NCBI GenBank assembly: GCA_963695855.1
Contig: CAVOHZ010000010.1
Coordinates: forward strand, 1,216,001 to 1,280,000
From: an uncultured Nitrososphaerales archaeon
GTDB lineage: Archaea; Thermoproteota; Nitrososphaeria; Nitrososphaerales; Nitrososphaeraceae
Length of the DNA stretch: 64,000 nt
Reading direction: 5' to 3'
Below, in pieces: positions 1-64,000 of the stretch. The translations under genes were made by a program, and so were the position numbers. The notes beneath the pieces were generated by a model, which made no database searches, was not told the origin of the DNA, and saw only the letters and a program-made list of their open reading frames with translations. The stretch's first letter is position 1; each line of letters opens with the position of its first letter.

Positions 1-35
1 AGAATCAAATTCTTACACGAATAAATCAGGACAAT

Positions 36-254
36 GTGGTAAGGGATGTAAACAGACCAGTTATCGCCACAAAAATCAATTGTTGGGAGTGTGGTCTAGA
101 AATCTTTGTTCACAGCTTGGTTGTATCGAACAAGTATTCAAAAGGTAGAAAAAGACGATACCACTTTAGGTGTGCATTGAAAAAGAAACTTGTACAGGAA
201 AAGACAATGATGCATGAAGATTATAGAAAATTCCTGTTAGGTATATTAATTTGA
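36..254 (+). CDS. small basic putative zinc-binding protein
   Basis: ORF with CWEC and HFRC motifs, Lys/Arg-rich; start uncertain. Confidence 0.45.
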   Translation: MVRDVNRPVIATKINCWECGLEIFVHSLVVSNKYSKGRKRRYHFRCALKKKLVQEKTMMHEDYRKFLLGILI

Positions 255-373
255 GATGGTGTGACAGTCCTAGGCAAAACACCCGGTGACGACTAGGAGC
301 ACCAAAATGGAAGCACCATCATCCTACAACCTCATTTCTTTATTTATTATTTCTTTAATATTCATAAAAATTC

Positions 374-826
374 TCAAATATGATCTAACTTTTTAATTTG
401 CCCTCTTACTTTTCCCTTCGGTTTATCCTCTGTCGATATATTTACATATGCCTCTCCGTTTTCTATTTTTTCGACCAATTCTTCGGTATCCTTTCCTTGT
501 AACGGCCCTTTAAGATCCTGTGAACTTATATCCCCTTCACATAATTTGCCCGTAACTTCGTCTGTTGGAGTTTCAGACTTATACAGCTCTGCAACCGTTT
601 CTCCTTTCTCGTGTTTACCTACGTCAATACTTACTTCTTTTATATTGCTCATCTCTGTAATTTTAACAGAGAATTTTAGATCTTCATTATCTTTGGATTG
701 AAATGTTGCTAAAGCAGTATCTAATGTATTTACTACTGGCACTTCTTCTTTTCCAGTTAGTATTGCAGCAAAATCTATATTCTTTTTATCATTTTTATTA
801 TATTCTTTATCATTAGAGAAATTCAT
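374..826 (-). CDS. CHRD-domain protein
   Basis: F.A.LTG.EEVP.V.T at the N-terminus and G.AYVNI.T...P.G.VRGQI at the C-terminus are CHRD hallmarks. Confidence 0.8.
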   Translation of the reverse strand: MNFSNDKEYNKNDKKNIDFAAILTGKEEVPVVNTLDTALATFQSKDNEDLKFSVKITEMSNIKEVSIDVGKHEKGETVAELYKSETPTDEVTGKLCEGDISSQDLKGPLQGKDTEELVEKIENGEAYVNISTEDKPKGKVRGQIKKLDHI

Positions 827-850
827 TGTAGTTTAAAGTACACACCATTT

Positions 851-1033
851 TATATAATAGTTTCAGTACAACTTTATAGTAATTATTAATCTAATTAAAT
901 TATAAGTCTCATATATAATAGTTTCAGTACAACTTTATAGTAATTATTAATCTAATTAAATTATAAGTCTCATATATAATAGTTTCAGTACAACTTTATA
1001 GTAATTATTAATCTAATTAAATTATAAGTCTCA
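851..1033. repeat. perfect 61-bp tandem repeat, 3 copies
   Basis: Identical units at 851-911, 912-972 and 973-1033, no spacers. Confidence 0.95.
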
Positions 1034-1205
1034 TTACAATTAATTATCTTTTACAAAGTTTTTATATCATAATTCGTTTCTGGCAAAGACAAATTTTTTC
1101 TTAACGACTTGCCTGCTCTGACCTCCAACATCCAAATAGCGTTTCTGTTATTGTAGTAAAAAAAGAAATCCTTTATTCTATTAGTTACTACTATATTGGA
1201 TTGTT

Positions 1206-1331
1206 ATGACAAAATTTGTTGAAATGGACGAGAGAGTAAAATTTAAGGATCAGATTGAAGAAAAATAAATAGCGAGTTCGGTAATTCTGATAAATAAATT
1301 CAATGTAGAACCAGAAAAGGTTGAACAGTAC
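1206..1331 (+). pseudogene. antibiotic biosynthesis monooxygenase-like N-terminal fragment
   Basis: MTKFVEMDERVKFKDQIEEK*IASSVILINKFNVEPEKVEQ with an internal stop, then truncated. Confidence 0.55.
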
Positions 1332-1383
1332 CATTTTAAGATTTAATGATTCTTATCCAAAATATGTGAAGCTAATTGGTTGA

Positions 1384-1403
1384 CGGGCTCGGAGGGCTTC
1401 GAA
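1384..1403 (-). other. tRNA 3'-end fragment (Arg-like), att-type scar
   Basis: Minus strand TTCGAAGCCCTCCGAGCCCG = T-loop, 3' T-stem, acceptor strand and G discriminator; rest of the tRNA is absent. Confidence 0.65.
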
Positions 1404-1835
1404 TTTCAATTATAACAGGGTTTGGTTACATAATATATTAACCTTATTTGGTAAAATGATTATCTCTATAAATGAGATTTATGGAAGTCTAATAATGGAT
1501 CTCATTTAGTCAGTGTGTTGAGGATAATTCTCCGGTTGATGTCGGGATTGGAGCTGTAGGAAAATGATGTTATTGTAGAACGACTTGAAACCATTAATTA
1601 TTGAATACATGATTTCTATTTTTATAATTAACATATAGTATACCGTAACGTTTATCGGCTACTTATAACAAGTAAATATTCCAATGTCTTCTATCACGTT
1701 TCGATCATCATTAAAGAAGATGATTAATAACTATAAGTTGAAACCCTTATTAAAAGAAGAGGCATTAAAGGATATTGACGGACTTAAAGAAGATTTAGGA
1801 ATAAAAAATTTTAGACTGACGAAAAATCGTATTAA

Positions 1836-2720
1836 TTATAGAAAATCAGTAATCAAATGATTTTCACTATTTTTAATTAATTTGATAATCTCTTTTTTGT
1901 ATGAATTTTCTGTAGGTATTTTAAAAAATTCACAAAATTTATTTAGAAATTTTATCTCTTCCTGTAACAAAAAATTCTCATCCAAAACATTAGTTCCAAA
2001 TCTGAATAGATAGTTAAACACCAGTTTCTGGTTTATCGTTTCTAGTGTAACCAGACTTTTATATATTTTATCTATGTCACTAAATTTTTTTGTTACTTTA
2101 CTATCGAGTAGTAACTTGTTAAAACTTCTCTTTGGAATACTAAATATTCCGTTCGTTACGAATCTATCGAATACAGACAGTACTTCAAAAAAATCATCTT
2201 TACCTGTATATCCTATAATTGTTGTTGGAAGAAGTTTTAACAGATGAAGATTCTTGGAAATATGTTTCTTATCAAGTACTAAAAATGACCGACCAAAGGT
2301 TAGGATAGCATTTAATATTTGATTAGGAAGACGTTCATCAAGTACATCACTATCTGATTTTACTTCTACTGGAATAAACGTTAATTTTTTTATACTGCAT
2401 TTTTCTTGTTTAGCTATTTGAATAAACTGATGGGTTCGCATACGAATGTTCTGATAAAAATCATCATCACGCCCTTGGTCTTGAAAGAAAAGGTCATTTC
2501 TGGCGGTACCAATATAGGTATTATCCGTATATCTTTGATTCTTTTTATTTTTATGAACAATTACAATTACAAAGTCAAAATTGCCAAAATATGCTTCCTC
2601 CTTTATCTTTATTTGATGAGATTGATAATCTGAAATATGGATAGGAAGATGATGATTATTTTGAATATGTCTGTTTTTAATTGAACTTTTAAATAGTTGT
2701 TTAAGTTCTGTTTCATTCAT
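1836..2720 (-). CDS. putative PD-(D/E)XK nuclease (sce7726/MmcB-like)
   Basis: FDFVI...VEVKSDSDVLDERLPNQ resembles the E.KS..D...RL..Q motif. Confidence 0.55.
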   Translation of the reverse strand: MNETELKQLFKSSIKNRHIQNNHHLPIHISDYQSHQIKIKEEAYFGNFDFVIVIVHKNKKNQRYTDNTYIGTARNDLFFQDQGRDDDFYQNIRMRTHQFIQIAKQEKCSIKKLTFIPVEVKSDSDVLDERLPNQILNAILTFGRSFLVLDKKHISKNLHLLKLLPTTIIGYTGKDDFFEVLSVFDRFVTNGIFSIPKRSFNKLLLDSKVTKKFSDIDKIYKSLVTLETINQKLVFNYLFRFGTNVLDENFLLQEEIKFLNKFCEFFKIPTENSYKKEIIKLIKNSENHLITDFL

Positions 2721-2847
2721 GGATTGGTAACTATAATGGATTCATTTAGTAAATAATAATTATAGTATATCAATAATATTTGACTTGATGTAAAGATTTC
2801 TGGTATCTTATATACAACTTCATATAGCAATACTTTTATAATTTCAT

Positions 2848-2864
2848 TACCGTAAAGTACGGTA
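2848..2864. promoter_or_regulatory. palindromic operator candidate TACCGTA-AAG-TACGGTA
   Basis: Perfect 7-bp inverted repeat between a TTTTATAA box and the ATG at 2864. Confidence 0.55.
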
Positions 2865-3442
2865 TGAAAACGGTGTTACACTATACAAAACCGTTAACTG
2901 CCTATGAATATTTGAATATACTGACTTTCCATATAAACAACGAATCTATTGAATTAAGATATGGTGACAAGATTTCCTTTGTAGATTGTGATGAATTAGT
3001 TAGTGATATAATTGTTAAAGGATTACTTCCAAAAAGATATGGTGGTCTAGAATCTTCAAATGTACTTGTTATTACAAGTAATAATAGATTTGATTTTTAT
3101 CAATGTATAAATCTCGCAAAGAAAAAGTATGGGATGGATGTCAATGAGGTTTTAGACCATGTAATAATTACCAGAGTGTTTACCATTTATCAATTAGCAG
3201 AGACATTAATTCATGAACTTTTTGAATTAATGGAAAAATTCCAATCAAAATTATTAGTTATTATTTCTGATCTATTTCTCTTGAATTCGGTCAACCAGCA
3301 AATAGAACAAGAAGAGAAAGATTGGATTGTTAAACAGATTACAAAATCACTAAATAATATTAACAATTCTATTGTAACCATTTTCTCTTCTATCACTATG
3401 CCAGATTTCAAGAATCATAAAAAACTCACAAAAAAGAGATAG
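2864..3442 (+). CDS. inactivated RadA/Rad51-like protein of the PolB2 operon
   Basis: GGL.S.VL.I..N.FD.Y...LD..II.R.FT.YQL RecA-fold signature, no Walker A; lies upstream of PolB2. Confidence 0.8.
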   Translation: MKTVLHYTKPLTAYEYLNILTFHINNESIELRYGDKISFVDCDELVSDIIVKGLLPKRYGGLESSNVLVITSNNRFDFYQCINLAKKKYGMDVNEVLDHVIITRVFTIYQLAETLIHELFELMEKFQSKLLVIISDLFLLNSVNQQIEQEEKDWIVKQITKSLNNINNSIVTIFSSITMPDFKNHKKLTKKR

Positions 3443-3455
3443 AACGTGAATATAA

Positions 3456-3953
3456 ATGGGTAGAACTATTCCCTCATTTAGAATAGCAATTGATCTCGAA
3501 CAAAAGGAATGGAAATCATATCAAAAATATCTGAATCTAGAAAAGAGAAAATTATTTAGAGAAATGTTTTCAATTGCCAGGTTATACAATTCTGCTTGTT
3601 CTTATTGTAGTAATCCCATTAGAATATATCCTATTTTATTATCTATTATTTTTAATCAATACAAGTCTTTAAAAAAAAAAGACGAATGTGATATCAAGAT
3701 GAATCTATTTCCATATGAAGATATACTAACAAAAGAGATAGACTCATGGAAAAGTTATTCAGACTGTCTGAGAAAAAAAGACAGAGAACTATTTGATCAG
3801 ATGCTAAAAAATTCTTACCAATATTCAGAATCTATCAGTGCAAAAGGAAGGGATTATTCAACCGAATCTCTATTAATGACACTTTTATTTGAACAATACA
3901 AGCGAACAACATCTACTACTGTTTCTACTATGGATGGAGTGACTACAATTTAG
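3456..3953 (+). CDS. PolB2-associated small helical protein (arCOG07300-like), internally duplicated
   Basis: MGRTIPSFR start; two copies of E...WKSY...L....R.LF..M; conserved position before PolB2. Confidence 0.75.
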   Translation: MGRTIPSFRIAIDLEQKEWKSYQKYLNLEKRKLFREMFSIARLYNSACSYCSNPIRIYPILLSIIFNQYKSLKKKDECDIKMNLFPYEDILTKEIDSWKSYSDCLRKKDRELFDQMLKNSYQYSESISAKGRDYSTESLLMTLLFEQYKRTTSTTVSTMDGVTTI

Positions 3954-4000
3954 TTAAAATAACTGGATGGATTTTTGACGCTTACCGTTTAGATAACAAA

Positions 4001-6175
4001 ATGGTTTTTTGGATTAAAGATTCCAAAAATAATACAATAAAAATAGAAGACACCAAATGGAACAATTATTTTTATTTAGCAACCAATAATATCTCTAATT
4101 TAGAACAGATATGTAATCTTAGAGAGACAGAAGATTTCATTAAAAAAACTGAATACGTATATAGATATGAGAAAATAACAGACGATGAAAAATCCAAAGT
4201 ATTAAAGATATACACACAATATATTGGAAGCAATGTAAAACTTGCAAATATAATAGAAAGGAAAATAATAAAAGTATCTGGAGGATTTCAATTATACAAT
4301 ATAGATCTTTTACCAGTACAACATTATTTTTATGAACATGATTTATTTCCATGTGGCACCTTTGATGTTGAAGAGTCCCCGTATGGATTATTTTGGAAAG
4401 TACTTGATAATGATTGTGTATCTTTGACAGATTATATTGTACCAAATTTTAGAAATATTTATTTAAAGATTCACTTTCAAAAAGGAGGGATACCACGATT
4501 ATCAGATAAATTAAAACATATTACTATTACTACAACTTGTGACAAAGAATCAAAAATAAATATTCAAAATGAATCAGAAGATGAAATAATTATACAGTTA
4601 TCCAAGATAGTAAAAAAATTAGATCCTGATATAATTATAACAGAGAATGGAGATTCATTTCTTTTTCCCTATCTAATTCATAGGGCATCAGAAAATAATC
4701 TGGATTTGGTACTTGGTAGAGATTCTAATGTCACACTAAAAAAACCTACGAGAAACGGCGTTTCGTATTTTTCATATGGTAGAACATACTATAAACCATC
4801 TAGCATCAGATTTTATGGTAGATGGCATATAGATACTAGTTCCTCTTTTCTTTGGAGAGAAACTCAAGATATCCATGGACTTGTTGAGATTTCTAGACTA
4901 TCAAGACTTCCCTTGCATGAGACCTCAAGAGCAACAATTGGTAAATGCTTGACAAGTTTTCATCTGTATAATGCAACGAAAAAAGGTATTCTCGTACCCT
5001 GGAAACCAACAATGTCAGAATATCCAAAAACATTAAGAGAACTTTTTATTGCTGATAGAGGAGGTCTCATACTGGAACCAGAAATTGGAGTTCATGAAAA
5101 AGTAGCCGAATTTGATTTTGTATCTTTATATCCAAATATAATATACAAAAAGAATATCTCAGCGGAGACAATTCGATGTCAATGTTGTTACTTAGATTCA
5201 AATAACAAAATACCTGAATTAAACTATCACATCTGTAAAAGAAAGGACGGATTGATCCCAAAATCACTGGAACTAGTTCTCAAAAAAAGGTTGCATTATA
5301 AACAATTGAAAAAGACAACTCTTAATGATAAACTAAAAAAAATATATAATGCAAGACAATCTGCATTAAAATGGATTCTTGTAACGTCTTTTGGTTATCT
5401 TGGATTTAGTAATGCAAAATTTGGAAGAATCGATGCACATATTGCAGTTTGTGCTTTTGCTAGAAATATTCTTCTTGAATCAGTAAAGATAGCAGAAGAA
5501 TTAGGATTCGAAGTTTTACATGGAATTGTAGATTCAATATGGATAAAAAAAGAAAATGCTACAAAAAATGATTATATCAAATTAAAAAACAGTATTGAAG
5601 AAAGAACCGGCTTTGAAATATCCTTTGAAGGTGTCTATAAATGGATCGCCTTTCTATCTTCTGAACAAGACAATCGCATTCCTGTTACAAATAGATACTT
5701 TGGTGTTTTTGAAGATGGAACATTGAAAATGAGAGGGATTGAAACGAGAAGACACGATACGCCATTATTTTTTTCAAATTTTCAACAAAATATTCTTGAG
5801 ATTCTTGCAAGTGCTAATAATAGACAGGAACTAAGACAAAAATTGTCAGAAATCCATTTTCTTTATAAAAAATACTTATTGCTACTTAGAGAAAGAAAAG
5901 TATCAATAGAAGATTTAATTTTTACAAAACAATTGTCTAAAAATTATGATGAATATGAAAATAGAAATACCATTGAAAATAATGTATTAAAGATTCTAAC
6001 ATCTAACAAAGAATTTCCAAAGGCAGGTCAACTTCTAAAATATGTAATAACTTATTATCCAAGACGGAAAGCAATACCATTACAACTTGTAGATGATAAA
6101 ACTAGATATGATATAGATAGATATTCTGAAATGCTAACAGATATTTATGATTCAATTGTGAAAATCATAAATTAG
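4001..6175 (+). CDS. polB2: family B DNA polymerase, PolB2 group
   Basis: Motif A DFVSLYP, motif B K.ILV.SFGY.G, PolB2-type motif C HGIVDS, K.RGIE.RR.D; true start probably ~15 codons upstream. Confidence 0.92.
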   Translation: MVFWIKDSKNNTIKIEDTKWNNYFYLATNNISNLEQICNLRETEDFIKKTEYVYRYEKITDDEKSKVLKIYTQYIGSNVKLANIIERKIIKVSGGFQLYNIDLLPVQHYFYEHDLFPCGTFDVEESPYGLFWKVLDNDCVSLTDYIVPNFRNIYLKIHFQKGGIPRLSDKLKHITITTTCDKESKINIQNESEDEIIIQLSKIVKKLDPDIIITENGDSFLFPYLIHRASENNLDLVLGRDSNVTLKKPTRNGVSYFSYGRTYYKPSSIRFYGRWHIDTSSSFLWRETQDIHGLVEISRLSRLPLHETSRATIGKCLTSFHLYNATKKGILVPWKPTMSEYPKTLRELFIADRGGLILEPEIGVHEKVAEFDFVSLYPNIIYKKNISAETIRCQCCYLDSNNKIPELNYHICKRKDGLIPKSLELVLKKRLHYKQLKKTTLNDKLKKIYNARQSALKWILVTSFGYLGFSNAKFGRIDAHIAVCAFARNILLESVKIAEELGFEVLHGIVDSIWIKKENATKNDYIKLKNSIEERTGFEISFEGVYKWIAFLSSEQDNRIPVTNRYFGVFEDGTLKMRGIETRRHDTPLFFSNFQQNILEILASANNRQELRQKLSEIHFLYKKYLLLLRERKVSIEDLIFTKQLSKNYDEYENRNTIENNVLKILTSNKEFPKAGQLLKYVITYYPRRKAIPLQLVDDKTRYDIDRYSEMLTDIYDSIVKIIN

Positions 6176-6627
6176 AAAGTCTATAAACGAGAAACTATAT
6201 TTTTCATTGTTTATCATATATAGTAAATGTAAAAGCATACATTAATTCTAATTCTGAATATGTATCCCAAATAAACAGCTGAATGAATACAACCAATTAG
6301 CAAATCATTTGTTATTATACTGCCTAACATAATTTAGTAAATCTTTTAAAACCCAGAAAATGGATTTTTTAAGCGTAGTAAACCTCACATATTAAGAAAA
6401 ATATGTAAACGAACTTTTGTTGGTTAGTATAGTACATTATGTCGATTGTTTTTATGTCATATGATCCGTTCTAATCAATATATGACAATAAAAATCTAAA
6501 TAATGCATTAGAGTCGGCAGCAGCAATGTACGTAATTAACAAATTTCTAAAAATCGGTGTATTGATTCAGAAAAGTGAAAAAAAGATAACTATAATGATA
6601 ACAATATAATAACAATAACATAACGCT

Positions 6628-6906
6628 ATGAGTCAGAAATCACTAATTTGTATATATACAAACAAAGACAGAAATGAATTTGCTATTGGGCTCAAGGGAG
6701 ACGAGAATTTTAGGGCAGTTACGAAAGTAGGTGAATTTTATACAAGATTTGTTGATGCTTTTGATCAGATGGTGGACGAGAAGGAAATTGATTGGAAACA
6801 GGAATTAAAGAAATGGATTACGGCTGCAAAGAAAAACGAAACCATATTTGTTGAAGTGGACCTGAGTGGTTGCTACGAAGTAACGGACAAACTTTATGAG
6901 GCGTAA
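6628..6906 (+). CDS. hypothetical protein
   Basis: 92-aa ATG ORF with protein-like composition. Confidence 0.6.
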   Translation: MSQKSLICIYTNKDRNEFAIGLKGDENFRAVTKVGEFYTRFVDAFDQMVDEKEIDWKQELKKWITAAKKNETIFVEVDLSGCYEVTDKLYEA

Positions 6907-8010
6907 AGGAAATGAAAGACGGACCACGTCTTGCATGATATTTCAAGATATCTACACCTGTGGCTAAATCCTCTTCCGAATATCAATTCATGATAAAACA
7001 TATTAGGAGAACAAGTTGCAGAGCTGCAGGGAAAAATAATAGGTCAAAGGGTTCTGGATGTAGAGGGCCCTAGCGATATTAGTACTAACAGCAATAAGAC
7101 GAATAGTAAAAAATTTTTGTCTCCCTTGATTAATTAGGCTTGTATTTATTGTTTATTCTATAAATACGGACAAATATGTTTTTTATTTGTCTTAACTTCC
7201 TAGTACTCACCATTTAGAAGATTCCAGAAAATGGGAGCATTGCATCGTTAATATTGTATCGTTACAACAGGTAATACATAGAAATTAACTTGTTCATTGG
7301 AAATGCTATTACAACAAAAATTTTTATATCATCTTTATTTTTGATTATATATCCAAGTTTTTTAAAAATTAACTAATGTGGATTCAAAAAATTTGAGTGC
7401 TAACATTATAAATCCAACCGAATCCGCCTGAGATAATATGTTGTGTGGGTCTAAATATACAAGACCACCAAATTGATTTCTTTAGATTTTAACTTCAATA
7501 ACTTACCATCGAACTTTAATCCATAATAACGAGAAAACAAAACTAGTTTCTTGATATGATCTCAATCTATATAAGACTATTCAAACGATAAAATTACTTT
7601 TTATCCTTACTTTTTTATTCTATAGAAATCAAAGATAGTTTTTCAGGAAATTTGTGTGATAGTTTAAACTTTTTAAAAGTTTAATGAACATTCACGTTTC
7701 GTAAATACATCTTATGTTTTTCTGAATGACATTGTTTAGTACAAAAATAATCAATAAATATATAACACAATATTGGATCTGAATGAATCAATTTACTACA
7801 ATTACTACAATACAAAGAGACATTATTTTGACTAATATAAGTTGAAATAATTTTCATTTGTATAAATCTAATTTCATATCATTCATATTAAAATATTTTG
7901 GTCTATATTTTTGTGGCTAAAAAATTATTAATGTTAATCTGTATAAGAATATGACAGTATGACATATAATTAATATCATATATGGGAATAGGTTTTGGAT
8001 AAATATCATA

Positions 8011-8028
8011 TTTTTCGGCGCCGAAAAA
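8011..8028. repeat. palindrome TTTTTCGGCGCCGAAAAA, copy 1
   Basis: Perfect 18-bp palindrome that recurs in the window. Confidence 0.8.
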
Positions 8029-8111
8029 AATGGTTATCGTATATAAAAGTTTAGTAACGCTTTATTTATTATTAGAGGATCACATTTAAAAAGTATTTTT
8101 ACAATAAAGAT

Positions 8112-8582
8112 ATGATGTCACATATAAGACAAATAGTTGTTAAAATAGAAACAAGTGATATACCTGACGCAGGCACAAATGGTGAAGTATATTTAGGAGT
8201 AGGAGGAAGAGAATTTCGAGTTGATAAACCTGGAAATCAATTTAGTAGAGGTAATGTAGCTGCCCAAGCAGATGTCTTTATATTCGGCACAGAAGGCGGC
8301 ACAAATGCAAACGTAGAAAATCCAGATATTAACGATCCCCAAGCGACAAGGATGGAAACTAGTAGTGGAGAAGCCTATAACTTTCCAGTCTACATTAGAC
8401 TTGATCCTAAAAATGATCAGGATAATGATTGGAGCGTTCAAAGTGTAAATGTAGACATAAATGCTGCAGCAGCAGGGGGTCAAAATGCCAATTATAGATT
8501 TCCCGACAACACTATTCAGAATGGACCAGTATGGTTAGGTAGAAAATCAGGACTAACATTACTTCTAGAAAAACAACCCTAA
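8112..8582 (+). CDS. PLAT/LH2-like beta-sandwich protein
   Basis: V.I.T.D..DAGT...VYL, F.RG..D.F and W.V.SV.V motifs. Confidence 0.55.
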   Translation: MMSHIRQIVVKIETSDIPDAGTNGEVYLGVGGREFRVDKPGNQFSRGNVAAQADVFIFGTEGGTNANVENPDINDPQATRMETSSGEAYNFPVYIRLDPKNDQDNDWSVQSVNVDINAAAAGGQNANYRFPDNTIQNGPVWLGRKSGLTLLLEKQP

Positions 8583-8646
8583 AAATTCCACCTATTTTTT
8601 TATTTTTCTAACAATTTAAGACTCAGTTAAGGTATAAAAAAGAGAT

Positions 8647-8916
8647 ATGTTCTACTTTTCTATTTTGTTCCATGCTCAATATTGGAACGATTTTTTAACA
8701 TTTTATAATAACGCTGAATTAGATAAAATAAATGAATTTACAGAAGCGACAAGAATAAATCAAGAAAATACGAAATTGATGGAAGAGTTTAATAAACGAA
8801 GTAGTGAAAGCCATGAAAAATTTATGGAAACGCTTAGAAATATCCCTCACCAAGAGTGTGAGGGGCACTTTGTAATTGATCATTATGTACTGGAATGCCG
8901 GACCGTCTATGGGTAA
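8647..8916 (+). CDS. hypothetical protein, possibly a fragment
   Basis: 89-aa ORF, no recognised motif. Confidence 0.35.
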   Translation: MFYFSILFHAQYWNDFLTFYNNAELDKINEFTEATRINQENTKLMEEFNKRSSESHEKFMETLRNIPHQECEGHFVIDHYVLECRTVYG

Positions 8917-8933
8917 GGTGAATCCGTTAGAGT

Positions 8934-9392
8934 ATGAACATGAATATGTTATTAAATTCTCATATTAAAAATAAGATATTTCCTTGGATTAATGTTGAAA
9001 TGGCATCTGGCAATTTTATAGGAAGAGATAACTCATTTTTTGAAATCAACAAGAAAGAACAAACTATAGAATTTCTTATTACTAAAGTTAAAAGCTATGA
9101 TGAAGATCCAAATAATACATAACAACTTGGACAATTACTTTAACCCGTTAAGACTATTTTATAAATGGTTAAACAATCATGATAACGACATTGATCATGA
9201 AAGTTGGCAAACTCCTGAATTTATGAAGATAAAGAATAAAAAAAGTAAAAGAATAACTGCATATTTAGAAAGTGAAAATTGGGAAAAAAAGGAATATTAT
9301 CTATTATAAAATATGAACCTTATAAAGAAATAAGGCAGCTCTAACATTATTTTGGGATTTGAATGGAAGAAATCATGAATTGACTATACTTA
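8934..9392 (+). pseudogene. tyrosine integrase pseudogene (Nitrososphaeraceae type), frameshifted and cut by IS5
   Basis: Across frames: EQTIEFL.TK.K...DP / LFYKWL.N...WQTP.F.KIK.K.SKR...Y.ESE.WE / RNKAALTLFWDLNGRNHEL, which includes the first catalytic Arg box. Confidence 0.7.
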
Positions 9393-10324
9393 GAACCTAT
9401 CCTAAAAATCGATAGGACTATAGCTCTTCATTTTTATAATCTTTATTTATACTACAATTGAACAAAAGGAAACGTCGAGAACAACAAGTTAAAACAATTA
9501 CACCTATTCCCGATGACCTATGGAATGAAATTAAAAATATTTTACCAGATGAGAAACCAGATAATACAATAGGTTGTCCGATTGTTCCATACAGAAAAGT
9601 ATTTGATGGTATCATGTTTATCCTGAGAACTGGATGTCAATGGAAAATGTACCCAAAGAATATGGTTCTGGTTCAACGTGCCACAGAAGATTTCAAGAAT
9701 GGAGAGAATCAGGTATATTTGATAAATTATGGACCAGATTACTAAAATTATACGATAACGCGAGAGGAATAAAATGGAACTGGCAATCACTTGACAGCAT
9801 ATCAGTAAAATCTCCTTTAGGGGGCGATGACTGGTCATAATCCTACAGATAGGAGTAAATTAGGAAGCAAAAGACATATTTTAACAGAAAGATGGTATTC
9901 CTCTTTCTACTTTTATAACATCAGTCAATACTCACGATGTTACCGTTGCAACAAATACAATTGATAATATTGTTATCAAAAGACCATCATCATCGATAAC
10001 AAAATACAGAAACAACAACAATAACAAGAGGAAGAAGAAAAAGCAGAATCTATGTCTTGATAAAGCATATCATTGCAAAGACCTAGAACAAGAAATTGTC
10101 AAAAGGGGATATATCCATCTCACATATTAGACACAGAAGAGAAGAAAAGAAACTCAACAAGAAACATCCTACAAGAAGATGGGTTGTAGAGAGAACAAAT
10201 TCATGGCATAACAGATTTAGGAAATTATTTACAAGGTATGAAAAGAAGGATGAGAACTAACTGGGTCTTGTACGGTTAGCAAATAGTATAATTGTTTACA
10301 GGAGGATAATTTTGGGATATGCTC
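9393..10324 (+). mobile_element. IS5-family (IS1031-like) element with degraded transposase
   Basis: IPDDLWNEI, GI.F.LRTGCQW, GSTCHRRFQEW, DKAY, RWVVERTNSW; TIRs GAACCTATCCTAAAA / rc GAGCATATCCCAAAA; TTA duplication at 9390-9392 and 10325-10327; frameshifts and stops. Confidence 0.9.
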
Positions 10325-10526
10325 TTAATATCCTTATTGGAAAAATATTGAATTCTTTTCTTGAATTGGACCAAGCAGATATGAATTGCAATTGCATGGG
10401 TTTTACTTTTGATTTAATGAATTAATAGAATTTATATAAATATAATTGTCATTTATCTTACTAAAAGAAGGATTTGGCTAAAACCTTTCAATTTCCTTTT
10501 CTAAATCATTGGTATGATATCCATTA

Positions 10527-10541
10527 TTTCCGATTCGGAAA
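10527..10541. promoter_or_regulatory. operator candidate TTTCCGATTCGGAAA
   Basis: Inverted repeat, same 13-mer at 12941; weaker copy TTCCGAAATGGAA at 10601. Confidence 0.6.
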
Positions 10542-10670
10542 GTCATGATGATGATTATTAAAATAACATATTCATACCATAGAAATATCTCGTATATAGT
10601 TTCCGAAATGGAAAATAAAAACCAAAAATAATTCCGTAGAAAATATTATTGCAAATGGCGTAGTATAGTT

Positions 10671-10994
10671 ATGACTCAATTAAAAAATATAGATCTCTTC
10701 GAACTAGATAGAGTATTAGATGATATTGCAAAAACATATGCTGCACCTTCAGCGACTGTATGGTTTAAAGTAACCAATAATGGTAAACCTTCACAAGAAG
10801 AATATCATGAAAAGGTTATTGAATTTATAAAAAAATTTGAAAATTTGCTAATATCTTGTTTTCCAAATAATGAACATTCAGATTACATGAAAGAGTATAT
10901 TTCAAAAAATATAAGATATGGAATCTCTTCAATTAATGCAGGAAATAACAAGGAAGTAGAAAGGAGGTATCGATATTACGTCGATTACAATTAA
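10671..10994 (+). CDS. hypothetical protein
   Basis: 107-aa ATG ORF, 21 bp from the next gene. Confidence 0.7.
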   Translation: MTQLKNIDLFELDRVLDDIAKTYAAPSATVWFKVTNNGKPSQEEYHEKVIEFIKKFENLLISCFPNNEHSDYMKEYISKNIRYGISSINAGNNKEVERRYRYYVDYN

Positions 10995-11015
10995 CAGGTA
11001 GGATGAATAAAAGAA

Positions 11016-11612
11016 ATGGCTTTAAATTTATATAAACTTGCATATCCTGGAATATTAGCATTAATAGTAGTTGGAACGGTAGGCTTTCTACTTGCATTCA
11101 CTTATTATCCAGAAAAACATGTAAATGTAAATATTGATGGAACATGTTATGAGTTATTAGATACTTCTAATGAAAAACATAAAATTCTGAGCGCAGAAAA
11201 TGAAATCAACGTTAAGCAAATGCAATTAAAAATGATTGAATACGGTGATGCCAGTTTACCAATAATCTTTAGTGGATTTAAAGAAAGTGTAAATGATTTC
11301 ATAAAACATTATAATATTAGAAACATTATATCAATACAAAAAATTTCTGATAATGCAACATTCGATAAATTTATAGTAAATGCAATACTATCAAAGAATG
11401 AGCTTGAGAAAATAGTAAATGATCTGACAGTAAGCGACTTTTATCCAACAATATCCGTAAAAGGAAGTGTAGGATTAGGACCAAATAAATACATTAGTAG
11501 TGAAGAAGGAAAGATAATTTCAGCAGAATCAAAAGATTTTATGCAAAATGGCATCAAAAATATTGTTGAATCTAATGTTGGAATAAAATTAGCCGAATGT
11601 CGAAATATTTAG
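11016..11612 (+). CDS. membrane-anchored hypothetical protein
   Basis: N-terminal hydrophobic helix; AGGA upstream. Confidence 0.75.
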   Translation: MALNLYKLAYPGILALIVVGTVGFLLAFTYYPEKHVNVNIDGTCYELLDTSNEKHKILSAENEINVKQMQLKMIEYGDASLPIIFSGFKESVNDFIKHYNIRNIISIQKISDNATFDKFIVNAILSKNELEKIVNDLTVSDFYPTISVKGSVGLGPNKYISSEEGKIISAESKDFMQNGIKNIVESNVGIKLAECRNI

Positions 11613-11641
11613 CGAAAATGATAATAAATAATCATATAGAT

Positions 11642-11760
11642 AGCTCTGTTAAGTTAAGTAAAAATTACAAATTAAATTGAAAAAACCTACTAAAATTGAG
11701 TGTAGAACATAATAGATAAACAAAACATATCTTATATTTTTTACTTAAATTAACAGAGCC
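11642..11760 (+). mobile_element. 119-bp MITE with IS6-type ends
   Basis: TIR AGCTCTGTTAAGTTAAGTAAAAA / TTTTTACTTAAATTAACAGAGCC; 8-bp duplication ATATAGAT. Confidence 0.9.
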
Positions 11761-11905
11761 ATATAGATTATATAAAATCTAAAATGAATTGTTGATTTAT
11801 TTGTCAATTAATACTTGACTATCGAAAATATTATTTCCTAATTTTTAGCTTTCTTGTGATGGAAATCTTCATAAATCTAAAATATTAAAAATTACTAATT
11901 AAAAG

Positions 11906-12901
11906 TTATTTTATTTGTAAGTATTCTTGAGCATCAAAATGTGTAGATAATTCTATTGATACCTTGTCAGAGAAAACTCCCAATAGTTCAAAATCACCTA
12001 TATCGAGTCTTTTTTTGCTAAACATAGCAAGAACTCCTATTATTTTTCCTTTATGTTTCAAAGGATAGCCTGCAAAAGATTCAAGTTTTTCTTTTTTTGC
12101 CCATTCAGGATATTTTATTCGTGGATCATTTACCACATCATTAGTGATAATCGGCTTACCAGTTTTAGCTATATAACCGATTTTCAAAGAATCAACAGGT
12201 ATTCTTGAGAATTCTCCGATAATATTTTTATACTTTCCGGCACTAAACTTTAGAATTAAATGTTGTTCATCTTTATCCAATAACCAAATCCTTGCAAATT
12301 TTGCATCAAAAAATTTTACTAGTCCATCTACAATTAACTGTAGCTTATCTTGTAAAAATTGTGATCTTTCAACAGATTCAAGAATTTTATAGACAAGTAT
12401 TTTTCTTTCAGTAAGTTTACTATCATTAAGAAAAGTATAGGGGGATAGTTTGAATGTTTTGGTTTCATAAGAACGATAGTCCATAATAATTTCTGCAAAT
12501 CTTTGTAAGAAATTACTGCTTTCAAGTTCGTATTGTTCTACTGTGTCAAAGACAAAATGAAAAATCCAGTCATAGTCTCCGCTTGCTTTTGCCGAAAAAA
12601 CACAAAATGGTGCCTCTTTTGAATAATTAATTAATCCATTAATTAAATTAGTTGAAAGTGATGTATATTTGAATTTTAATAAAATAGTACGATTTACTTT
12701 TTGTGATATTAGCTCAGGATTAATAATAGCACAATATCCTAATATCACATTTCTATTCTCTAACCTTTTCAATCTCTGTCTTATTGCTCGGTCTGTTATC
12801 TTGTAATCCATTTCATGAAGGATATGCGCTATCTGATATGCGGAAATTCGAGCGTTTTTTCCTAGTTCATGAAGGATAACCTTATCGATTTCATCTATCA
12901 A
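11906..12901 (-). CDS. Lrp/AsnC-family regulator fused to a C-terminal GAF domain
   Basis: DEIDKVIL.EL.KNAR.S...IA HTH, RAM domain, then G.IA.TGKP...NDV.NDPR...SFAGYPL...IGVLAMF. Confidence 0.9.
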   Translation of the reverse strand: MIDEIDKVILHELGKNARISAYQIAHILHEMDYKITDRAIRQRLKRLENRNVILGYCAIINPELISQKVNRTILLKFKYTSLSTNLINGLINYSKEAPFCVFSAKASGDYDWIFHFVFDTVEQYELESSNFLQRFAEIIMDYRSYETKTFKLSPYTFLNDSKLTERKILVYKILESVERSQFLQDKLQLIVDGLVKFFDAKFARIWLLDKDEQHLILKFSAGKYKNIIGEFSRIPVDSLKIGYIAKTGKPIITNDVVNDPRIKYPEWAKKEKLESFAGYPLKHKGKIIGVLAMFSKKRLDIGDFELLGVFSDKVSIELSTHFDAQEYLQIK

Positions 12902-12940
12902 GCAAATCTATATCTGTTGTATTTTTTACTTATACAAATA

Positions 12941-12953
12941 TTCCGATTCGGAA
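12941..12953. promoter_or_regulatory. operator candidate TTCCGATTCGGAA
   Basis: 40 bp upstream of the Lrp-GAF start, next to a TATA-like element; identical to 10528-10540. Confidence 0.6.
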
Positions 12954-13136
12954 ATAATTATAATATTGTAAAAACTGTCACAGTAATTTTCTTCCGCTTT
13001 ATAGCAAACATACTTACTTTTCGTTCCCTTTTGTAGATCGTTGTTTTTTGTTGCTTTATAAATAAATAAATAAATTCTAATACAATATAGCAATAGAAGA
13101 GAAATAGTAATAAGAGAAGGTAACCAAAATAACCTA

Positions 13137-13691
13137 ATGAAAAAAATATCTGAAAAGAATACAGTAACAAGCTCTTTTATGATTGCCTATCTGGTGATCG
13201 CTAGTGGTGGATTATTGTTGTTATTTTCGTCAAATGTAGGTCTAGTAATGGGAATTCCTCCTGGTGTAGTACAAGGAGACTATTTGTTTGGAAGAACAGT
13301 AGGTATTGTAGAAGACGAAAATGGAAAACCATCATGGATTATATCTGGAACGTGGAAAACTAATTTATCAAATCAAAGTCAAGTTACAGACAATTCAACT
13401 GTTTTTGATGCATCTTTTGAAATGATAAAACCTGATGGAACAGGAAAACATACACATACTCTTACCAATTATATCTTAACCGATGTTTCAAATCCAAATA
13501 ATAACAGCACAATATTTAATGGAACAGCAACAATCAGTATGAAGGAAGCACCAATTACTGAAGTTCCTGTAAGTATTAAAGTAATGAATAATAATCTTGG
13601 TGTTATATCCATCGATCCAAAAAAGACAGATAATCACTTTGGCACTAATCCAGTATATGGCATTCCTTTAGAAGAAAGTGAATATAAATAA
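13137..13691 (+). CDS. secreted or membrane-anchored hypothetical protein (Nitrososphaeraceae family)
   Basis: Hydrophobic N-terminus; WI.SG.W, F.M.K.DG...H.H and NHFG..P.YG motifs. Confidence 0.75.
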   Translation: MKKISEKNTVTSSFMIAYLVIASGGLLLLFSSNVGLVMGIPPGVVQGDYLFGRTVGIVEDENGKPSWIISGTWKTNLSNQSQVTDNSTVFDASFEMIKPDGTGKHTHTLTNYILTDVSNPNNNSTIFNGTATISMKEAPITEVPVSIKVMNNNLGVISIDPKKTDNHFGTNPVYGIPLEESEYK

Positions 13692-13811
13692 AAGAAATCC
13701 TAGCGAATCTAGCAATTAATTTTATTTTATTTTTTATCAGCAAAAGTATTTTATCGAAAAAATTACAAGTTTATAGGTATAGTTAATATACTATTAATTT
13801 GTTATAAGTTT

Positions 13812-14783
13812 ATGAATTTTAAAAATACCTTTTTTTTTAGCAGTATGCTGGTTTTATTGTCACTATTGATTTTTTTGAATAGTATGACATTCAATTCCTC
13901 ATTTGCAGCAACAGAATATGAACAGAAAATGAAATGGGGAGCAAAAGGTGTTGCTATTGGTCAATTTAATCAGGCAGGTGGAATTGCTGCTGACTCTGAA
14001 AATAATATTTATATTGCCGATTTTACTGGTCGTTCAAATATGATTCAGAAATTTACAGATAACGGAACCTTTATCCTTGGTTTTGGTATATTAGGTAATG
14101 GTCCCCAATATTTTACTAATCCTGCTGGTATAGCTGCTGACTCTGAAAATAATATTTATGTTTCTGATTTTGGAAATCCTAATTATGCTATTAAAAAATT
14201 CAGCAATGATGGAAAATTCATTACTTCATTTGGATCATTTGGCCTTGGAGATGGAGAATTTATTAGCCCTGGTGGATTAGCTGTAGATAAAGAAAATAAT
14301 ATTTATGCTACTGATTTCGGAGAAAATAATAATGTACAAAAATTTGACCAAAATGGTAATTTTATAATGAAATTTGGTACTTATGGAACTGGAGATGGGC
14401 GATTCTTAAATCCAACAGATGTAGCGACAGATTCACTTGGAAATATATTTGTTGTAGATTCTTCTAACAATCGTGTACAAAAATTTGACCAAAATGGTAA
14501 TTTTATAATGAAATTTGGTAAACTAGGTAATGGTGATGGAGAATTCAATTCTCCTATAGAATTAGCAATTGATTCATCTGATAATATCTTTGTCGTTGAT
14601 AATGATAACAATCGTGTACAGATATTCAATAGAGATGGAGGATATATTACTCAATTCGGAAATCAAGGTACTGCATCTGACAGAATTCAAGATCCAATTG
14701 GTATCACACTAGATTCTTCTGGTAATGCATATGTAGCTGATGGAACGGATAGTGATATACATGTATTCAGTCCAGTAAAATAA
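13812..14783 (+). CDS. secreted NHL-repeat beta-propeller protein
   Basis: Signal peptide plus six F..P.GIA.D...NIYV.D..N.RVQKF repeats. Confidence 0.92.
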   Translation: MNFKNTFFFSSMLVLLSLLIFLNSMTFNSSFAATEYEQKMKWGAKGVAIGQFNQAGGIAADSENNIYIADFTGRSNMIQKFTDNGTFILGFGILGNGPQYFTNPAGIAADSENNIYVSDFGNPNYAIKKFSNDGKFITSFGSFGLGDGEFISPGGLAVDKENNIYATDFGENNNVQKFDQNGNFIMKFGTYGTGDGRFLNPTDVATDSLGNIFVVDSSNNRVQKFDQNGNFIMKFGKLGNGDGEFNSPIELAIDSSDNIFVVDNDNNRVQIFNRDGGYITQFGNQGTASDRIQDPIGITLDSSGNAYVADGTDSDIHVFSPVK

Positions 14784-14862
14784 TATTCAATACAAATTTT
14801 TTTACATTTAATACATACATTAATTATTTTTCCTTAAATGTGCCATAATCTTCTATATAATA

Positions 14863-15786
14863 ATGATTAATCTAAAATTAAAGATAGATCATGTACATCT
14901 TAAAGTATCAGATTTAGAAAAATCTCTTGAATTTTACCAGTCAATCCTTGGATTTAAAATAGTAAGACGAGAATCTAAGACTGCATTTCTTTCATCAGAT
15001 ATCAAAAACTCATCTTTTTTTTTGATTGCACTTACAGAAGTAAATAATGCTCTCAAAGCTCAAAGGAAACAGAGAGTAGCAGGATTATATCATTTTGCGA
15101 TTTTATTACCAGAAAGAAGATATTTATCATATTTTCTTAAACATATACAAAAAAATCTTAATACTGAATATTATGAAGGTATGGCAGATCATGCCGTATC
15201 AGAATCCATTTACATACATGACCCTGATTTTAATGGAATTGAAGTTTATAGAGATAGAGCTCCCTCGGAATGGAAATGGAACAATCATACAGTACATATG
15301 GTTACTGAACCATTAGATGTACAAGGTCTACTGAAAGAATCGATTGATATGGATAATGAATGGAATGAACTTCCTCCCAAGACATCTATAGGTCATGTTC
15401 ATTTGCATGTGTCTAATCTTGCTAAAGCAAAAAAATTCTATCAAGAGATTTTGGGTCTAAATCATACTGCTACTTTTCCGGGCGTAAATTTCTTTGCTGC
15501 AAATAGGTATCATCATCATGTTGCTACCAACACATGGCTTGGAAAAAACATTTCTTCTGCAATTGATAATAGTAGACCAGGATTAGATCATTATGCAATA
15601 AATTTACATAGTCAAAATGATTTATTTTTACTAAAGAATCATCTTTTAGAATTTAAAATAGTTATTGACGAAGAACAACTAATTGAAAATGATAATAAAT
15701 ACTCTTCATCGTTCTACGCTTATGATTTTGATGGAATAAAAATACAATTTTTGTATACTAATCCCACAAAAAAAACGATAAATTAA
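14863..15786 (+). CDS. VOC-family protein, CatE-like catechol 2,3-dioxygenase
   Basis: HVHL.VSDL, GLYHFAILLP, DHAVSESIY..DPD.NGIEVYRDR, YHHH.A.NTW. Confidence 0.85.
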   Translation: MINLKLKIDHVHLKVSDLEKSLEFYQSILGFKIVRRESKTAFLSSDIKNSSFFLIALTEVNNALKAQRKQRVAGLYHFAILLPERRYLSYFLKHIQKNLNTEYYEGMADHAVSESIYIHDPDFNGIEVYRDRAPSEWKWNNHTVHMVTEPLDVQGLLKESIDMDNEWNELPPKTSIGHVHLHVSNLAKAKKFYQEILGLNHTATFPGVNFFAANRYHHHVATNTWLGKNISSAIDNSRPGLDHYAINLHSQNDLFLLKNHLLEFKIVIDEEQLIENDNKYSSSFYAYDFDGIKIQFLYTNPTKKTIN

Positions 15787-16005
15787 AGTAACAATACAAT
15801 ATTAGAAAAAATCATTCAACGTAATAATCAATATGTTTCATACATATTTTCATTTGGGATTTTATATTTAGTATTCTTAGTCTTTTCAATATATATGAAA
15901 TATCATGTATGAATATTTTTTTGTAAAAACATTTCATTGTTATTTCAATAAAATTTTTAAGACACAAATTCTGATTGATATTATTTTTTTATTTATTTCT
16001 TTTTA

Positions 16006-16506
16006 TTATGTAGCCTCTTTTTTTGACATTGTTGTACAGAAATCCTCAGCTGCTTTTTTAATTTCCTCTGAGGAAAGATCTTTCTTATGAGTTGCTATTG
16101 ACCACTGATATCCAAAAGGATCTTTTAGTGAACCAACACGATCTCCCCAGAATGCATCGTTGATTGGTTGAATTATGGTAGCACCAGCAGATACAGCTTG
16201 ATTGAAAGTCGAATCAACATCATTGACGTATACATAAAGCCAAACTGGATTTCCTCCTACAGATTGAGGTGAAAAAGATTTCATTTCTTTGGATTCTTCA
16301 GAAAGCATAATAGCAGAATCTCCAATTCTAATTTCTGCATGCATTATAGTCTTATTATCAGGTCCATACATTCGATGACGTTCTTCTGCGTTGAATGATT
16401 TTTTATAAAATTCTATCGCACGTTCTGCATCTTTTATTATTATGTAAGGTGTAATAGTATGGTAATCATCTGGTACTGGCTTTACATTATCTGTCATATT
16501 TGTCAT
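16006..16506 (-). CDS. VOC/glyoxalase protein, PhnB-like
   Basis: TPY....A..AIEFYK..F.A, MHAEI.IGDS, FWGDR.G...DPFG..W. Confidence 0.9.
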   Translation of the reverse strand: MTNMTDNVKPVPDDYHTITPYIIIKDAERAIEFYKKSFNAEERHRMYGPDNKTIMHAEIRIGDSAIMLSEESKEMKSFSPQSVGGNPVWLYVYVNDVDSTFNQAVSAGATIIQPINDAFWGDRVGSLKDPFGYQWSIATHKKDLSSEEIKKAAEDFCTTMSKKEAT

Positions 16507-16814
16507 AATCTGTGTTCCTTAAATTTATAAATTTGCTTATTAGATCATATAGAAAATGATCAAAAATATCAAAAAGCCAATTTTAGTACGTCACTTAATC
16601 ACATTCATTTTGAAAGAATAAATTTTTTATTTTCTTTGAACCAAGTATCTCTTACAAGCTATATCCAAATATATGGAACGGTGAGAAAGAGACGAAATCT
16701 AATCAAATTTGTTTTGGATAGGAAGTGATTATACTATAGATCTAAAAACTATATACATTTTCGGAATAAGGTTATACATATTTATTAAATACCTGCAAAT
16801 ATATTTTTCAGAAC

Positions 16815-17849
16815 GTGCTACAACAAGTCGACAATATAAAGATTACAATTTTGATGGATAATATAACTGATAGATTGTTACCCAGCTCACAAGTAGTAGA
16901 ACGATCGCCAATGATAAGCAATCAAAAATTTAACAAACCGCCAATTGCAGAACATGGTTTTTCGGCACTGTTAGAAATAATATATATATACAAAAATAAG
17001 AAACTAATCAATAAATTTCTTTTTGATACTGGAGTTAGTGAAAATGGTGTTATTTACAATTCAGATATCTTTGGTATAAACTTTGAAGATATTGAAACTA
17101 TAGTATTAAGTCATGGACATTTTGATCATTTTATAGGACTTGTAAGTGTTTTAAAGAGAATTAACAAACCAACAAAAATTATAATGCATCCAGATGCATT
17201 ACTTAAACGATGGATTGTATTTCCTAATGGCAATAAAGCAAAAATGGATTCCTTAAATGAACAAACAATAAGGGACGTCAACGGCATAATAATGAAAAGA
17301 AGTGGACTAAATTATTTGCCATATGAAAAGAAAATTATGAATAATAATGAAGAAGATTATGGAGATAATAACAATCATTATAATAATGGGAATAGAAGAA
17401 TATTAATAACCGGAGAAATACCACGAATTACAACTTTTGAGAAAGGATTTCCATTACAATACAAAGAAGCTGCAGATGAAAGTAATCTTCTTATTCCAGA
17501 TCCCCTTGTTAAAGATGACCAGGCCCTGGTAATGAATCTAAAGAATAAGGGCTTAGTTATACTGAGCGGTTGCGGTCATGCTGGAATAATAAATACTATA
17601 AAATATGCCACTAAAGTTACAGGGGTTAGAAAAATTTTTGCAGTTATAGGTGGATTTCATCTAACAGGGGAAGGGTATGAGCATGCAATTTCCTTGACAA
17701 TAAACGAACTTAAAACAATTGATCCAAAGTATATTATTCCGTGTCACTGTACCGGCTGGAAGGCTTCTAATGAAATAATTAAAGAGATGCCACAAAAGTA
17801 TATACAAACAAGTGTTGGATCTACATTTGTTTTTAATTCACTCGAATAA
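16815..17849 (+). CDS. MBL-fold metallohydrolase
   Basis: AEHGFS, FDTG, SHGHFDH, GCGHAG, GGFHL, PCHCTG. Confidence 0.9.
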   Translation: MLQQVDNIKITILMDNITDRLLPSSQVVERSPMISNQKFNKPPIAEHGFSALLEIIYIYKNKKLINKFLFDTGVSENGVIYNSDIFGINFEDIETIVLSHGHFDHFIGLVSVLKRINKPTKIIMHPDALLKRWIVFPNGNKAKMDSLNEQTIRDVNGIIMKRSGLNYLPYEKKIMNNNEEDYGDNNNHYNNGNRRILITGEIPRITTFEKGFPLQYKEAADESNLLIPDPLVKDDQALVMNLKNKGLVILSGCGHAGIINTIKYATKVTGVRKIFAVIGGFHLTGEGYEHAISLTINELKTIDPKYIIPCHCTGWKASNEIIKEMPQKYIQTSVGSTFVFNSLE

Positions 17850-18235
17850 AACATTCTTCATATTTTCTAATATTACCTTTGTCATCTGCTATCTGATTTT
17901 TATTGCTTTTATGTTGTTTATGGGGTTAATCTTTCATATTCTTTCTACTCAATACTCTTATTGCCTAACTCAATCTATAAGATTTGGCAAAAAAACGATC
18001 TGCTCCTTTAACATAAATTTTGGTGGGATTACATTCAAAAACTAGATAAATCTATTAGTCTAGCGATATTCCTTCTTATGAGATCCCTTGTGGCTGCTCC
18101 TGACTGATTTCATTTTGTACCTAAACATTAATTACTACTCTTTTTCTTGATGATTATTCAGAATGATTAAATACTACAAGATCACGTAATGTTCCTTCTA
18201 AGCTCAGATATATTAAATTCATATTTAATTTTGCA

Positions 18236-18853
18236 ATGAGCAATCAAAAGATAGTTCTGGCTTCTATCACAGTGATGGTAGCCGCAGGTTTATTGGCTCT
18301 AAACCCGTCAATGATAGGAAATGTACAAGCCCAAATGTACGACAATAACTACGGATACGACAATAACTACGGATACGACAATAACTACGGATACGACAAT
18401 AACTACGGATACGACAATAACTACGGATACGACAATAACTACGGATACGACAATAACTACGGATACGACAATAACTACGGATACGACAATAACTACGGAT
18501 ACGACAATAACTACGGATACGACAATAACTATTACCAAGACGATAATAGATATAGTCATGATAAAAAGGATCCAAAGAGCTCTCTTGTAGATATCCAGAA
18601 AATAAAGTGTGTTAACAGTAACGTCAATGTCAACGGTATAGATATTACAAAGATAGAAGATCCGACCACATTGGGAGCAACAAATGACTTGGCTGCCAAT
18701 GAAGCAGACGGTCCAGATGGAACAAATACACAAAACGGTAACGGTGGTGGAGATAGAATAAACTTCGACAGGAACCTCGTAAATATATGTGTCAACCTCA
18801 ACTTTAACAACCAAGAAAAAGTACCTTTTGATGTTGATAGCCTATTAGGCTAA
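18236..18853 (+). CDS. secreted protein with YDNNYG repeats
   Basis: Signal peptide, repeat tract, KIKCVNSN.N.NG and VNIC.N.N motifs. Confidence 0.85.
   Translation: MSNQKIVLASITVMVAAGLLALNPSMIGNVQAQMYDNNYGYDNNYGYDNNYGYDNNYGYDNNYGYDNNYGYDNNYGYDNNYGYDNNYGYDNNYGYDNNYYQDDNRYSHDKKDPKSSLVDIQKIKCVNSNVNVNGIDITKIEDPTTLGATNDLAANEADGPDGTNTQNGNGGGDRINFDRNLVNICVNLNFNNQEKVPFDVDSLLG
18338..18532 (+). repeat. coding 18-bp VNTR TACGACAATAACTACGGA, 10 full copies plus 1 partial
   Basis: Perfect tandem copies read directly. Confidence 0.95.
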
Positions 18854-19050
18854 ATTTATCTACCCTTCTTTTTTTTATTTGAATTATTAATTATTTTGAT
18901 ATTCTAGCGATAATATTATCAGATCTCATATTTTACCTAAACATCATTTTGTATCCTTGTTACTATAGTTGATTAGGAATCTTGAAATAATAAGTTTGCA
19001 TATAACGATCCTTCAAAGGTTAGAAATATTTTAATCATATGTTACGACCC

Positions 19051-19730
19051 ATGATCAATCTTAAAGTAGTGTTAGGCCTTTTATTGGTATTGATATTTAT
19101 TGCAGGTCTATTGATTCTAACCCCATCAATTATAGGAAATGTACAGGCACAAATTTATGGCTACCAGCATGAAAATGATCACTATAAGGTTTATACAGAT
19201 TCAAATCTTCTGATCTAAACCTTCAGAATATAAAATGTGTAAGTAGCAACGTCAATGTAAACGGTGTAGATATTAACCAGATACCTAAAGACGGTACTGC
19301 TACTACCGCAGAACCAAATGAAGTAGGAGAAGATCCAGATGGTAGAAATACACAGAATGGTGACAGAATTGGAGATAGAATAAACTTCGACAGGAACCTC
19401 GTAAATATATGTATCAATTCTAACCAGAACGAACAGGTAAAAATTAATGCTGATGAATAAAATGAAGAGCAAACATGTAAAGACTGTTTTTCGATTCTAA
19501 GTTATGAACAAATCCAAGGTATAAAGGCCGGTCTTTCAGATCAGTCTGAAGGTAAAGTAACAACAATTGAAGAATTTTGCGAACAACTAAGCAATAATGC
19601 TATTTCCAATGAAGATAAATTATCTGGTTTTGAGACTATACTAACATTAGCCGACATACCTCTTTATACTCAACAATCCATACTAAAATGCCTGGAAGGT
19701 TTGGGAATAATTGAAATACCATCAGTATAA
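19051..19730 (+). pseudogene. paralog of 18236..18853 with a frameshift and a stop
   Basis: PSIIGNVQAQ, IKCVSSNVNVNG and DRINFDRNLVNIC shared; frameshift near 19200, stop near 19458; extra Cys-containing C-terminal region. Confidence 0.85.
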
Positions 19731-19979
19731 AATTAAATTTTATCTTTCTTTTGCTATTTTTTAGTCATGGTTACTTCGTAATCCAATCAACATTTTACAT
19801 TAATATTGGAATGATGTTTTTCCCATTCTTCCTTGCCGAGTGTTTCGGAAGAGAGGCGCATAGGTCTCCTTCGCTGTTTTAGACAATGTTAATATGGTTA
19901 CTTCAAATCGTCCTTGTGTAAATATATCAACTCTTAATGTTTTCTAACATATTTAACAAGATGGTAAAAAACGTTATTG

Positions 19980-20037
19980 AACCCTACTAATATACGTGGC
20001 ACAGAGGATAGTCAACTAATTTTGACCCAATTTGAGT
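19980..20037 (+). repeat. att-like dispersed repeat, family 1, site A
   Basis: atacgtggcacagaggataGTCAActaattTTGACccaatttgagt. Confidence 0.8.
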
Positions 20038-20271
20038 TTTAAAACAAGAAATAAGTGCAGTTGATAATCATACTCAAAATAAAACTATTGATCTAAATGT
20101 CGCTATGATTAAATGGTTAGCTAAATGTGTTAGGAATGCAAGTTACACAACATGGCAATATAATCAATAGATCCAGAATTTGAAATTCCGAATTCTTTTC
20201 TGTACTAATTTTCTAGAAACTTTGATTAGAAAGTATATTAAAAACAAACTTTAATAAATAATTTAGGGAAG

Positions 20272-20685
20272 ATGTTCCTAGATAACAAAAATACTTTTTA
20301 TGTGGTAGTCCTATTGTCTGCTTCATTTTTAATCGGTGGGATGATAACAGCACCGGTAGTTTCAAAAATATATGCTGATCCTGATACCAAATTCTTTAAA
20401 AAAGAAAATATAAAGATACAATATGATAAGAAATACAAGCACAAGCACCACAATTACGACGACAGATGTTATGACAACCATCATAATAAATACAAGGACA
20501 AACATCACGAGTACAACGACAGATGTTATGACAACCATCATCATAAATATTACAAAGATCATAAACATCATGATAACCATCATCATAAATATTACAAAGA
20601 TCATAAACATCATGATAACCATCATCATAAATATTACAAAGATCATGAAAATTACAAACACGATAGAGAGTATCATAAATACTAA
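20272..20685 (+). CDS. secreted His/Lys/Tyr-rich repeat protein
   Basis: Signal peptide then DNHHHKYYKDHKHH-type repeats. Confidence 0.75.
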   Translation: MFLDNKNTFYVVVLLSASFLIGGMITAPVVSKIYADPDTKFFKKENIKIQYDKKYKHKHHNYDDRCYDNHHNKYKDKHHEYNDRCYDNHHHKYYKDHKHHDNHHHKYYKDHKHHDNHHHKYYKDHENYKHDREYHKY

Positions 20686-20827
20686 TTTTATTAGAATAAT
20701 AGGATCTGTAAATTAAATAACAAATAAAGAAGTAACATATAATTACTATTACAGAGTTTCGATTGAAAAAAATAATGGACATAACTTACTAATGGATAAA
20801 TTTAAAGGGTTAAAATTAGCAGAAGAT

Positions 20828-20915
20828 GAATAGCCCCAAATTATCCTCCTATAAACAATTATGCTATTGGCTAATTGTACTATACCAAGATAGTTTTCGT
20901 ACCTTACAAACAACA
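20828..20915 (-). mobile_element. IS5 right-end remnant
   Basis: Reverse complement aligns with ~10250-10320; encodes ENYLGIVQLANSIIVYRRII. Confidence 0.75.
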
Positions 20916-21391
20916 TTATTTACTAACACCTTTTCTTCTTGTCTATGTCGGATGGAATTCATGAATTATGTCATTTGAAAATTCAAGGACATTCTTGTCA
21001 TTTGAGTTTTTTTAAACAATTTGTGGTTGGATAACAGAAAAAAATGACTGGCTTCATAAAAATACGAGACGTACGTTGATATCATGAACGACCATGATTT
21101 TCACAATTTTATTTTTTTATACTCCGTATGATTTGATAACCTTTTAAAATTTTTTTAATAATCCTTGTTTCAAATACCTATAAATTTTTCAAAAAGGTTA
21201 TGAACTATTTATAGGGATTCGGTTTTTTATCTTAATATTTGCAGGTTATTTAGTAATTACCTTAAGAATGAACTCATCTTTGCGATCGTTTGACAAATCA
21301 AGTATGATATTGGAAAATTTGAGGTCTTTTTGTTAATGGCGGCACAAATATTGACAAATAAAATCGATATGCTATAATACTACTTTTTTTA

Positions 21392-21961
21392 TTGCAAAAT
21401 GTGGGCTATGATAATGAAGAATATGAAAAGAAAATGCTTATAGATTTCCTAAAATTAACTAAAGAGAGATTTCATATTTTAATAGATAATGAAAATGGAG
21501 ACCTCAGAACTATAATTTCTGATGATATGAGACCACTTCTTCCTTTGTATGAAAGATCGTATAAAGATGTTGAGAAGAATATTGACAGGTGTATGGAGAT
21601 AATACCAAATATACCATATGGCCTTTTAGTTCGACATGGATTTACCAATAATCATCTTATTCTTAAATTAATTCAGGTAGATATATGTTGGATAAATATA
21701 GTAACTATAAGAAAAGATCCTTTAAGAAATTTTGATAAAATATACAAGGATCAAAAAGAACCATCTAAAGAAGAAAAACGTAAATGGGAGAATTTTAAAG
21801 ATAAACTTAGAAGAAATTGGTATAAATTTCTAAGAGCAACTGATAGTTGTATTTTTGAAAGCTTAAATGATATTATTAATGCAATGCCTGGCCAATCTGG
21901 AATTTTTGCTATGGTTAAAGAATGGAAAAATTCAGTAGAAATAGCAATTGAAGAAAAATAA
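21392..21961 (+). CDS. hypothetical protein
   Basis: 189-aa ORF; start uncertain. Confidence 0.65.
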   Translation: MQNVGYDNEEYEKKMLIDFLKLTKERFHILIDNENGDLRTIISDDMRPLLPLYERSYKDVEKNIDRCMEIIPNIPYGLLVRHGFTNNHLILKLIQVDICWINIVTIRKDPLRNFDKIYKDQKEPSKEEKRKWENFKDKLRRNWYKFLRATDSCIFESLNDIINAMPGQSGIFAMVKEWKNSVEIAIEEK

Positions 21962-22257
21962 ATCTTTGGTACTTTACTTAATATATCAAATTTCATTAGA
22001 GTTGAGAAAATTTGTACCTTAATATTGAAAAATTTGTCCCGACTTGAAAATGGAATATCATAACTAAACTGCTAAAATTGATAAATTTAATCTCAAGCTA
22101 AAAGTACTTGAATTCATTTGAAAATAATGAAAAGAAAAAAACTAAATCAAGTTATTTCTTCTTCAATCAAGCTACCATCTATTGATTGTTTTCTCATGTT
22201 TGAATAATTTGAATTATTGTGTTTTCTATAAAATCTTTCCAAGTCATATGATGCAGC

Positions 22258-22318
22258 AGAGCCTTGATTCTATACGGGCTAGGCGGATAGTCAACTGATT
22301 TTGACACAATTTTGTGGT
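22258..22318 (+). repeat. att-like dispersed repeat, family 1, site B
   Basis: agagccttgattctatacgggctaggcggataGTCAActgattTTGACacaattttgtggt. Confidence 0.9.
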
Positions 22319-22814
22319 ACAAAAATTCAACGAGCAAACCGGAAAAATTCTGATCTAATAGAGACTAATTGTTAGCAATATTTTAAAACAGATATAGATT
22401 ATAGATTAATGTAATTGTTTATATTGTGGTTTTACTAACATTAGCCGATTTTTATTTTAGTATTTTTATAACGATATATTTGTGACTTGCATTTTCAATT
22501 TGTTAAAATATTCTTTTTAAAATGTCTTTTCTTCCTATTATATAAACGATCTCAATGCAATGATTTTACATTTCAACAATTGTTATCTTTAATACTTGAA
22601 GTTGATTGATGGATTGACTTTTGCTATTTGAAATATGATTCTATTTCTAGTTTTTATCAACGTAGTCGCCTTCAGTCACATCTCTTTTCTTACTTTCTTG
22701 AATATTTGTATGAAATAAGTTTTTAATTTAGCAATCGTATTGATTTTTCTTTCTGTTTTGTTTGATTAAGTTATATCCTATCTATCTTTATGTAGTATCA
22801 TGGATGTGAGTATG

Positions 22815-24257
22815 CTAGGCTCTTTTTGAATCGTCCACGTCAAATCTTTTCTTGCGCCAGTGATCATCTATAGTGTCTCTTTCTTCTATTGCTAACTTTA
22901 CATAATCTCTCAGATTGTTTTCTGTAACTTCATACGAAAAATCACCAACCAGTTTTTGCATTTCCTTCTGTTGTTTTTGTATAATCTTTGTTACCTTCTT
23001 CTCTATCTCTTGTTCCATCTGTGCAGTTCCAATGTTACCAACTAGATCATTCATAGATCCTTTGATTGATTTTCTTAAAGAGATATCATGTGATATTGAT
23101 ATTGCAGAAAGGTACAATCCAAAACTAAACAAGTACGAAGATAGCATTACAAGTGAATGAGCAGCAACTCCGTATGTCGGTTGTATTGCCGAAGTAGAAA
23201 GTGAAATACCAACCATAGTATCACCTATTGCTGCGATGATTAGATAATCTTTTAATTTTGATGAGACCAAACTCTTTACAATCATAAAAAAGGCTAGACC
23301 AAATAGAACATTTCCTGCTATAGTACCTATTCTAAATAAAAGTCTAAAAAAATAACGATACTGTTCGTCTACTCCTGATAAACCTTCACCTGAAAAGAAG
23401 CCTGGTGCCTTTCCAATCAAGTAAAATATCAATGGAAGTGACAAAATTATCCAAAGTAATAGCGGGAGTTTACCTACTCTCTGATAAAGGGTACGTAATA
23501 GTGAGGTAGATGCAATCCATCTAAATCCAAATGCTATTGGAAGAACCGTGGAATTGAGAAGATTATAAAATATTAAACTTGAATTTGGTATTATATAAAG
23601 AAAAGTAGTATCTGAATTCACTATTTTGTATATTATTTCGCCATCATATTTCTCAGAGGGTTCATATAAGAAAGATGATTCAGTCGTTACTCCTGGTGGC
23701 GACTTTTCTTGTACCACCTGTACTAATAATAATTTAGTACCGGCATCTTCTAATATCGATGAACCAAGTGTTAATGCTGCAATTCCATAAAATAAAATAA
23801 CGAGATTTTTATAACTAGTTAATTTATACCATGAAATTAATTTGAAGGTAATGATACCTATTATTATGCTTGATGCTATTGAACTAACTGCGAAGATTGA
23901 AGGAGATAGAAATCTATTACCGGTATTACTAATAAGCATAAAGAGGAGTACTAGAAATAAGGAAAATTGAATTATAACCATACTCCAATGCATTAGATTA
24001 ATAAACCGGGATTTGGTTCTGATATCCTTACTTATTTGTGTAGTGTATCCTAGAAGGATCCAAGATCCTATACCATATCCAATAACTACAGTCAAAATAA
24101 ACATTAGGATTTCCATATCCTTGGTATAGGGCAAAATCTGCCGGGTCATCAATAAGTCAATAATCACAATAAAAAATATAGCAACTCCTGTTATGACAGG
24201 TATTTTCCTATTACGCATAATAGGTATTTGGAGAAACAAGTATCTCCCAAGATTCAT
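22815..24257 (-). CDS. polytopic membrane protein with C-terminal soluble tail
   Basis: About 11 hydrophobic segments; S.S.D..LR.SI...IG.A.ME.E tail typical of a Nitrososphaeraceae family. Confidence 0.85.
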   Translation of the reverse strand: MNLGRYLFLQIPIMRNRKIPVITGVAIFFIVIIDLLMTRQILPYTKDMEILMFILTVVIGYGIGSWILLGYTTQISKDIRTKSRFINLMHWSMVIIQFSLFLVLLFMLISNTGNRFLSPSIFAVSSIASSIIIGIITFKLISWYKLTSYKNLVILFYGIAALTLGSSILEDAGTKLLLVQVVQEKSPPGVTTESSFLYEPSEKYDGEIIYKIVNSDTTFLYIIPNSSLIFYNLLNSTVLPIAFGFRWIASTSLLRTLYQRVGKLPLLLWIILSLPLIFYLIGKAPGFFSGEGLSGVDEQYRYFFRLLFRIGTIAGNVLFGLAFFMIVKSLVSSKLKDYLIIAAIGDTMVGISLSTSAIQPTYGVAAHSLVMLSSYLFSFGLYLSAISISHDISLRKSIKGSMNDLVGNIGTAQMEQEIEKKVTKIIQKQQKEMQKLVGDFSYEVTENNLRDYVKLAIEERDTIDDHWRKKRFDVDDSKRA

Positions 24258-24812
24258 GATTTAGATATCCTTTAGAATTATTTAAATTAATTAAATTTTG
24301 ATAATGAGAAATGATATTATCAATCAATAATAATAATAATAAAATTAAATTTTTGTAGAAGGAAGATGCTTTATATATACTATAGAATAAGTTTATAAAG
24401 TATATACATTTTCGCAATTTTTGTATTGATTAAAGTAGTTTGAGGAAGCATATTGATCCTTTATAACATAAAAATTTGTTTGTATTATAATATTAAAAAA
24501 ATTAGTTAAAAATAAGATATTAATTAATAAGTTTCCAATTAGTAATTTCTATTCTGTTAATATCAGAATTATAACTATAAAAGCTTTTCTTGCTATTATC
24601 TAATTGTTTTATTAATTATGACAAAAAGACAGATTATCACTCGATCTACCGATATAAATTCATATTGGCTTGATATTCCAGTTCAACTTTCATCCATCGT
24701 TTCACTTCTTTTCTTACAGTCGTGTTTGAATATTCTTTCATAAATTATAATTATCTTTTCATTTAGTTTGGTATTTTATATTTTTTTAATAATTTTATTG
24801 ATTGCATATATA

Positions 24813-25769
24813 CTAATATCCTTTAATATGTAACCCTAGTGAGTCGTATACAATATTCTTCATCTGAAAAATTTGATAACCATTTTCAAATAAATATTTC
24901 ATTTCCTTTTCAAATAAATCAGGGTTGATACTATAATCATCTTCACTATAATCAATCATATGATATACGAGGATTGGAATTGCTCTTATTACGTATGCGC
25001 TATTGTATCTTGTTTGACTATCTACTATTTCTTTAAATTTTTCATACATTTCCTCATCAGAATATCCACCAGATTTTTTATAGGCTTCATGACTCAATCC
25101 AGTTATTGTATACCTCTTGAAATCTGATTGTATTGTATTTTCATTATTTTTAGGTGAAGAATGTTGGCATTGATTTTCGTATTTATCATCATACACAAAA
25201 CCTTCATCGTCATCTTTACATGAAAAAAACATAAGTGGCTCAGTTGCGGTCCGAGCAAGATAATAATTGTCAGCAATAATTTTTATTATATTTTTGTTTG
25301 TATCGCCATCATTATATGGGAAGGAGAAACTGGTTACATTAAATCCTTTTTCTTGTAGACATCTTTTGGATTCAATAATTTCATATTTTATATCGTTATC
25401 TGATAATTTCCCTAGTCGTTTATGGTTCATTGAATGAGAACCAATTTCATGTCCTTCTTGTTCAAGTGACTGGATATCATCCCAATTCATTCTATCGTCT
25501 TTACCTACAAAATTACAAATGATATAGAAGGTAGCCTTAAAATTGTATATATCTAAAATTGGTTTTGCGTAAGTAAACTGACTTAGCATTCCATCATCAA
25601 ATGTTAAAATTGCTGCTTTTATTGGTTCAGCCAAGGAATAAGAGATCAGAACAGGAGAAGAAGATAATAGTATTATCATTAAAAATAGGAATACTGTTAA
25701 ACAATACATAGTAAGAATTTCAAAAATGTGCAAGATATTTAGGTATTGCCTTAAATCGATTATGTACAA
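24813..25769 (-). CDS. polysaccharide deacetylase (CE4/NodB)
   Basis: LTFDDG, HEIGSHS..H, FSFPY; N-terminal hydrophobic segment. Confidence 0.9.
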   Translation of the reverse strand: MYIIDLRQYLNILHIFEILTMYCLTVFLFLMIILLSSSPVLISYSLAEPIKAAILTFDDGMLSQFTYAKPILDIYNFKATFYIICNFVGKDDRMNWDDIQSLEQEGHEIGSHSMNHKRLGKLSDNDIKYEIIESKRCLQEKGFNVTSFSFPYNDGDTNKNIIKIIADNYYLARTATEPLMFFSCKDDDEGFVYDDKYENQCQHSSPKNNENTIQSDFKRYTITGLSHEAYKKSGGYSDEEMYEKFKEIVDSQTRYNSAYVIRAIPILVYHMIDYSEDDYSINPDLFEKEMKYLFENGYQIFQMKNIVYDSLGLHIKGY

Positions 25770-25859
25770 TTACATGATTAAGTGTTATGCTATTACTTCA
25801 TGTAGATAAATTCATTTTCATATTTTTTTTATCTTTGTAATTACTGATATATTTATTCG

Positions 25860-25907
25860 TAGGCATTCAAACGCAGTATATCAACTGATTTTGACACAAT
25901 TTTCAGT
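25860..25907 (+). repeat. att-like dispersed repeat, family 1, site C (left half degraded)
   Basis: tataTCAActgattTTGACacaattttcagt. Confidence 0.75.
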
Positions 25908-25974
25908 CCTTTTTCTACAGTTTTTAAAAATTAATTCTATCTTCATTTTCTTGATGATGAAAAAATGTTAAAAA

Positions 25975-26520
25975 TTAAGGTTCAAGAAATGTATTTACCA
26001 TATTACTTAATCTTTCAGGATATTGAAACATAAACGCATGACCTCCCTTTTATGAACTGTGCTAACTAGGCTCCAGGAATTTTTTGCGTTAATGATAAAG
26101 AATTGTTAGATAGTATTATCTGATCATCATTTCCTGCTACAGCTAACTTATCTTGAGATATGTTTTTTAAACGACCATAAGAGCCTATTGGAATCCAATC
26201 AAGCATTGCGTCTATTTGCTTTTGTAGAGTTATATTGGAATGTAAGTGAAGCGATGCAAATTTTTCATCGTTGTGATCACCCTTTTGTTCTATCCATTTT
26301 TTTTGGGAATTGATAAGGAATAAATCGATTTTAAATTTAATTCTCAGTTCCAGTTAAATCGCTAAATTCGTCTCTCAGTTCTTCAGACTGGTAAGAAGAT
26401 TGTATAGTACCACAATGAGAAGCATAAATTATCAAATCGTTAACTTTGTCAGAATATTTTATGTTAATTCCTGTGCTATGAACCCTTGCATTGAATAGAA
26501 TAACCCAAAATATCTGTTTT
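25975..26520 (-). pseudogene. alpha/beta hydrolase pseudogene, paralog of 40596..41555
   Basis: KIPGA*LAQFIKGGHAFMFQYPERLSNMVNTFLE, DDLIIYAS.CG; multiple lesions, 5' half missing. Confidence 0.85.
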
Positions 26521-26524
26521 TAAT

Positions 26525-26542
26525 TTTTTCGGCGCCGAAAAA
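26525..26542. repeat. palindrome TTTTTCGGCGCCGAAAAA, copy 2
   Basis: Identical to 8011-8028. Confidence 0.8.
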
Positions 26543-26574
26543 TAATATTGAAAAAAATATTTTCATACAATAGT

Positions 26575-26617
26575 CAACAGGATGGCTGGAATGGCTCAGA
26601 TATATGCCATCCTGTTG
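26575..26617. other. 12-bp perfect inverted repeat (hairpin)
   Basis: CAACAGGATGGC-N19-GCCATCCTGTTG. Confidence 0.7.
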
Positions 26618-27043
26618 TCAGTTACCCATCTTTTATGTAATGTTATAATAACTTGGTATTTGTATTATTTATGATATATGGTGGTAAAAAATATTTTTTT
26701 ACTATATTAATTATAGAAAATAATTTTTAGATCACGTACAATTTGAGATTTGAAGACTCTTGTTTAAGTCTTGTTTCTTTCAATATGCATACTAAGAGTT
26801 TGTTTATACATATTACTAGTCTAACACCATCTACATGTCAGTCCAATAAAAGAAATTGTTGCAATTAGAGTTATCCCTACAACCATTCCTATGATGCAGA
26901 TGTTGAATTTTGTTAACTTACATACTTCTTTATTCTCCTTAGAACAGAAAAAGATATTCCACATCTAAAATAGAGTTACCTGATAATAAGAAACATAACA
27001 GTAAATTTACAAAAATATAGACCAATAAAATTATAAGATACTA

Positions 27044-27064
27044 TTTTTTCCGGCGCCGAAAAAA
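27044..27064. repeat. CGGCGCCG palindrome, copy 3
   Basis: TTTTTTCCGGCGCCGAAAAAA. Confidence 0.75.
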
Positions 27065-27190
27065 TTAAATTGACTTATTTATTGATTTTAATTTTGTTCA
27101 CTTACGCATTATGTATTCAAATTTAAAAAGAAGTTTGGAAATATGTGGGTGTCCATGTTGGAATGTATTTGAAAAATTGTGGATGATTTT

Positions 27191-28525
27191 TTAGCTATTG
27201 ATCCTTGTGTATTTGTATATTCTTTTTTTTTTGAAAGAATCGTATTTTTTTATTAACCAAGTTATAGCTCCAACAATAGGGACATAGACAAATTGTATCG
27301 CCGATCCTAAGTCTATCATAGATACTAAATTTTCCCAAATCATTGAAATTTCCTCATACCAAGAGTTTATTTCCTCATACCAAGAGTTTGGTTGGAGTGT
27401 TTTCGATGATTCATCTGGAGAGGTATTTAACTCGTTGGTGAAACTTTTTACCGTATTATCTTTATTGGTAGAAGGATTTAATGAATTTGTAAATTTTTCT
27501 GTGGGGTACCCAACATCTCCTTTTAAGAACATTGCTCCATGACCCCTAGGTGTAGATGAAGGATCTTCAGAATTGTATAACAGGCTAAGTCTTGACTCTG
27601 AAATAGGATCTATTTTCATTACTTCATTTCTAAATTTTGTTTCTATTCCGTCTGGCTTGGGTAATATTGAGTGCTTGATGTCTGGATCCAGGTCATTATC
27701 TTTCATCATCGCTTTCAGTTCACTTAACTGGTTCTTGCCAAACGAAATATTTACCGGAGCAGGTTCAATGATGATATTAATTTTTGGTGCGGGAATATAG
27801 AAATAGGATCCTGTATCAAGAAATATAATGTTTTTCAATGCATCGTTTTTAAAGGCATAAGTGTAAGGTATACCCCTAAACGTTTGCATCTTAATCTTTT
27901 CTAAATCTAGGTCTGTGTTTATCACTCCATGATTTTTATCATAAAAAAACGGATTTTCAATTCCCTCAAAACAATTCTGTATCATATCTCCTCCTAAAGA
28001 ACAAACTTGGCTACTCAATTTTTCTGTCTTTTTTTGTAGTATTATTTTGTGTTGATATTCCCTTCCTTGAATTTCATTTAGTTCATTAAAATAGGGATCA
28101 GATAGGATTCCATACACTGTCACATCATGGGGAGGTTTGTTTTTAGGTACAGATTCTAAATTTTCTAATGAATTATAAAACGTGATCATATCAAGAAATA
28201 CATTATTTGTGTTATAATTGGAAGAATCAATGTATATTATTGAAGAGCCGTAGGTTCTTATCGCTAATGTATGAAAATCCATAATATCATTACTGTTTTC
28301 ATTTATAAAATTCAATAAGTCAAGACTCGAACCGTAAGATGGGGTTACATAATAATTACTTACAATTGTAATAATGAACAGAATTAATAATACAAGGTAG
28401 TACAGTCCGAGCCATTCCATAGAATATAATACCCTAACAAATTTTATAAATATATTTATGGTAGGTACAGTATTATCTAAGATACCAAATTGATCCCATT
28501 TGTATAAGGTTTTTAACATGATCAT
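27191..28525 (-). CDS. hypothetical membrane-anchored protein
   Basis: Long ORF with N- and C-terminal hydrophobic helices; real start probably at MEWLG. Confidence 0.7.
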   Translation of the reverse strand: MIMLKTLYKWDQFGILDNTVPTINIFIKFVRVLYSMEWLGLYYLVLLILFIITIVSNYYVTPSYGSSLDLLNFINENSNDIMDFHTLAIRTYGSSIIYIDSSNYNTNNVFLDMITFYNSLENLESVPKNKPPHDVTVYGILSDPYFNELNEIQGREYQHKIILQKKTEKLSSQVCSLGGDMIQNCFEGIENPFFYDKNHGVINTDLDLEKIKMQTFRGIPYTYAFKNDALKNIIFLDTGSYFYIPAPKINIIIEPAPVNISFGKNQLSELKAMMKDNDLDPDIKHSILPKPDGIETKFRNEVMKIDPISESRLSLLYNSEDPSSTPRGHGAMFLKGDVGYPTEKFTNSLNPSTNKDNTVKSFTNELNTSPDESSKTLQPNSWYEEINSWYEEISMIWENLVSMIDLGSAIQFVYVPIVGAITWLIKKYDSFKKKRIYKYTRINS

Positions 28526-29136
28526 GTTTAATATGATCTTACTTTAACATGATCATATACTTGAGAAAAAATATTTTATTCAATTCCTGTGCACTTCACG
28601 ATAAAGTTGAATCTATATATTAGAATTACATGTGAAGAGGAGCACTGTTAAGTTAACAAAAGATCTATAGCTGTAAACGTTCTGTTATAACAATATATGT
28701 TGTCAATATTTGTCAAAAATAGAACATCCTCTTTTATTGTTATGGATTCTTTGTATCCATACTTTCTCGGGCATATTATACTAAATTCTTTATAAACCAG
28801 TGAGATGTAATTCCCTATACTTTAGCATGCTCTCTTGTTATCCGATTTGTAAATAGTCATTAATGAAGTAATAGTATTTGAACAATTTTCTTTAGTGAAT
28901 GTATTATTATATGCAATGATGTATATAGAATTAACCGAAGGATCAATGTAGAATTATCTTTTACTGTCTTCAAAAGCAAATTGTAAATATGTAAAGTATT
29001 TGAGTTTCTGCTGTAGTTTAATCAAAAAAGTAAATAACATGTGCATATAAAATAATTTCTGTAATATATCAACCATAGTTTATTGCATAATTCAGTCAAC
29101 AATCAATATATGTTCTAAATAATAGCATGACTATTC

Positions 29137-29196
29137 AAAGCCCGATGTAATACGGGCTCGATGGATAGTCAACTGTTTTTGACAAAATTTTGTGGT
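29137..29196 (+). repeat. att-like dispersed repeat, family 1, site D
   Basis: aaagcccgatgtaatacgggctcgatggataGTCAActgtttTTGACaaaattttgtggt. Confidence 0.9.
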
Positions 29197-29291
29197 GCAT
29201 AATAACTAAATGTAATAAGGTCATATTTCTGATACTTTTATTGTAATCTAATAGAAAAAATTTTATATGAATATCAAAATGTTTTTTATAA

Positions 29292-29603
29292 ATGTCTCAG
29301 TCTCAAATTTTTGATATAGATACATTTTTATCAAATTTTCCTAAATCTAGATATTTTATTGATGTAATGAATACATCAACCATGGAAGTTGGGATAATAA
29401 ACTTAAAGAAAAATCAAGACGACACTCAAGAACCTCACGCTTCAGATGAAATTTATTACGTTATCAGTGGGAGCGGAACAATAGATATAGATGGAATTAA
29501 AAATGAAGTTAATCCTGGAAAAATAATTTATATTCCCAAAAAAATCCATCATTCATTTCATGCCATTAGTAAAGAATTAGTTGTTTTATACATACTAGCA
29601 TGA
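29292..29603 (+). CDS. cupin-domain protein
   Basis: Q.PH..DEIYYVISG.G and G..IYIP....H.F. Confidence 0.9.
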   Translation: MSQSQIFDIDTFLSNFPKSRYFIDVMNTSTMEVGIINLKKNQDDTQEPHASDEIYYVISGSGTIDIDGIKNEVNPGKIIYIPKKIHHSFHAISKELVVLYILA

Positions 29604-29985
29604 ATACATAATTGGATATTACAATAAAAAAATCAGATTAATATTTGTCTAATTATTTCTCTTGTGATATACGTTGTACATAATGATTTGACACCATTTC
29701 AAGTAAAAAGTTAAATATGACTTTAAACCTGTAAAAAACTTTTACGATTCACTTCGGTATCCCAATCAGAAAAATACCAGATCCTTGATATTTAGTTGTT
29801 TGAAAGAACGTAAAGAAGAACCTTGGGGAATACTGCTTGGTTTAAACTCTCTTTTTTTATTTTTTTATGGTAATTATTGAAATCGGATTTAGATTTTTTA
29901 TACATTTTCTTCTTATTCTATTTGAAAGTATTATAATCAAATTTACCAACTTTATTTATAAGCAACAGTACTTTCTATTTTATCA

Positions 29986-30276
29986 ATGAAATGCATTATT
30001 TGCAAACGTAATAGAGTAGAGATGCCTGATAAATCCTCTAAATATTGTTGGCAACATCAACAAATTTACATTAGTATAAAAAATCTATATGTTAGTGTGT
30101 TCAAAGCATATGGTTCTATTTCTTGGGAAAATTTTTTACTTAAAATTCTCGATAAAAAACTTGACAAGCCTTGGAAAAATTCTTTAATAGACTACTATGG
30201 AAAATTATCTCCAGGAATTTTAAACGTGGTTAATTCTGAATTACAGTTGTCACAAAATGGCAAAAAAATAAAATGA
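29986..30276 (+). CDS. hypothetical protein with N-terminal CxxC...CxxH
   Basis: MKCIIC...YCWQH. Confidence 0.65.
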   Translation: MKCIICKRNRVEMPDKSSKYCWQHQQIYISIKNLYVSVFKAYGSISWENFLLKILDKKLDKPWKNSLIDYYGKLSPGILNVVNSELQLSQNGKKIK

Positions 30277-30760
30277 TATTTTTAAAATTTATGTTATAAT
30301 TAATAAATCAACTATAAATAATAATTAACTTTTGGTAATTGATAAATATTTCATTCTATTTTTAAAATGAGAATACTAATCAAGGTATTATAAAAGTATT
30401 CAGAAAAAAAATGTCAGCTGAAGATAATTAATTGTTACCTTCAGATAGACAGACATAGATAACAAATTCGGTTATCACATATGTAACACATTTTATCTGC
30501 TTGACTGTTTTGTTATTCTTACAACTATTTAATCTTCTTTAGAAAGAAGCATTTCATATGAAGTGTAACAATCGATATCTCGATACTCTCTTGTTTCATT
30601 GTATGTTTTTGGAATGATGTCAGAGTTTTGTTATTTAATATATAAACAAATTATTCTTGAATGAGTTACAGTCTGATTTGGAATTATCATAGTCATCATA
30701 TATATTTTATTAAAAAAACCAAGTAGTTAAAATAAATATGGTTTTTATATTGTATATATT

Positions 30761-31597
30761 TTGTATATAAATATGGATCAAATAGAAAAATTATGTGTTC
30801 CTCCATTAAAAGAAGGAAAAAGAGATGACGAAATAAGCTTATCCAAATGGAATCCAGATGATACTTTCGGTAAGACAAAAGAGGAAATAAAAAAAGAGTT
30901 AGATGAGATCCTCCCAGAATTGTCTGAGCTTCAGTACAAACTATATGCTGAGAGGGAAAAGTCATTATTAATTATTCTTCAGGGAACAGATGCATCAGGA
31001 AAAGATGGAGTAATACGTAATGTAGTTCGAGTTTTTAATCCTGTAGGATGCAAGGTAGAATCATTTAAAGTTCCATCATCAGAGGAATTATCTCATGATT
31101 TTCTTTGGCGCATCCATAAGGTAATTCCTTCAAAAGGTTATATTGGAATATTTAATCGATCTCACTATGAAGATGTTATAGAAGTACGTGTAAATAATCT
31201 AGTATCAAAAACAATCTGGTCACAAAGATATAGACAAATTAATGATTTTGAAAGACATCTATCAGAAAATAATGTAAGGATAGTAAAATTTTTTTTATAT
31301 ATAAGCAAGAAAGAGCAAACAGATAGACTACGTGACCGAGTTTTAGATCCTTCAGAAAATTGGAAGGTTTCTGCAGAGGATTATGCGAGAACAAAAAAAT
31401 GGGATCTCTATATGGAAGCTTATGAAGATGCCTTAAAATTATGTAGTACTGAGTGGACACCTTGGTATGTAGTTCCTGCTAATAAAAAGTGGTTTAGAAA
31501 TTGGGTTGTAGCTAAAGTTATCAGGAAAAATTTGCTAAAACTCGATCCTAATTTTCCAACTAAAAAGCTCGACAAAAGTTTGTTGGATAGTATCTAA
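30761..31597 (+). CDS. ppk2: polyphosphate kinase 2 family protein
   Basis: LQG.DASGKDG, HDFLWR, FNRSHYEDV, PWYVVPA.KKW.RN; likely start at ATG 30773. Confidence 0.92.
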   Translation: MYINMDQIEKLCVPPLKEGKRDDEISLSKWNPDDTFGKTKEEIKKELDEILPELSELQYKLYAEREKSLLIILQGTDASGKDGVIRNVVRVFNPVGCKVESFKVPSSEELSHDFLWRIHKVIPSKGYIGIFNRSHYEDVIEVRVNNLVSKTIWSQRYRQINDFERHLSENNVRIVKFFLYISKKEQTDRLRDRVLDPSENWKVSAEDYARTKKWDLYMEAYEDALKLCSTEWTPWYVVPANKKWFRNWVVAKVIRKNLLKLDPNFPTKKLDKSLLDSI

Positions 31598-31794
31598 GGT
31601 TTTTAATCCTATTTGATCCTATCTGAATAAATAAAAGATCTATTGCATAATTAGCCTTGCATAAATTTTTTTATAAATTTTGGAATAAAAATTGAAGATA
31701 TTATAAATTCCATATTAGTTTTTACCATGAAGCATATTCAATCTTCTGGATTTTTACATGATCACTAATTACGTAATAAATCTTGAATATAAAA

Positions 31795-32521
31795 AGCTGT
31801 GTTAAGTTAAGCAATAAAAGCTATAGCTAAGAATATCATATCTATTATACGAAATAAAATTTGAAAGAAATAGAACATGTGCCTGTATTGTAATATATTC
31901 TTTGTATCTATATTTTCTTGGTCTCAGTTTAAGAAAACTTCTAAAGTATTAATGCTCTTTAAACGTAAGAAAAGGAGTTACGTGTCTGTATGGAATTGGA
32001 TTCAGAGATTTGGTTCTTGCAGGATCTATAAAAGAAAAAGAGTAACTGCTTTTATTATAGATGAGACCATTATTCAGATTGGTAACCAGCACTTCTGGTT
32101 ATGGTTTTGTATTGAACCAGACCACAGTTCTGTGCTTGGAATCTATCTCTCAGAGAAGAGAAACATGATAGTCGCTGAAAAGTTCATTCGATCTCTTGTA
32201 TCAAAATATGGAAAACATGTTGTGTTTACAGATACAGATAATGGAGGTACATGGTATGATAAAGCATGTAACGTAATGGATTAAAACAGTATCTGCACTC
32301 ACCATTTCAGAAAAATTTTGATGGAAAGAGTTAACCAATATTTTAATGATAGAATCGAATCTTTTGATGACTATTATCGTATATGCAAGAGGAATGTAAT
32401 CTATTACATGAACATAACTGGATACAATTCTTTGTCCCTGTGTATAATGATATAATATTTGAAAATTATTTTATAATTGAGATGCAAGAGAGAGGTGAAT
32501 TTATATTAAGTTAATAGAGCC
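31795..32521 (+). mobile_element. IS6-family element with degraded transposase
   Basis: WNWIQRF, IIDET.I.IG, TD.G.WY, ER.NQY..DR.E.FDDY; ends AGCTGTGTTAAGTTAA and TTAAGTTAATAGAGCC. Confidence 0.85.
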
Positions 32522-32665
32522 TAATTAAACCCATTATTGATGATGAGCATATTTTTAATGTAATAATAAATAGAACGTATAATTAGGTTTTATCGGATCA
32601 TTGCCAAGTTATAAAAATTTGATTAAGCATAAAAAGAAAAAAGAAAAAAATTATTTATTTTTTAT

Positions 32666-33223
32666 TTATCCGTTATACGGACTTTCTATCTTTCTTATGT
32701 AATTGAAAGTAATTCGCATTGTATCGTTGTAATATCTTTGTGAGAGTTCTAATGATTTCTTAACATTCTCAACCCCACTTACAAAAATTTCATTTATAAA
32801 ATTTGTTGTATTTACTGTACTATCTTGTATGTTTTTGTTTAACGTATTATATGTTTCAGAGTATCTTTCTGGAATATTGAAATTTTGCCAGTATGACTTG
32901 TTTATATTGTTCAAGAATTGAGAACACGATGATTGATATGTGTTAAAGATATTTTTTTGTAATTCTATAATGTTGGAAGATGCTTCTTGTGTAGTTTTGC
33001 TGATTTGTTCTTGATAATTCCTGAATGTATCTGCGTTCTTTTCAAAAATTCTTCGGTTATCACCTTGAAATTTATTTACGCTTTCATTAATCTTTTCTGT
33101 AGTTTGAGATATATTGGATGCTGTATCCTTATATTGTTGTTTCTGCTGTTCAAGGTATCTTTCTGTGGTTTCCTTAAATTGGTTTACATTTTCTTTTACA
33201 TCATCTTTTTTAGTTGAAGACAT
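32666..33223 (-). CDS. Asn/Gln-rich amphipathic helical protein (phasin/apolipoprotein-like Nitrososphaeraceae family)
   Basis: Helical polar composition, PERYSE.Y motif; function inferred. Confidence 0.7.
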   Translation of the reverse strand: MSSTKKDDVKENVNQFKETTERYLEQQKQQYKDTASNISQTTEKINESVNKFQGDNRRIFEKNADTFRNYQEQISKTTQEASSNIIELQKNIFNTYQSSCSQFLNNINKSYWQNFNIPERYSETYNTLNKNIQDSTVNTTNFINEIFVSGVENVKKSLELSQRYYNDTMRITFNYIRKIESPYNG

Positions 33224-33646
33224 ACACTAAATATTGTTTTGAGGGATATTAAGATTAATACTATTGACTATGTATTTTTCATTTCTATTATATAGACAAT
33301 TGTCTAAAACGTTGTAAAACATAAGCAAGATGATTATGAAAGTATTAGTTATCATTAAAGTCAAAGGAAAATCGATATTAATATTTTAGAATTTTATATC
33401 GTCTATAAAAATGATCAATACAATTTAATACTGAATAGAATGTGCCCACAAGTTGAGCATCATGAGTGGAATTTAACATCATACATTTTATTTTTAAACT
33501 AATATACTACTTATATAATTATTTTACATATAACTTAGGATTAAATAAAATAAATATAATTTAAAATTCTTTTTGAAGAAAGATTAAAAAAATCAACTGA
33601 ATTTTTATAATTTCTATGTAATATTCTATAAATCAACAATTGTAAC

Positions 33647-33708
33647 AAAGCCTTGATACCATACGGACTGGGGAGGATAGTCAACTGATTTTGAAACAAT
33701 TTTGTAGT
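33647..33708 (+). repeat. att-like dispersed repeat, family 1, site E
   Basis: aaagccttgataccatacggactggggaggataGTCAActgattTTGAAacaattttgtagt. Confidence 0.88.
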
Positions 33709-33829
33709 TCACGGAAAGTCGAAAATAATCTAAAGAACAGTCATTATCACATCTCATAAATGTCAACTAGGCGTTTAATATTATCTACTTTAGTACTACT
33801 GAAATATCAGGTTTGACAAAAAATGCTAG

Positions 33830-34747
33830 ATGATGTCATTTAAAAAAATTTTTCAGATGAGTAGAAAAAATCGAGAAATTTTAGTTTCTGCTTTTACTGC
33901 TGTATCTGTTGGAATTATTATCTATCAACTTGTTTATAATCCTACTAAATCAACAGAAATTATTATTTATTTGTTTGATCTGATAGTGACTGCTATTCTA
34001 ATTACAGATTTTTACTTGAGAATGAAAGAAGCAAAAGGAAGCAAACGCATTTTCATTCTCAAACATTTGTATGAGATTCCAGCGCTAATTCCGTTACTAA
34101 TTTTTGGAATATTTGAAAGCTATTCATATCTCAATATAATTTTCAGATTGTTAAGACTTATCCGTTTATTTAGGATCATGCATCTTTTTTCGCGAATTTT
34201 AATTTTTTCAGCTCAAACGAATAATCGTTTTCTCTATATTGTTTCAGTGTCAGGTCTGGCTGTAAGTGGTGGGGCAATTGGTTTATTTCTAGTTGAGGGC
34301 AATGTCCCAGAAAGCAAGGTAACAAATTTAGGAGATGCTTTTTGGTGGGCAATAGTAACTGTTACCACAGTAGGGTATGGAGATATTTACCCTGTTACTA
34401 CTGAAGGAAAAATCATAGCTAGCATTTTGATGATTGTTGGAATCGGTATTTTAGGAGTATTAATTTCTACACTTGGTGCGAGTTTTATAGAATCTAGACT
34501 TAAACCTAAAATAACCATAGAGGAAGAATCTAAAAAAGCAATAAATGAAAAAATTTGCAAACTGGAATCATTAAATAAAGATGAATATTCCTCCTTGATT
34601 TTATCAATTAGCAAACTTTATAATGATTTAAGATCAAAACCTAAAAGTAAAAATAATAATAATTCCAGTTGTATAAAATGCAATAATATCTATCCTGCAG
34701 ATTCTAGATTCTGTAATAAATGTGGATGCTCACTACAAAATAATTAA
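33830..34747 (+). CDS. voltage-gated-type potassium channel with C-terminal zinc ribbon
   Basis: S4-like RLLRLIRLFR, filter TTVGYGD, terminal CxxC-x10-CxxC. Confidence 0.92.
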   Translation: MMSFKKIFQMSRKNREILVSAFTAVSVGIIIYQLVYNPTKSTEIIIYLFDLIVTAILITDFYLRMKEAKGSKRIFILKHLYEIPALIPLLIFGIFESYSYLNIIFRLLRLIRLFRIMHLFSRILIFSAQTNNRFLYIVSVSGLAVSGGAIGLFLVEGNVPESKVTNLGDAFWWAIVTVTTVGYGDIYPVTTEGKIIASILMIVGIGILGVLISTLGASFIESRLKPKITIEEESKKAINEKICKLESLNKDEYSSLILSISKLYNDLRSKPKSKNNNNSSCIKCNNIYPADSRFCNKCGCSLQNN

Positions 34748-34790
34748 ATTTGCGTCGTAATAGTCAAACGAAAATCGAAACGTATGGTAA

Positions 34791-34837
34791 TAATGTAGTT
34801 TCTGATGATTCAACTATCTTCAATACAATTTTGTAGT
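34791..34837 (+). repeat. att-like dispersed repeat, family 1, site F (highly degenerate)
   Basis: tctgatgattcaactatcttcaatacaattttgtagt. Confidence 0.45.
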
Positions 34838-35069
34838 TCTATTATATTTTATAATATGTTGAACAGAAATTTACGTTTAAAAAATGAAACAATATCATAA
34901 AATGTTTTATTTCTATGGAAAAACTCTTCCAGAATTGATAAAGTAAACAAGTTTACTAAACAATACAGTGATGGAAATACCTCTGATGTATCAATAATGG
35001 CAGTATTAGATAAACAAATAGAAATTCAAAAAAATTTTTCGTTTGGGTATTAGCGAAACAAGAAAATTA

Positions 35070-35565
35070 TCAAAATTTGGGTCTTATTATTTCATACACA
35101 TGATCAATATGTTTAAAGGATTTCATTCTTTCATTTGTACGAATATATAATTTATTAGTATCAAATTTGTCCATAATTAATTCATTAAGTTCCACTGAAA
35201 TAATGATATGGTTATCATTGGCATAACCCTCAAGTCTACTACATAAGTTAACGTTCTTTCCCATTGCTGTAATTTGTACTCTTGAAGGAGATTTCCAATA
35301 ACCAAAAACAACATCTCCTACATGAATAGCACATTTTAAATCAATATTAGTGCGTGGATTAAAACCAAAATAATTATTCCATAGTTTAAGATGCCTGTTT
35401 TTTATGTCATCAAATATTTTCCTTAATTCTATGGCAGCCACAATTGTTCTGCAAGGAACATCATCAAATTTTGTATCTTTAATACCAAAGTAAGCAAAGA
35501 TTCCATCGCCTATAAATTTATCCAAAATTCCATTATTATTGGTGATGATTTGTGACCCTGTATGA
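35070..35565 (-). pseudogene. class III adenylate/guanylate cyclase, 5'-truncated by a MITE
   Basis: LDKFIGDG, IHVGDV, G.NVNL.SRLE; first catalytic Asp region missing, ORF start lies inside the MITE. Confidence 0.8.
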
Positions 35566-35693
35566 GGTCCTATTAAGTTAAGGAAAATAGATGGATAGAA
35601 TTGAAAAAACTTGTAAAAGTGAGCACACAACAGCACAGAACATAATAGAATTATATAATATTACTATTACTTTACTCTTAAGTTAACAGGGCC
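35566..35693 (+). mobile_element. 128-bp MITE, diverged relative of the 119-bp MITE
   Basis: Ends GGTCCTATTAAGTTAAG / CTTAAGTTAACAGGGCC; shares AATTGAAAAAAC and AGAACATAATAG; no matching TSD. Confidence 0.8.
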
Positions 35694-35702
35694 AAAAATA
35701 AT

Positions 35703-36935
35703 CTATATCGTACTCTGATTTTCCTTAATAGTATATGTTCTGTCCTTCCAATTAACAGTGTGTTTATATCCAGAATTAATTATGGATGTAAAAAATGCAA
35801 TAAATACAAAAGTACACGCTAATGGAAAGGCTATCGAATAGAAGATATTTTGAACCATTAAATATTTTAAATGCAAAATACTTGTCATTATCAACAATAA
35901 AATTGATGTTATGGCTAAAGATAGCAAAACTAGATTTAGGTTGGTCATATAATCTGTTATATGTTCTTGCTGTAACACAGTGATCATAATTGAAAATGGC
36001 AATACAATTAGAGGTAGTAATAACAAAAGAAATGTTGCAATCACCATCAAATACGCCTTTATTTTTTCTCTTTTGTATATGGAAATCATTAATCTTGTAA
36101 GTCCATGCCAAAGAGTAGAAGGGTTTCTTGCCCATAAAGCCTCTATGTGGTCTTTGCCATTAACTACTTTAAGTTTAAAGCCTTTCTCTTTTACTTTTCT
36201 TCCTAGCGCACCATCTTCTACAATTTCATCCTTTACTGCTTTATGAGTACCTATTGCCTCATAGGTTTTTCGTGTTATTATAAAAAAACTTCCAAAGAGG
36301 TATCCTATCTTGCTATTGGGATTATTTGCTTTTAGCGCGGAGTATCTAGCCAAAGAAAGAGTCCAAAGTATAGGTAGAGTAATCTTTGTCCAAAAATCAG
36401 TTGCCAATATTTTGGGCATTGCGGTAAGAGCATCAAGTTCTTCAGACAAAAAATGATTCACAGCTAAAGAGATAGAGGTTAAAGAATGTATAGTATCGGC
36501 ATCAGTAAAAAGAAAGAGATCGCCTGTTGATTTAAGATATCCCTGATGGCAAGCCCAATTCTTTCCTGTCCAGTAATCAGGCTTTGGTTCTGCATTAACA
36601 TACACAACTCTAGAATTTGTTGTGCTATAATTCTTAATTATTTCAGCTGTTCTATCAGATGAAGAATCATTAATTACAACTATTTCATAATTGGAATAAT
36701 CTTGATCAATTAAACTTTCTAGACATTTCTCTATGTATTTTTCCTCGTTTCTTGCAGGAACAATTATGCTCACCTTGGGAAGAACAATGTTTTTTTTAGA
36801 TGATGTGAAAGAATGTAGTTTTGGTACCTCTATTAGAGATTTTATAGTACAAACAAGAAAGTATACCCATGAAAAGAAAACACTAGAAATAATAGCAACT
36901 AACGTTATTAATAAAGCAAAATTATATTCGACCAA
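35703..36935 (-). CDS. GT2 glycosyltransferase, membrane-bound
   Basis: VSIIVPARNEE, D.SSD.T, W.GK, FTDAD, VEDG; terminal TM helices. Confidence 0.92.
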   Translation of the reverse strand: MVEYNFALLITLVAIISSVFFSWVYFLVCTIKSLIEVPKLHSFTSSKKNIVLPKVSIIVPARNEEKYIEKCLESLIDQDYSNYEIVVINDSSSDRTAEIIKNYSTTNSRVVYVNAEPKPDYWTGKNWACHQGYLKSTGDLFLFTDADTIHSLTSISLAVNHFLSEELDALTAMPKILATDFWTKITLPILWTLSLARYSALKANNPNSKIGYLFGSFFIITRKTYEAIGTHKAVKDEIVEDGALGRKVKEKGFKLKVVNGKDHIEALWARNPSTLWHGLTRLMISIYKREKIKAYLMVIATFLLLLLPLIVLPFSIMITVLQQEHITDYMTNLNLVLLSLAITSILLLIMTSILHLKYLMVQNIFYSIAFPLACTFVFIAFFTSIINSGYKHTVNWKDRTYTIKENQSTI

Positions 36936-37065
36936 TTATATAAAGAAACCTTTCTTTTTATATATAAATAATATTTATATTGTTTTATGCCTACAATATC
37001 TATAAATACATCGAAATTTATGAGAATACCTAAACAATCTAATACCTTTCCTATTTTGCTATATT

Positions 37066-37105
37066 TTGGTATCGGAGGGTTAGAGTATGACACGTAATTG
37101 GGATC
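37066..37105 (+). repeat. att-like dispersed repeat, family 2, site I
   Basis: atcggagggttagagtatgacacgtaattgggatc; matches 49206-49241 and partly the tRNA fragment. Confidence 0.7.
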
Positions 37106-37436
37106 TGTCTTTTACAAATTTAAATTTTTATATTGTTAAACTTTTAGTATAATTAAAAATTATTTTTTATATGCTTTACGATAGATATGGGAAGGTAAAA
37201 ATAAATCTTATTGTTATTTTGAGAAAACTATTCATCCATGTTGTTCTTTTGTTGTCTACCCGTTAAATAGAATATTATTACGATCACATAAATACAAGCA
37301 TAGAGTATTGACCACTATAGATGTTTTGCTAAATTAACTGACATGGATAATTAACAATATATTCATAAATTTGAAAAAAGAAAGATAATATCATTTATAG
37401 ATGAATTGTTTTATTGGATAAGGATGATAAGTTGTC

Positions 37437-38411
37437 TTAAAAAAAACTGCCTAGTCTAGTTAAAGTATTCTCATTAAATAAGTTAAGCTCTTTATTATAT
37501 ACGCATTTATTTAATTCATTTCCATCGCTGTTACAACTTTGAATAAGTAGTAAAATTCTTTTATTCTGGAAAATATCATAAGGAAGAAAAGTGATTTGAC
37601 TTTCTTTTCCATTGAATTTTTCTAAAATACTTCCTGATTTACCCTCCAATCCAAACTTAACCGATGTAAGATTTGAAAACTGCTCTTTTTTCTCATGGAG
37701 TTTTTTTGAGATTGAAGTCTCATTTTTATTAGAGTCTCCAATCTTTACTCCATTTTTGTCAATTATTACCAATCTGGTATTATTTTGTATATTAATAGAC
37801 TGAAGAAATTGGTCATAATTGTTAAAATTAATAGTTCCAAACAGTATTCCTATCATATCCTTTTCTTTTATTACTGGAGTAGCAATTACTGCCAGATTTC
37901 TTCCTGTCGCTTTAGAAATAATTGCATCGCTCAAGTAAGTTTTTTTAGTCTGTTCAACTACTTGATAATAATCTCTAAATGCAAGATTGTTTGTAGTTAG
38001 ATTTAATTGACGTTCAAATGGCTCATCAAAATACACCTCTCCGTTATTTAATAAAAATACAATTGATGAAAATTCGTTAAATTGATCCAAAAGTATTTTA
38101 GCTATTTTTCTCTTCTCAATATCTGCATCTTCTGGTATGCCATTGATTTTTGAATCTACCAAATTTTTATCAGGAGGCTGTAAAATTTGTGGTAGACTGC
38201 TAGCAATTTGTAGAGCTGTAGCTAGTTTTGTTACCTTACTCTCAAGTATTGTTTTTATATTTTTGAGTTCATTTAAAAGTGAGGAATTATTTTCGTTCGC
38301 TTTATAATAGTATTGAGTATCTTGAGCATACACACAGATGGATAGGTTTGCAGAAAATACAATAATACTGATAGTAATAATACCAAATAAAAGATCTAAA
38401 ATCTTTGACAT
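37437..38411 (-). CDS. stand-alone extracellular Cache-domain protein
   Basis: Signal anchor; FRDYYQ...T...YLS...SKATG....VIATP; no cytoplasmic output domain. Confidence 0.85.
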   Translation of the reverse strand: MSKILDLLFGIITISIIVFSANLSICVYAQDTQYYYKANENNSSLLNELKNIKTILESKVTKLATALQIASSLPQILQPPDKNLVDSKINGIPEDADIEKRKIAKILLDQFNEFSSIVFLLNNGEVYFDEPFERQLNLTTNNLAFRDYYQVVEQTKKTYLSDAIISKATGRNLAVIATPVIKEKDMIGILFGTINFNNYDQFLQSINIQNNTRLVIIDKNGVKIGDSNKNETSISKKLHEKKEQFSNLTSVKFGLEGKSGSILEKFNGKESQITFLPYDIFQNKRILLLIQSCNSDGNELNKCVYNKELNLFNENTLTRLGSFF

Positions 38412-38455
38412 TATTTAATCTTTAAAATTTCAATAATCATTCAATATAATCCTAT

Positions 38456-38536
38456 CTATGATCTCGCATTTCCTTTCTCATCCATTACTGCAATCTGTAA
38501 GTAGTTCTTATGGAGATCCATTCCCACATACATCAT
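38456..38536 (-). pseudogene. IS110-family transposase N-terminal fragment
   Basis: MMYVGMDLHKNYLQIAVMDEKG. Confidence 0.75.
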
Positions 38537-38605
38537 ACTACTGTTAGAGCATAACTTACTGTCTGATTTGTATTTACTGGACTTGTTCACATATAGTTAG
38601 CTCTT

Positions 38606-38624
38606 TCCTTAAGTTAACAGCACC
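38606..38624 (-). mobile_element. solo IS6-type terminal repeat
   Basis: Reverse complement GGTGCTGTTAACTTAAGG. Confidence 0.5.
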
Positions 38625-38631
38625 CATTAAA

Positions 38632-39681
38632 TTATAATTTTTGCGGAGTAGTAATCAGCTTTCCGAATAATTGTGACTCCATCATTTTTATGTGACCCAT
38701 TACCATCTCTTCAAAAGGATAAACTGTGTCTATTATTGCTTTTATTTTTCCTTTACTTGTCCATTTAATTACCTCTTCTAATCCTGCACGTGTTCCTTGG
38801 GTAGCTCCGATAAGATTTAGTCCCTTAAAGAAGAGATATCTCAAGTCTAATTTTGAATCATATCCTGTTGTGGCTCCTGTAGATACTAAGGTACCTCCCA
38901 TATTTAAGAGACTAACTTCTTGTGGAAATACAGATTTTCCTATATGTTCAAAAATAATATCTACACCTTGATTATTTGTTAAGCTTCTAACTTTCTTGTA
39001 CCAATCAGGCTCTCTATGATTTACAACATGATGAGCACCTAATTCAAGGCATTTACTCATTTTTTCTTCCGTACCAGCTGTTGCAATAACATCACAATTG
39101 AACAGCTTTGCAATTTGAATACCTGCTATTCCCATACCACTTCCACCTCCCATAATCAAAACAGTTTGCCCTGGTTGAATATTAGCTCTAGTAACTAACA
39201 TGTGCCAGGCTGTCATTCCAACCATAGAATTAGCCGCTGCATCTTGAAAAGAAAGATTATCTGGGATTTTTATAACGTTGACTTCTGGTAAATATGTATA
39301 TTGAGCAAACCCTCCCCATAAAGGACCAGTTTGAAAACCCCATACTTGTCTATGACGACAATCATATTCTTTGCCTGAAGTACAGTCCTTACATATTCTA
39401 CAGGTTAGATTGGGATGTCCTACTATTCGGTCTCCTTTTTTTATATCTAAAATATTTTCTCCAATATCTGCTACTGTTCCAGAAACATCACTTCCAGAAA
39501 TGTGAGGAAGAGGAATCTTAATTGGTTCTCCCCATATTCCCCAAAGATCATCATAATTATAAGAAGCTGCTTCAACTTTTATAAGAACTTGATTATGCTT
39601 GATTTTCGGAATTTCTATCTCTTCTATTTTTACAACTTTTCTTGGATCCTTATTATGCTCACGATATACAGCTGCCTTCAT
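38632..39681 (-). CDS. zinc-binding MDR-family dehydrogenase/reductase
   Basis: PHISGSD.SG, C..C..C..G....C, GG.SG.G.A.IQIAK, GK at the C-terminus. Confidence 0.92.
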   Translation of the reverse strand: MKAAVYREHNKDPRKVVKIEEIEIPKIKHNQVLIKVEAASYNYDDLWGIWGEPIKIPLPHISGSDVSGTVADIGENILDIKKGDRIVGHPNLTCRICKDCTSGKEYDCRHRQVWGFQTGPLWGGFAQYTYLPEVNVIKIPDNLSFQDAAANSMVGMTAWHMLVTRANIQPGQTVLIMGGGSGMGIAGIQIAKLFNCDVIATAGTEEKMSKCLELGAHHVVNHREPDWYKKVRSLTNNQGVDIIFEHIGKSVFPQEVSLLNMGGTLVSTGATTGYDSKLDLRYLFFKGLNLIGATQGTRAGLEEVIKWTSKGKIKAIIDTVYPFEEMVMGHIKMMESQLFGKLITTPQKL

Positions 39682-40470
39682 GTCACTATAAAAAATACAA
39701 TATGGAATTTAAAGAATAGGTTTACAAAGTATTGTAAAAAAAATATATAAACAGAAAGTAGTAATAGCAATATTATAGAAATAAAAAGCAGTTAACTTAA
39801 CTTCCAATTCTCTCTCTCAAAGTATCTCTCAAATTAATAAATAAAATTTTGTATATATGATAATGCCTAATCTTGATCAATGGATCAATCAAAGTAGTAA
39901 AAATGAAGAACTGACGACGACAACAAACAAATTCAAAAATTGTTTGCTAACTATTAGAGCTGAACATCAAACGAGGATACGATCTAATATACATCCTACC
40001 GATAATGCATATCGTGAAAAAATTGTGGAGTTGATAAATTGAACTCTCGAAACATATAGAGCAGCCAATATACATAAGGTCCAACAGAATGAACAAATAA
40101 TAATAGATAATTTTATAGATGAACTTCACAAAAAAGAGATATAACTATAAACAAAAAGAATAGATATCTACTAAAAGATGAAGTCTTGATGTATAGACAA
40201 GAAGAAGATACTCTTGATTATATTCTATTTATAATCCATGACATGACTGATAAATTTTAGTATTAAAATAGAGATTTTGTTTACATTTTAAAGAAAACAA
40301 AGTACTTGTAAAATAAAACTTCTGGAATTCTACCAAAATATTTGCATTGTTCCTATTTGATAATCTGTGAATCTTTTCTACTGTATATCTTTTCTACTGT
40401 ATATTTTAACTTCGTTGCTATTTCTATGAACTACTCATTTCTTCTACTACATTGTCATCCAAAATATATT

Positions 40471-40529
40471 AACGCAATTGGTTACTTGGCTCTGAGGATA
40501 GTCAATTGTTTTTGACACAGTATTGTAGT
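40471..40529 (+). repeat. att-like dispersed repeat, family 1, site G (hybrid left flank)
   Basis: aacgcaattggttacttggctctgaggataGTCAAttgtttTTGACacagtattgtagt. Confidence 0.85.
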
Positions 40530-40595
40530 TCATTTTCTACAGTTTTTATAAAATAATTTTATCTTCAATTCTTATTGATGAAAAAATGTTAAAAA

Positions 40596-41555
40596 TTAAT
40601 CCTCAAGAAATGTATTTATCACTTTACTTAATCTTTCGGGGTATTGAAACATCAACGCATGACCACCATCCTTGAATTGTGCTAGCCATGCTCCTGGAAT
40701 TTTCTCTATAAGTATCATAGAATTAGCAGATGATAAGACAAGATCATTAGTTCCTGTTACGACAAGAGTATCTTGTGATATATCTTTTAATTGATCACAT
40801 ATTCCTTCAAACGAGAAAATTGCGTCTGTTTGTCTTTTAAGAATCTCAGTAGGTGGCAACTCAAGTGAGGCAAATTTTTCCAAGTAATCAGCATTTTGTT
40901 TTATCCAATCTGGAGTAAATAGTAGAGGGATAATTCGTTTCTTTATATCGTCAGCAGAAGCAGATTGATTTGTCACTTGATTAAAAATGTCGGGATTTGG
41001 TGGAGTTGATTGATTTCCACCACAATAAGAAGCATATATTATTAAATCATCAACTTTGCTTGGATAGTTTAATGCTAATTTCTGGGCAATCATTCCACCC
41101 ATTGAATATCCCAAGATGTCAGATTTGTTAATCTTAAGAGCATCTAGCAATCCTTTACTATCATTTGCAAATTGATCAATTGAGAAATTTTTAGATCCTA
41201 CAGTAGGGTTACCAATACCACGGTTATCAAAGACTATGACTGTATGATTTGCAGATAATCCTTTCAAAAAAATAGGATCCCAGTCATTCATAGATCCTGC
41301 ATATCCCATTATTAGTAAAATTGGATCTCCTTTGCCAAAGATTTTATATGAAATATCTATATCTCCAACTTCAACTTGTTTGGATAGATTATTATCTAAT
41401 TTGCTTATGTTACTATCATTGTCTGAATTTATAATTTGACCATAAATTAAAACTGGATGATAGTAATTACCAATCATTACCAAACTAATAGTAGTGGTTA
41501 CAGCAATAATTACTACAATATTGAATTGCGAAATCATTACCATTATTATCTCCAT
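40596..41555 (-). CDS. secreted alpha/beta hydrolase
   Basis: FDNRGIG, nucleophile GYSMGG, GGHA; N-terminal hydrophobic segment. Confidence 0.92.
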   Translation of the reverse strand: MEIIMVMISQFNIVVIIAVTTTISLVMIGNYYHPVLIYGQIINSDNDSNISKLDNNLSKQVEVGDIDISYKIFGKGDPILLIMGYAGSMNDWDPIFLKGLSANHTVIVFDNRGIGNPTVGSKNFSIDQFANDSKGLLDALKINKSDILGYSMGGMIAQKLALNYPSKVDDLIIYASYCGGNQSTPPNPDIFNQVTNQSASADDIKKRIIPLLFTPDWIKQNADYLEKFASLELPPTEILKRQTDAIFSFEGICDQLKDISQDTLVVTGTNDLVLSSANSMILIEKIPGAWLAQFKDGGHALMFQYPERLSKVINTFLED

Positions 41556-41947
41556 CCTCCTCGTTTTTTAATGGAAGTACGTGATTCGTCTAGTGTTTCA
41601 AAAACTTCTACGTTGTTATTCGGAAAAGAGAATTTTACGTTTGCTGAATGTGATGTATAAGGTCCACAAAAAATACCACTAACCTGTCCTTTCGAACGGT
41701 GAATTTCATATCCGCGAAATTTTGTAGTATCTTCGCGAACCTTGGTACATAATATCCTTTGCCCTTCAACATATGTTAGATTTTTATCCAAGCAAATGGT
41801 CCAATATGTTGCCATTTCTGGAATCTCAATATCTTTATCTTTAAAGTTTGCTTCTATTAGAGAATGTTCTAAATTGTATTCATCTGGATTTAAGATTCTA
41901 GAACCTGTAAGTTTACTTTTTCCTTCACATAAGAAGTTACCTAACAT
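41546..41947 (-). pseudogene. degenerate member of the family of 51948..52490
   Basis: Weak E.K....G.R.L, T.W and Y.EGQ.IL pattern; looks decayed. Confidence 0.45.
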
Positions 41948-42154
41948 CCTTAGTCGTTAATTTATTTAATTGCCTCATCTTTATAAAATATATAGTTTGC
42001 AATCTTTTGTTTTCTAACACATTAGCAGAATCAGATTCAATATTTAATTCTTCATTAAAGATAACAGGAAAAAATCTAAAAAGTAAATTGTCAAGGAGAG
42101 TAGATGATCAAGAATCATTAATTAATCACAAAAATAATTTAGGACTAATCTATT

Positions 42155-42565
42155 TTAATTAAATTTATCGAGTAAAGGTGATTTACATGGTATGGAATAG
42201 TTCACATTTACTTCGGCCCCATTATCATCCTTCATATAATCATTATTTTTATCATCAAAAAAACTTATCACATAGTCATCAGAATAGATATCATCTGCTA
42301 TTACATAATCGTCAAAACCACCAGTATTATTTGTAGCAAAATAACCGTATGGATCAACAAATCCGGTTGAATTAATGAATTCCCAGTAAACGTTTCCATC
42401 TCTATTGAATCCATTTACTGTGAAATTTACTCTATGATCTGACAATTTTCCACATTCTGGAGAGACTTGAACGATTGGTTTAATAGCATAAATTGTGGTA
42501 TGTTCAGAAAGAGTATTTAATGCAAAGACAATTATTGTAATCAATGGAAAAAGCAAAAGTTTCAT
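42155..42565 (-). CDS. secreted hypothetical protein
   Basis: Signal peptide ending IYA; 136 aa. Confidence 0.75.
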   Translation of the reverse strand: MKLLLFPLITIIVFALNTLSEHTTIYAIKPIVQVSPECGKLSDHRVNFTVNGFNRDGNVYWEFINSTGFVDPYGYFATNNTGGFDDYVIADDIYSDDYVISFFDDKNNDYMKDDNGAEVNVNYSIPCKSPLLDKFN

Positions 42566-42729
42566 AGATTTTTCTGTGTATCGTCTATTTTAAATATTAC
42601 TATATGGTTTTAAAGAAAACAACCCATCATTTAAGAAAATGAAAAAGATATACATGGTAAAAATAGTCCTGTTCCTTTGGAACTTATCTCTTTAAAAAAA
42701 GAAAATTAAATTTTTTCGTTATCTAAAAC

Positions 42730-43395
42730 GGGTGTGTTCAGATAAGCAGCAAAAGCTATAGCTGAGAATGTTCTAAATATACTATGAAAATCAAATTTGA
42801 AAGAAATACAACATGTAACTGTATTGTAATATATTCTTTGTATCTATATTTTCTTGGTCTCAGTTTAAGAAATACTTCTAAAGTATTAATGCTCTTTAAA
42901 CAAACGTAAGAAAAGGAGTTACGTGTCTGTATGGAATTGGGGTTCAAAGATTTGGATCCTGCCAGATCTATAAAAGAAAAAGAATAACTGCCTTTATTAT
43001 AGATGAAACTATTATTCAGATTGGTAATCAGCACTTCTGGTTATGGTTTTGTATTGAACCAATCCACAGTTCTTTGCTTGGAATCTATATCTCAGAGGAG
43101 AGAAACATGATAGTTGCTGAAAAGTTCATAAGGTCTGTTGTATCAAACTATGGAACACATGCCGTGTATACAGATAATGGAGGTACATGGTATGATAAAG
43201 CATGTAACGTAATTGGATTAAAACAGTATCTACACTCACCATTTCAGAAAAATTTTGATGGAAAGAGTCAACCAGTATTTGAAAGACAGAATAGAAAGTT
43301 TTGATGATTACTCTCCTTGTATGCAAGAGGATTGTAATCTATTTCATGTACATAACTGGATACAATTCTTTGTTTCGATGTATAATGATACTATA
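42730..43395 (+). mobile_element. IS6-family element, second degraded copy, right end lost
   Basis: Collinear DNA similarity to 31795-32455. Confidence 0.85.
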
Positions 43396-43406
43396 TATAA
43401 AAGCAT

Positions 43407-43660
43407 TCAACAATCTCCTAATCTTTTGGTTTCTGAGCTACCTTCTTTAGTACATACATTTTTGAGATTATACCCACAATTATCAATATATGCCTTGTAG
43501 TTATCATAATAGACATCATGATACCCTATTTTTTTGAATTCATCCATTAGCCAATCGGCTGCCTTATTGATGTGTGTAGATTTACTATGTCTATTATGAA
43601 ACAAGATTAGATAATTTAATTTTGTTTTTATATTATCCAATGAAACTTCACCTAATAATG
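43407..43660 (-). pseudogene. M28 peptidase-like N-terminal fragment
   Basis: FHNRHS.S..I..AADWL..EF...GY...NV..K.G; ends at the IS6 remnant. Confidence 0.55.
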
Positions 43661-43982
43661 ATATAACGGCATATCTAATTTTTTTTCAGACTTTTGTATG
43701 TCAATTATAATTGTTTTTGTATTTCTAATTCTTTTATCTATTTGAAAATTTTTACACATATTTAATTCAACAGTATATTTTACTCATGAACTTTTTATTA
43801 TCCTCCACTATCTTATCATTATCTATTTGTTTATTAAAAAAGGATCTTAAAACCTTGTCTTTTTTGTAAATTGCAATAGCATTTTTAGAATCAGTATTAA
43901 TTTCTGACATGCGAATGTTTTTCTCGATATATTTAGGTTTATTTATGAGCAAATAGAAAATACTTCTATGTTAAAATTTACA

Positions 43983-44004
43983 ATCTTTTAGACGCCGAAA
44001 AGAT
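43983..44004. repeat. CGGCGCCG palindrome, copy 4 (degenerate)
   Basis: ATCTTTTAGACGCCGAAAAGAT. Confidence 0.55.
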
Positions 44005-44045
44005 TTTTTTACCAATAAAAATGGCTATAGAATTGTAATAATTAC

Positions 44046-44243
44046 TTAGAACTCTTCATCATTTTCTTCTTCTTTTGGTTTACTCCAATAAAAGACATTT
44101 GCAGCACCACATCTTCTACATTTGTTCGTTGACTTTACATAATCCTTCCAGTTTAACACTTTCCTATCAACTATAGTATGGACTTTGTCTGGTTGGGAGA
44201 CAACAATCTCTGCTTCGCACTTCCTGCAGGTAACTACACTCAT
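44046..44243 (-). CDS. small zinc-ribbon protein
   Basis: CRKC...PD..HT...CRRC...N.FYW. Confidence 0.7.
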   Translation of the reverse strand: MSVVTCRKCEAEIVVSQPDKVHTIVDRKVLNWKDYVKSTNKCRRCGAANVFYWSKPKEEENDEEF

Positions 44244-44590
44244 GATGATAATACAATATGTTTTTGGTTACCCATCTATCTATCTTTGTTTTTAAAAATT
44301 CAAGTTGTAGCTAGCATCAAAGGATTTGGATCACTATAACTTTAAATAAATTCCGTTATAAAAAAATAAACTACATTGTGATAATTACATTTACCCTAAC
44401 CTCTATATGAGCAACTCGACTTCTACTTCCGCAACTAAGATGCTCGAGTAATTTATTTTATCCCTTGTTCTCCGGAATTACCAAAAAAATGATGATATAC
44501 TAAATATATTTATGGACTATTCATTAGATATTTTTATTTTTAAAGTTCTAAAGAAAATTTAAAAAAAGATACTTTGTTATATGATTTACA

Positions 44591-45223
44591 TTGAATAAAA
44601 AAATTCCATTAATTGTTGGAATCCTCATTTTTAATGATGTAGAGATCTTAGATGTTGCTGGACCTTTTGAGGTATTTGCTGTCACTCGTTTAAATGAAAA
44701 ACGACGAGTAAAGCAATCGTCACCATTTAAAGTATATTTAATAGCTGAAAAGAATAAACAAATTACAGCAATTGGTGGTCTACGTTTAACTCCTGATGTA
44801 ACCATTAGTGAATGTCCGGAATTGGATTTATTGGTAGTACCTGGTGGATGGGGCACACGTAAAGAATCAAAAAATAAAATTCTATTAAATTGGATTAGTA
44901 ATCAATTTAATACTATTACTGATGATAGATTGATTGCCTCAGTTTGTACGGGATCTAGTATTCTTGGAAAAGCAGGCTTGTTAGATGGACGAGATGCAAC
45001 TACTCATTGGCGAGCTTTTGATTTCCTGCAGGAATCTGCACCGAAAGCACGAATTCTCAAAAATGTTAGATTTACATTGACTGAACCCATATTTACATCT
45101 GCTGGTGTTTCTGCTGGAATCGATTTAGCCCTTCGTATAGTAAGTCATTTTTTTGGAACTGAAATAGGACAAACTACTGCTCGCCAAATGGAATATCCTT
45201 ATCCTAGTAGTGACCAAAGATGA
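44591..45223 (+). CDS. DJ-1/PfpI family protein
   Basis: E.LD.AGP.EVF, VPGG.G, SVCTG, ATTHW, TSAGVSAGID. Confidence 0.92.
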   Translation: MNKKIPLIVGILIFNDVEILDVAGPFEVFAVTRLNEKRRVKQSSPFKVYLIAEKNKQITAIGGLRLTPDVTISECPELDLLVVPGGWGTRKESKNKILLNWISNQFNTITDDRLIASVCTGSSILGKAGLLDGRDATTHWRAFDFLQESAPKARILKNVRFTLTEPIFTSAGVSAGIDLALRIVSHFFGTEIGQTTARQMEYPYPSSDQR

Positions 45224-45329
45224 TAATCTAATAAATTTCTAATAAATTTTGTTAATCTATAATGAGATTGGAAATAAAGTAAATCTATCACTAAACAAAA
45301 TGAGCTATCTGATTTTGTTACTGTTATTG

Positions 45330-45390
45330 AGTTTGAGAATATGATAAAGGAGATGATATTAAAAGCATCGTTGTATAAGTGGTTTCAAAA
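45330..45390 (+). mobile_element. IS5-family (ISH1/IS903-like) transposase C-terminal remnant
   Basis: FENMIKEMILKASLYKWF; similar to 48190-48240. Confidence 0.5.
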
Positions 45391-46127
45391 AATAACTATC
45401 AAAAGATTAAAACTTTTGGGAAAAGACGATTATTATATAATCTTCTAAATAGCGTTCTGTAAACTATTTGTCGGATTTACAACATAAATTTTGTATTTGC
45501 AATAGAATAATTTTTTCCACATAATTGATAGTATACCAAATCAACCAAAAATATTTCTCGTTGTAAAGTATCTATTGTATCGAAAATTTAGTCTTTATTG
45601 TGAGTATCAAAATAGATTTTAGTCATCTGAACTCTTTCTAGAATTAACTCTGGTATTAATTGGTATCCTGTGTTGATTTCAATTAACAAGAATTGTAAAT
45701 CCAAAAGAATTTTTAACTTTTGTCTTTATTTTTAAATGCTGCAGATGCTTTTCTGTCTTCTTTAAAATCGACATAAGTTGCAAAATTGAATGGAGTCGAA
45801 TTTATTACTAAATAAAATAATATTTATGTTAGGATTTTGTAAATCGACTTAATCTGCATAAGCAAATTCAACTACTTTAAACTGAAAATATTCTTATGTT
45901 AACCATCTTTAAATTTTGTCTTTAATAATTAAAGCATATACATATATTCTACTAATTCACGATAAAATTATTGATAATTAATTACACTAATATTAAAAAA
46001 TATGATAGGGTTATCAAATTAAAGTTCCGCTCATTGAATCGGTCTATTCTTTCAAATTTTAGCATCCGAACATGAAGATAGGTTTATGGAAATTAATAAA
46101 CGATTTGTAAAGAGATAGTATTTTATA

Positions 46128-48086
46128 ATGAACAATTACAAAAAAGTAAAAATAGATTTTTCTCTAAAAAGAGAAATATTTTTTGTAATAGTTGGAGCTA
46201 TCATAGGTGCAATTGTTTTTGTTATTCCTAAAACGATTTTTGAAGTAGTAATGGGAATGCCTTATTACTTATCATGGATAGTATTTGGACATGTCATTGG
46301 AGTATATTCATCAAATGTAATCGTAGCGGGTATAGGGATACATATGTTAACTGCTATTTCAATAGGAGTCGTGGTAGGCATCTTTTTGTATAAAACTGGA
46401 ATATTAAATATTAGTAAACCATCCAATGGAATAATATATGGAATCTTTGCTGGTACTGCAGTATTCATAATTTTCTTTATACCTGTGTATCAATTTGTTA
46501 TTACTCCCCAAACAATAGACACAATCCATAGAATGACTCAAAATGAACAAGAAGCAATCGAATATGAACTTTCATCACAATTACCAACTGTTTTGATAGG
46601 TTCTCTAGTTACCCACCTCGTTTTTGGTATTACTGTGGGTCTTGTTTCTTCTAGCCTTTCTATAAAATTTGGTACTCGATATAGGTGTGCAAAGTGCGAT
46701 ATATCTTTCGGTAGAATTGATTCATATCAAAAACATGCTGAACTAATACATGGAACCAAACCAATAGAACTAAAAAGGATAGTGATTTTGGGTGGCGGAT
46801 TTGCAGGAATAAAAATATTACAACAGTTACAAAAAGAATTTCAAGATAATATTGATGTAGATATAACTATTGTAAGTAGAGATAATTTTTTTCTCTTCAC
46901 TCCTATGCTCCCAGAAGTAGCTGCAAGTGCAATAGAGACAAGACATATAATTACACCGATCAGATCATTCTGCAAGAGAGCTAGGTTTTTTGAAGCATAC
47001 GTAGATTCAATAGATCTACAAAAAAAACATGTAAGCATCAGATATAATATAGGAAAACAGTCCATTCCATTAAATGACAGAGTAAAAGTTCTAAAATATG
47101 ATTATCTAGTTTTAGCACTTGGAGGAGACACCAATTTTTTTGACATAGAAAGTGCATCTAAAAATGCATTCACAATAAAGACTATTGGTGATGCGTTGTT
47201 ATTGCGAGATCATGTTATAAATATGCTGGAGCAAGCTGATATGGAATATGAAAATATAGAATTACAAAAAAGATTAATGACATTTGTAGTGGTAGGAGGC
47301 GGCTTTTCTGGTATAGAAACTGTTGGAGAATTAAATGATTTTGTTCGTGATTCTGTTAAACAGTATTATCACAACATTGATATCAAATATATTAAAATAA
47401 TATTGATAAATTCTGGATCAAGAATTTTACCAGAAGTCTCAGATGATTTATCAGATTTTACTCTAAACAAACTCGAAAAAAATGGAGTTCAAATTATCTT
47501 AAATAAAAGAGTTAAAGAAATAGATGAGAATTACGCGTTATTAAACGATGAAGAGAGAATATGGAGTAATACAGTAATTTGGGCGGGAGGAGTTAAACCG
47601 AATAACATTATAAGCAGTTTAAATTGCGAACATGATAGATCAGGAAAAATAATTACTAACGAATACCTAAAAGTAAATGGATATACAAGTATTTTTGCAC
47701 TAGGAGATTGTGCTTTTATAATCGACCCTAATACTGGAAAACCATATCCACCTACAGCTCAGCATGCATTAAGGGCAGCTAAAATAGCATCTAACAACAT
47801 AATTAATGAAATACACTCAAAGAAAAACAAGAAGAAAGAAGAATTAGTTTTTAACTACAAAACTAAAGGTATGATGGCTCTTATAGGAAAAAGAAATGGT
47901 GTAGGTTTAATATTTGGACACAAAATTCAAGGTTTTATTGGATGGATATTCTGGAGGCTATATTACTGGGGAAATCTTCCAACTACTGAAAGAAAATTGA
48001 GAGTAATGTTGGACTGGTTTATAGATCTATTCTTCAAAAGAGACATAACGAGAATAAAAACTCGGACAGAACATGCAGAAAATTAA
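46128..48086 (+). CDS. type II NADH dehydrogenase-like flavoprotein fused to an N-terminal membrane domain and C2H2 finger
   Basis: GGGFAG, FTP.LPE, GGGFSG.E..GE, FALGDCA, PPTAQ.A; preceded by 4 TM segments and CAKC-x12-H-x4-H. Confidence 0.9.
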   Translation: MNNYKKVKIDFSLKREIFFVIVGAIIGAIVFVIPKTIFEVVMGMPYYLSWIVFGHVIGVYSSNVIVAGIGIHMLTAISIGVVVGIFLYKTGILNISKPSNGIIYGIFAGTAVFIIFFIPVYQFVITPQTIDTIHRMTQNEQEAIEYELSSQLPTVLIGSLVTHLVFGITVGLVSSSLSIKFGTRYRCAKCDISFGRIDSYQKHAELIHGTKPIELKRIVILGGGFAGIKILQQLQKEFQDNIDVDITIVSRDNFFLFTPMLPEVAASAIETRHIITPIRSFCKRARFFEAYVDSIDLQKKHVSIRYNIGKQSIPLNDRVKVLKYDYLVLALGGDTNFFDIESASKNAFTIKTIGDALLLRDHVINMLEQADMEYENIELQKRLMTFVVVGGGFSGIETVGELNDFVRDSVKQYYHNIDIKYIKIILINSGSRILPEVSDDLSDFTLNKLEKNGVQIILNKRVKEIDENYALLNDEERIWSNTVIWAGGVKPNNIISSLNCEHDRSGKIITNEYLKVNGYTSIFALGDCAFIIDPNTGKPYPPTAQHALRAAKIASNNIINEIHSKKNKKKEELVFNYKTKGMMALIGKRNGVGLIFGHKIQGFIGWIFWRLYYWGNLPTTERKLRVMLDWFIDLFFKRDITRIKTRTEHAEN

Positions 48087-48089
48087 TTT

Positions 48090-48320
48090 GCAAGAATGGA
48101 AAGACAGCTTAAGCTACGGTGAGATGAATAATAGAATACTTATTTCATGTATCAAAAGAATGTTTGGAGAATATGTTACTCTATCAAATTTGAGAACACG
48201 ATAAAGGACATTATACTAAAAGTATCATTGTACAACTTGCCTCAAAGTATAACTGTTACCTGATTACTAGTTGGATTCGAATAAATAACGATTATCCGAG
48301 TTACTCAACAAAGCATAAAT
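48090..48320 (+). mobile_element. IS5-family (ISH1/IS903-like) 3' remnant
   Basis: WKDSLSYG...SCIKRMFGEYV...FENTIKDIILKVSLYN across frames. Confidence 0.6.
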
Positions 48321-48600
48321 AATCTAAACCTTATGCGACTTTTTTTTAAGAATGATTCAAAACAAAAAACTCTGCCTTGTAATAATAATTTGTTTTTAAG
48401 TATGCTTAGATCCTTTAGGAAAACTTTTCCAAGTGTCATTATTGTTTTTTTAGTGATGATATAAAAATAACCTGAGAGATTTTACCATTCAAAAAACAAA
48501 GCCAATAATAAAAATTTTTATTATAATGGATTTTTAAACTAAAATTCACACAGAATTAACAAACAACTACATTATTTACTATTTGTTTTATAGGATAGTT

Positions 48601-49143
48601 ATGTCAAAAGAAGAAATAGCAAAATCAATAATTTCTCAAGAGATATGTCAAATATATTCTGATGCGTCTAAAATCAAAGAAAATGGATGTGCAGCATGTC
48701 ATGTGCTATTTACCTTAGTTGATAAAATGCAGATAAGTGAACAAGATGCTTCAGAATTACTATCAGAGATTCTAACCAATGAACCAAATCTAAATGATCA
48801 ATTTATTGAAATGATCGAAACTATTCATATGAAACAAAGAATGATTGGTGTAACATTTTCAACTAAAACCAGACAAGCTAAAGATCGGTATATAGATTTA
48901 AATCTAAAAAACTTTTTGGAAGAACTATCAACCGATTTGGTAAATTATGGTAGTGATATAATATTACGTAAACTACTTTTATCGTCAATTTCATTACAAA
49001 TAGCACAAAATATAGGAATAGACCATCATTCAGCAACTGAAGAACTTTATTATTATATTCGTAAAAATGAACAGAATACAGATCAAAATATAACACAGTT
49101 CATTGACAAATTTTATGAAAGAATCATAAAAAGTAACAAATGA
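48601..49143 (+). CDS. conserved-type hypothetical protein with CAACH motif
   Basis: ATG at 48601; soluble helical composition. Confidence 0.8.
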   Translation: MSKEEIAKSIISQEICQIYSDASKIKENGCAACHVLFTLVDKMQISEQDASELLSEILTNEPNLNDQFIEMIETIHMKQRMIGVTFSTKTRQAKDRYIDLNLKNFLEELSTDLVNYGSDIILRKLLLSSISLQIAQNIGIDHHSATEELYYYIRKNEQNTDQNITQFIDKFYERIIKSNK

Positions 49144-49205
49144 GGTATTAGCAATATTTATAATGTTAAAATTTATGATATTAAAATTAATTTAGTTTAA
49201 TCAAG

Positions 49206-49241
49206 ATCAGAGGACTTCGAGTATGACATGTAATTGGGATC
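49206..49241 (+). repeat. att-like dispersed repeat, family 2, site J
   Basis: atcagaggacttcgagtatgacatgtaattgggatc. Confidence 0.7.
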
Positions 49242-49248
49242 GGCACTC

Positions 49249-49630
49249 TCATATTTGGTCATTTAGTACCTCATTTGAAATCTTTACCATATATTTCTGA
49301 GAGAATTTTGAAATAAAGACAAAGGGAATCAATGGAATTTGAAATTGAACGCTTCTATAAAATGGGACCAGTTACTTTTTGAATAAATTACTGTTATTTA
49401 TCCTCTACTTTCGAATTTTTATTTCAAAATTTTTTAGTTTTCCAGGTCATATATAGAAATTGGAGGATACTTTTGATCTAGATCTTTAACTATTTTAGTC
49501 TTTTCTAGATTGGAGCATCATCAACAATACGTTTGATTGCTACAGTTGTTTTAGGCATTTCTTTAGTTCCTTGAGCTATTTCATCGGTCATACCTGCAGT
49601 ATTTCTATACTGTGTTTAAAATGAAGATAT
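49249..49630 (-). pseudogene. possible WrbA/flavodoxin-like remnant
   Basis: QYRNTAGMTDEIAQGTK...VAIKRI.D...SIYDLE; heavily decayed. Confidence 0.35.
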
Positions 49631-49657
49631 TGGTTGTTATTGTCTTTGTATTTTTAC

Positions 49658-49776
49658 GGGCCTGTTAAGTTAAGTATAAAATATAAGATATGTTTTGTTT
49701 GTCTATAATGTTCTACACTCAATTTTAGTAGATTTTTTCAATTTAATTTGTAGTTTTTGCTTAACTTAACAGAGCC
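49658..49776 (-). mobile_element. 119-bp MITE, inverted copy of 11642..11760
   Basis: Reverse-complement similarity over the full length; 8-bp duplication ATTTTTAC. Confidence 0.9.
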
Positions 49777-49911
49777 ATTTTTACTCAATAATTGATATAG
49801 ATAACATATAATATAAATCCTATAATTTAAGACAATAAATACATAATTTTTACATTTACATTTATATTATAAATACAAACATCTAAAAATATTATATATC
49901 TATATGCATTA

Positions 49912-50529
49912 TTATCTTATTTTATTACCTAATTCTTCAATAAAAGCAATTTCTGATAATGGTTTTCTTTCTCTAGGGGAATTAGCTTTTTCTCTATATC
50001 TTTCAGGTAATATTTCGTGAGAATCTTGGTATCCAATTGCTATCATTATACCTATTTCATATTCATCGGGAATATTGAAAACTTTCACCGCTTTGTCTCT
50101 ATCAAATCCACCCATTTCATGCATAATTAATCCTTGATTGAATGATTCAAGAAACATATTTTCATTGGCTGCACCTAAATCGTGAAAGTGAAGTCTATTA
50201 TAAATTCCATTATTAGAATAAGTTTTCTTTGTTATTGCACAAATTAAAATTGGAGCTCGTTTAGCATAATTGTTTATTTCCAATAATACTGATCTTGCTT
50301 TATCAAGCTTCTCTGGATTATCATCTGTAAAAACTATGTAACGCCATGGTTGTTCATTACGCGATGATGGTGCCCATCTAGCGGCTTCGAGAATAGAAAG
50401 TAATTTTGATTTTTCTACTTTTTTAGTTGAAAATGCTCTTGCACTCCATCGTCTTGCAATTAACTTATGTATTGGAAAATCTGTATTTGCTATTTTTGTT
50501 ATCAAATCATTATTATTTTTATCACTCAC
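49912..50529 (-). CDS. nitroreductase family protein
   Basis: RWS.RAF, LEAARWAPS..NEQPW, DLGAA, H.MGGFD, RKPL. Confidence 0.92.
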   Translation of the reverse strand: MSDKNNNDLITKIANTDFPIHKLIARRWSARAFSTKKVEKSKLLSILEAARWAPSSRNEQPWRYIVFTDDNPEKLDKARSVLLEINNYAKRAPILICAITKKTYSNNGIYNRLHFHDLGAANENMFLESFNQGLIMHEMGGFDRDKAVKVFNIPDEYEIGIMIAIGYQDSHEILPERYREKANSPRERKPLSEIAFIEELGNKIR

Positions 50530-50615
50530 AAAAAATCACCAATTTCTCTTACTTTTTTTTGTTGTCCTTTGCTTTTATATTCTATCCATTTTACTCTTTC
50601 AAAATAGATGTATAT

Positions 50616-50673
50616 GAACCCCGATATAATACTGGCTCGGAGAATAGTTAACTGTTTTGACAAATTTTGTAGT
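50616..50673 (+). repeat. att-like dispersed repeat, family 1, site H
   Basis: gaaccccgatataatactggctcggagaataGTTAActgttTTGACaaattttgtagt. Confidence 0.85.
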
Positions 50674-50765
50674 CAACAAAAATAAAATGATAGATAGCGA
50701 CCTAAATTTTAAGTTATAAAACATGAATCATAAATATATAAAATGAGTTAGTAATAATTACAAGG

Positions 50766-51344
50766 TTGAACAAAAAGGTTGAATTTGATGGAGATAATGG
50801 CATCAGAAGAAATAACAAATCAATAAATGAACAAGTCATTAGAGATTCTGTTAAATGGAGTATTACAGAATATTCTGTATTTGTTAGTAAGATAGTAAAA
50901 AGAGCTTTAAGCTTGAATACTGATAAGAAACTTGAAAAAGGTTGGTTCTCTGGAATTTATGTGAATTATCAAGGAGAAATAAATTTCACCGATCCTTTCA
51001 CTATGGAAAATAGACCTGCTAATAACGACATTATAGGAGCAGTTGGATCATTCAATCTTAATGATTCTCAAGAATATTATGTCATTCCAGAAACAAACAA
51101 TAAATTTGTAGAAGTATTAGATAATAAAGGAGAAACTGATCCTGATTTTCCTTTAAAAGATTATCCTTTACATTTAATACACATTTCTTCAGATTCTAAA
51201 TATGCCAGTAAAGTGAGTATAAGAAAGTATGATGATGCTGTCTCTAATTTTATTAAAAATGAAATTCAAAAAGGTTCATTTTTAAATTTATTCGAGATAT
51301 ACATTGAAGAGAAAATAAATAAATTAAATAATTTAAATAAATAA
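50766..51344 (+). CDS. hypothetical protein
   Basis: 192-aa ORF with TTG start. Confidence 0.65.
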   Translation: MNKKVEFDGDNGIRRNNKSINEQVIRDSVKWSITEYSVFVSKIVKRALSLNTDKKLEKGWFSGIYVNYQGEINFTDPFTMENRPANNDIIGAVGSFNLNDSQEYYVIPETNNKFVEVLDNKGETDPDFPLKDYPLHLIHISSDSKYASKVSIRKYDDAVSNFIKNEIQKGSFLNLFEIYIEEKINKLNNLNK

Positions 51345-51947
51345 TATTACTATTTAGTTGATAATTCTCATTATAGCAGAGTTCGGTAACATAATATAAT
51401 AATAAGTTTTTGATTATTCCATGAATTATTTATTAGTGATACAAATTTAAAATCAATTAAAAAAGTAAAAGATAACTTAGCAGATCCGTCTAATCTGTAT
51501 TTTCGTAGATATTGATATCTTTGACAGGAATGATATGGCATCATTGTGATTGTATTATTTAATCTAGTATGCTATAATTGTAATAAGATTCAATACTATA
51601 AATTTGTAGATTGCAGATAAAGACAAAGACAATAATAATATAATATAATCAGAAATAGGAACAAACAAAATAAAATTCTAAGAATATTCCAATTACTATT
51701 TCTTTAATAAATTCAATTTAAGTATTTTACACTTTGCACAATTATTACTACTATTTGATTTGCATTTACTAGAATTATTCATTTATAGTTAGATCTTTCG
51801 TCAAATTAACAAGACCCTAATTTTCTATGAGCACATATAATTTTCTAATTATCATGAATAATATTTTAGCTGTATTTGTAAGATGTTTATAGCATATAGA
51901 AGGATTTAAAAAATACTATAATAAACAACTAAAAAATTGAGTTAAAG

Positions 51948-52490
51948 TTATTTATTTAGTTTCCATATCTTGGTTATTGAATTTCCATTTTGATCTATTT
52001 CATCTGCATATACCCCAACTATATTATTTAGTACAGATAGTACTCCAGTATTAGTAGTATCAAAATTCACCGATCCCAAGTTTCTTAATTTTCCATCATC
52101 ATTAAGCTTTCCAATGCCACTAAAAGTATATTTTGCTACCTTATTATCGAGTGTTATAAGTATCCCGTGACCTTTTGTGTACTTATAGCCATCGTCCTTT
52201 AAACTAGACCAAGCAGTTCCAAAATCTATTATAGGAATATTTCCATTTAGTGTACCATTACCTGACCAAGATACTTCTAGTTCTGGTTTATCAATATTTG
52301 TTAATCTCATTCCTCCACCTTGTCCTTTCAATACTAATAGTAATTCGCCTATACTTACAGAAAGATCTTTAGTGGAAGTTGTATTTGTCATGTTATTCAT
52401 ATTAGTTTCCATTTGTGCATTAATCGTACTTGATGTTGTCAAAAAAAATATTGACATAACCAGTATTCCAAAAGTTATTAGATATTTCAT
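51948..52490 (-). CDS. secreted hypothetical protein (Nitrososphaeraceae beta-rich family)
   Basis: Signal peptide; E.S..G.G.L.G, D.GT, G.G...T, LNN.VGVY..E.D..G.....W. Confidence 0.75.
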   Translation of the reverse strand: MKYLITFGILVMSIFFLTTSSTINAQMETNMNNMTNTTSTKDLSVSIGELLLVLKGQGGGMRLTNIDKPELEVSWSGNGTLNGNIPIIDFGTAWSSLKDDGYKYTKGHGILITLDNKVAKYTFSGIGKLNDDGKLRNLGSVNFDTTNTGVLSVLNNIVGVYADEIDQNGNSITKIWKLNK

Positions 52491-52644
52491 ATCTAATTAT
52501 TTATATATAAATTCTAGACTAAAAATATTTGTTAAATTAGACAAATGAAAAATTAGTAAAATCAAAATATATTAAAGAGTTTAACTTTACTTTGCTAATT
52601 TCTTCTACATTTTTCAGAACAGTTTCAAGTGTCTGTGGCATTAA

Positions 52645-52870
52645 GATATCTTTTATTTTTCATACATAATTAAAGTTATTTTGCACAATATCGAATAATA
52701 TCTTTGTGTCAGCTCTATTGATCTATTGCAATTTTCTGTAGTCCCTGCAACAAGTCTATTTATGAAATTTGTTGAATTACCTGTATAATCTTGTATTTTT
52801 TTTATCTATTGTGTTATGTGTTTGCTAATATCTTTATGGAATATTGAAATTTTTCCATGACTTATTGATG
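52645..52870 (-). pseudogene. decayed paralog of 32666..33223
   Basis: IQDYTGNSTNFINRLVAGTTENCNRSIELTQRYY aligns with IQDSTVNTTNFINEIFVSGVENVKKSLELSQRYY. Confidence 0.7.
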
Positions 52871-53205
52871 TTGGGCCCAATTTTTTCTTTATATTATAGT
52901 ATGATGAATATTTTTTTTCATATAGTTAGAAATAAAATATAAGATTCCGTACTTATCCCTCATTTTCGTTACTAAATTATTTTTATCAAAAATACTTGTA
53001 TGATGTTGAATACTTTTATAATTTGGTCGTAATTCTTCTTAAATTTTATTGATATTTAATGGATTTTTTATCAGAAGATCAAGGATTTTAATACGATTAT
53101 CGCCTCCTCTGGTCCCTGCAAAAAGAAACCATAACAATCGAATTATATCGGGATCAGGTATTGAGCATCAACAACAGTAGATAAGAAGTACAAAAAAAGT
53201 TATTT

Positions 53206-53574
53206 TCAAACTACTATTACTTCATTTCCTTCTTTTATCATATTGCCGACGCTTACATGACCAGGACCACTACTTAATACTATGTTTGATTTGATTAATT
53301 TCTCATTAACCTGAAAAAGGTCGGCACAAAAATTACACGCTACTTTCAAGATCCCTTTTTCAATAACTTCATTATATAATGGTTTTATAAATTCGTGTAT
53401 TTTACTATCTACAATTTTAACTCCCTCTCAATCCAAAATTAGTTCAGATTCTATTCCATTCCTATCTAAATCCAATGCATATTCATATGCATGTAATGTT
53501 CTTGCAATGTCAGATGGTTGTGCTAATGCAACAACTACCACATTCTTTTCATTTTTAATTTCTGTTCTATCCAT
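53206..53574 (-). pseudogene. DsrE-like protein pseudogene
   Basis: ALDL...G.E..LILD*EGV, ACNFCA..F.V, GH.S; frameshifts and a stop. Confidence 0.6.
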
Positions 53575-53795
53575 AATATAGGTTGGTATATTTTACTAAT
53601 ATTTAGGTCGGAATAAGATTTTAATTTTTAATACCAAATTGGAAATTTCGCAATTTTTATCTAAAATATTTTTTGTTCTATGTAGGTAAAAAAATAGAAA
53701 TAAAGATTGTTTTTTTATTATCTAAATTGTACATCGATTCATTATTCTTTACGATTTTATGAAGAATAACTAATTAGCATGCTATTGCTTGATTT

Positions 53796-54752
53796 TTGTT
53801 AGGAATGTCTGTTTTCAATAGATCTTATTATAGAATGTTTAAACCGAAACAATTGACATTAGGAGTGATATTTGCAATTGAAGCTTATGAAGGAGCAATT
53901 CCTAAAATGGAAAGACAGGTAGAGTTGGCTCAACGTGCAGAAGAGCTAGAATTTTCAGCATTATGGTTTCGCGATGTCCCTTTACATGATCCTGGATTTG
54001 GAGATGTAGGACAAATTTATGATCCATGGGTTTACCTTGGATATATTGCTGCACATACAAAGACTATAGCTTTAGGAACTGCGGCTATCATCTTCCCTTT
54101 AAGGCATCCAATTGACTTGGCAAAAGCAGCTTTTTCTGTTGATCACTTAAGTAATGGACGATTGATACTTGGGATAGCATGTGGAGATAGACCTATTGAG
54201 TATCCAGCATATGGAATAGACTTTGAGATTAGAGATGTACTTTTTAGAGAAGGCGTTAATGATTTTCGCCGATTATCTGAAAGTTTTCCAAAATATCATT
54301 CGAAATTGGGATTATTAAATGGAGAAGTTGATCTTTTACCAAAACCTACATCTAGAAAACTATCATTATTTGTTACAGGAAATAGTAGGCAAACTATTGA
54401 TTGGATTGCTGAAAATTCAGATGGATGGTTAATGTATCCTAGAGAAGTTCTTTTGCAACAACGTACTATAACTAATTGGAATAATGCAGTCAAAAAAACT
54501 GGAAGTAGTTTTAAACCATTTGCTGAGTCATTATACATAGACTTGACTAAAGACCCTGATGCTAATTTCGAGCGAATTCATCTTGGCTATAGATTAGGAA
54601 GAAACAAATTATTTAAACATCTGATGGATCTAAAGGAAATTGGTGTAAATCATGTCCTTTTTAATCTTAAATATAGTAAGCGTCCTGCAGATGAAGTGTT
54701 AGAAGAACTAGGAAAATTCATAATACCATATTTTCCCCCTTTGAATGAATAA
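53796..54752 (+). CDS. LLM-class (luciferase-like) oxidoreductase
   Basis: ALWFRDVPL.DP.FGD.GQ.YDP, LRHP...AK, GDRP.EY. Confidence 0.92.
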   Translation: MLGMSVFNRSYYRMFKPKQLTLGVIFAIEAYEGAIPKMERQVELAQRAEELEFSALWFRDVPLHDPGFGDVGQIYDPWVYLGYIAAHTKTIALGTAAIIFPLRHPIDLAKAAFSVDHLSNGRLILGIACGDRPIEYPAYGIDFEIRDVLFREGVNDFRRLSESFPKYHSKLGLLNGEVDLLPKPTSRKLSLFVTGNSRQTIDWIAENSDGWLMYPREVLLQQRTITNWNNAVKKTGSSFKPFAESLYIDLTKDPDANFERIHLGYRLGRNKLFKHLMDLKEIGVNHVLFNLKYSKRPADEVLEELGKFIIPYFPPLNE

Positions 54753-55167
54753 ATTTTCAGAAAATAGAAAATATATGACAAGCCAAAATTCATCATGTAA
54801 GTTGTTATACTATATCTTCCTAATCTCTCGTGTAAATATTCAGATACTGCGTCTTTTTGTTCTTCTATATTGGTATAGAATCTATTTACATGTACATTCA
54901 TTTTTATATTATGATTTGCTTTCATTTCATTTGGATTTATGGAGTCGTCTTTGGAAGATGTATTACAAGTAAAGGTAGAATATTTACAATATATACAATG
55001 AAACGACTTTTTTATATATATCCATTTTATAATATTCCAAAATATTTTTATAAAATTTTAAAAGTGTTCTAAATAGAAAAACAAACTAACTATAAAATAA
55101 AAATTTTATTGTAATAGTTTTTCTATTTCATTTTAGCACCGACAACTGACTCCCGGCAGCCATATTT

Positions 55168-55350
55168 TCAAGATTTTTTAATTTTAGCTTTTATCTTTTC
55201 CTGCATTTCAGGCTTCATCACATATTCACGAGTGTAGCCGTGGTCCTTAATTGCATGATCAACCAAATTATTCATTAATTCTTCTTCTGTTTCACCAGTT
55301 CCTCTGAAATCACAGTTTACTCCAACATCTCTACATGACACAGATAACAT
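55168..55350 (-). CDS. DUF1059-family small metal-binding protein
   Basis: C.DVG..CDF...G.TEEE......HA...H. Confidence 0.85.
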   Translation of the reverse strand: MLSVSCRDVGVNCDFRGTGETEEELMNNLVDHAIKDHGYTREYVMKPEMQEKIKAKIKKS

Positions 55351-55693
55351 TACAAAGATTATGATTGCATTCTATTTAAGTTCATGTCTTCGAGGACGTT
55401 AAAAAGAAGGACAAGGATGATGATAACGACGAGGATAATGATTAAGACTACTTCTGATAAATATTTAATTTTCTATAACAATCACAATATTAACTTGGTA
55501 AAATAAAGTAAATTAGTTTAGATGTTAATCATACATCTTTAGATTTTTGTCATGTGTAAAAATAAATATAAGTATATAACATACAATGCTCACAGAATGG
55601 TGAAGTTGGTTTTTATGATGATCGTTTCTACAAAGCCAAAGATGTTTGTAATCTATTAATATTCAATTGTTATTAAAAAAAAATCAATTGAGT

Positions 55694-55936
55694 CTATGCT
55701 GTCACAAGTTCTTTACTTTTTATTTTTTCATAAAATTCCTTACTATCTATATCCTGAGTAATCCATAAGTAGTCTGAATCTTGTCTTGAATTACTATCAT
55801 CAATTTGTTCAGGTTCTTCATGTTTTACATCGTGATCCACGATTTTTTTGTATGAATTGATTCTCTTTATTATTACGGATAGAATAGAAGACCCCAATAT
55901 TTCTGGATGAAAAAAATTTTTTTTATTCAATGACAT
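55694..55936 (-). CDS. hypothetical protein
   Basis: 80-aa ATG ORF, TATA-like element upstream. Confidence 0.4.
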   Translation of the reverse strand: MSLNKKNFFHPEILGSSILSVIIKRINSYKKIVDHDVKHEEPEQIDDSNSRQDSDYLWITQDIDSKEFYEKIKSKELVTA

Positions 55937-56759
55937 ATTCGTTTACATAAGTTAATTCCTTAAAGTGACTTATAAATATGATTATACTAGGTTCTTAGAT
56001 ATAAAAAAAGTATCTCTGTAATAGTATTTTATTGTAATTAATCAAACTACTGTTTGATCCTTTAATCTAATAATAATTCAAAACCATTTAGAAATAAGAT
56101 TATATTTTTTGTTATCATATTGCATGGATTGAAGAATAATATGTGCTATTGTATACATATTATATATTAAAAGTTCTTGCTTATAGCAGACCTATTAATT
56201 TAGAGAATAAATGTATTAGTAATGTCGCTACAGTAATAGATTAATTTAATTCAGCAAATATCGAAATCTAATCTTGATTCATTAGCAAGAGTTTCGATAT
56301 TGATATTCAATTACAGATCTCATATAATATTTTATTGTTGGTACATGTAAGTTATAAAAATAAATATTTTTGTGCCATGATATAGATTGCATCTCTGTTT
56401 GTGTATATTTTTAGTGTATCTTTATGATTACAATCATCCATCACAATTATCCTTATTCATAACAATTGCAAACGATAGATATCATCCTTACTATTACTTG
56501 TACTCTTGACTCCTACTTTCTCTTGTTCCAACTTCATCCCACTATGTGAAGAGCCTAATCCAGTTATATTTTCTGTATAATCGACTTCAACTGCTACAAC
56601 ATACCATCCCTGTTTTTTTATCTATTATTTTTTTCCTCATCAAAACCAGATTTAGTAAATACTTCTACCATGATTTTTTTGGAGTCATTTCAGGATATTT
56701 AGTATTAGGATAGGATCAACTTTTGGTAAAACTTCTTTGCAGAGTTCTAAATTCCTATT

Positions 56760-57017
56760 TTGATTTTTACAGTGAAATTGAATACCGTAATTATGCAAAC
56801 TCCAATTGTAATTCCTGCATTAACTGAAGGCTGTAGTTATGGGGAATTTAAAAGTCCAACTGATAAGATCATAGAAGATTGTATTAAGTCACATAACTAT
56901 TATGCAGTAGTAAAAGTAACCATCGACGGAAAAGAAATACCTGATATTGATAGATTCAGGATTACATCAGATTGGTTTATTTTAAATGTTACACAGACAT
57001 ATAGGATATGCAACTAA
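56760..57017 (+). pseudogene. internal fragment of a hypothetical protein
   Basis: CSY.EF...V.IDGK.I...R..S..F pattern without plausible termini. Confidence 0.35.
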
Positions 57018-57225
57018 GGAAGCCAAAACATCTCTAACATCTTTTTATATTGAAACAAGTGATTTACTATATTGTTGAGAGAGATGATAATTCAGTTCAA
57101 AACTATAACTGTAATAATAAATTGATTTATCTAATAGAATTTTTATTGAATAATAAACTTAAGTCTATTTAGTGGGAAAAACGTAATACTCTAGGATAAT
57201 AAGAAAAATATACTCCTCTTTCTAT

Positions 57226-57870
57226 TTGTATTTCTATATGGTTTCTAAAAATAAATTATACTATTATTATTATCTTGTTATTGATTTAGAAGGTTCTTCT
57301 TCGCAAAATATTCCATTAGATATTCAAATTGAGAAATTAGAAAAATTGAGACTTTGTGTGAGTAGAATTTTAAACTTTAACACAAGTAGACTACACCAAA
57401 CGAAAGTAAGATATATCAACTCCACAGGGGATGGTTATTTTATTATTTTTGATAAAGGAGAAGACACACTAAAATTTTCCATTGATCTTCAAAAATATTT
57501 AAATGATCACAATAAGAAAATAAAAAACAAAAAATTTTATTCACAACAAGAAATTGATTCAAAAACAATTATAGTTAATACTGGGATTTCTTGTGGAATC
57601 GGTAAACCCCTTAAACAAATAGATGGACAAATAACCTATTGGGGATCGGATGTTATATTGGCTCATAGGATTGCTGATTATGCTAAAGGAGGTTATATAT
57701 TATGTAGTTCTGATGTATACAAAAATATGAAAAATATTAATTTTGGTGAATTTGTAAATCTTGAATGTTCAACAAATTTTAAACACAATTTAAAAACAGA
57801 TGTATATTTATTTTATAATAAAGAAGATAAAGAAAAATTCGAGAATGTAAATATTCATCTTTTAAGATGA
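57226..57870 (+). CDS. class III nucleotide cyclase-domain protein
   Basis: IDL.GSS, TGDG, GI..G, WG..V..A.RI...A..G.IL.S; likely start at ATG 57238. Confidence 0.75.
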   Translation: MYFYMVSKNKLYYYYYLVIDLEGSSSQNIPLDIQIEKLEKLRLCVSRILNFNTSRLHQTKVRYINSTGDGYFIIFDKGEDTLKFSIDLQKYLNDHNKKIKNKKFYSQQEIDSKTIIVNTGISCGIGKPLKQIDGQITYWGSDVILAHRIADYAKGGYILCSSDVYKNMKNINFGEFVNLECSTNFKHNLKTDVYLFYNKEDKEKFENVNIHLLR

Positions 57871-58761
57871 ATCAAAATTTTTTTCTAATAACTTTAACAA
57901 AAAAGTGCAGTTTAAATTCAAGAATTAAAGTAAAATTCTAAATTTTATTGATAGAAGATGTTTCATAATTTTGATCTACATGACTTTTCTTTAGTTTTAG
58001 GGCAATCGATCCATTAATTATACTTTCAATACCTAAAATTGTAATTTCATCTTAAATATTCTAAATGAAATAACATTTTTGAACCACAATCAAGGAAAAT
58101 TCTAGATATTACTAGAGTAATAGATTAATTAATTTATCTTCGATAAGAAAAAAAAGTAAAATATCAGTTTTTGTCATCTCAATGGTCGATTGTCTGAGCA
58201 AAATGCAGCAACTGTATATACTATATCTGTTCCTTTTCTACAGATTATTTAGTGAACCATCTGTTTGGGCTTAAAAACCTGAACTTTCAATGAATCTGGC
58301 AAAGTGGAAAAATACTTCAGTAAATGAAATTTATAAAATTCGATACAAATAATCGAGCTAATTAGGATCAAAAAATTCTTTATAACAATTAATAAATTCT
58401 AATAGACTTAAAATCTGGGTAGATATAATTCTCTTATTTGACAGTAATATTTCCAAACAATGGATACATTGATTATAAACATTTTACATTTTTGTAAATT
58501 CGAGCCAACCTTCGAAATCTGCTATGCAAAAACTAATCTATAAAAATAAAACTTATCATAATTCATTTTATTAATCTATCTATCATATCATAGCAGAAAA
58601 TAATCAGACATCAAAAGATTATTTGGTGAATATGTTAGAACTAGATTATTGAAATTACAAAGTGAAATAATCTTTGGATGTATTGCATACAATATTCATG
58701 GAATGATAAATGTGATTATTACAAGATGTCTTCTAGAGAGCCAAAAAATTTATCTATTACG

Positions 58762-59183
58762 ATGACTTTGGAAGATTATGCAAAATATGATTGGAATGCT
58801 CGCACAATCTTTTGGAATAGATCCCAAAAATAGCCGGTTTAGCGGTTAACGGTGCAACCAAAATCTTTCTTCAAAAATCGACTCCTAAGGCTGCTTCAGG
58901 TCTTCTGTCAGCTTTACCCAAAAATATTACCGACCAATTTGATGACAATGACAGACAAAAATTTAAAACAACACAAGAGAATGTAAATCGTTATGATTTG
59001 ATAAAATAATTGTCAGAAATAACAGGTATAAAAGATATCGACAAATTAGATAATTTTGCTGATACTATTTTGGATGGTATAAAGCAAAATACTAGGATTG
59101 ATTTAAGTGATGGTCTTGACAAAGAAGAATTGTTACAAGGATTAAAAGATTTATCAAGACAGCAACAATCTAGTCAATTTTAA
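58762..59183 (+). pseudogene. hypothetical helical protein pseudogene
   Basis: Protein-like reading broken by a frameshift near 58830 and a stop near 59008. Confidence 0.5.
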
Positions 59184-59626
59184 TTCTTAATAATCTCTTT
59201 TTTATAAAAGCTTCTAAAATACAATCGTTGGGATAGAAACAAGTACAGGTATTAAAAGAAACATCCATACCTAATAATATCATAGAATAAGTGAAATGTG
59301 ATTGTTACTTCTTCAGAATATTATTTATAAATTAAAAATGAAAATATGTATACTCAAATACAAAACAATGATAAATATTTTTACAAATATTTCAGAAAAT
59401 TTGGTTTTTATTTGTAGCAATCAAGACGATTTATGATTTATAGAGCAAGAAAAACTAAACCTGTGAATTTAAGTCATTTATACTAAGAGGTCTAGAAAAT
59501 ATTATAAATGAAAATATATTATATGGTCAAGATTATTTCATGTATATATCTTTTTCTAGTGGCTAAAAATTTGAATTCTTGTAATTCTGTTACAATAGTG
59601 AATAAGAAGGTGAATTAATAGCAATA

Positions 59627-60034
59627 ATGAAGTCTAGATCAAAATTAATTCTATTGGTGGATGATGAACCCGATCATGTCGATCTTTTTAAAGATATACT
59701 TGAAAGTAGAAATTATGATGTGAATGGTTTTACAAATCCGCTAGAGGCATTAGAACATTACAGAACAAATTGCGATCAATATGGATTAGTAATTGCTGAT
59801 ATTCAAATGCCTGCAATGACGGGGTTTGATCTGCTAAAGAATATCAAAAAGATTGATACTACTATTTCATGTTTTTTGATGTCAGCTTATGATACCATCG
59901 AATTTTCTGAACTAGAAGATATAAAGATAGATGGATTTATAAAAAAACCAATAATATTAAAGGAATTATTATCTACCATCGAAAAATATTTGATCAATAT
60001 CCCAATATCATCAAATTATAGTAGTAATATCTAG
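59627..60034 (+). CDS. single-domain response regulator receiver
   Basis: LVDDE, DIQMP.M.G, MSA, KP. Confidence 0.92.
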   Translation: MKSRSKLILLVDDEPDHVDLFKDILESRNYDVNGFTNPLEALEHYRTNCDQYGLVIADIQMPAMTGFDLLKNIKKIDTTISCFLMSAYDTIEFSELEDIKIDGFIKKPIILKELLSTIEKYLINIPISSNYSSNI

Positions 60035-60963
60035 TAATTGTTTAAACTTTTACAACATGCGATATCAAGTTATTATTTATTTTTGTCTTAACATATGAGA
60101 ATTTCCAGTCAATAAATATATACTGCTATTTATTAAAATCGAATAGTTAGGTAGACTAGATAATTAATTGAACCAATTAATTTAATGTCTATACTTATTA
60201 GAGAATTGAAATATTGTATAACAATAGAATAATGATAATAGGTGATTATGAAGAAATTATTAATTTATTCATTATATTTTTAAATTCAATGGCTATAATA
60301 CAGATGCATATACCGATTAAGTAGAAGCTTTGTGTAACTTTATAAAATATAGTCATGATTTAATTATACTGGATTTGAAATTCCACAAACGGATGAATAA
60401 TATTATATAAAAAGATGAAATGTTTTTTCGGTGTTTATAATTACAGAAATAAGATAATATTATATGTCTATTCTATCTCATGATGACAAAACTTGTTACC
60501 ATTTTTAGTAAAGTTTGCTATTATCAATTTGAGTTTCAGATATTTCAATCAAATTTCCCTTATTAATGTGATAAATCGGCATTTAGAATAGACTAAACTA
60601 GTATCATCAAGATTTAAAATTTCCTTATAACAAATTTCATCTAACAATACCTATCTATTAAATGTTAAATCTTATCTTTTTTATTTGTAATCATAATTAT
60701 ATTTAACAGTGGACCAAATACTGATTGGTTTTTGAGTGGAGTCACGCATATCCTACAGTGAATGACGTATGGACCGTAATATTTTATGCCGTCAGACAAA
60801 AAAGAATTAATTATTATTGTCTATTTTTCAGTACAGCAGAAATTAATGGTAAATTTTATTAAAAATTCTCCAATACAACAAAATATGCATTAATCAGGAT
60901 GAAAAATCGCTGAATATTTTCAATTGTCTTTATAACTATAATTGATAGACTCCACGAGTTGAG

Positions 60964-60986
60964 CGCCGGGAGTGGGACTCGAACCC
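60964..60986 (-). other. tRNA 3'-end fragment (Ser-like), att-type scar
   Basis: Minus strand GGGTTCGAGTCCCACTCCCGGCG = T-arm, acceptor strand and G discriminator; no 5' half. Confidence 0.7.
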
Positions 60987-61469
60987 TTATTCATCAAATG
61001 TGGGTTCTATCATCTAATATTAAAATATCTTCAAACAAATTGTAGATTCAATTATTCTATTTTAAATTCTTCTACCAATAGTAAGAATTTCATTGTAAAA
61101 GAAATATTATTTGTTATGAACATGATCATCATACGAAGAAATCAACGTCAAGATATTATTATCCTGATCTTTGATCTCAGACATTATTCCATCCCAATCT
61201 TGTTTTTTAGGTTCTGTAACCTCTACTCTTTTTTCTCGTAAGTCTGTATAAGTATTATCAATATTTTTGGTATGATTAGATGTAAGTCTAATTTTTCTTT
61301 ATATCTTTTTATTACCAATAAAATTTTTTATAAAAATTGAAATTAACAATTGAAGATCGTATCATACCTAAGATGAAATACTAGATGATTCGAATATTAT
61401 AAATAATAAATTGAATTAATATTTTGCTAGTAATTTATATCCCTTATCTTATAATAACCTTGATGTTAT

Positions 61470-61835
61470 TTGGGTTTCAATGGTAATGTTCCAAGTCGTG
61501 GACGCTATCCTTATCCAAATAACAATGATAAAAAATACTTTGATCCAAGATTTAAGCGAATTCTCTGGTTTCTATTTGCAAGCACAAGGGGAGGTCTTAC
61601 CCGCACTAAAATTATAAGTTTAATTAATGAAACACCTACAAATGCTAACCAGATATCGACAATGTTGAATCTCAATTATAAAACTGTAATTCATCATTTA
61701 AATGTCTTGATAAAAAATGGATTGATTATTACAGAAAATAAAGAGATTTATGGTTCTACATATTTTCTTACTCCGTTAATGGAACAAAATTTTCAATTAT
61801 TTAAAGAGATATTAAATAAAATAACGAAACAATAA
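61470..61835 (+). CDS. ArsR-like winged-helix regulator
   Basis: LW.L...TRGG..R..II..I...P.N.NQ.S..L..NYK...HHL.VL. Confidence 0.88.
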   Translation: MGFNGNVPSRGRYPYPNNNDKKYFDPRFKRILWFLFASTRGGLTRTKIISLINETPTNANQISTMLNLNYKTVIHHLNVLIKNGLIITENKEIYGSTYFLTPLMEQNFQLFKEILNKITKQ

Positions 61836-61881
61836 TGAAATTTGCTTATCACTTATTTTATAAATCAGAAACTAACGGAAT

Positions 61882-62181
61882 TTATTTTCTTGAGATCCAC
61901 AATAGTATCGATAGTCCAACTGATTGAGAGAGATTGATGAAGAATAAATACGGAGCAGCACTGTCAACTATATTTTTTATAGCAGGTCCAGCAAGATAAA
62001 GATTAAACCAAAATATCACAATTACTATGTTTTGTAACATAAATAGTGACGCTACTAGTACCAGACCATATGTAAAAAACGATTTCAATAACCGTATATT
62101 TTGGATATATATCGATATAATATAACCTAGAAGACCAATATTTATCAAAGCCGCAATAGCAGCGCCAATCATAAAATCCAT
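61882..62181 (-). CDS. small three-TM membrane protein
   Basis: Three hydrophobic helices; N..LL..I..Y..N...KS.FT.GL pattern. Confidence 0.75.
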   Translation of the reverse strand: MDFMIGAAIAALINIGLLGYIISIYIQNIRLLKSFFTYGLVLVASLFMLQNIVIVIFWFNLYLAGPAIKNIVDSAAPYLFFINLSQSVGLSILLWISRK

Positions 62182-62325
62182 TTCTATATCTACTATATCC
62201 TTTCCTAGAGCCTTTTATTTTATGGTTTTTTATTAATTAAAAAAAAGTGGTGGTAGATTTTTTTCGAATTTTTTTCATTTTCGTTCATGAATTTTTTAGT
62301 TGTGATATTTTACGTTTTTACTTTT

Positions 62326-63429
62326 TTAATTCATTTCACTATAGTTTGCATCAACTTCTTGGAATAACAAGAATGCAAAGAACGGAGGTTGTTTTTGATT
62401 TGCTACTGGCCATATTGATGATTGTGATTCTGTTCCTTCTCCGATATTGTCATTATTGTTCCTTGGTTCTGCAAATTCGATAGGATAATCAAATGGAGGA
62501 CTATTTTCTAGCGACAGGTCACTTGATAATGGAGTAAATGATTGTGCCTCTTCTGCAGATAATTTACCAACTCCTGCTGGTAATTCAGTATCATTTGGAA
62601 TATTTACTGCAAATACCAATGCCAAATTTGGAGTTAATGCTTTATCTCTCATGTTTTGATAATATACATTTTCATCCATTAAATGTCCAACCATCACATG
62701 AGTAAAAATATCTTCTGCTACTACTGTATTGTTACCATTTGTTATATCAACTACTTTTGCATGACCATACAAAAATGCCAGATTGCTTAACTGTGGAACA
62801 TCTGATCTATCAATATTGGATAATCCATGTTGAATTTGATGCATTCCTACGTTATTTACGGATGAAGCAAATTCTGCGTTTTCAGTCGGTAAGGAAGAAT
62901 CCGGAGAATTCCATTCTGTATCAGTCAGTATTATTTTGTACGTATGATCTTTTATCTGATGAGATCCATAAGTAATTGGAGAGGTGTATGTTGCCTCATA
63001 CGATGTAGTTTTATCTATATTTCCATCCTCAAATTTACCTTTAAATTTTGCATCATTTCCTGCAGATACTCCACATGTTAATGCATCAGCACACTTGAAA
63101 ACATCTGTAAAAGGAAATATTCCTTCAGGTCCAAATACATTTGTCAAGCCTACAGCAGGTTCAAAAAGTGCATTTGACCCTTCAACTTCAAGTATAGTTG
63201 AATTAGAATTTGGTTGTGGCATCTTTGATGATGATGATGGCATCATCATTGTCATCATTTCAGACTTTGATTGGTTTCCTTCTTCTCCTTGTTCTGCATA
63301 TGCTATCTGATTTAAAATATCTATTGTACCAATACTTATGGTTAGTATAAAAAAAATAGATCCCATTAGTATTGCCTGTTTTTTATACTCTTTGTTGTTG
63401 TTTGATGATTTTTCTTTTGGATTAATCAT
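62326..63429 (-). CDS. secreted hypothetical protein with Met-rich linker
   Basis: Signal anchor, MMTMMMP stretch, HQIQHG and THVMVGH His motifs. Confidence 0.8.
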   Translation of the reverse strand: MINPKEKSSNNNKEYKKQAILMGSIFFILTISIGTIDILNQIAYAEQGEEGNQSKSEMMTMMMPSSSSKMPQPNSNSTILEVEGSNALFEPAVGLTNVFGPEGIFPFTDVFKCADALTCGVSAGNDAKFKGKFEDGNIDKTTSYEATYTSPITYGSHQIKDHTYKIILTDTEWNSPDSSLPTENAEFASSVNNVGMHQIQHGLSNIDRSDVPQLSNLAFLYGHAKVVDITNGNNTVVAEDIFTHVMVGHLMDENVYYQNMRDKALTPNLALVFAVNIPNDTELPAGVGKLSAEEAQSFTPLSSDLSLENSPPFDYPIEFAEPRNNNDNIGEGTESQSSIWPVANQKQPPFFAFLLFQEVDANYSEMN

Positions 63430-64000
63430 TAAACCAACTTTTTTATAATAAATTATTTAAAATAAATCCAAATTCAAGCCTAAATTATGCATAAATTATA
63501 CATAAATTACATACCACTCTTTGTTGAATAAATATTTAGATTGGATGGTTATTTATCACAATCATGTCATCTTCAATATTTTCTTAATTGTTTACTCACT
63601 TTTACAAATAACAATTTATCATGTAAGAGAATTTCTTTACAAGAAAAATTACAATAAGTATCCAACTCATTAGTATATTAATTTGGTATTCTATGATATA
63701 ACAAAATTGAAGATAAAGTTGTGTCAAAAAAAGGAAATAGTTTATAATAAAAGTGTTAAAAAGGTTATTGTCATCATTGCTCCCATTAATGAAACTAGTC
63801 CGATTATACCTACTTTGGAATTTATCGATATTCTTCTTTTTTTATTTTCTTTTAGTATATCTTTATTCATATCTTGTTTTCTCTGATAAAATATATAAAA
63901 AAATACCAAAATTATACCCAATTATATGAAACTTTATTCTGATTGTAACTCGAACTCTATTCGTCAAGTGTGGATCTACTATCTGTTATTAAATTATTAC

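What the first reader, a model, noticed from the sequence alone, without database searches (positions are those of the whole stretch)
19980..50673. Array of co-oriented tRNA-derived att-like sites dividing the island into gene modules (candidate non-attC cassette system)
Seen: eight intergenic direct repeats at about 19980, 22258, 25860, 29137, 33647, 34791 (weak), 40471 and 50616. The consensus is AAAGCCYYGATNNNATACGGGCTCGGAGGATAGTCAACTGWTTTTGACACAATTTTGTRGT, all on one strand, 1-10 kb apart. The consensus core ACGGGCTCGGAGG equals 1383-1395 (the tRNA acceptor strand) and is followed by GTCAA-N6-TTGAC. Neighbouring genes face either way and several sites lie at gene 3' ends, which argues against simple operators. 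Established: tyrosine recombinase sites are inverted arms around a 6-8 bp spacer, and tandem integration at one tRNA regenerates attP-like junctions; Prochlorococcus tycheposon islands and pdif modules are loose analogs. The sites lack attC RYYYAAC/GTTRRRY boxes. Inference: integrase-less cargo modules (deacetylase, cupin and PPK2, K+ channel, hydrolase and others) were serially added at a tRNA(Arg) locus, forming an integron-like accretion system I do not recognise as described for ammonia-oxidising archaea.
Basis: partly seen in the sequence, partly recalled or inferred. Interest (0 to 1): 0.85.

Follow-up and report, generated by a model that had tools for sequence, protein, structure and literature searches.

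The report
tRNA-anchored recombination-site array in archaeal island
A soil ammonia-oxidising archaeon carries a large flexible gene island cut into small gene modules by a same-direction repeated 65-base recombination site derived partly from the end of a tRNA-Arg gene, which looks like the way this group of nitrifiers swaps accessory genes.

Summary
The repeats are real: 7 of the 8 named sites are found by a profile search, the eighth is a degenerate copy, and all are intergenic and on the + strand. Position 1383-1395 is not a tRNA gene but a 19-nt 3' fragment. The intact tRNA-Arg(TCG), with a tyrosine integrase beside it, lies 69 kb upstream of the window.

The motif has two parts. The left arm varies and usually contains 12 nt of the tRNA end. 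The right part, CGGAGG plus a 35-nt arm, is 90-99% conserved.

The motif is found in 22 of 24 genomes of the genus and in 0 of 16 other families searched. Adjacent sites were co-oriented in 50 of 50 pairs in relatives' contigs and 50 of 50 in metagenome contigs.

Flanks reassort at the sites: 25 one-sided against 3 two-sided homology pairs, versus 17 against 30 at control intergenic points. Gene orientation around the sites is random, and single-strand folding is weak.

Integrases are almost absent from the arrays, though N-terminal integrase remnants abut one class of arm.

Best reading: att-type junctions of a tRNA-Arg-anchored accretion island. It is not an integron. Whether integrase-less modules are mobilised in trans is open.

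The parts
1363..1402 (+). Type A junction. It combines a 19-nt 3' fragment of tRNA-Arg(TCG) (1384-1402, tRNA sense on the minus strand) with an integrase-type (ii)-like downstream arm (1363-1383). A conserved element arm lies to its right, up to about 1440.
   Evidence: blastn gave 19/19 to the tRNA. Alignment with six other type A junctions and the tRNA is. nhmmer gave a partial hit with E 0.89. No tRNA gene is called here.
9130..9394 (+). Integrase pseudogene fragment, matching int1 residues 92-188 in three small pieces.
   Evidence: tblastn of int1 against the genome, at C10 1225130-1225394.
19975..20034 (+). Site B1: full junction with left arm family (iv), the tRNA-like core and the right arm.
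   Evidence: nhmmer E 2.1e-11. The orthologous site in G019 is homologous on both flanks.
20035..22254 (.). Module M1, holding two ORFs with no family match (137 aa, repeat-rich; 189 aa).
   Evidence: ORFs. No hits in Pfam, PHROGs or NCBIfam. A whole-module homologue exists in G019.
22255..22319 (+). Site B2: full junction with left arm family (iii).
   Evidence: nhmmer E 8.2e-17. It lies between convergent genes.
22320..25878 (.). Module M2, holding a 480-aa ORF of unknown function and a polysaccharide deacetylase.
   Evidence: Pfam PF01522 E 2e-21. A whole-module homologue exists in G019. No M2 homologue at >=85% lies between the M1 and M4 homologues in G014 contig C32.
25879..25903 (+). Site B3: right arm only, preceded by a family (v)-like left arm without the tRNA core.
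   Evidence: nhmmer E 2.6e-4.
25904..29132 (.). Module M3 (a 444-aa ORF with no family match). It is present here and absent in G019, and both ends of the indel lie in sites.
   Evidence: Own 19860-25904 matches G019 concat 35265-41283, and own 29164-33963 matches 41255-46045.
29133..29197 (+). Site B4: full junction.
   Evidence: nhmmer E 5.2e-15.
29198..33642 (.). Module M4, holding a cupin, PPK2, an IS240-type DDE fragment and a YtxH-like ORF.
   Evidence: Pfam. Whole-module homologues exist in G019 and in G014 contig C32, each with a different left neighbour.
33643..33710 (+). Site B5: full junction.
   Evidence: nhmmer E 9.7e-16. One metagenome contig (run X4) breaks away exactly after 33709.
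34810..34839 (+).
   Evidence: 80% to the 30-nt reference. The sequence keeps ACAATTTTGTAGTTC. It was not found by nhmmer.
33711..40465 (.). Module M5, holding an ion channel, a cyclase, a GT2 glycosyltransferase, a dCache protein and a Zn-dependent alcohol dehydrogenase.
   Evidence: Pfam. Its internal indels against G019 and G014 are not at sites.
40466..40531 (+). Site B6: full junction. It is absent at the matching place in G019.
   Evidence: nhmmer E 6e-12.
40532..50610 (.). Module M6, holding an alpha/beta hydrolase, DJ-1/PfpI, an NDH2-like oxidoreductase, a nitroreductase and ORFs of unknown function.
   Evidence: Pfam.
50611..50673 (+). Site B7: full junction with left arm family (i).
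   Evidence: nhmmer E 1.3e-13. The left flank and arm are shared with G019. The right flank is shared with G014 contig C32, which has another left arm.

Best explanation
The repeats are att-type recombination junctions of a flexible genomic island anchored at the 3' end of the single tRNA-Arg(TCG) gene of an ammonia-oxidising archaeon. The island covers roughly C10 1.147-1.36 Mb.

Each junction has two parts. The left arm is variable and travels with the module on its left. In about 70% of copies it contains the last 6-12 nt of the tRNA, so it could restore the tRNA on integration. The right part is constant: CGGAGG, about 4 nt, then GT[C/G]AACTG[A/T]TTTTGACACAATTTTGTAGTTC.

I infer three steps:
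1. A tyrosine integrase of the family encoded next to the tRNA inserted circular elements at the tRNA end, or at an existing junction. This made a same-direction array.
2. Recombination between the direct sites adds, deletes and reshuffles modules.
3. Most modules are now non-autonomous, because their integrases are lost or were never present.

Shown: the sites, their tRNA origin, co-orientation, genus-wide spread, reassortment of flanks at the sites, and the integrase next to the tRNA. Inferred: which enzyme acts, where the strands cross (somewhere in model positions about 31-68), and whether the system is active today.
For: tRNA origin and integrase:
- The intact tRNA-Arg(TCG) is at C10:1147352-1147426, followed by arm (ii) and a 436-aa integrase.
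- The integrase matches PF00589 at 28.1 bits and 26.3 bits. Sources name its homologues integrase/XerD. R180, Y295xxR298H299, W320 and Y330 are invariant in 6 of 6 aligned sequences.
- The 74%-identical homologue in G010 also abuts tRNA-Arg(TCG). Homologues at 57-61% identity abut other tRNAs.
- 19-nt tRNA fragments occur at 7 further places in the island, co-oriented with the neighbouring sites.

Clustering and orientation:
- 17 of 21 profile hits (E<1e-3, duplicate contig C7 left out) lie in C10 1.08-1.36 Mb.
- Adjacent sites are co-oriented in 50 of 50 pairs in 9 relatives' contigs and 50 of 50 pairs in 36 metagenome contigs.
- The motif is in 22 of 24 genomes of the genus and 0 of 16 other families. 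The reversed-pattern control gave 0.

Reassortment at the sites:
- At sites there are 25 one-sided against 3 two-sided flank-homology pairs. At 271 control intergenic points there are 17 against 30. Fisher p = 8e-6.
- In the larger set of 187 sites there are 229 one-sided against 27 two-sided pairs.
- 8 of 88 homology ends fall inside sites, against 0.55 expected at random and 1.3 for intergenic positions.
- Module M3 is present or absent exactly site to site.
- Downstream-arm families (ii), (iii) and (iv) are found joined to the tRNA body, to type A arms and to the right arm.
- Metagenome contig L066 shows the tRNA directly abutted by a 737-nt integrase-less module and then a site.

Gene context:
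- Gene orientation around 71 sites is random: 31 +/36 - on the right, 32 +/36 - on the left.
Against: - 80 of 88 homology ends are not at sites, and several indels against G019 have no site at either boundary.
- The variable right-arm positions 40 and 46 are linked to neither flank. That fits distributed homologous exchange as well as a fixed cleavage site.
- G019 has 20 sites but no full-length integrase of this family: its best match covers residues 22-153 and has 3 stops.
- No circular or tandem-duplicate junction was seen. No contig had a terminal repeat, and only one well-supported metagenome joint lies at a site edge.
- The integrase model was poor in the catalytic part, and no solved relative was found by sequence.
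- The array changes direction once, near C10 1.17 Mb. No tRNA lies at the far end, and I did not explain this.
Confidence: 0.6

Rival explanations
1. Dedicated cassette platform. Integrase-less modules are the normal mobile unit. Each carries its own variable arm plus the constant CGGAGG and right arm. A single integrase at the tRNA end captures, excises and reshuffles them in trans, as an integron does with attC cassettes.
For: - 130 sites in 80 metagenome contigs (351.6 kb) came with only 1 integrase fragment. Spacings were 0.4-5.3 kb, often too small for the 1.3-kb integrase gene.
- No mobile-element hallmark gene was found in 30 window ORFs.
- Left arms fall into several conserved families. 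Some lack the tRNA core, while the right part is constant.
- A 737-nt integrase-less module sits directly at the tRNA in L066.
- Whole-module presence or absence occurs site to site.
Against: - Integrase N-terminal remnants lie 38-72 nt from family (ii) arms in 6 cases. The left flank of a family (i) arm also looks like a gene start (read from the sequences). Both point to decay of integrase-bearing elements.
- Contig length biases the spacings towards small values.
- No circle or fresh insertion was seen, and there is no near-identical module at two sites apart from the ambiguous contig C7.
- G019 keeps an array without any intact integrase.
Confidence: 0.3
2. Fossil scars plus homologous recombination. 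The sites are dead attL/attR/attP-like scars of old tandem integrations. Today's module gains, losses and reshuffling come from general homologous recombination between the ~40-nt near-identical repeats, with no site-specific enzyme acting.
For: - Exchange points appear spread over the right arm: positions 35-46 are partly linked to both flanks or to neither.
- Arrays persist in genomes without an intact integrase.
- Many integrase copies in the genus carry stops or are truncated.
- Most indels in the island are unrelated to sites.
Against: - Neutral scars should decay. Yet the 35-nt arm is 90-99% conserved over 71 copies whose flanks are unalignable, and it recurs in 22 species-level genomes.
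- Strict co-orientation is kept in 100 of 100 adjacent pairs.
- The reverse-pattern control gave 0.
Confidence: 0.2
3. Host cis element. The right arm is the binding site of a regulator or an architectural protein, or a terminator or insulator, kept for a host function in island genes. Recombination at it is a by-product.
For: - The arm holds two ATTTTG repeats about one helical turn apart, small dyads and T runs (read from the consensus).
- Conservation is high without any visible enzyme in many genomes.
Against: - There is no fixed distance or orientation to genes on either side at 71 sites. Sites lie between convergent, divergent and tandem genes.
- Sites are confined to one island and a few islets rather than spread over a regulon.
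- They are physically fused to tRNA-end copies and integrase remnants.
- No Rfam family matches.
Confidence: 0.07
4. The repeat is the end of an insertion sequence or a MITE.
For: The genome is rich in IS copies. A separate IS-end-like motif does occur in the window.
Against: - No inverted partner was seen: 0 of 100 adjacent pairs are inverted.
- No transposase is consistently adjacent.
- The spacing is 0.4-17 kb with unrelated cargo between sites.
Confidence: 0.02

Closest known systems
Prochlorococcus genomic islands shaped by tycheposons (Hackl et al., bioRxiv 10.1101/2020.12.28.424599; I read passages only)
   Same: - The islands are anchored at tRNA genes.
- Repeated integration at the same tRNA pushes older elements inwards.
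- Partial tRNA copies and fragmented integrases are scattered through the island.
- The cargo is niche genes.
   Different: - The host here is an archaeon.
- The repeated junction carries a 35-nt non-tRNA arm that is better conserved than the tRNA part.
- There are about 20 junctions per island, with modules of 0.4-17 kb that lack integration or replication hallmark genes.
- Excision is not shown here.
- Membership in the tycheposon gene family was not tested.
Integrons, including archaeal integrons and integrase-less attC clusters (Ghaly et al., bioRxiv 10.1101/2022.02.06.479319; I read passages only)
   Same: - An array of same-direction recombination sites separates small cargo modules.
- One tyrosine recombinase sits at the platform end.
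- Arrays without an integrase are common.
- The sites have a variable part and a conserved part.
   Different: - There is no attC architecture, and single-strand folding is weak (mean z -0.3 to -0.6).
- Genes face either way.
- The integrase is a Nitrososphaeraceae family next to a tRNA, not shown to be IntI.
- The platform is a tRNA end, not attI.
Tandem arrays of integrated elements that re-use one att site in archaea and bacteria (stated in Krupovic et al. 2019, PMC6563490; I read passages only)
   Same: A tyrosine-recombinase element integrates into a tRNA gene, direct att repeats flank it, and serial integration makes arrays.
   Different: - The passages I read describe pairs of whole elements, not arrays of some 20 mostly integrase-less small modules.
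- A term search of that paper found no occurrence of 'Nitrosocosmicus' or 'tRNA-Arg'.
Accretion of integrative elements with cis-mobilisable, integrase-less elements (CIME) in streptococci (recalled, not read here)
   Same: Integrase-less units bounded by att sites sit in tandem with an integrase-bearing element and can be moved by its integrase.
   Different: This is a bacterial system with few units per locus. It is recalled from memory, and no call tested the likeness.
Elements that exploit Xer/dif sites (IMEX, pdif modules) (recalled, not read here)
   Same: These are integrase-less modules bounded by short conserved recombination sites and acted on by an enzyme encoded elsewhere.
   Different: By inspection of the consensus, the right arm is not an 11-6-11 dyad like dif. 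The sites are direct rather than alternating, and the link here is to a tRNA and an integrase, not to the terminus. The GC skew was uninformative.

Membership tests
Integron | attC sites: imperfect inverted R''/L'' and L'/R' boxes that fold as single-stranded hairpins | tested here: not met
   41 full-length copies were folded with DNA parameters. Mean dG was -4.2 kcal/mol and mean z was -0.33 (top strand) and -0.64 (bottom strand) against shuffles. Only one 7-mer resembles an R box, with a mismatch (read).
Integron | Cassettes mostly promoterless and co-oriented with the array | tested here: not met
   The first ORF to the right of 71 sites is 31 + and 36 -. To the left it is 32 + and 36 -.
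Integron | IntI-type integrase with its specific extra domain, next to attI | not tested
   The integrase gives only a borderline PF00589 match. No IntI-specific model was run. It lies next to a tRNA, not an attI.
tRNA-anchored tandem integration (accretion) island | Intact tRNA gene at one end with a tyrosine integrase beside it | tested here: met
   tRNA-Arg(TCG) is at C10:1147352-1147426 and the integrase at 1147485-1148795. The same arrangement is seen in G010.
tRNA-anchored tandem integration (accretion) island | Direct repeats of the tRNA 3' end inside the island, all in one direction | tested here: met
   There are seven 19-nt fragments. 88 of 199 sites match the 12-nt core with <=2 mismatches. 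Adjacent sites are co-oriented in 100 of 100 pairs in relatives and metagenomes. The own genome has one change of direction, near 1.17 Mb.
tRNA-anchored tandem integration (accretion) island | Each unit between repeats is an element with its own integrase | tested here: not met
   No PF00589 match lies in the window. 1 of 80 metagenome contigs has an integrase fragment. Remnants lie next to family (ii) arms only.
tRNA-anchored tandem integration (accretion) island | Gene content changes between relatives at the repeats | tested here: met
   Searches show this. It holds for only part of the changes: 8 of 88 homology ends are at sites.
tRNA-anchored tandem integration (accretion) island | Excision and integration by the integrase | not testable with these tools
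   Only contigs of metagenome runs were on hand.
Tycheposon | The family's shared integration and replication hallmark genes | not tested
   No tycheposon protein set was available. The likeness concerns island structure only.
Insertion sequence / MITE | Terminal inverted repeats in pairs, with a transposase or target duplication | tested here: not met
   0 of 100 adjacent pairs are inverted, and the cargo between sites is unrelated.
Promoter, operator or terminator motif | Fixed position and orientation relative to genes | tested here: not met
Structured RNA gene (tRNA, sRNA) | Match to a known RNA family, or a tRNA fold | tested here: not met
   Expression could not be examined because no RNA run was listed.

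The most novel reading that the evidence does not exclude
Soil ammonia-oxidising archaea of this genus own a non-attC gene-cassette platform. A tRNA-Arg(TCG) end serves as the primary attachment site. One tyrosine integrase with a C-terminal zinc ribbon acts in trans. Dozens of small integrase-less cassettes, each ending in its own arm and sharing a constant ~42-nt CGGAGG plus right-arm site, are captured, excised and reshuffled. This would be a functional analogue of the integron that arose independently in Archaea.
Probability: 0.3. Interest if true: 0.85.

Novelty: new variant of a known kind. Interest (0 to 1): 0.6.

Why it matters
Soil ammonia oxidisers of this lineage have large genomes rich in accessory genes, and how they trade genes is poorly known.

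Here roughly 200 kb, about 6% of the genome, is organised by one conserved junction sequence that recurs in 22 of 24 species-level genomes of the genus and in many soil metagenome contigs. This gives three things:
- a concrete and testable route for gain and loss of accessory genes (sensors, redox enzymes, cell-surface enzymes);
- a sequence tag for finding the flexible gene pool of these archaea in metagenomes;
- a candidate integrase-and-site pair that could serve as an integration tool for organisms that still lack genetics.

If the in-trans cassette reading holds, it would be a second, independent invention of an integron-like platform.

I found no description of it. I read only passages of PMC6563490 and PMC13245735.

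Tried and rejected
Readings tested and rejected:
- Promoter, operator or terminator: gene orientation and distance around 71 sites are random.
- Known RNA or a tRNA at 1383: nothing found.
- attC-like folding: weak.
- IS or MITE: no inverted pairs. A different IS-end-like motif was found instead.
- Replication-terminus or polar motif: the cumulative GC skew of C10 is uninformative.

Searches and checks that led nowhere:
- Free element in viral contigs: 0 matches to the right-arm pattern.
- Circular contigs: none of the 80 metagenome contigs has a terminal repeat.
- Expression: no RNA holder was listed, so nothing can be said.
- Reads: only Logan contigs could be laid. One joint with good support (run X4, 33709 to 35694, side 123) starts at a site edge, but its other end lies behind an IS-end-like motif. 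Two other joints have short sides (22-23 letters) and I give them no weight.
- Integrase structure: the model was poor (mean pLDDT 56, catalytic part below 50), so no fold search was made. PDB sequence searches gave only a weak zinc-ribbon match.
- Empty site in a site-free relative: at the syntenic place G012 has a tRNA-like sequence that ARAGORN does not call, plus degenerate arm traces. Only one downstream gene matched the far side of the island, which is too little for synteny.
- Exact crossover point: per-position linkage limits it only to about model positions 31-68.

Errors of my own:
- The alignment used wrong coordinates for the G019 locus and should be ignored. The comparison stands.
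- The neighbour labels printed are unreliable for C10 because of an ordering bug in my script. I used the coordinates instead.

Limits on the counts:
- The pair counts include related and some duplicate contigs, so the p-value is only indicative.
- The relatives' contigs were chosen because they held several pattern hits. Their orientation was not a selection criterion.

Full report
**The observation.**
The window is G000:C10:1216001-1280000 of a 3.55-Mb, 11-contig genome. The genome encodes archaeal AmoA (E 1e-117), so the organism is an ammonia-oxidising archaeon.

A profile built from the copies finds seven window sites at E<1e-3: 19975, 22255, 25879, 29133, 33643, 40466 and 50611. All are on the + strand.

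The eighth site, 34810-34839, is a degenerate right arm. None lies in an ORF of 80 aa or more. The right-arm pattern has 4 matches in the window against 0 expected, and the 13-mer core has 4 against 0.03.

The exact core at 1383-1395 is real, but the window has no tRNA gene. Positions 1384-1402 are a 19-nt 3' fragment, in minus sense, of tRNA-Arg(TCG). The only intact copy of that tRNA is at C10:1147352-1147426.

**Anatomy of the junction.**
I aligned 71 copies from this genome and from nine contigs of five relatives.
- The most conserved stretch is not the tRNA-like part. It is the right arm, GT[C/G]AACTG[A/T]TTTTGACACAATTTTGTAGTTC, at 90-99% per position.
- CGGAGG just before it is 80-90% conserved.
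- The tRNA-like ACGGGCT is 60-88% conserved.
- The left arm falls into families. Family (ii) is the same sequence that follows the intact tRNA and precedes the integrase gene.

Among 199 sites, 88 match the 12-nt tRNA core with <=2 mismatches, 51 with 3-4 mismatches and 60 not at all. The coreless sites again form families; about 20 of them share a different conserved 25-nt arm.

A second junction class, type A, joins the same downstream arms (ii, iii, iv) to 19 nt of the tRNA end plus its own conserved arms. The window's copy at 1363-1402 is of this class.

**Where the sites are.**
In this genome 17 of 21 hits at E<1e-3 (duplicate contig C7 left out) lie between C10 1.08 and 1.36 Mb. The rest are on C8 (3) and C3 (1).

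Sites and tRNA fragments downstream of the tRNA, from 1.147 to 1.170 Mb, point one way. From 1.177 to 1.358 Mb they point the other way. I did not explain this single switch.

The right-arm pattern with <=3 mismatches occurs in 22 of 24 other genomes of the genus, at 1-32 copies each. It occurs in 0 of 16 genomes of other families of the order, and the reversed-pattern control gave 0 everywhere.

Every adjacent pair of sites has the same direction in nine relatives' contigs (59 sites, 50 of 50 pairs). I chose those contigs for holding several hits, not for direction. In the 80 contigs held (351.6 kb) the profile finds 130 sites, and 50 of 50 adjacent pairs in 36 contigs are co-oriented. Viral contigs gave 0 matches.

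**What the sites do to their surroundings.**
G019 is 92-96% identical to the window and largely colinear with it. Four kinds of evidence bear on the sites as exchange points.

1. Site-bounded changes.
 - Module M3 (window 25904-29132) is absent in G019, with both ends of the indel inside sites.
 - After site 50611-50673 the two genomes diverge at once. The window's right flank there recurs in G014 behind a site with a different left arm.
 - The cupin-PPK2 module M4 has three different left neighbours in the three genomes.

2. Homology ends. Of 88 distinct ends, 8 fall inside sites, against 0.55 expected at random and 1.3 for intergenic positions. But 80 do not, and several indels have no site at a boundary.

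3. Flank homology between sites.
 - Among 70 sites, pairs sharing only one flank outnumber pairs sharing both by 25 to 3.
 - At 271 non-site intergenic midpoints of the same DNA the counts are 17 to 30. Fisher p = 8e-6. The sequences are kin, so this is indicative only.
 - With the metagenome contigs added (187 sites) the counts are 229 to 27.

4. Position-by-position linkage. The left arm travels with the left flank through about position 30, so it includes the tRNA-like CGGGCT. No right-arm position is clearly tied to the right flank, and the two common variable positions (40, 46) are tied to neither flank. The exchange zone is therefore about positions 31-68. A fixed cleavage site and distributed homologous exchange cannot be told apart.

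One metagenome contig (run X4) leaves the window sequence exactly after 33709, the last base of a site, and resumes at 35694. The far end of that joint lies behind an IS-end-like motif.

**Genes and enzymes.**
Thirty window ORFs were scanned. They are accessory genes: polysaccharide deacetylase, cupin, PPK2, ion channel, two cyclases, a GT2 glycosyltransferase, a dCache protein, a Zn-dependent alcohol dehydrogenase, an alpha/beta hydrolase, DJ-1, an NDH2-like enzyme, a nitroreductase and a luciferase-like oxidoreductase. There is also one IS240-type fragment. Ten ORFs have no match in Pfam, PHROGs or NCBIfam.

No integrase lies in the window except a fragment at 9130-9394.

The gene beside the tRNA is a 436-aa protein.
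- It gives a borderline PF00589 match.
- It has 1,687 homologues at E<=1e-5. Sources name several of the listed ones integrase or XerD, some from Nitrososphaeraceae archaea.
- An R...YxxRH...W...Y pattern and a C-terminal CxxC..CxxC tail are invariant in 6 of 6 aligned sequences. Assigning these residues to catalysis is my inference.
- Its structure model was poor, and no solved relative was found by sequence.

The family is in 19 of 25 genomes of the genus, with many copies truncated or carrying stops. G019, with 20 sites on one contig, has no full-length copy.
- The 74% homologue in G010 also abuts tRNA-Arg(TCG).
- Homologues at 57-61% abut tRNA-Pro(GGG) and tRNA-Arg(CCT).
- A frameshifted 72-79% copy in G018 abuts a full site.

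N-terminal remnants of the integrase lie 38-72 nt from family (ii) arms in six places. In the 80 metagenome contigs only one integrase fragment accompanies 130 sites. In contig L066 the tRNA itself is followed by a 737-nt module with two tiny ORFs and then a site.

**Interpretation.**
The sites are fused to the tRNA end. An integrase specific for that tRNA sits beside it. The direction is strictly kept, and flanks reassort at the sites. Together these make att-type recombination junctions of a tRNA-Arg-anchored accretion island the best reading (0.6).

A model that fits the anatomy runs as follows. A circular unit carries a left arm, CGGAGG and the right arm. Exchange near CGGAGG with the tRNA end, or with an existing junction, inserts the unit. 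Left arms that contain CGGGCT rebuild the tRNA. Each event leaves a junction made of the older unit's left arm and the newer unit's right arm. This is inference.

Two questions stay open:
- Whether the many integrase-less modules are decayed elements (supported by the remnants) or cassettes moved in trans (supported by their size, their number and the arm families).
- Whether exchange today is enzymatic or homologous.

**Comparison and novelty.**
Integron membership fails on the features tested: folding and gene orientation.

The closest described pattern is the tRNA-anchored islands of Prochlorococcus. There, repeated integration leaves partial tRNAs and fragmented integrases (10.1101/2020.12.28.424599, passages read). 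Arrays formed by re-use of one att site are noted for archaea in PMC6563490 (passages read).

What is different here:
- the constant non-tRNA arm, better conserved than the tRNA part;
- about 20 junctions per island;
- the near absence of integrases;
- the spread across a whole genus of soil nitrifiers.

My literature searches found no description of this.

I rate it a new variant of a known kind, with interest 0.6.

Noticed in passing
window 851-1034: Three exact tandem copies of a 61-nt unit lie just left of the type A junction at 1363-1402.
   Followed up: no
window 18302-18582 and 20423-20653: An 18-nt tandem repeat (11 copies) lies inside ORF 18236-18853, and 42/57-nt repeats lie inside ORF 20272-20685. 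The first ORF has many diverged paralogous pieces in G019.
   Followed up: no
window 31791-32464 and 42726-43402: A duplicated IS240-type DDE transposase fragment, 75-95% identical in pieces. It has much higher depth in the metagenome contigs than its surroundings.
   Followed up: partly
window 11745, 35678, 49761; 16 copies genome-wide: An IS-end-like motif, CTTAANTTAACAGRGCC, occurs on both strands across the genome. The metagenome joint 33709 to 35694 ends right behind the 35678 copy.
   Followed up: partly
G000 contig C7 (L020) 5650-10052 vs C10 1151998-1156400: The two stretches are 100% identical over 4.4 kb but have different left neighbours. C7 has a BTRD1/beta-lactamase ORF where C10 has the integrase element. 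The split lies about 40 nt left of the tRNA fragment of a type A junction. This is either an alternative arrangement in the population or a second copy.
   Followed up: partly
L019 3877-5244 (C10 1150377-1151744): The 4.6-kb integrase element between the tRNA and its 19-nt repeat carries a 455-aa ORF with a SIR2_2 domain.
   Followed up: no
integrase P0001 residues about 355-390: A CxxC..CxxC zinc-ribbon-like tail is present in the four aligned homologues that reach that far (two rows end before or inside it). It gives a weak match to ribosomal protein eL40.
   Followed up: no
C10 about 1,170,000-1,176,700: The direction of all junctions switches once here. No tRNA was found at the far (1.36 Mb) end of the + oriented array.
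   Followed up: partly
L034 about 1190-1290 (G012:C17): G012 had no right-arm pattern hits, but at the syntenic place it has a tRNA-Arg-like sequence that ARAGORN does not call. It is followed by an arm-like sequence and a partial right arm 1.7 kb away.
   Followed up: partly
C10 1.26-1.34 Mb: Island G+C is 0.28-0.29, against 0.30-0.34 elsewhere on the contig.
   Followed up: no
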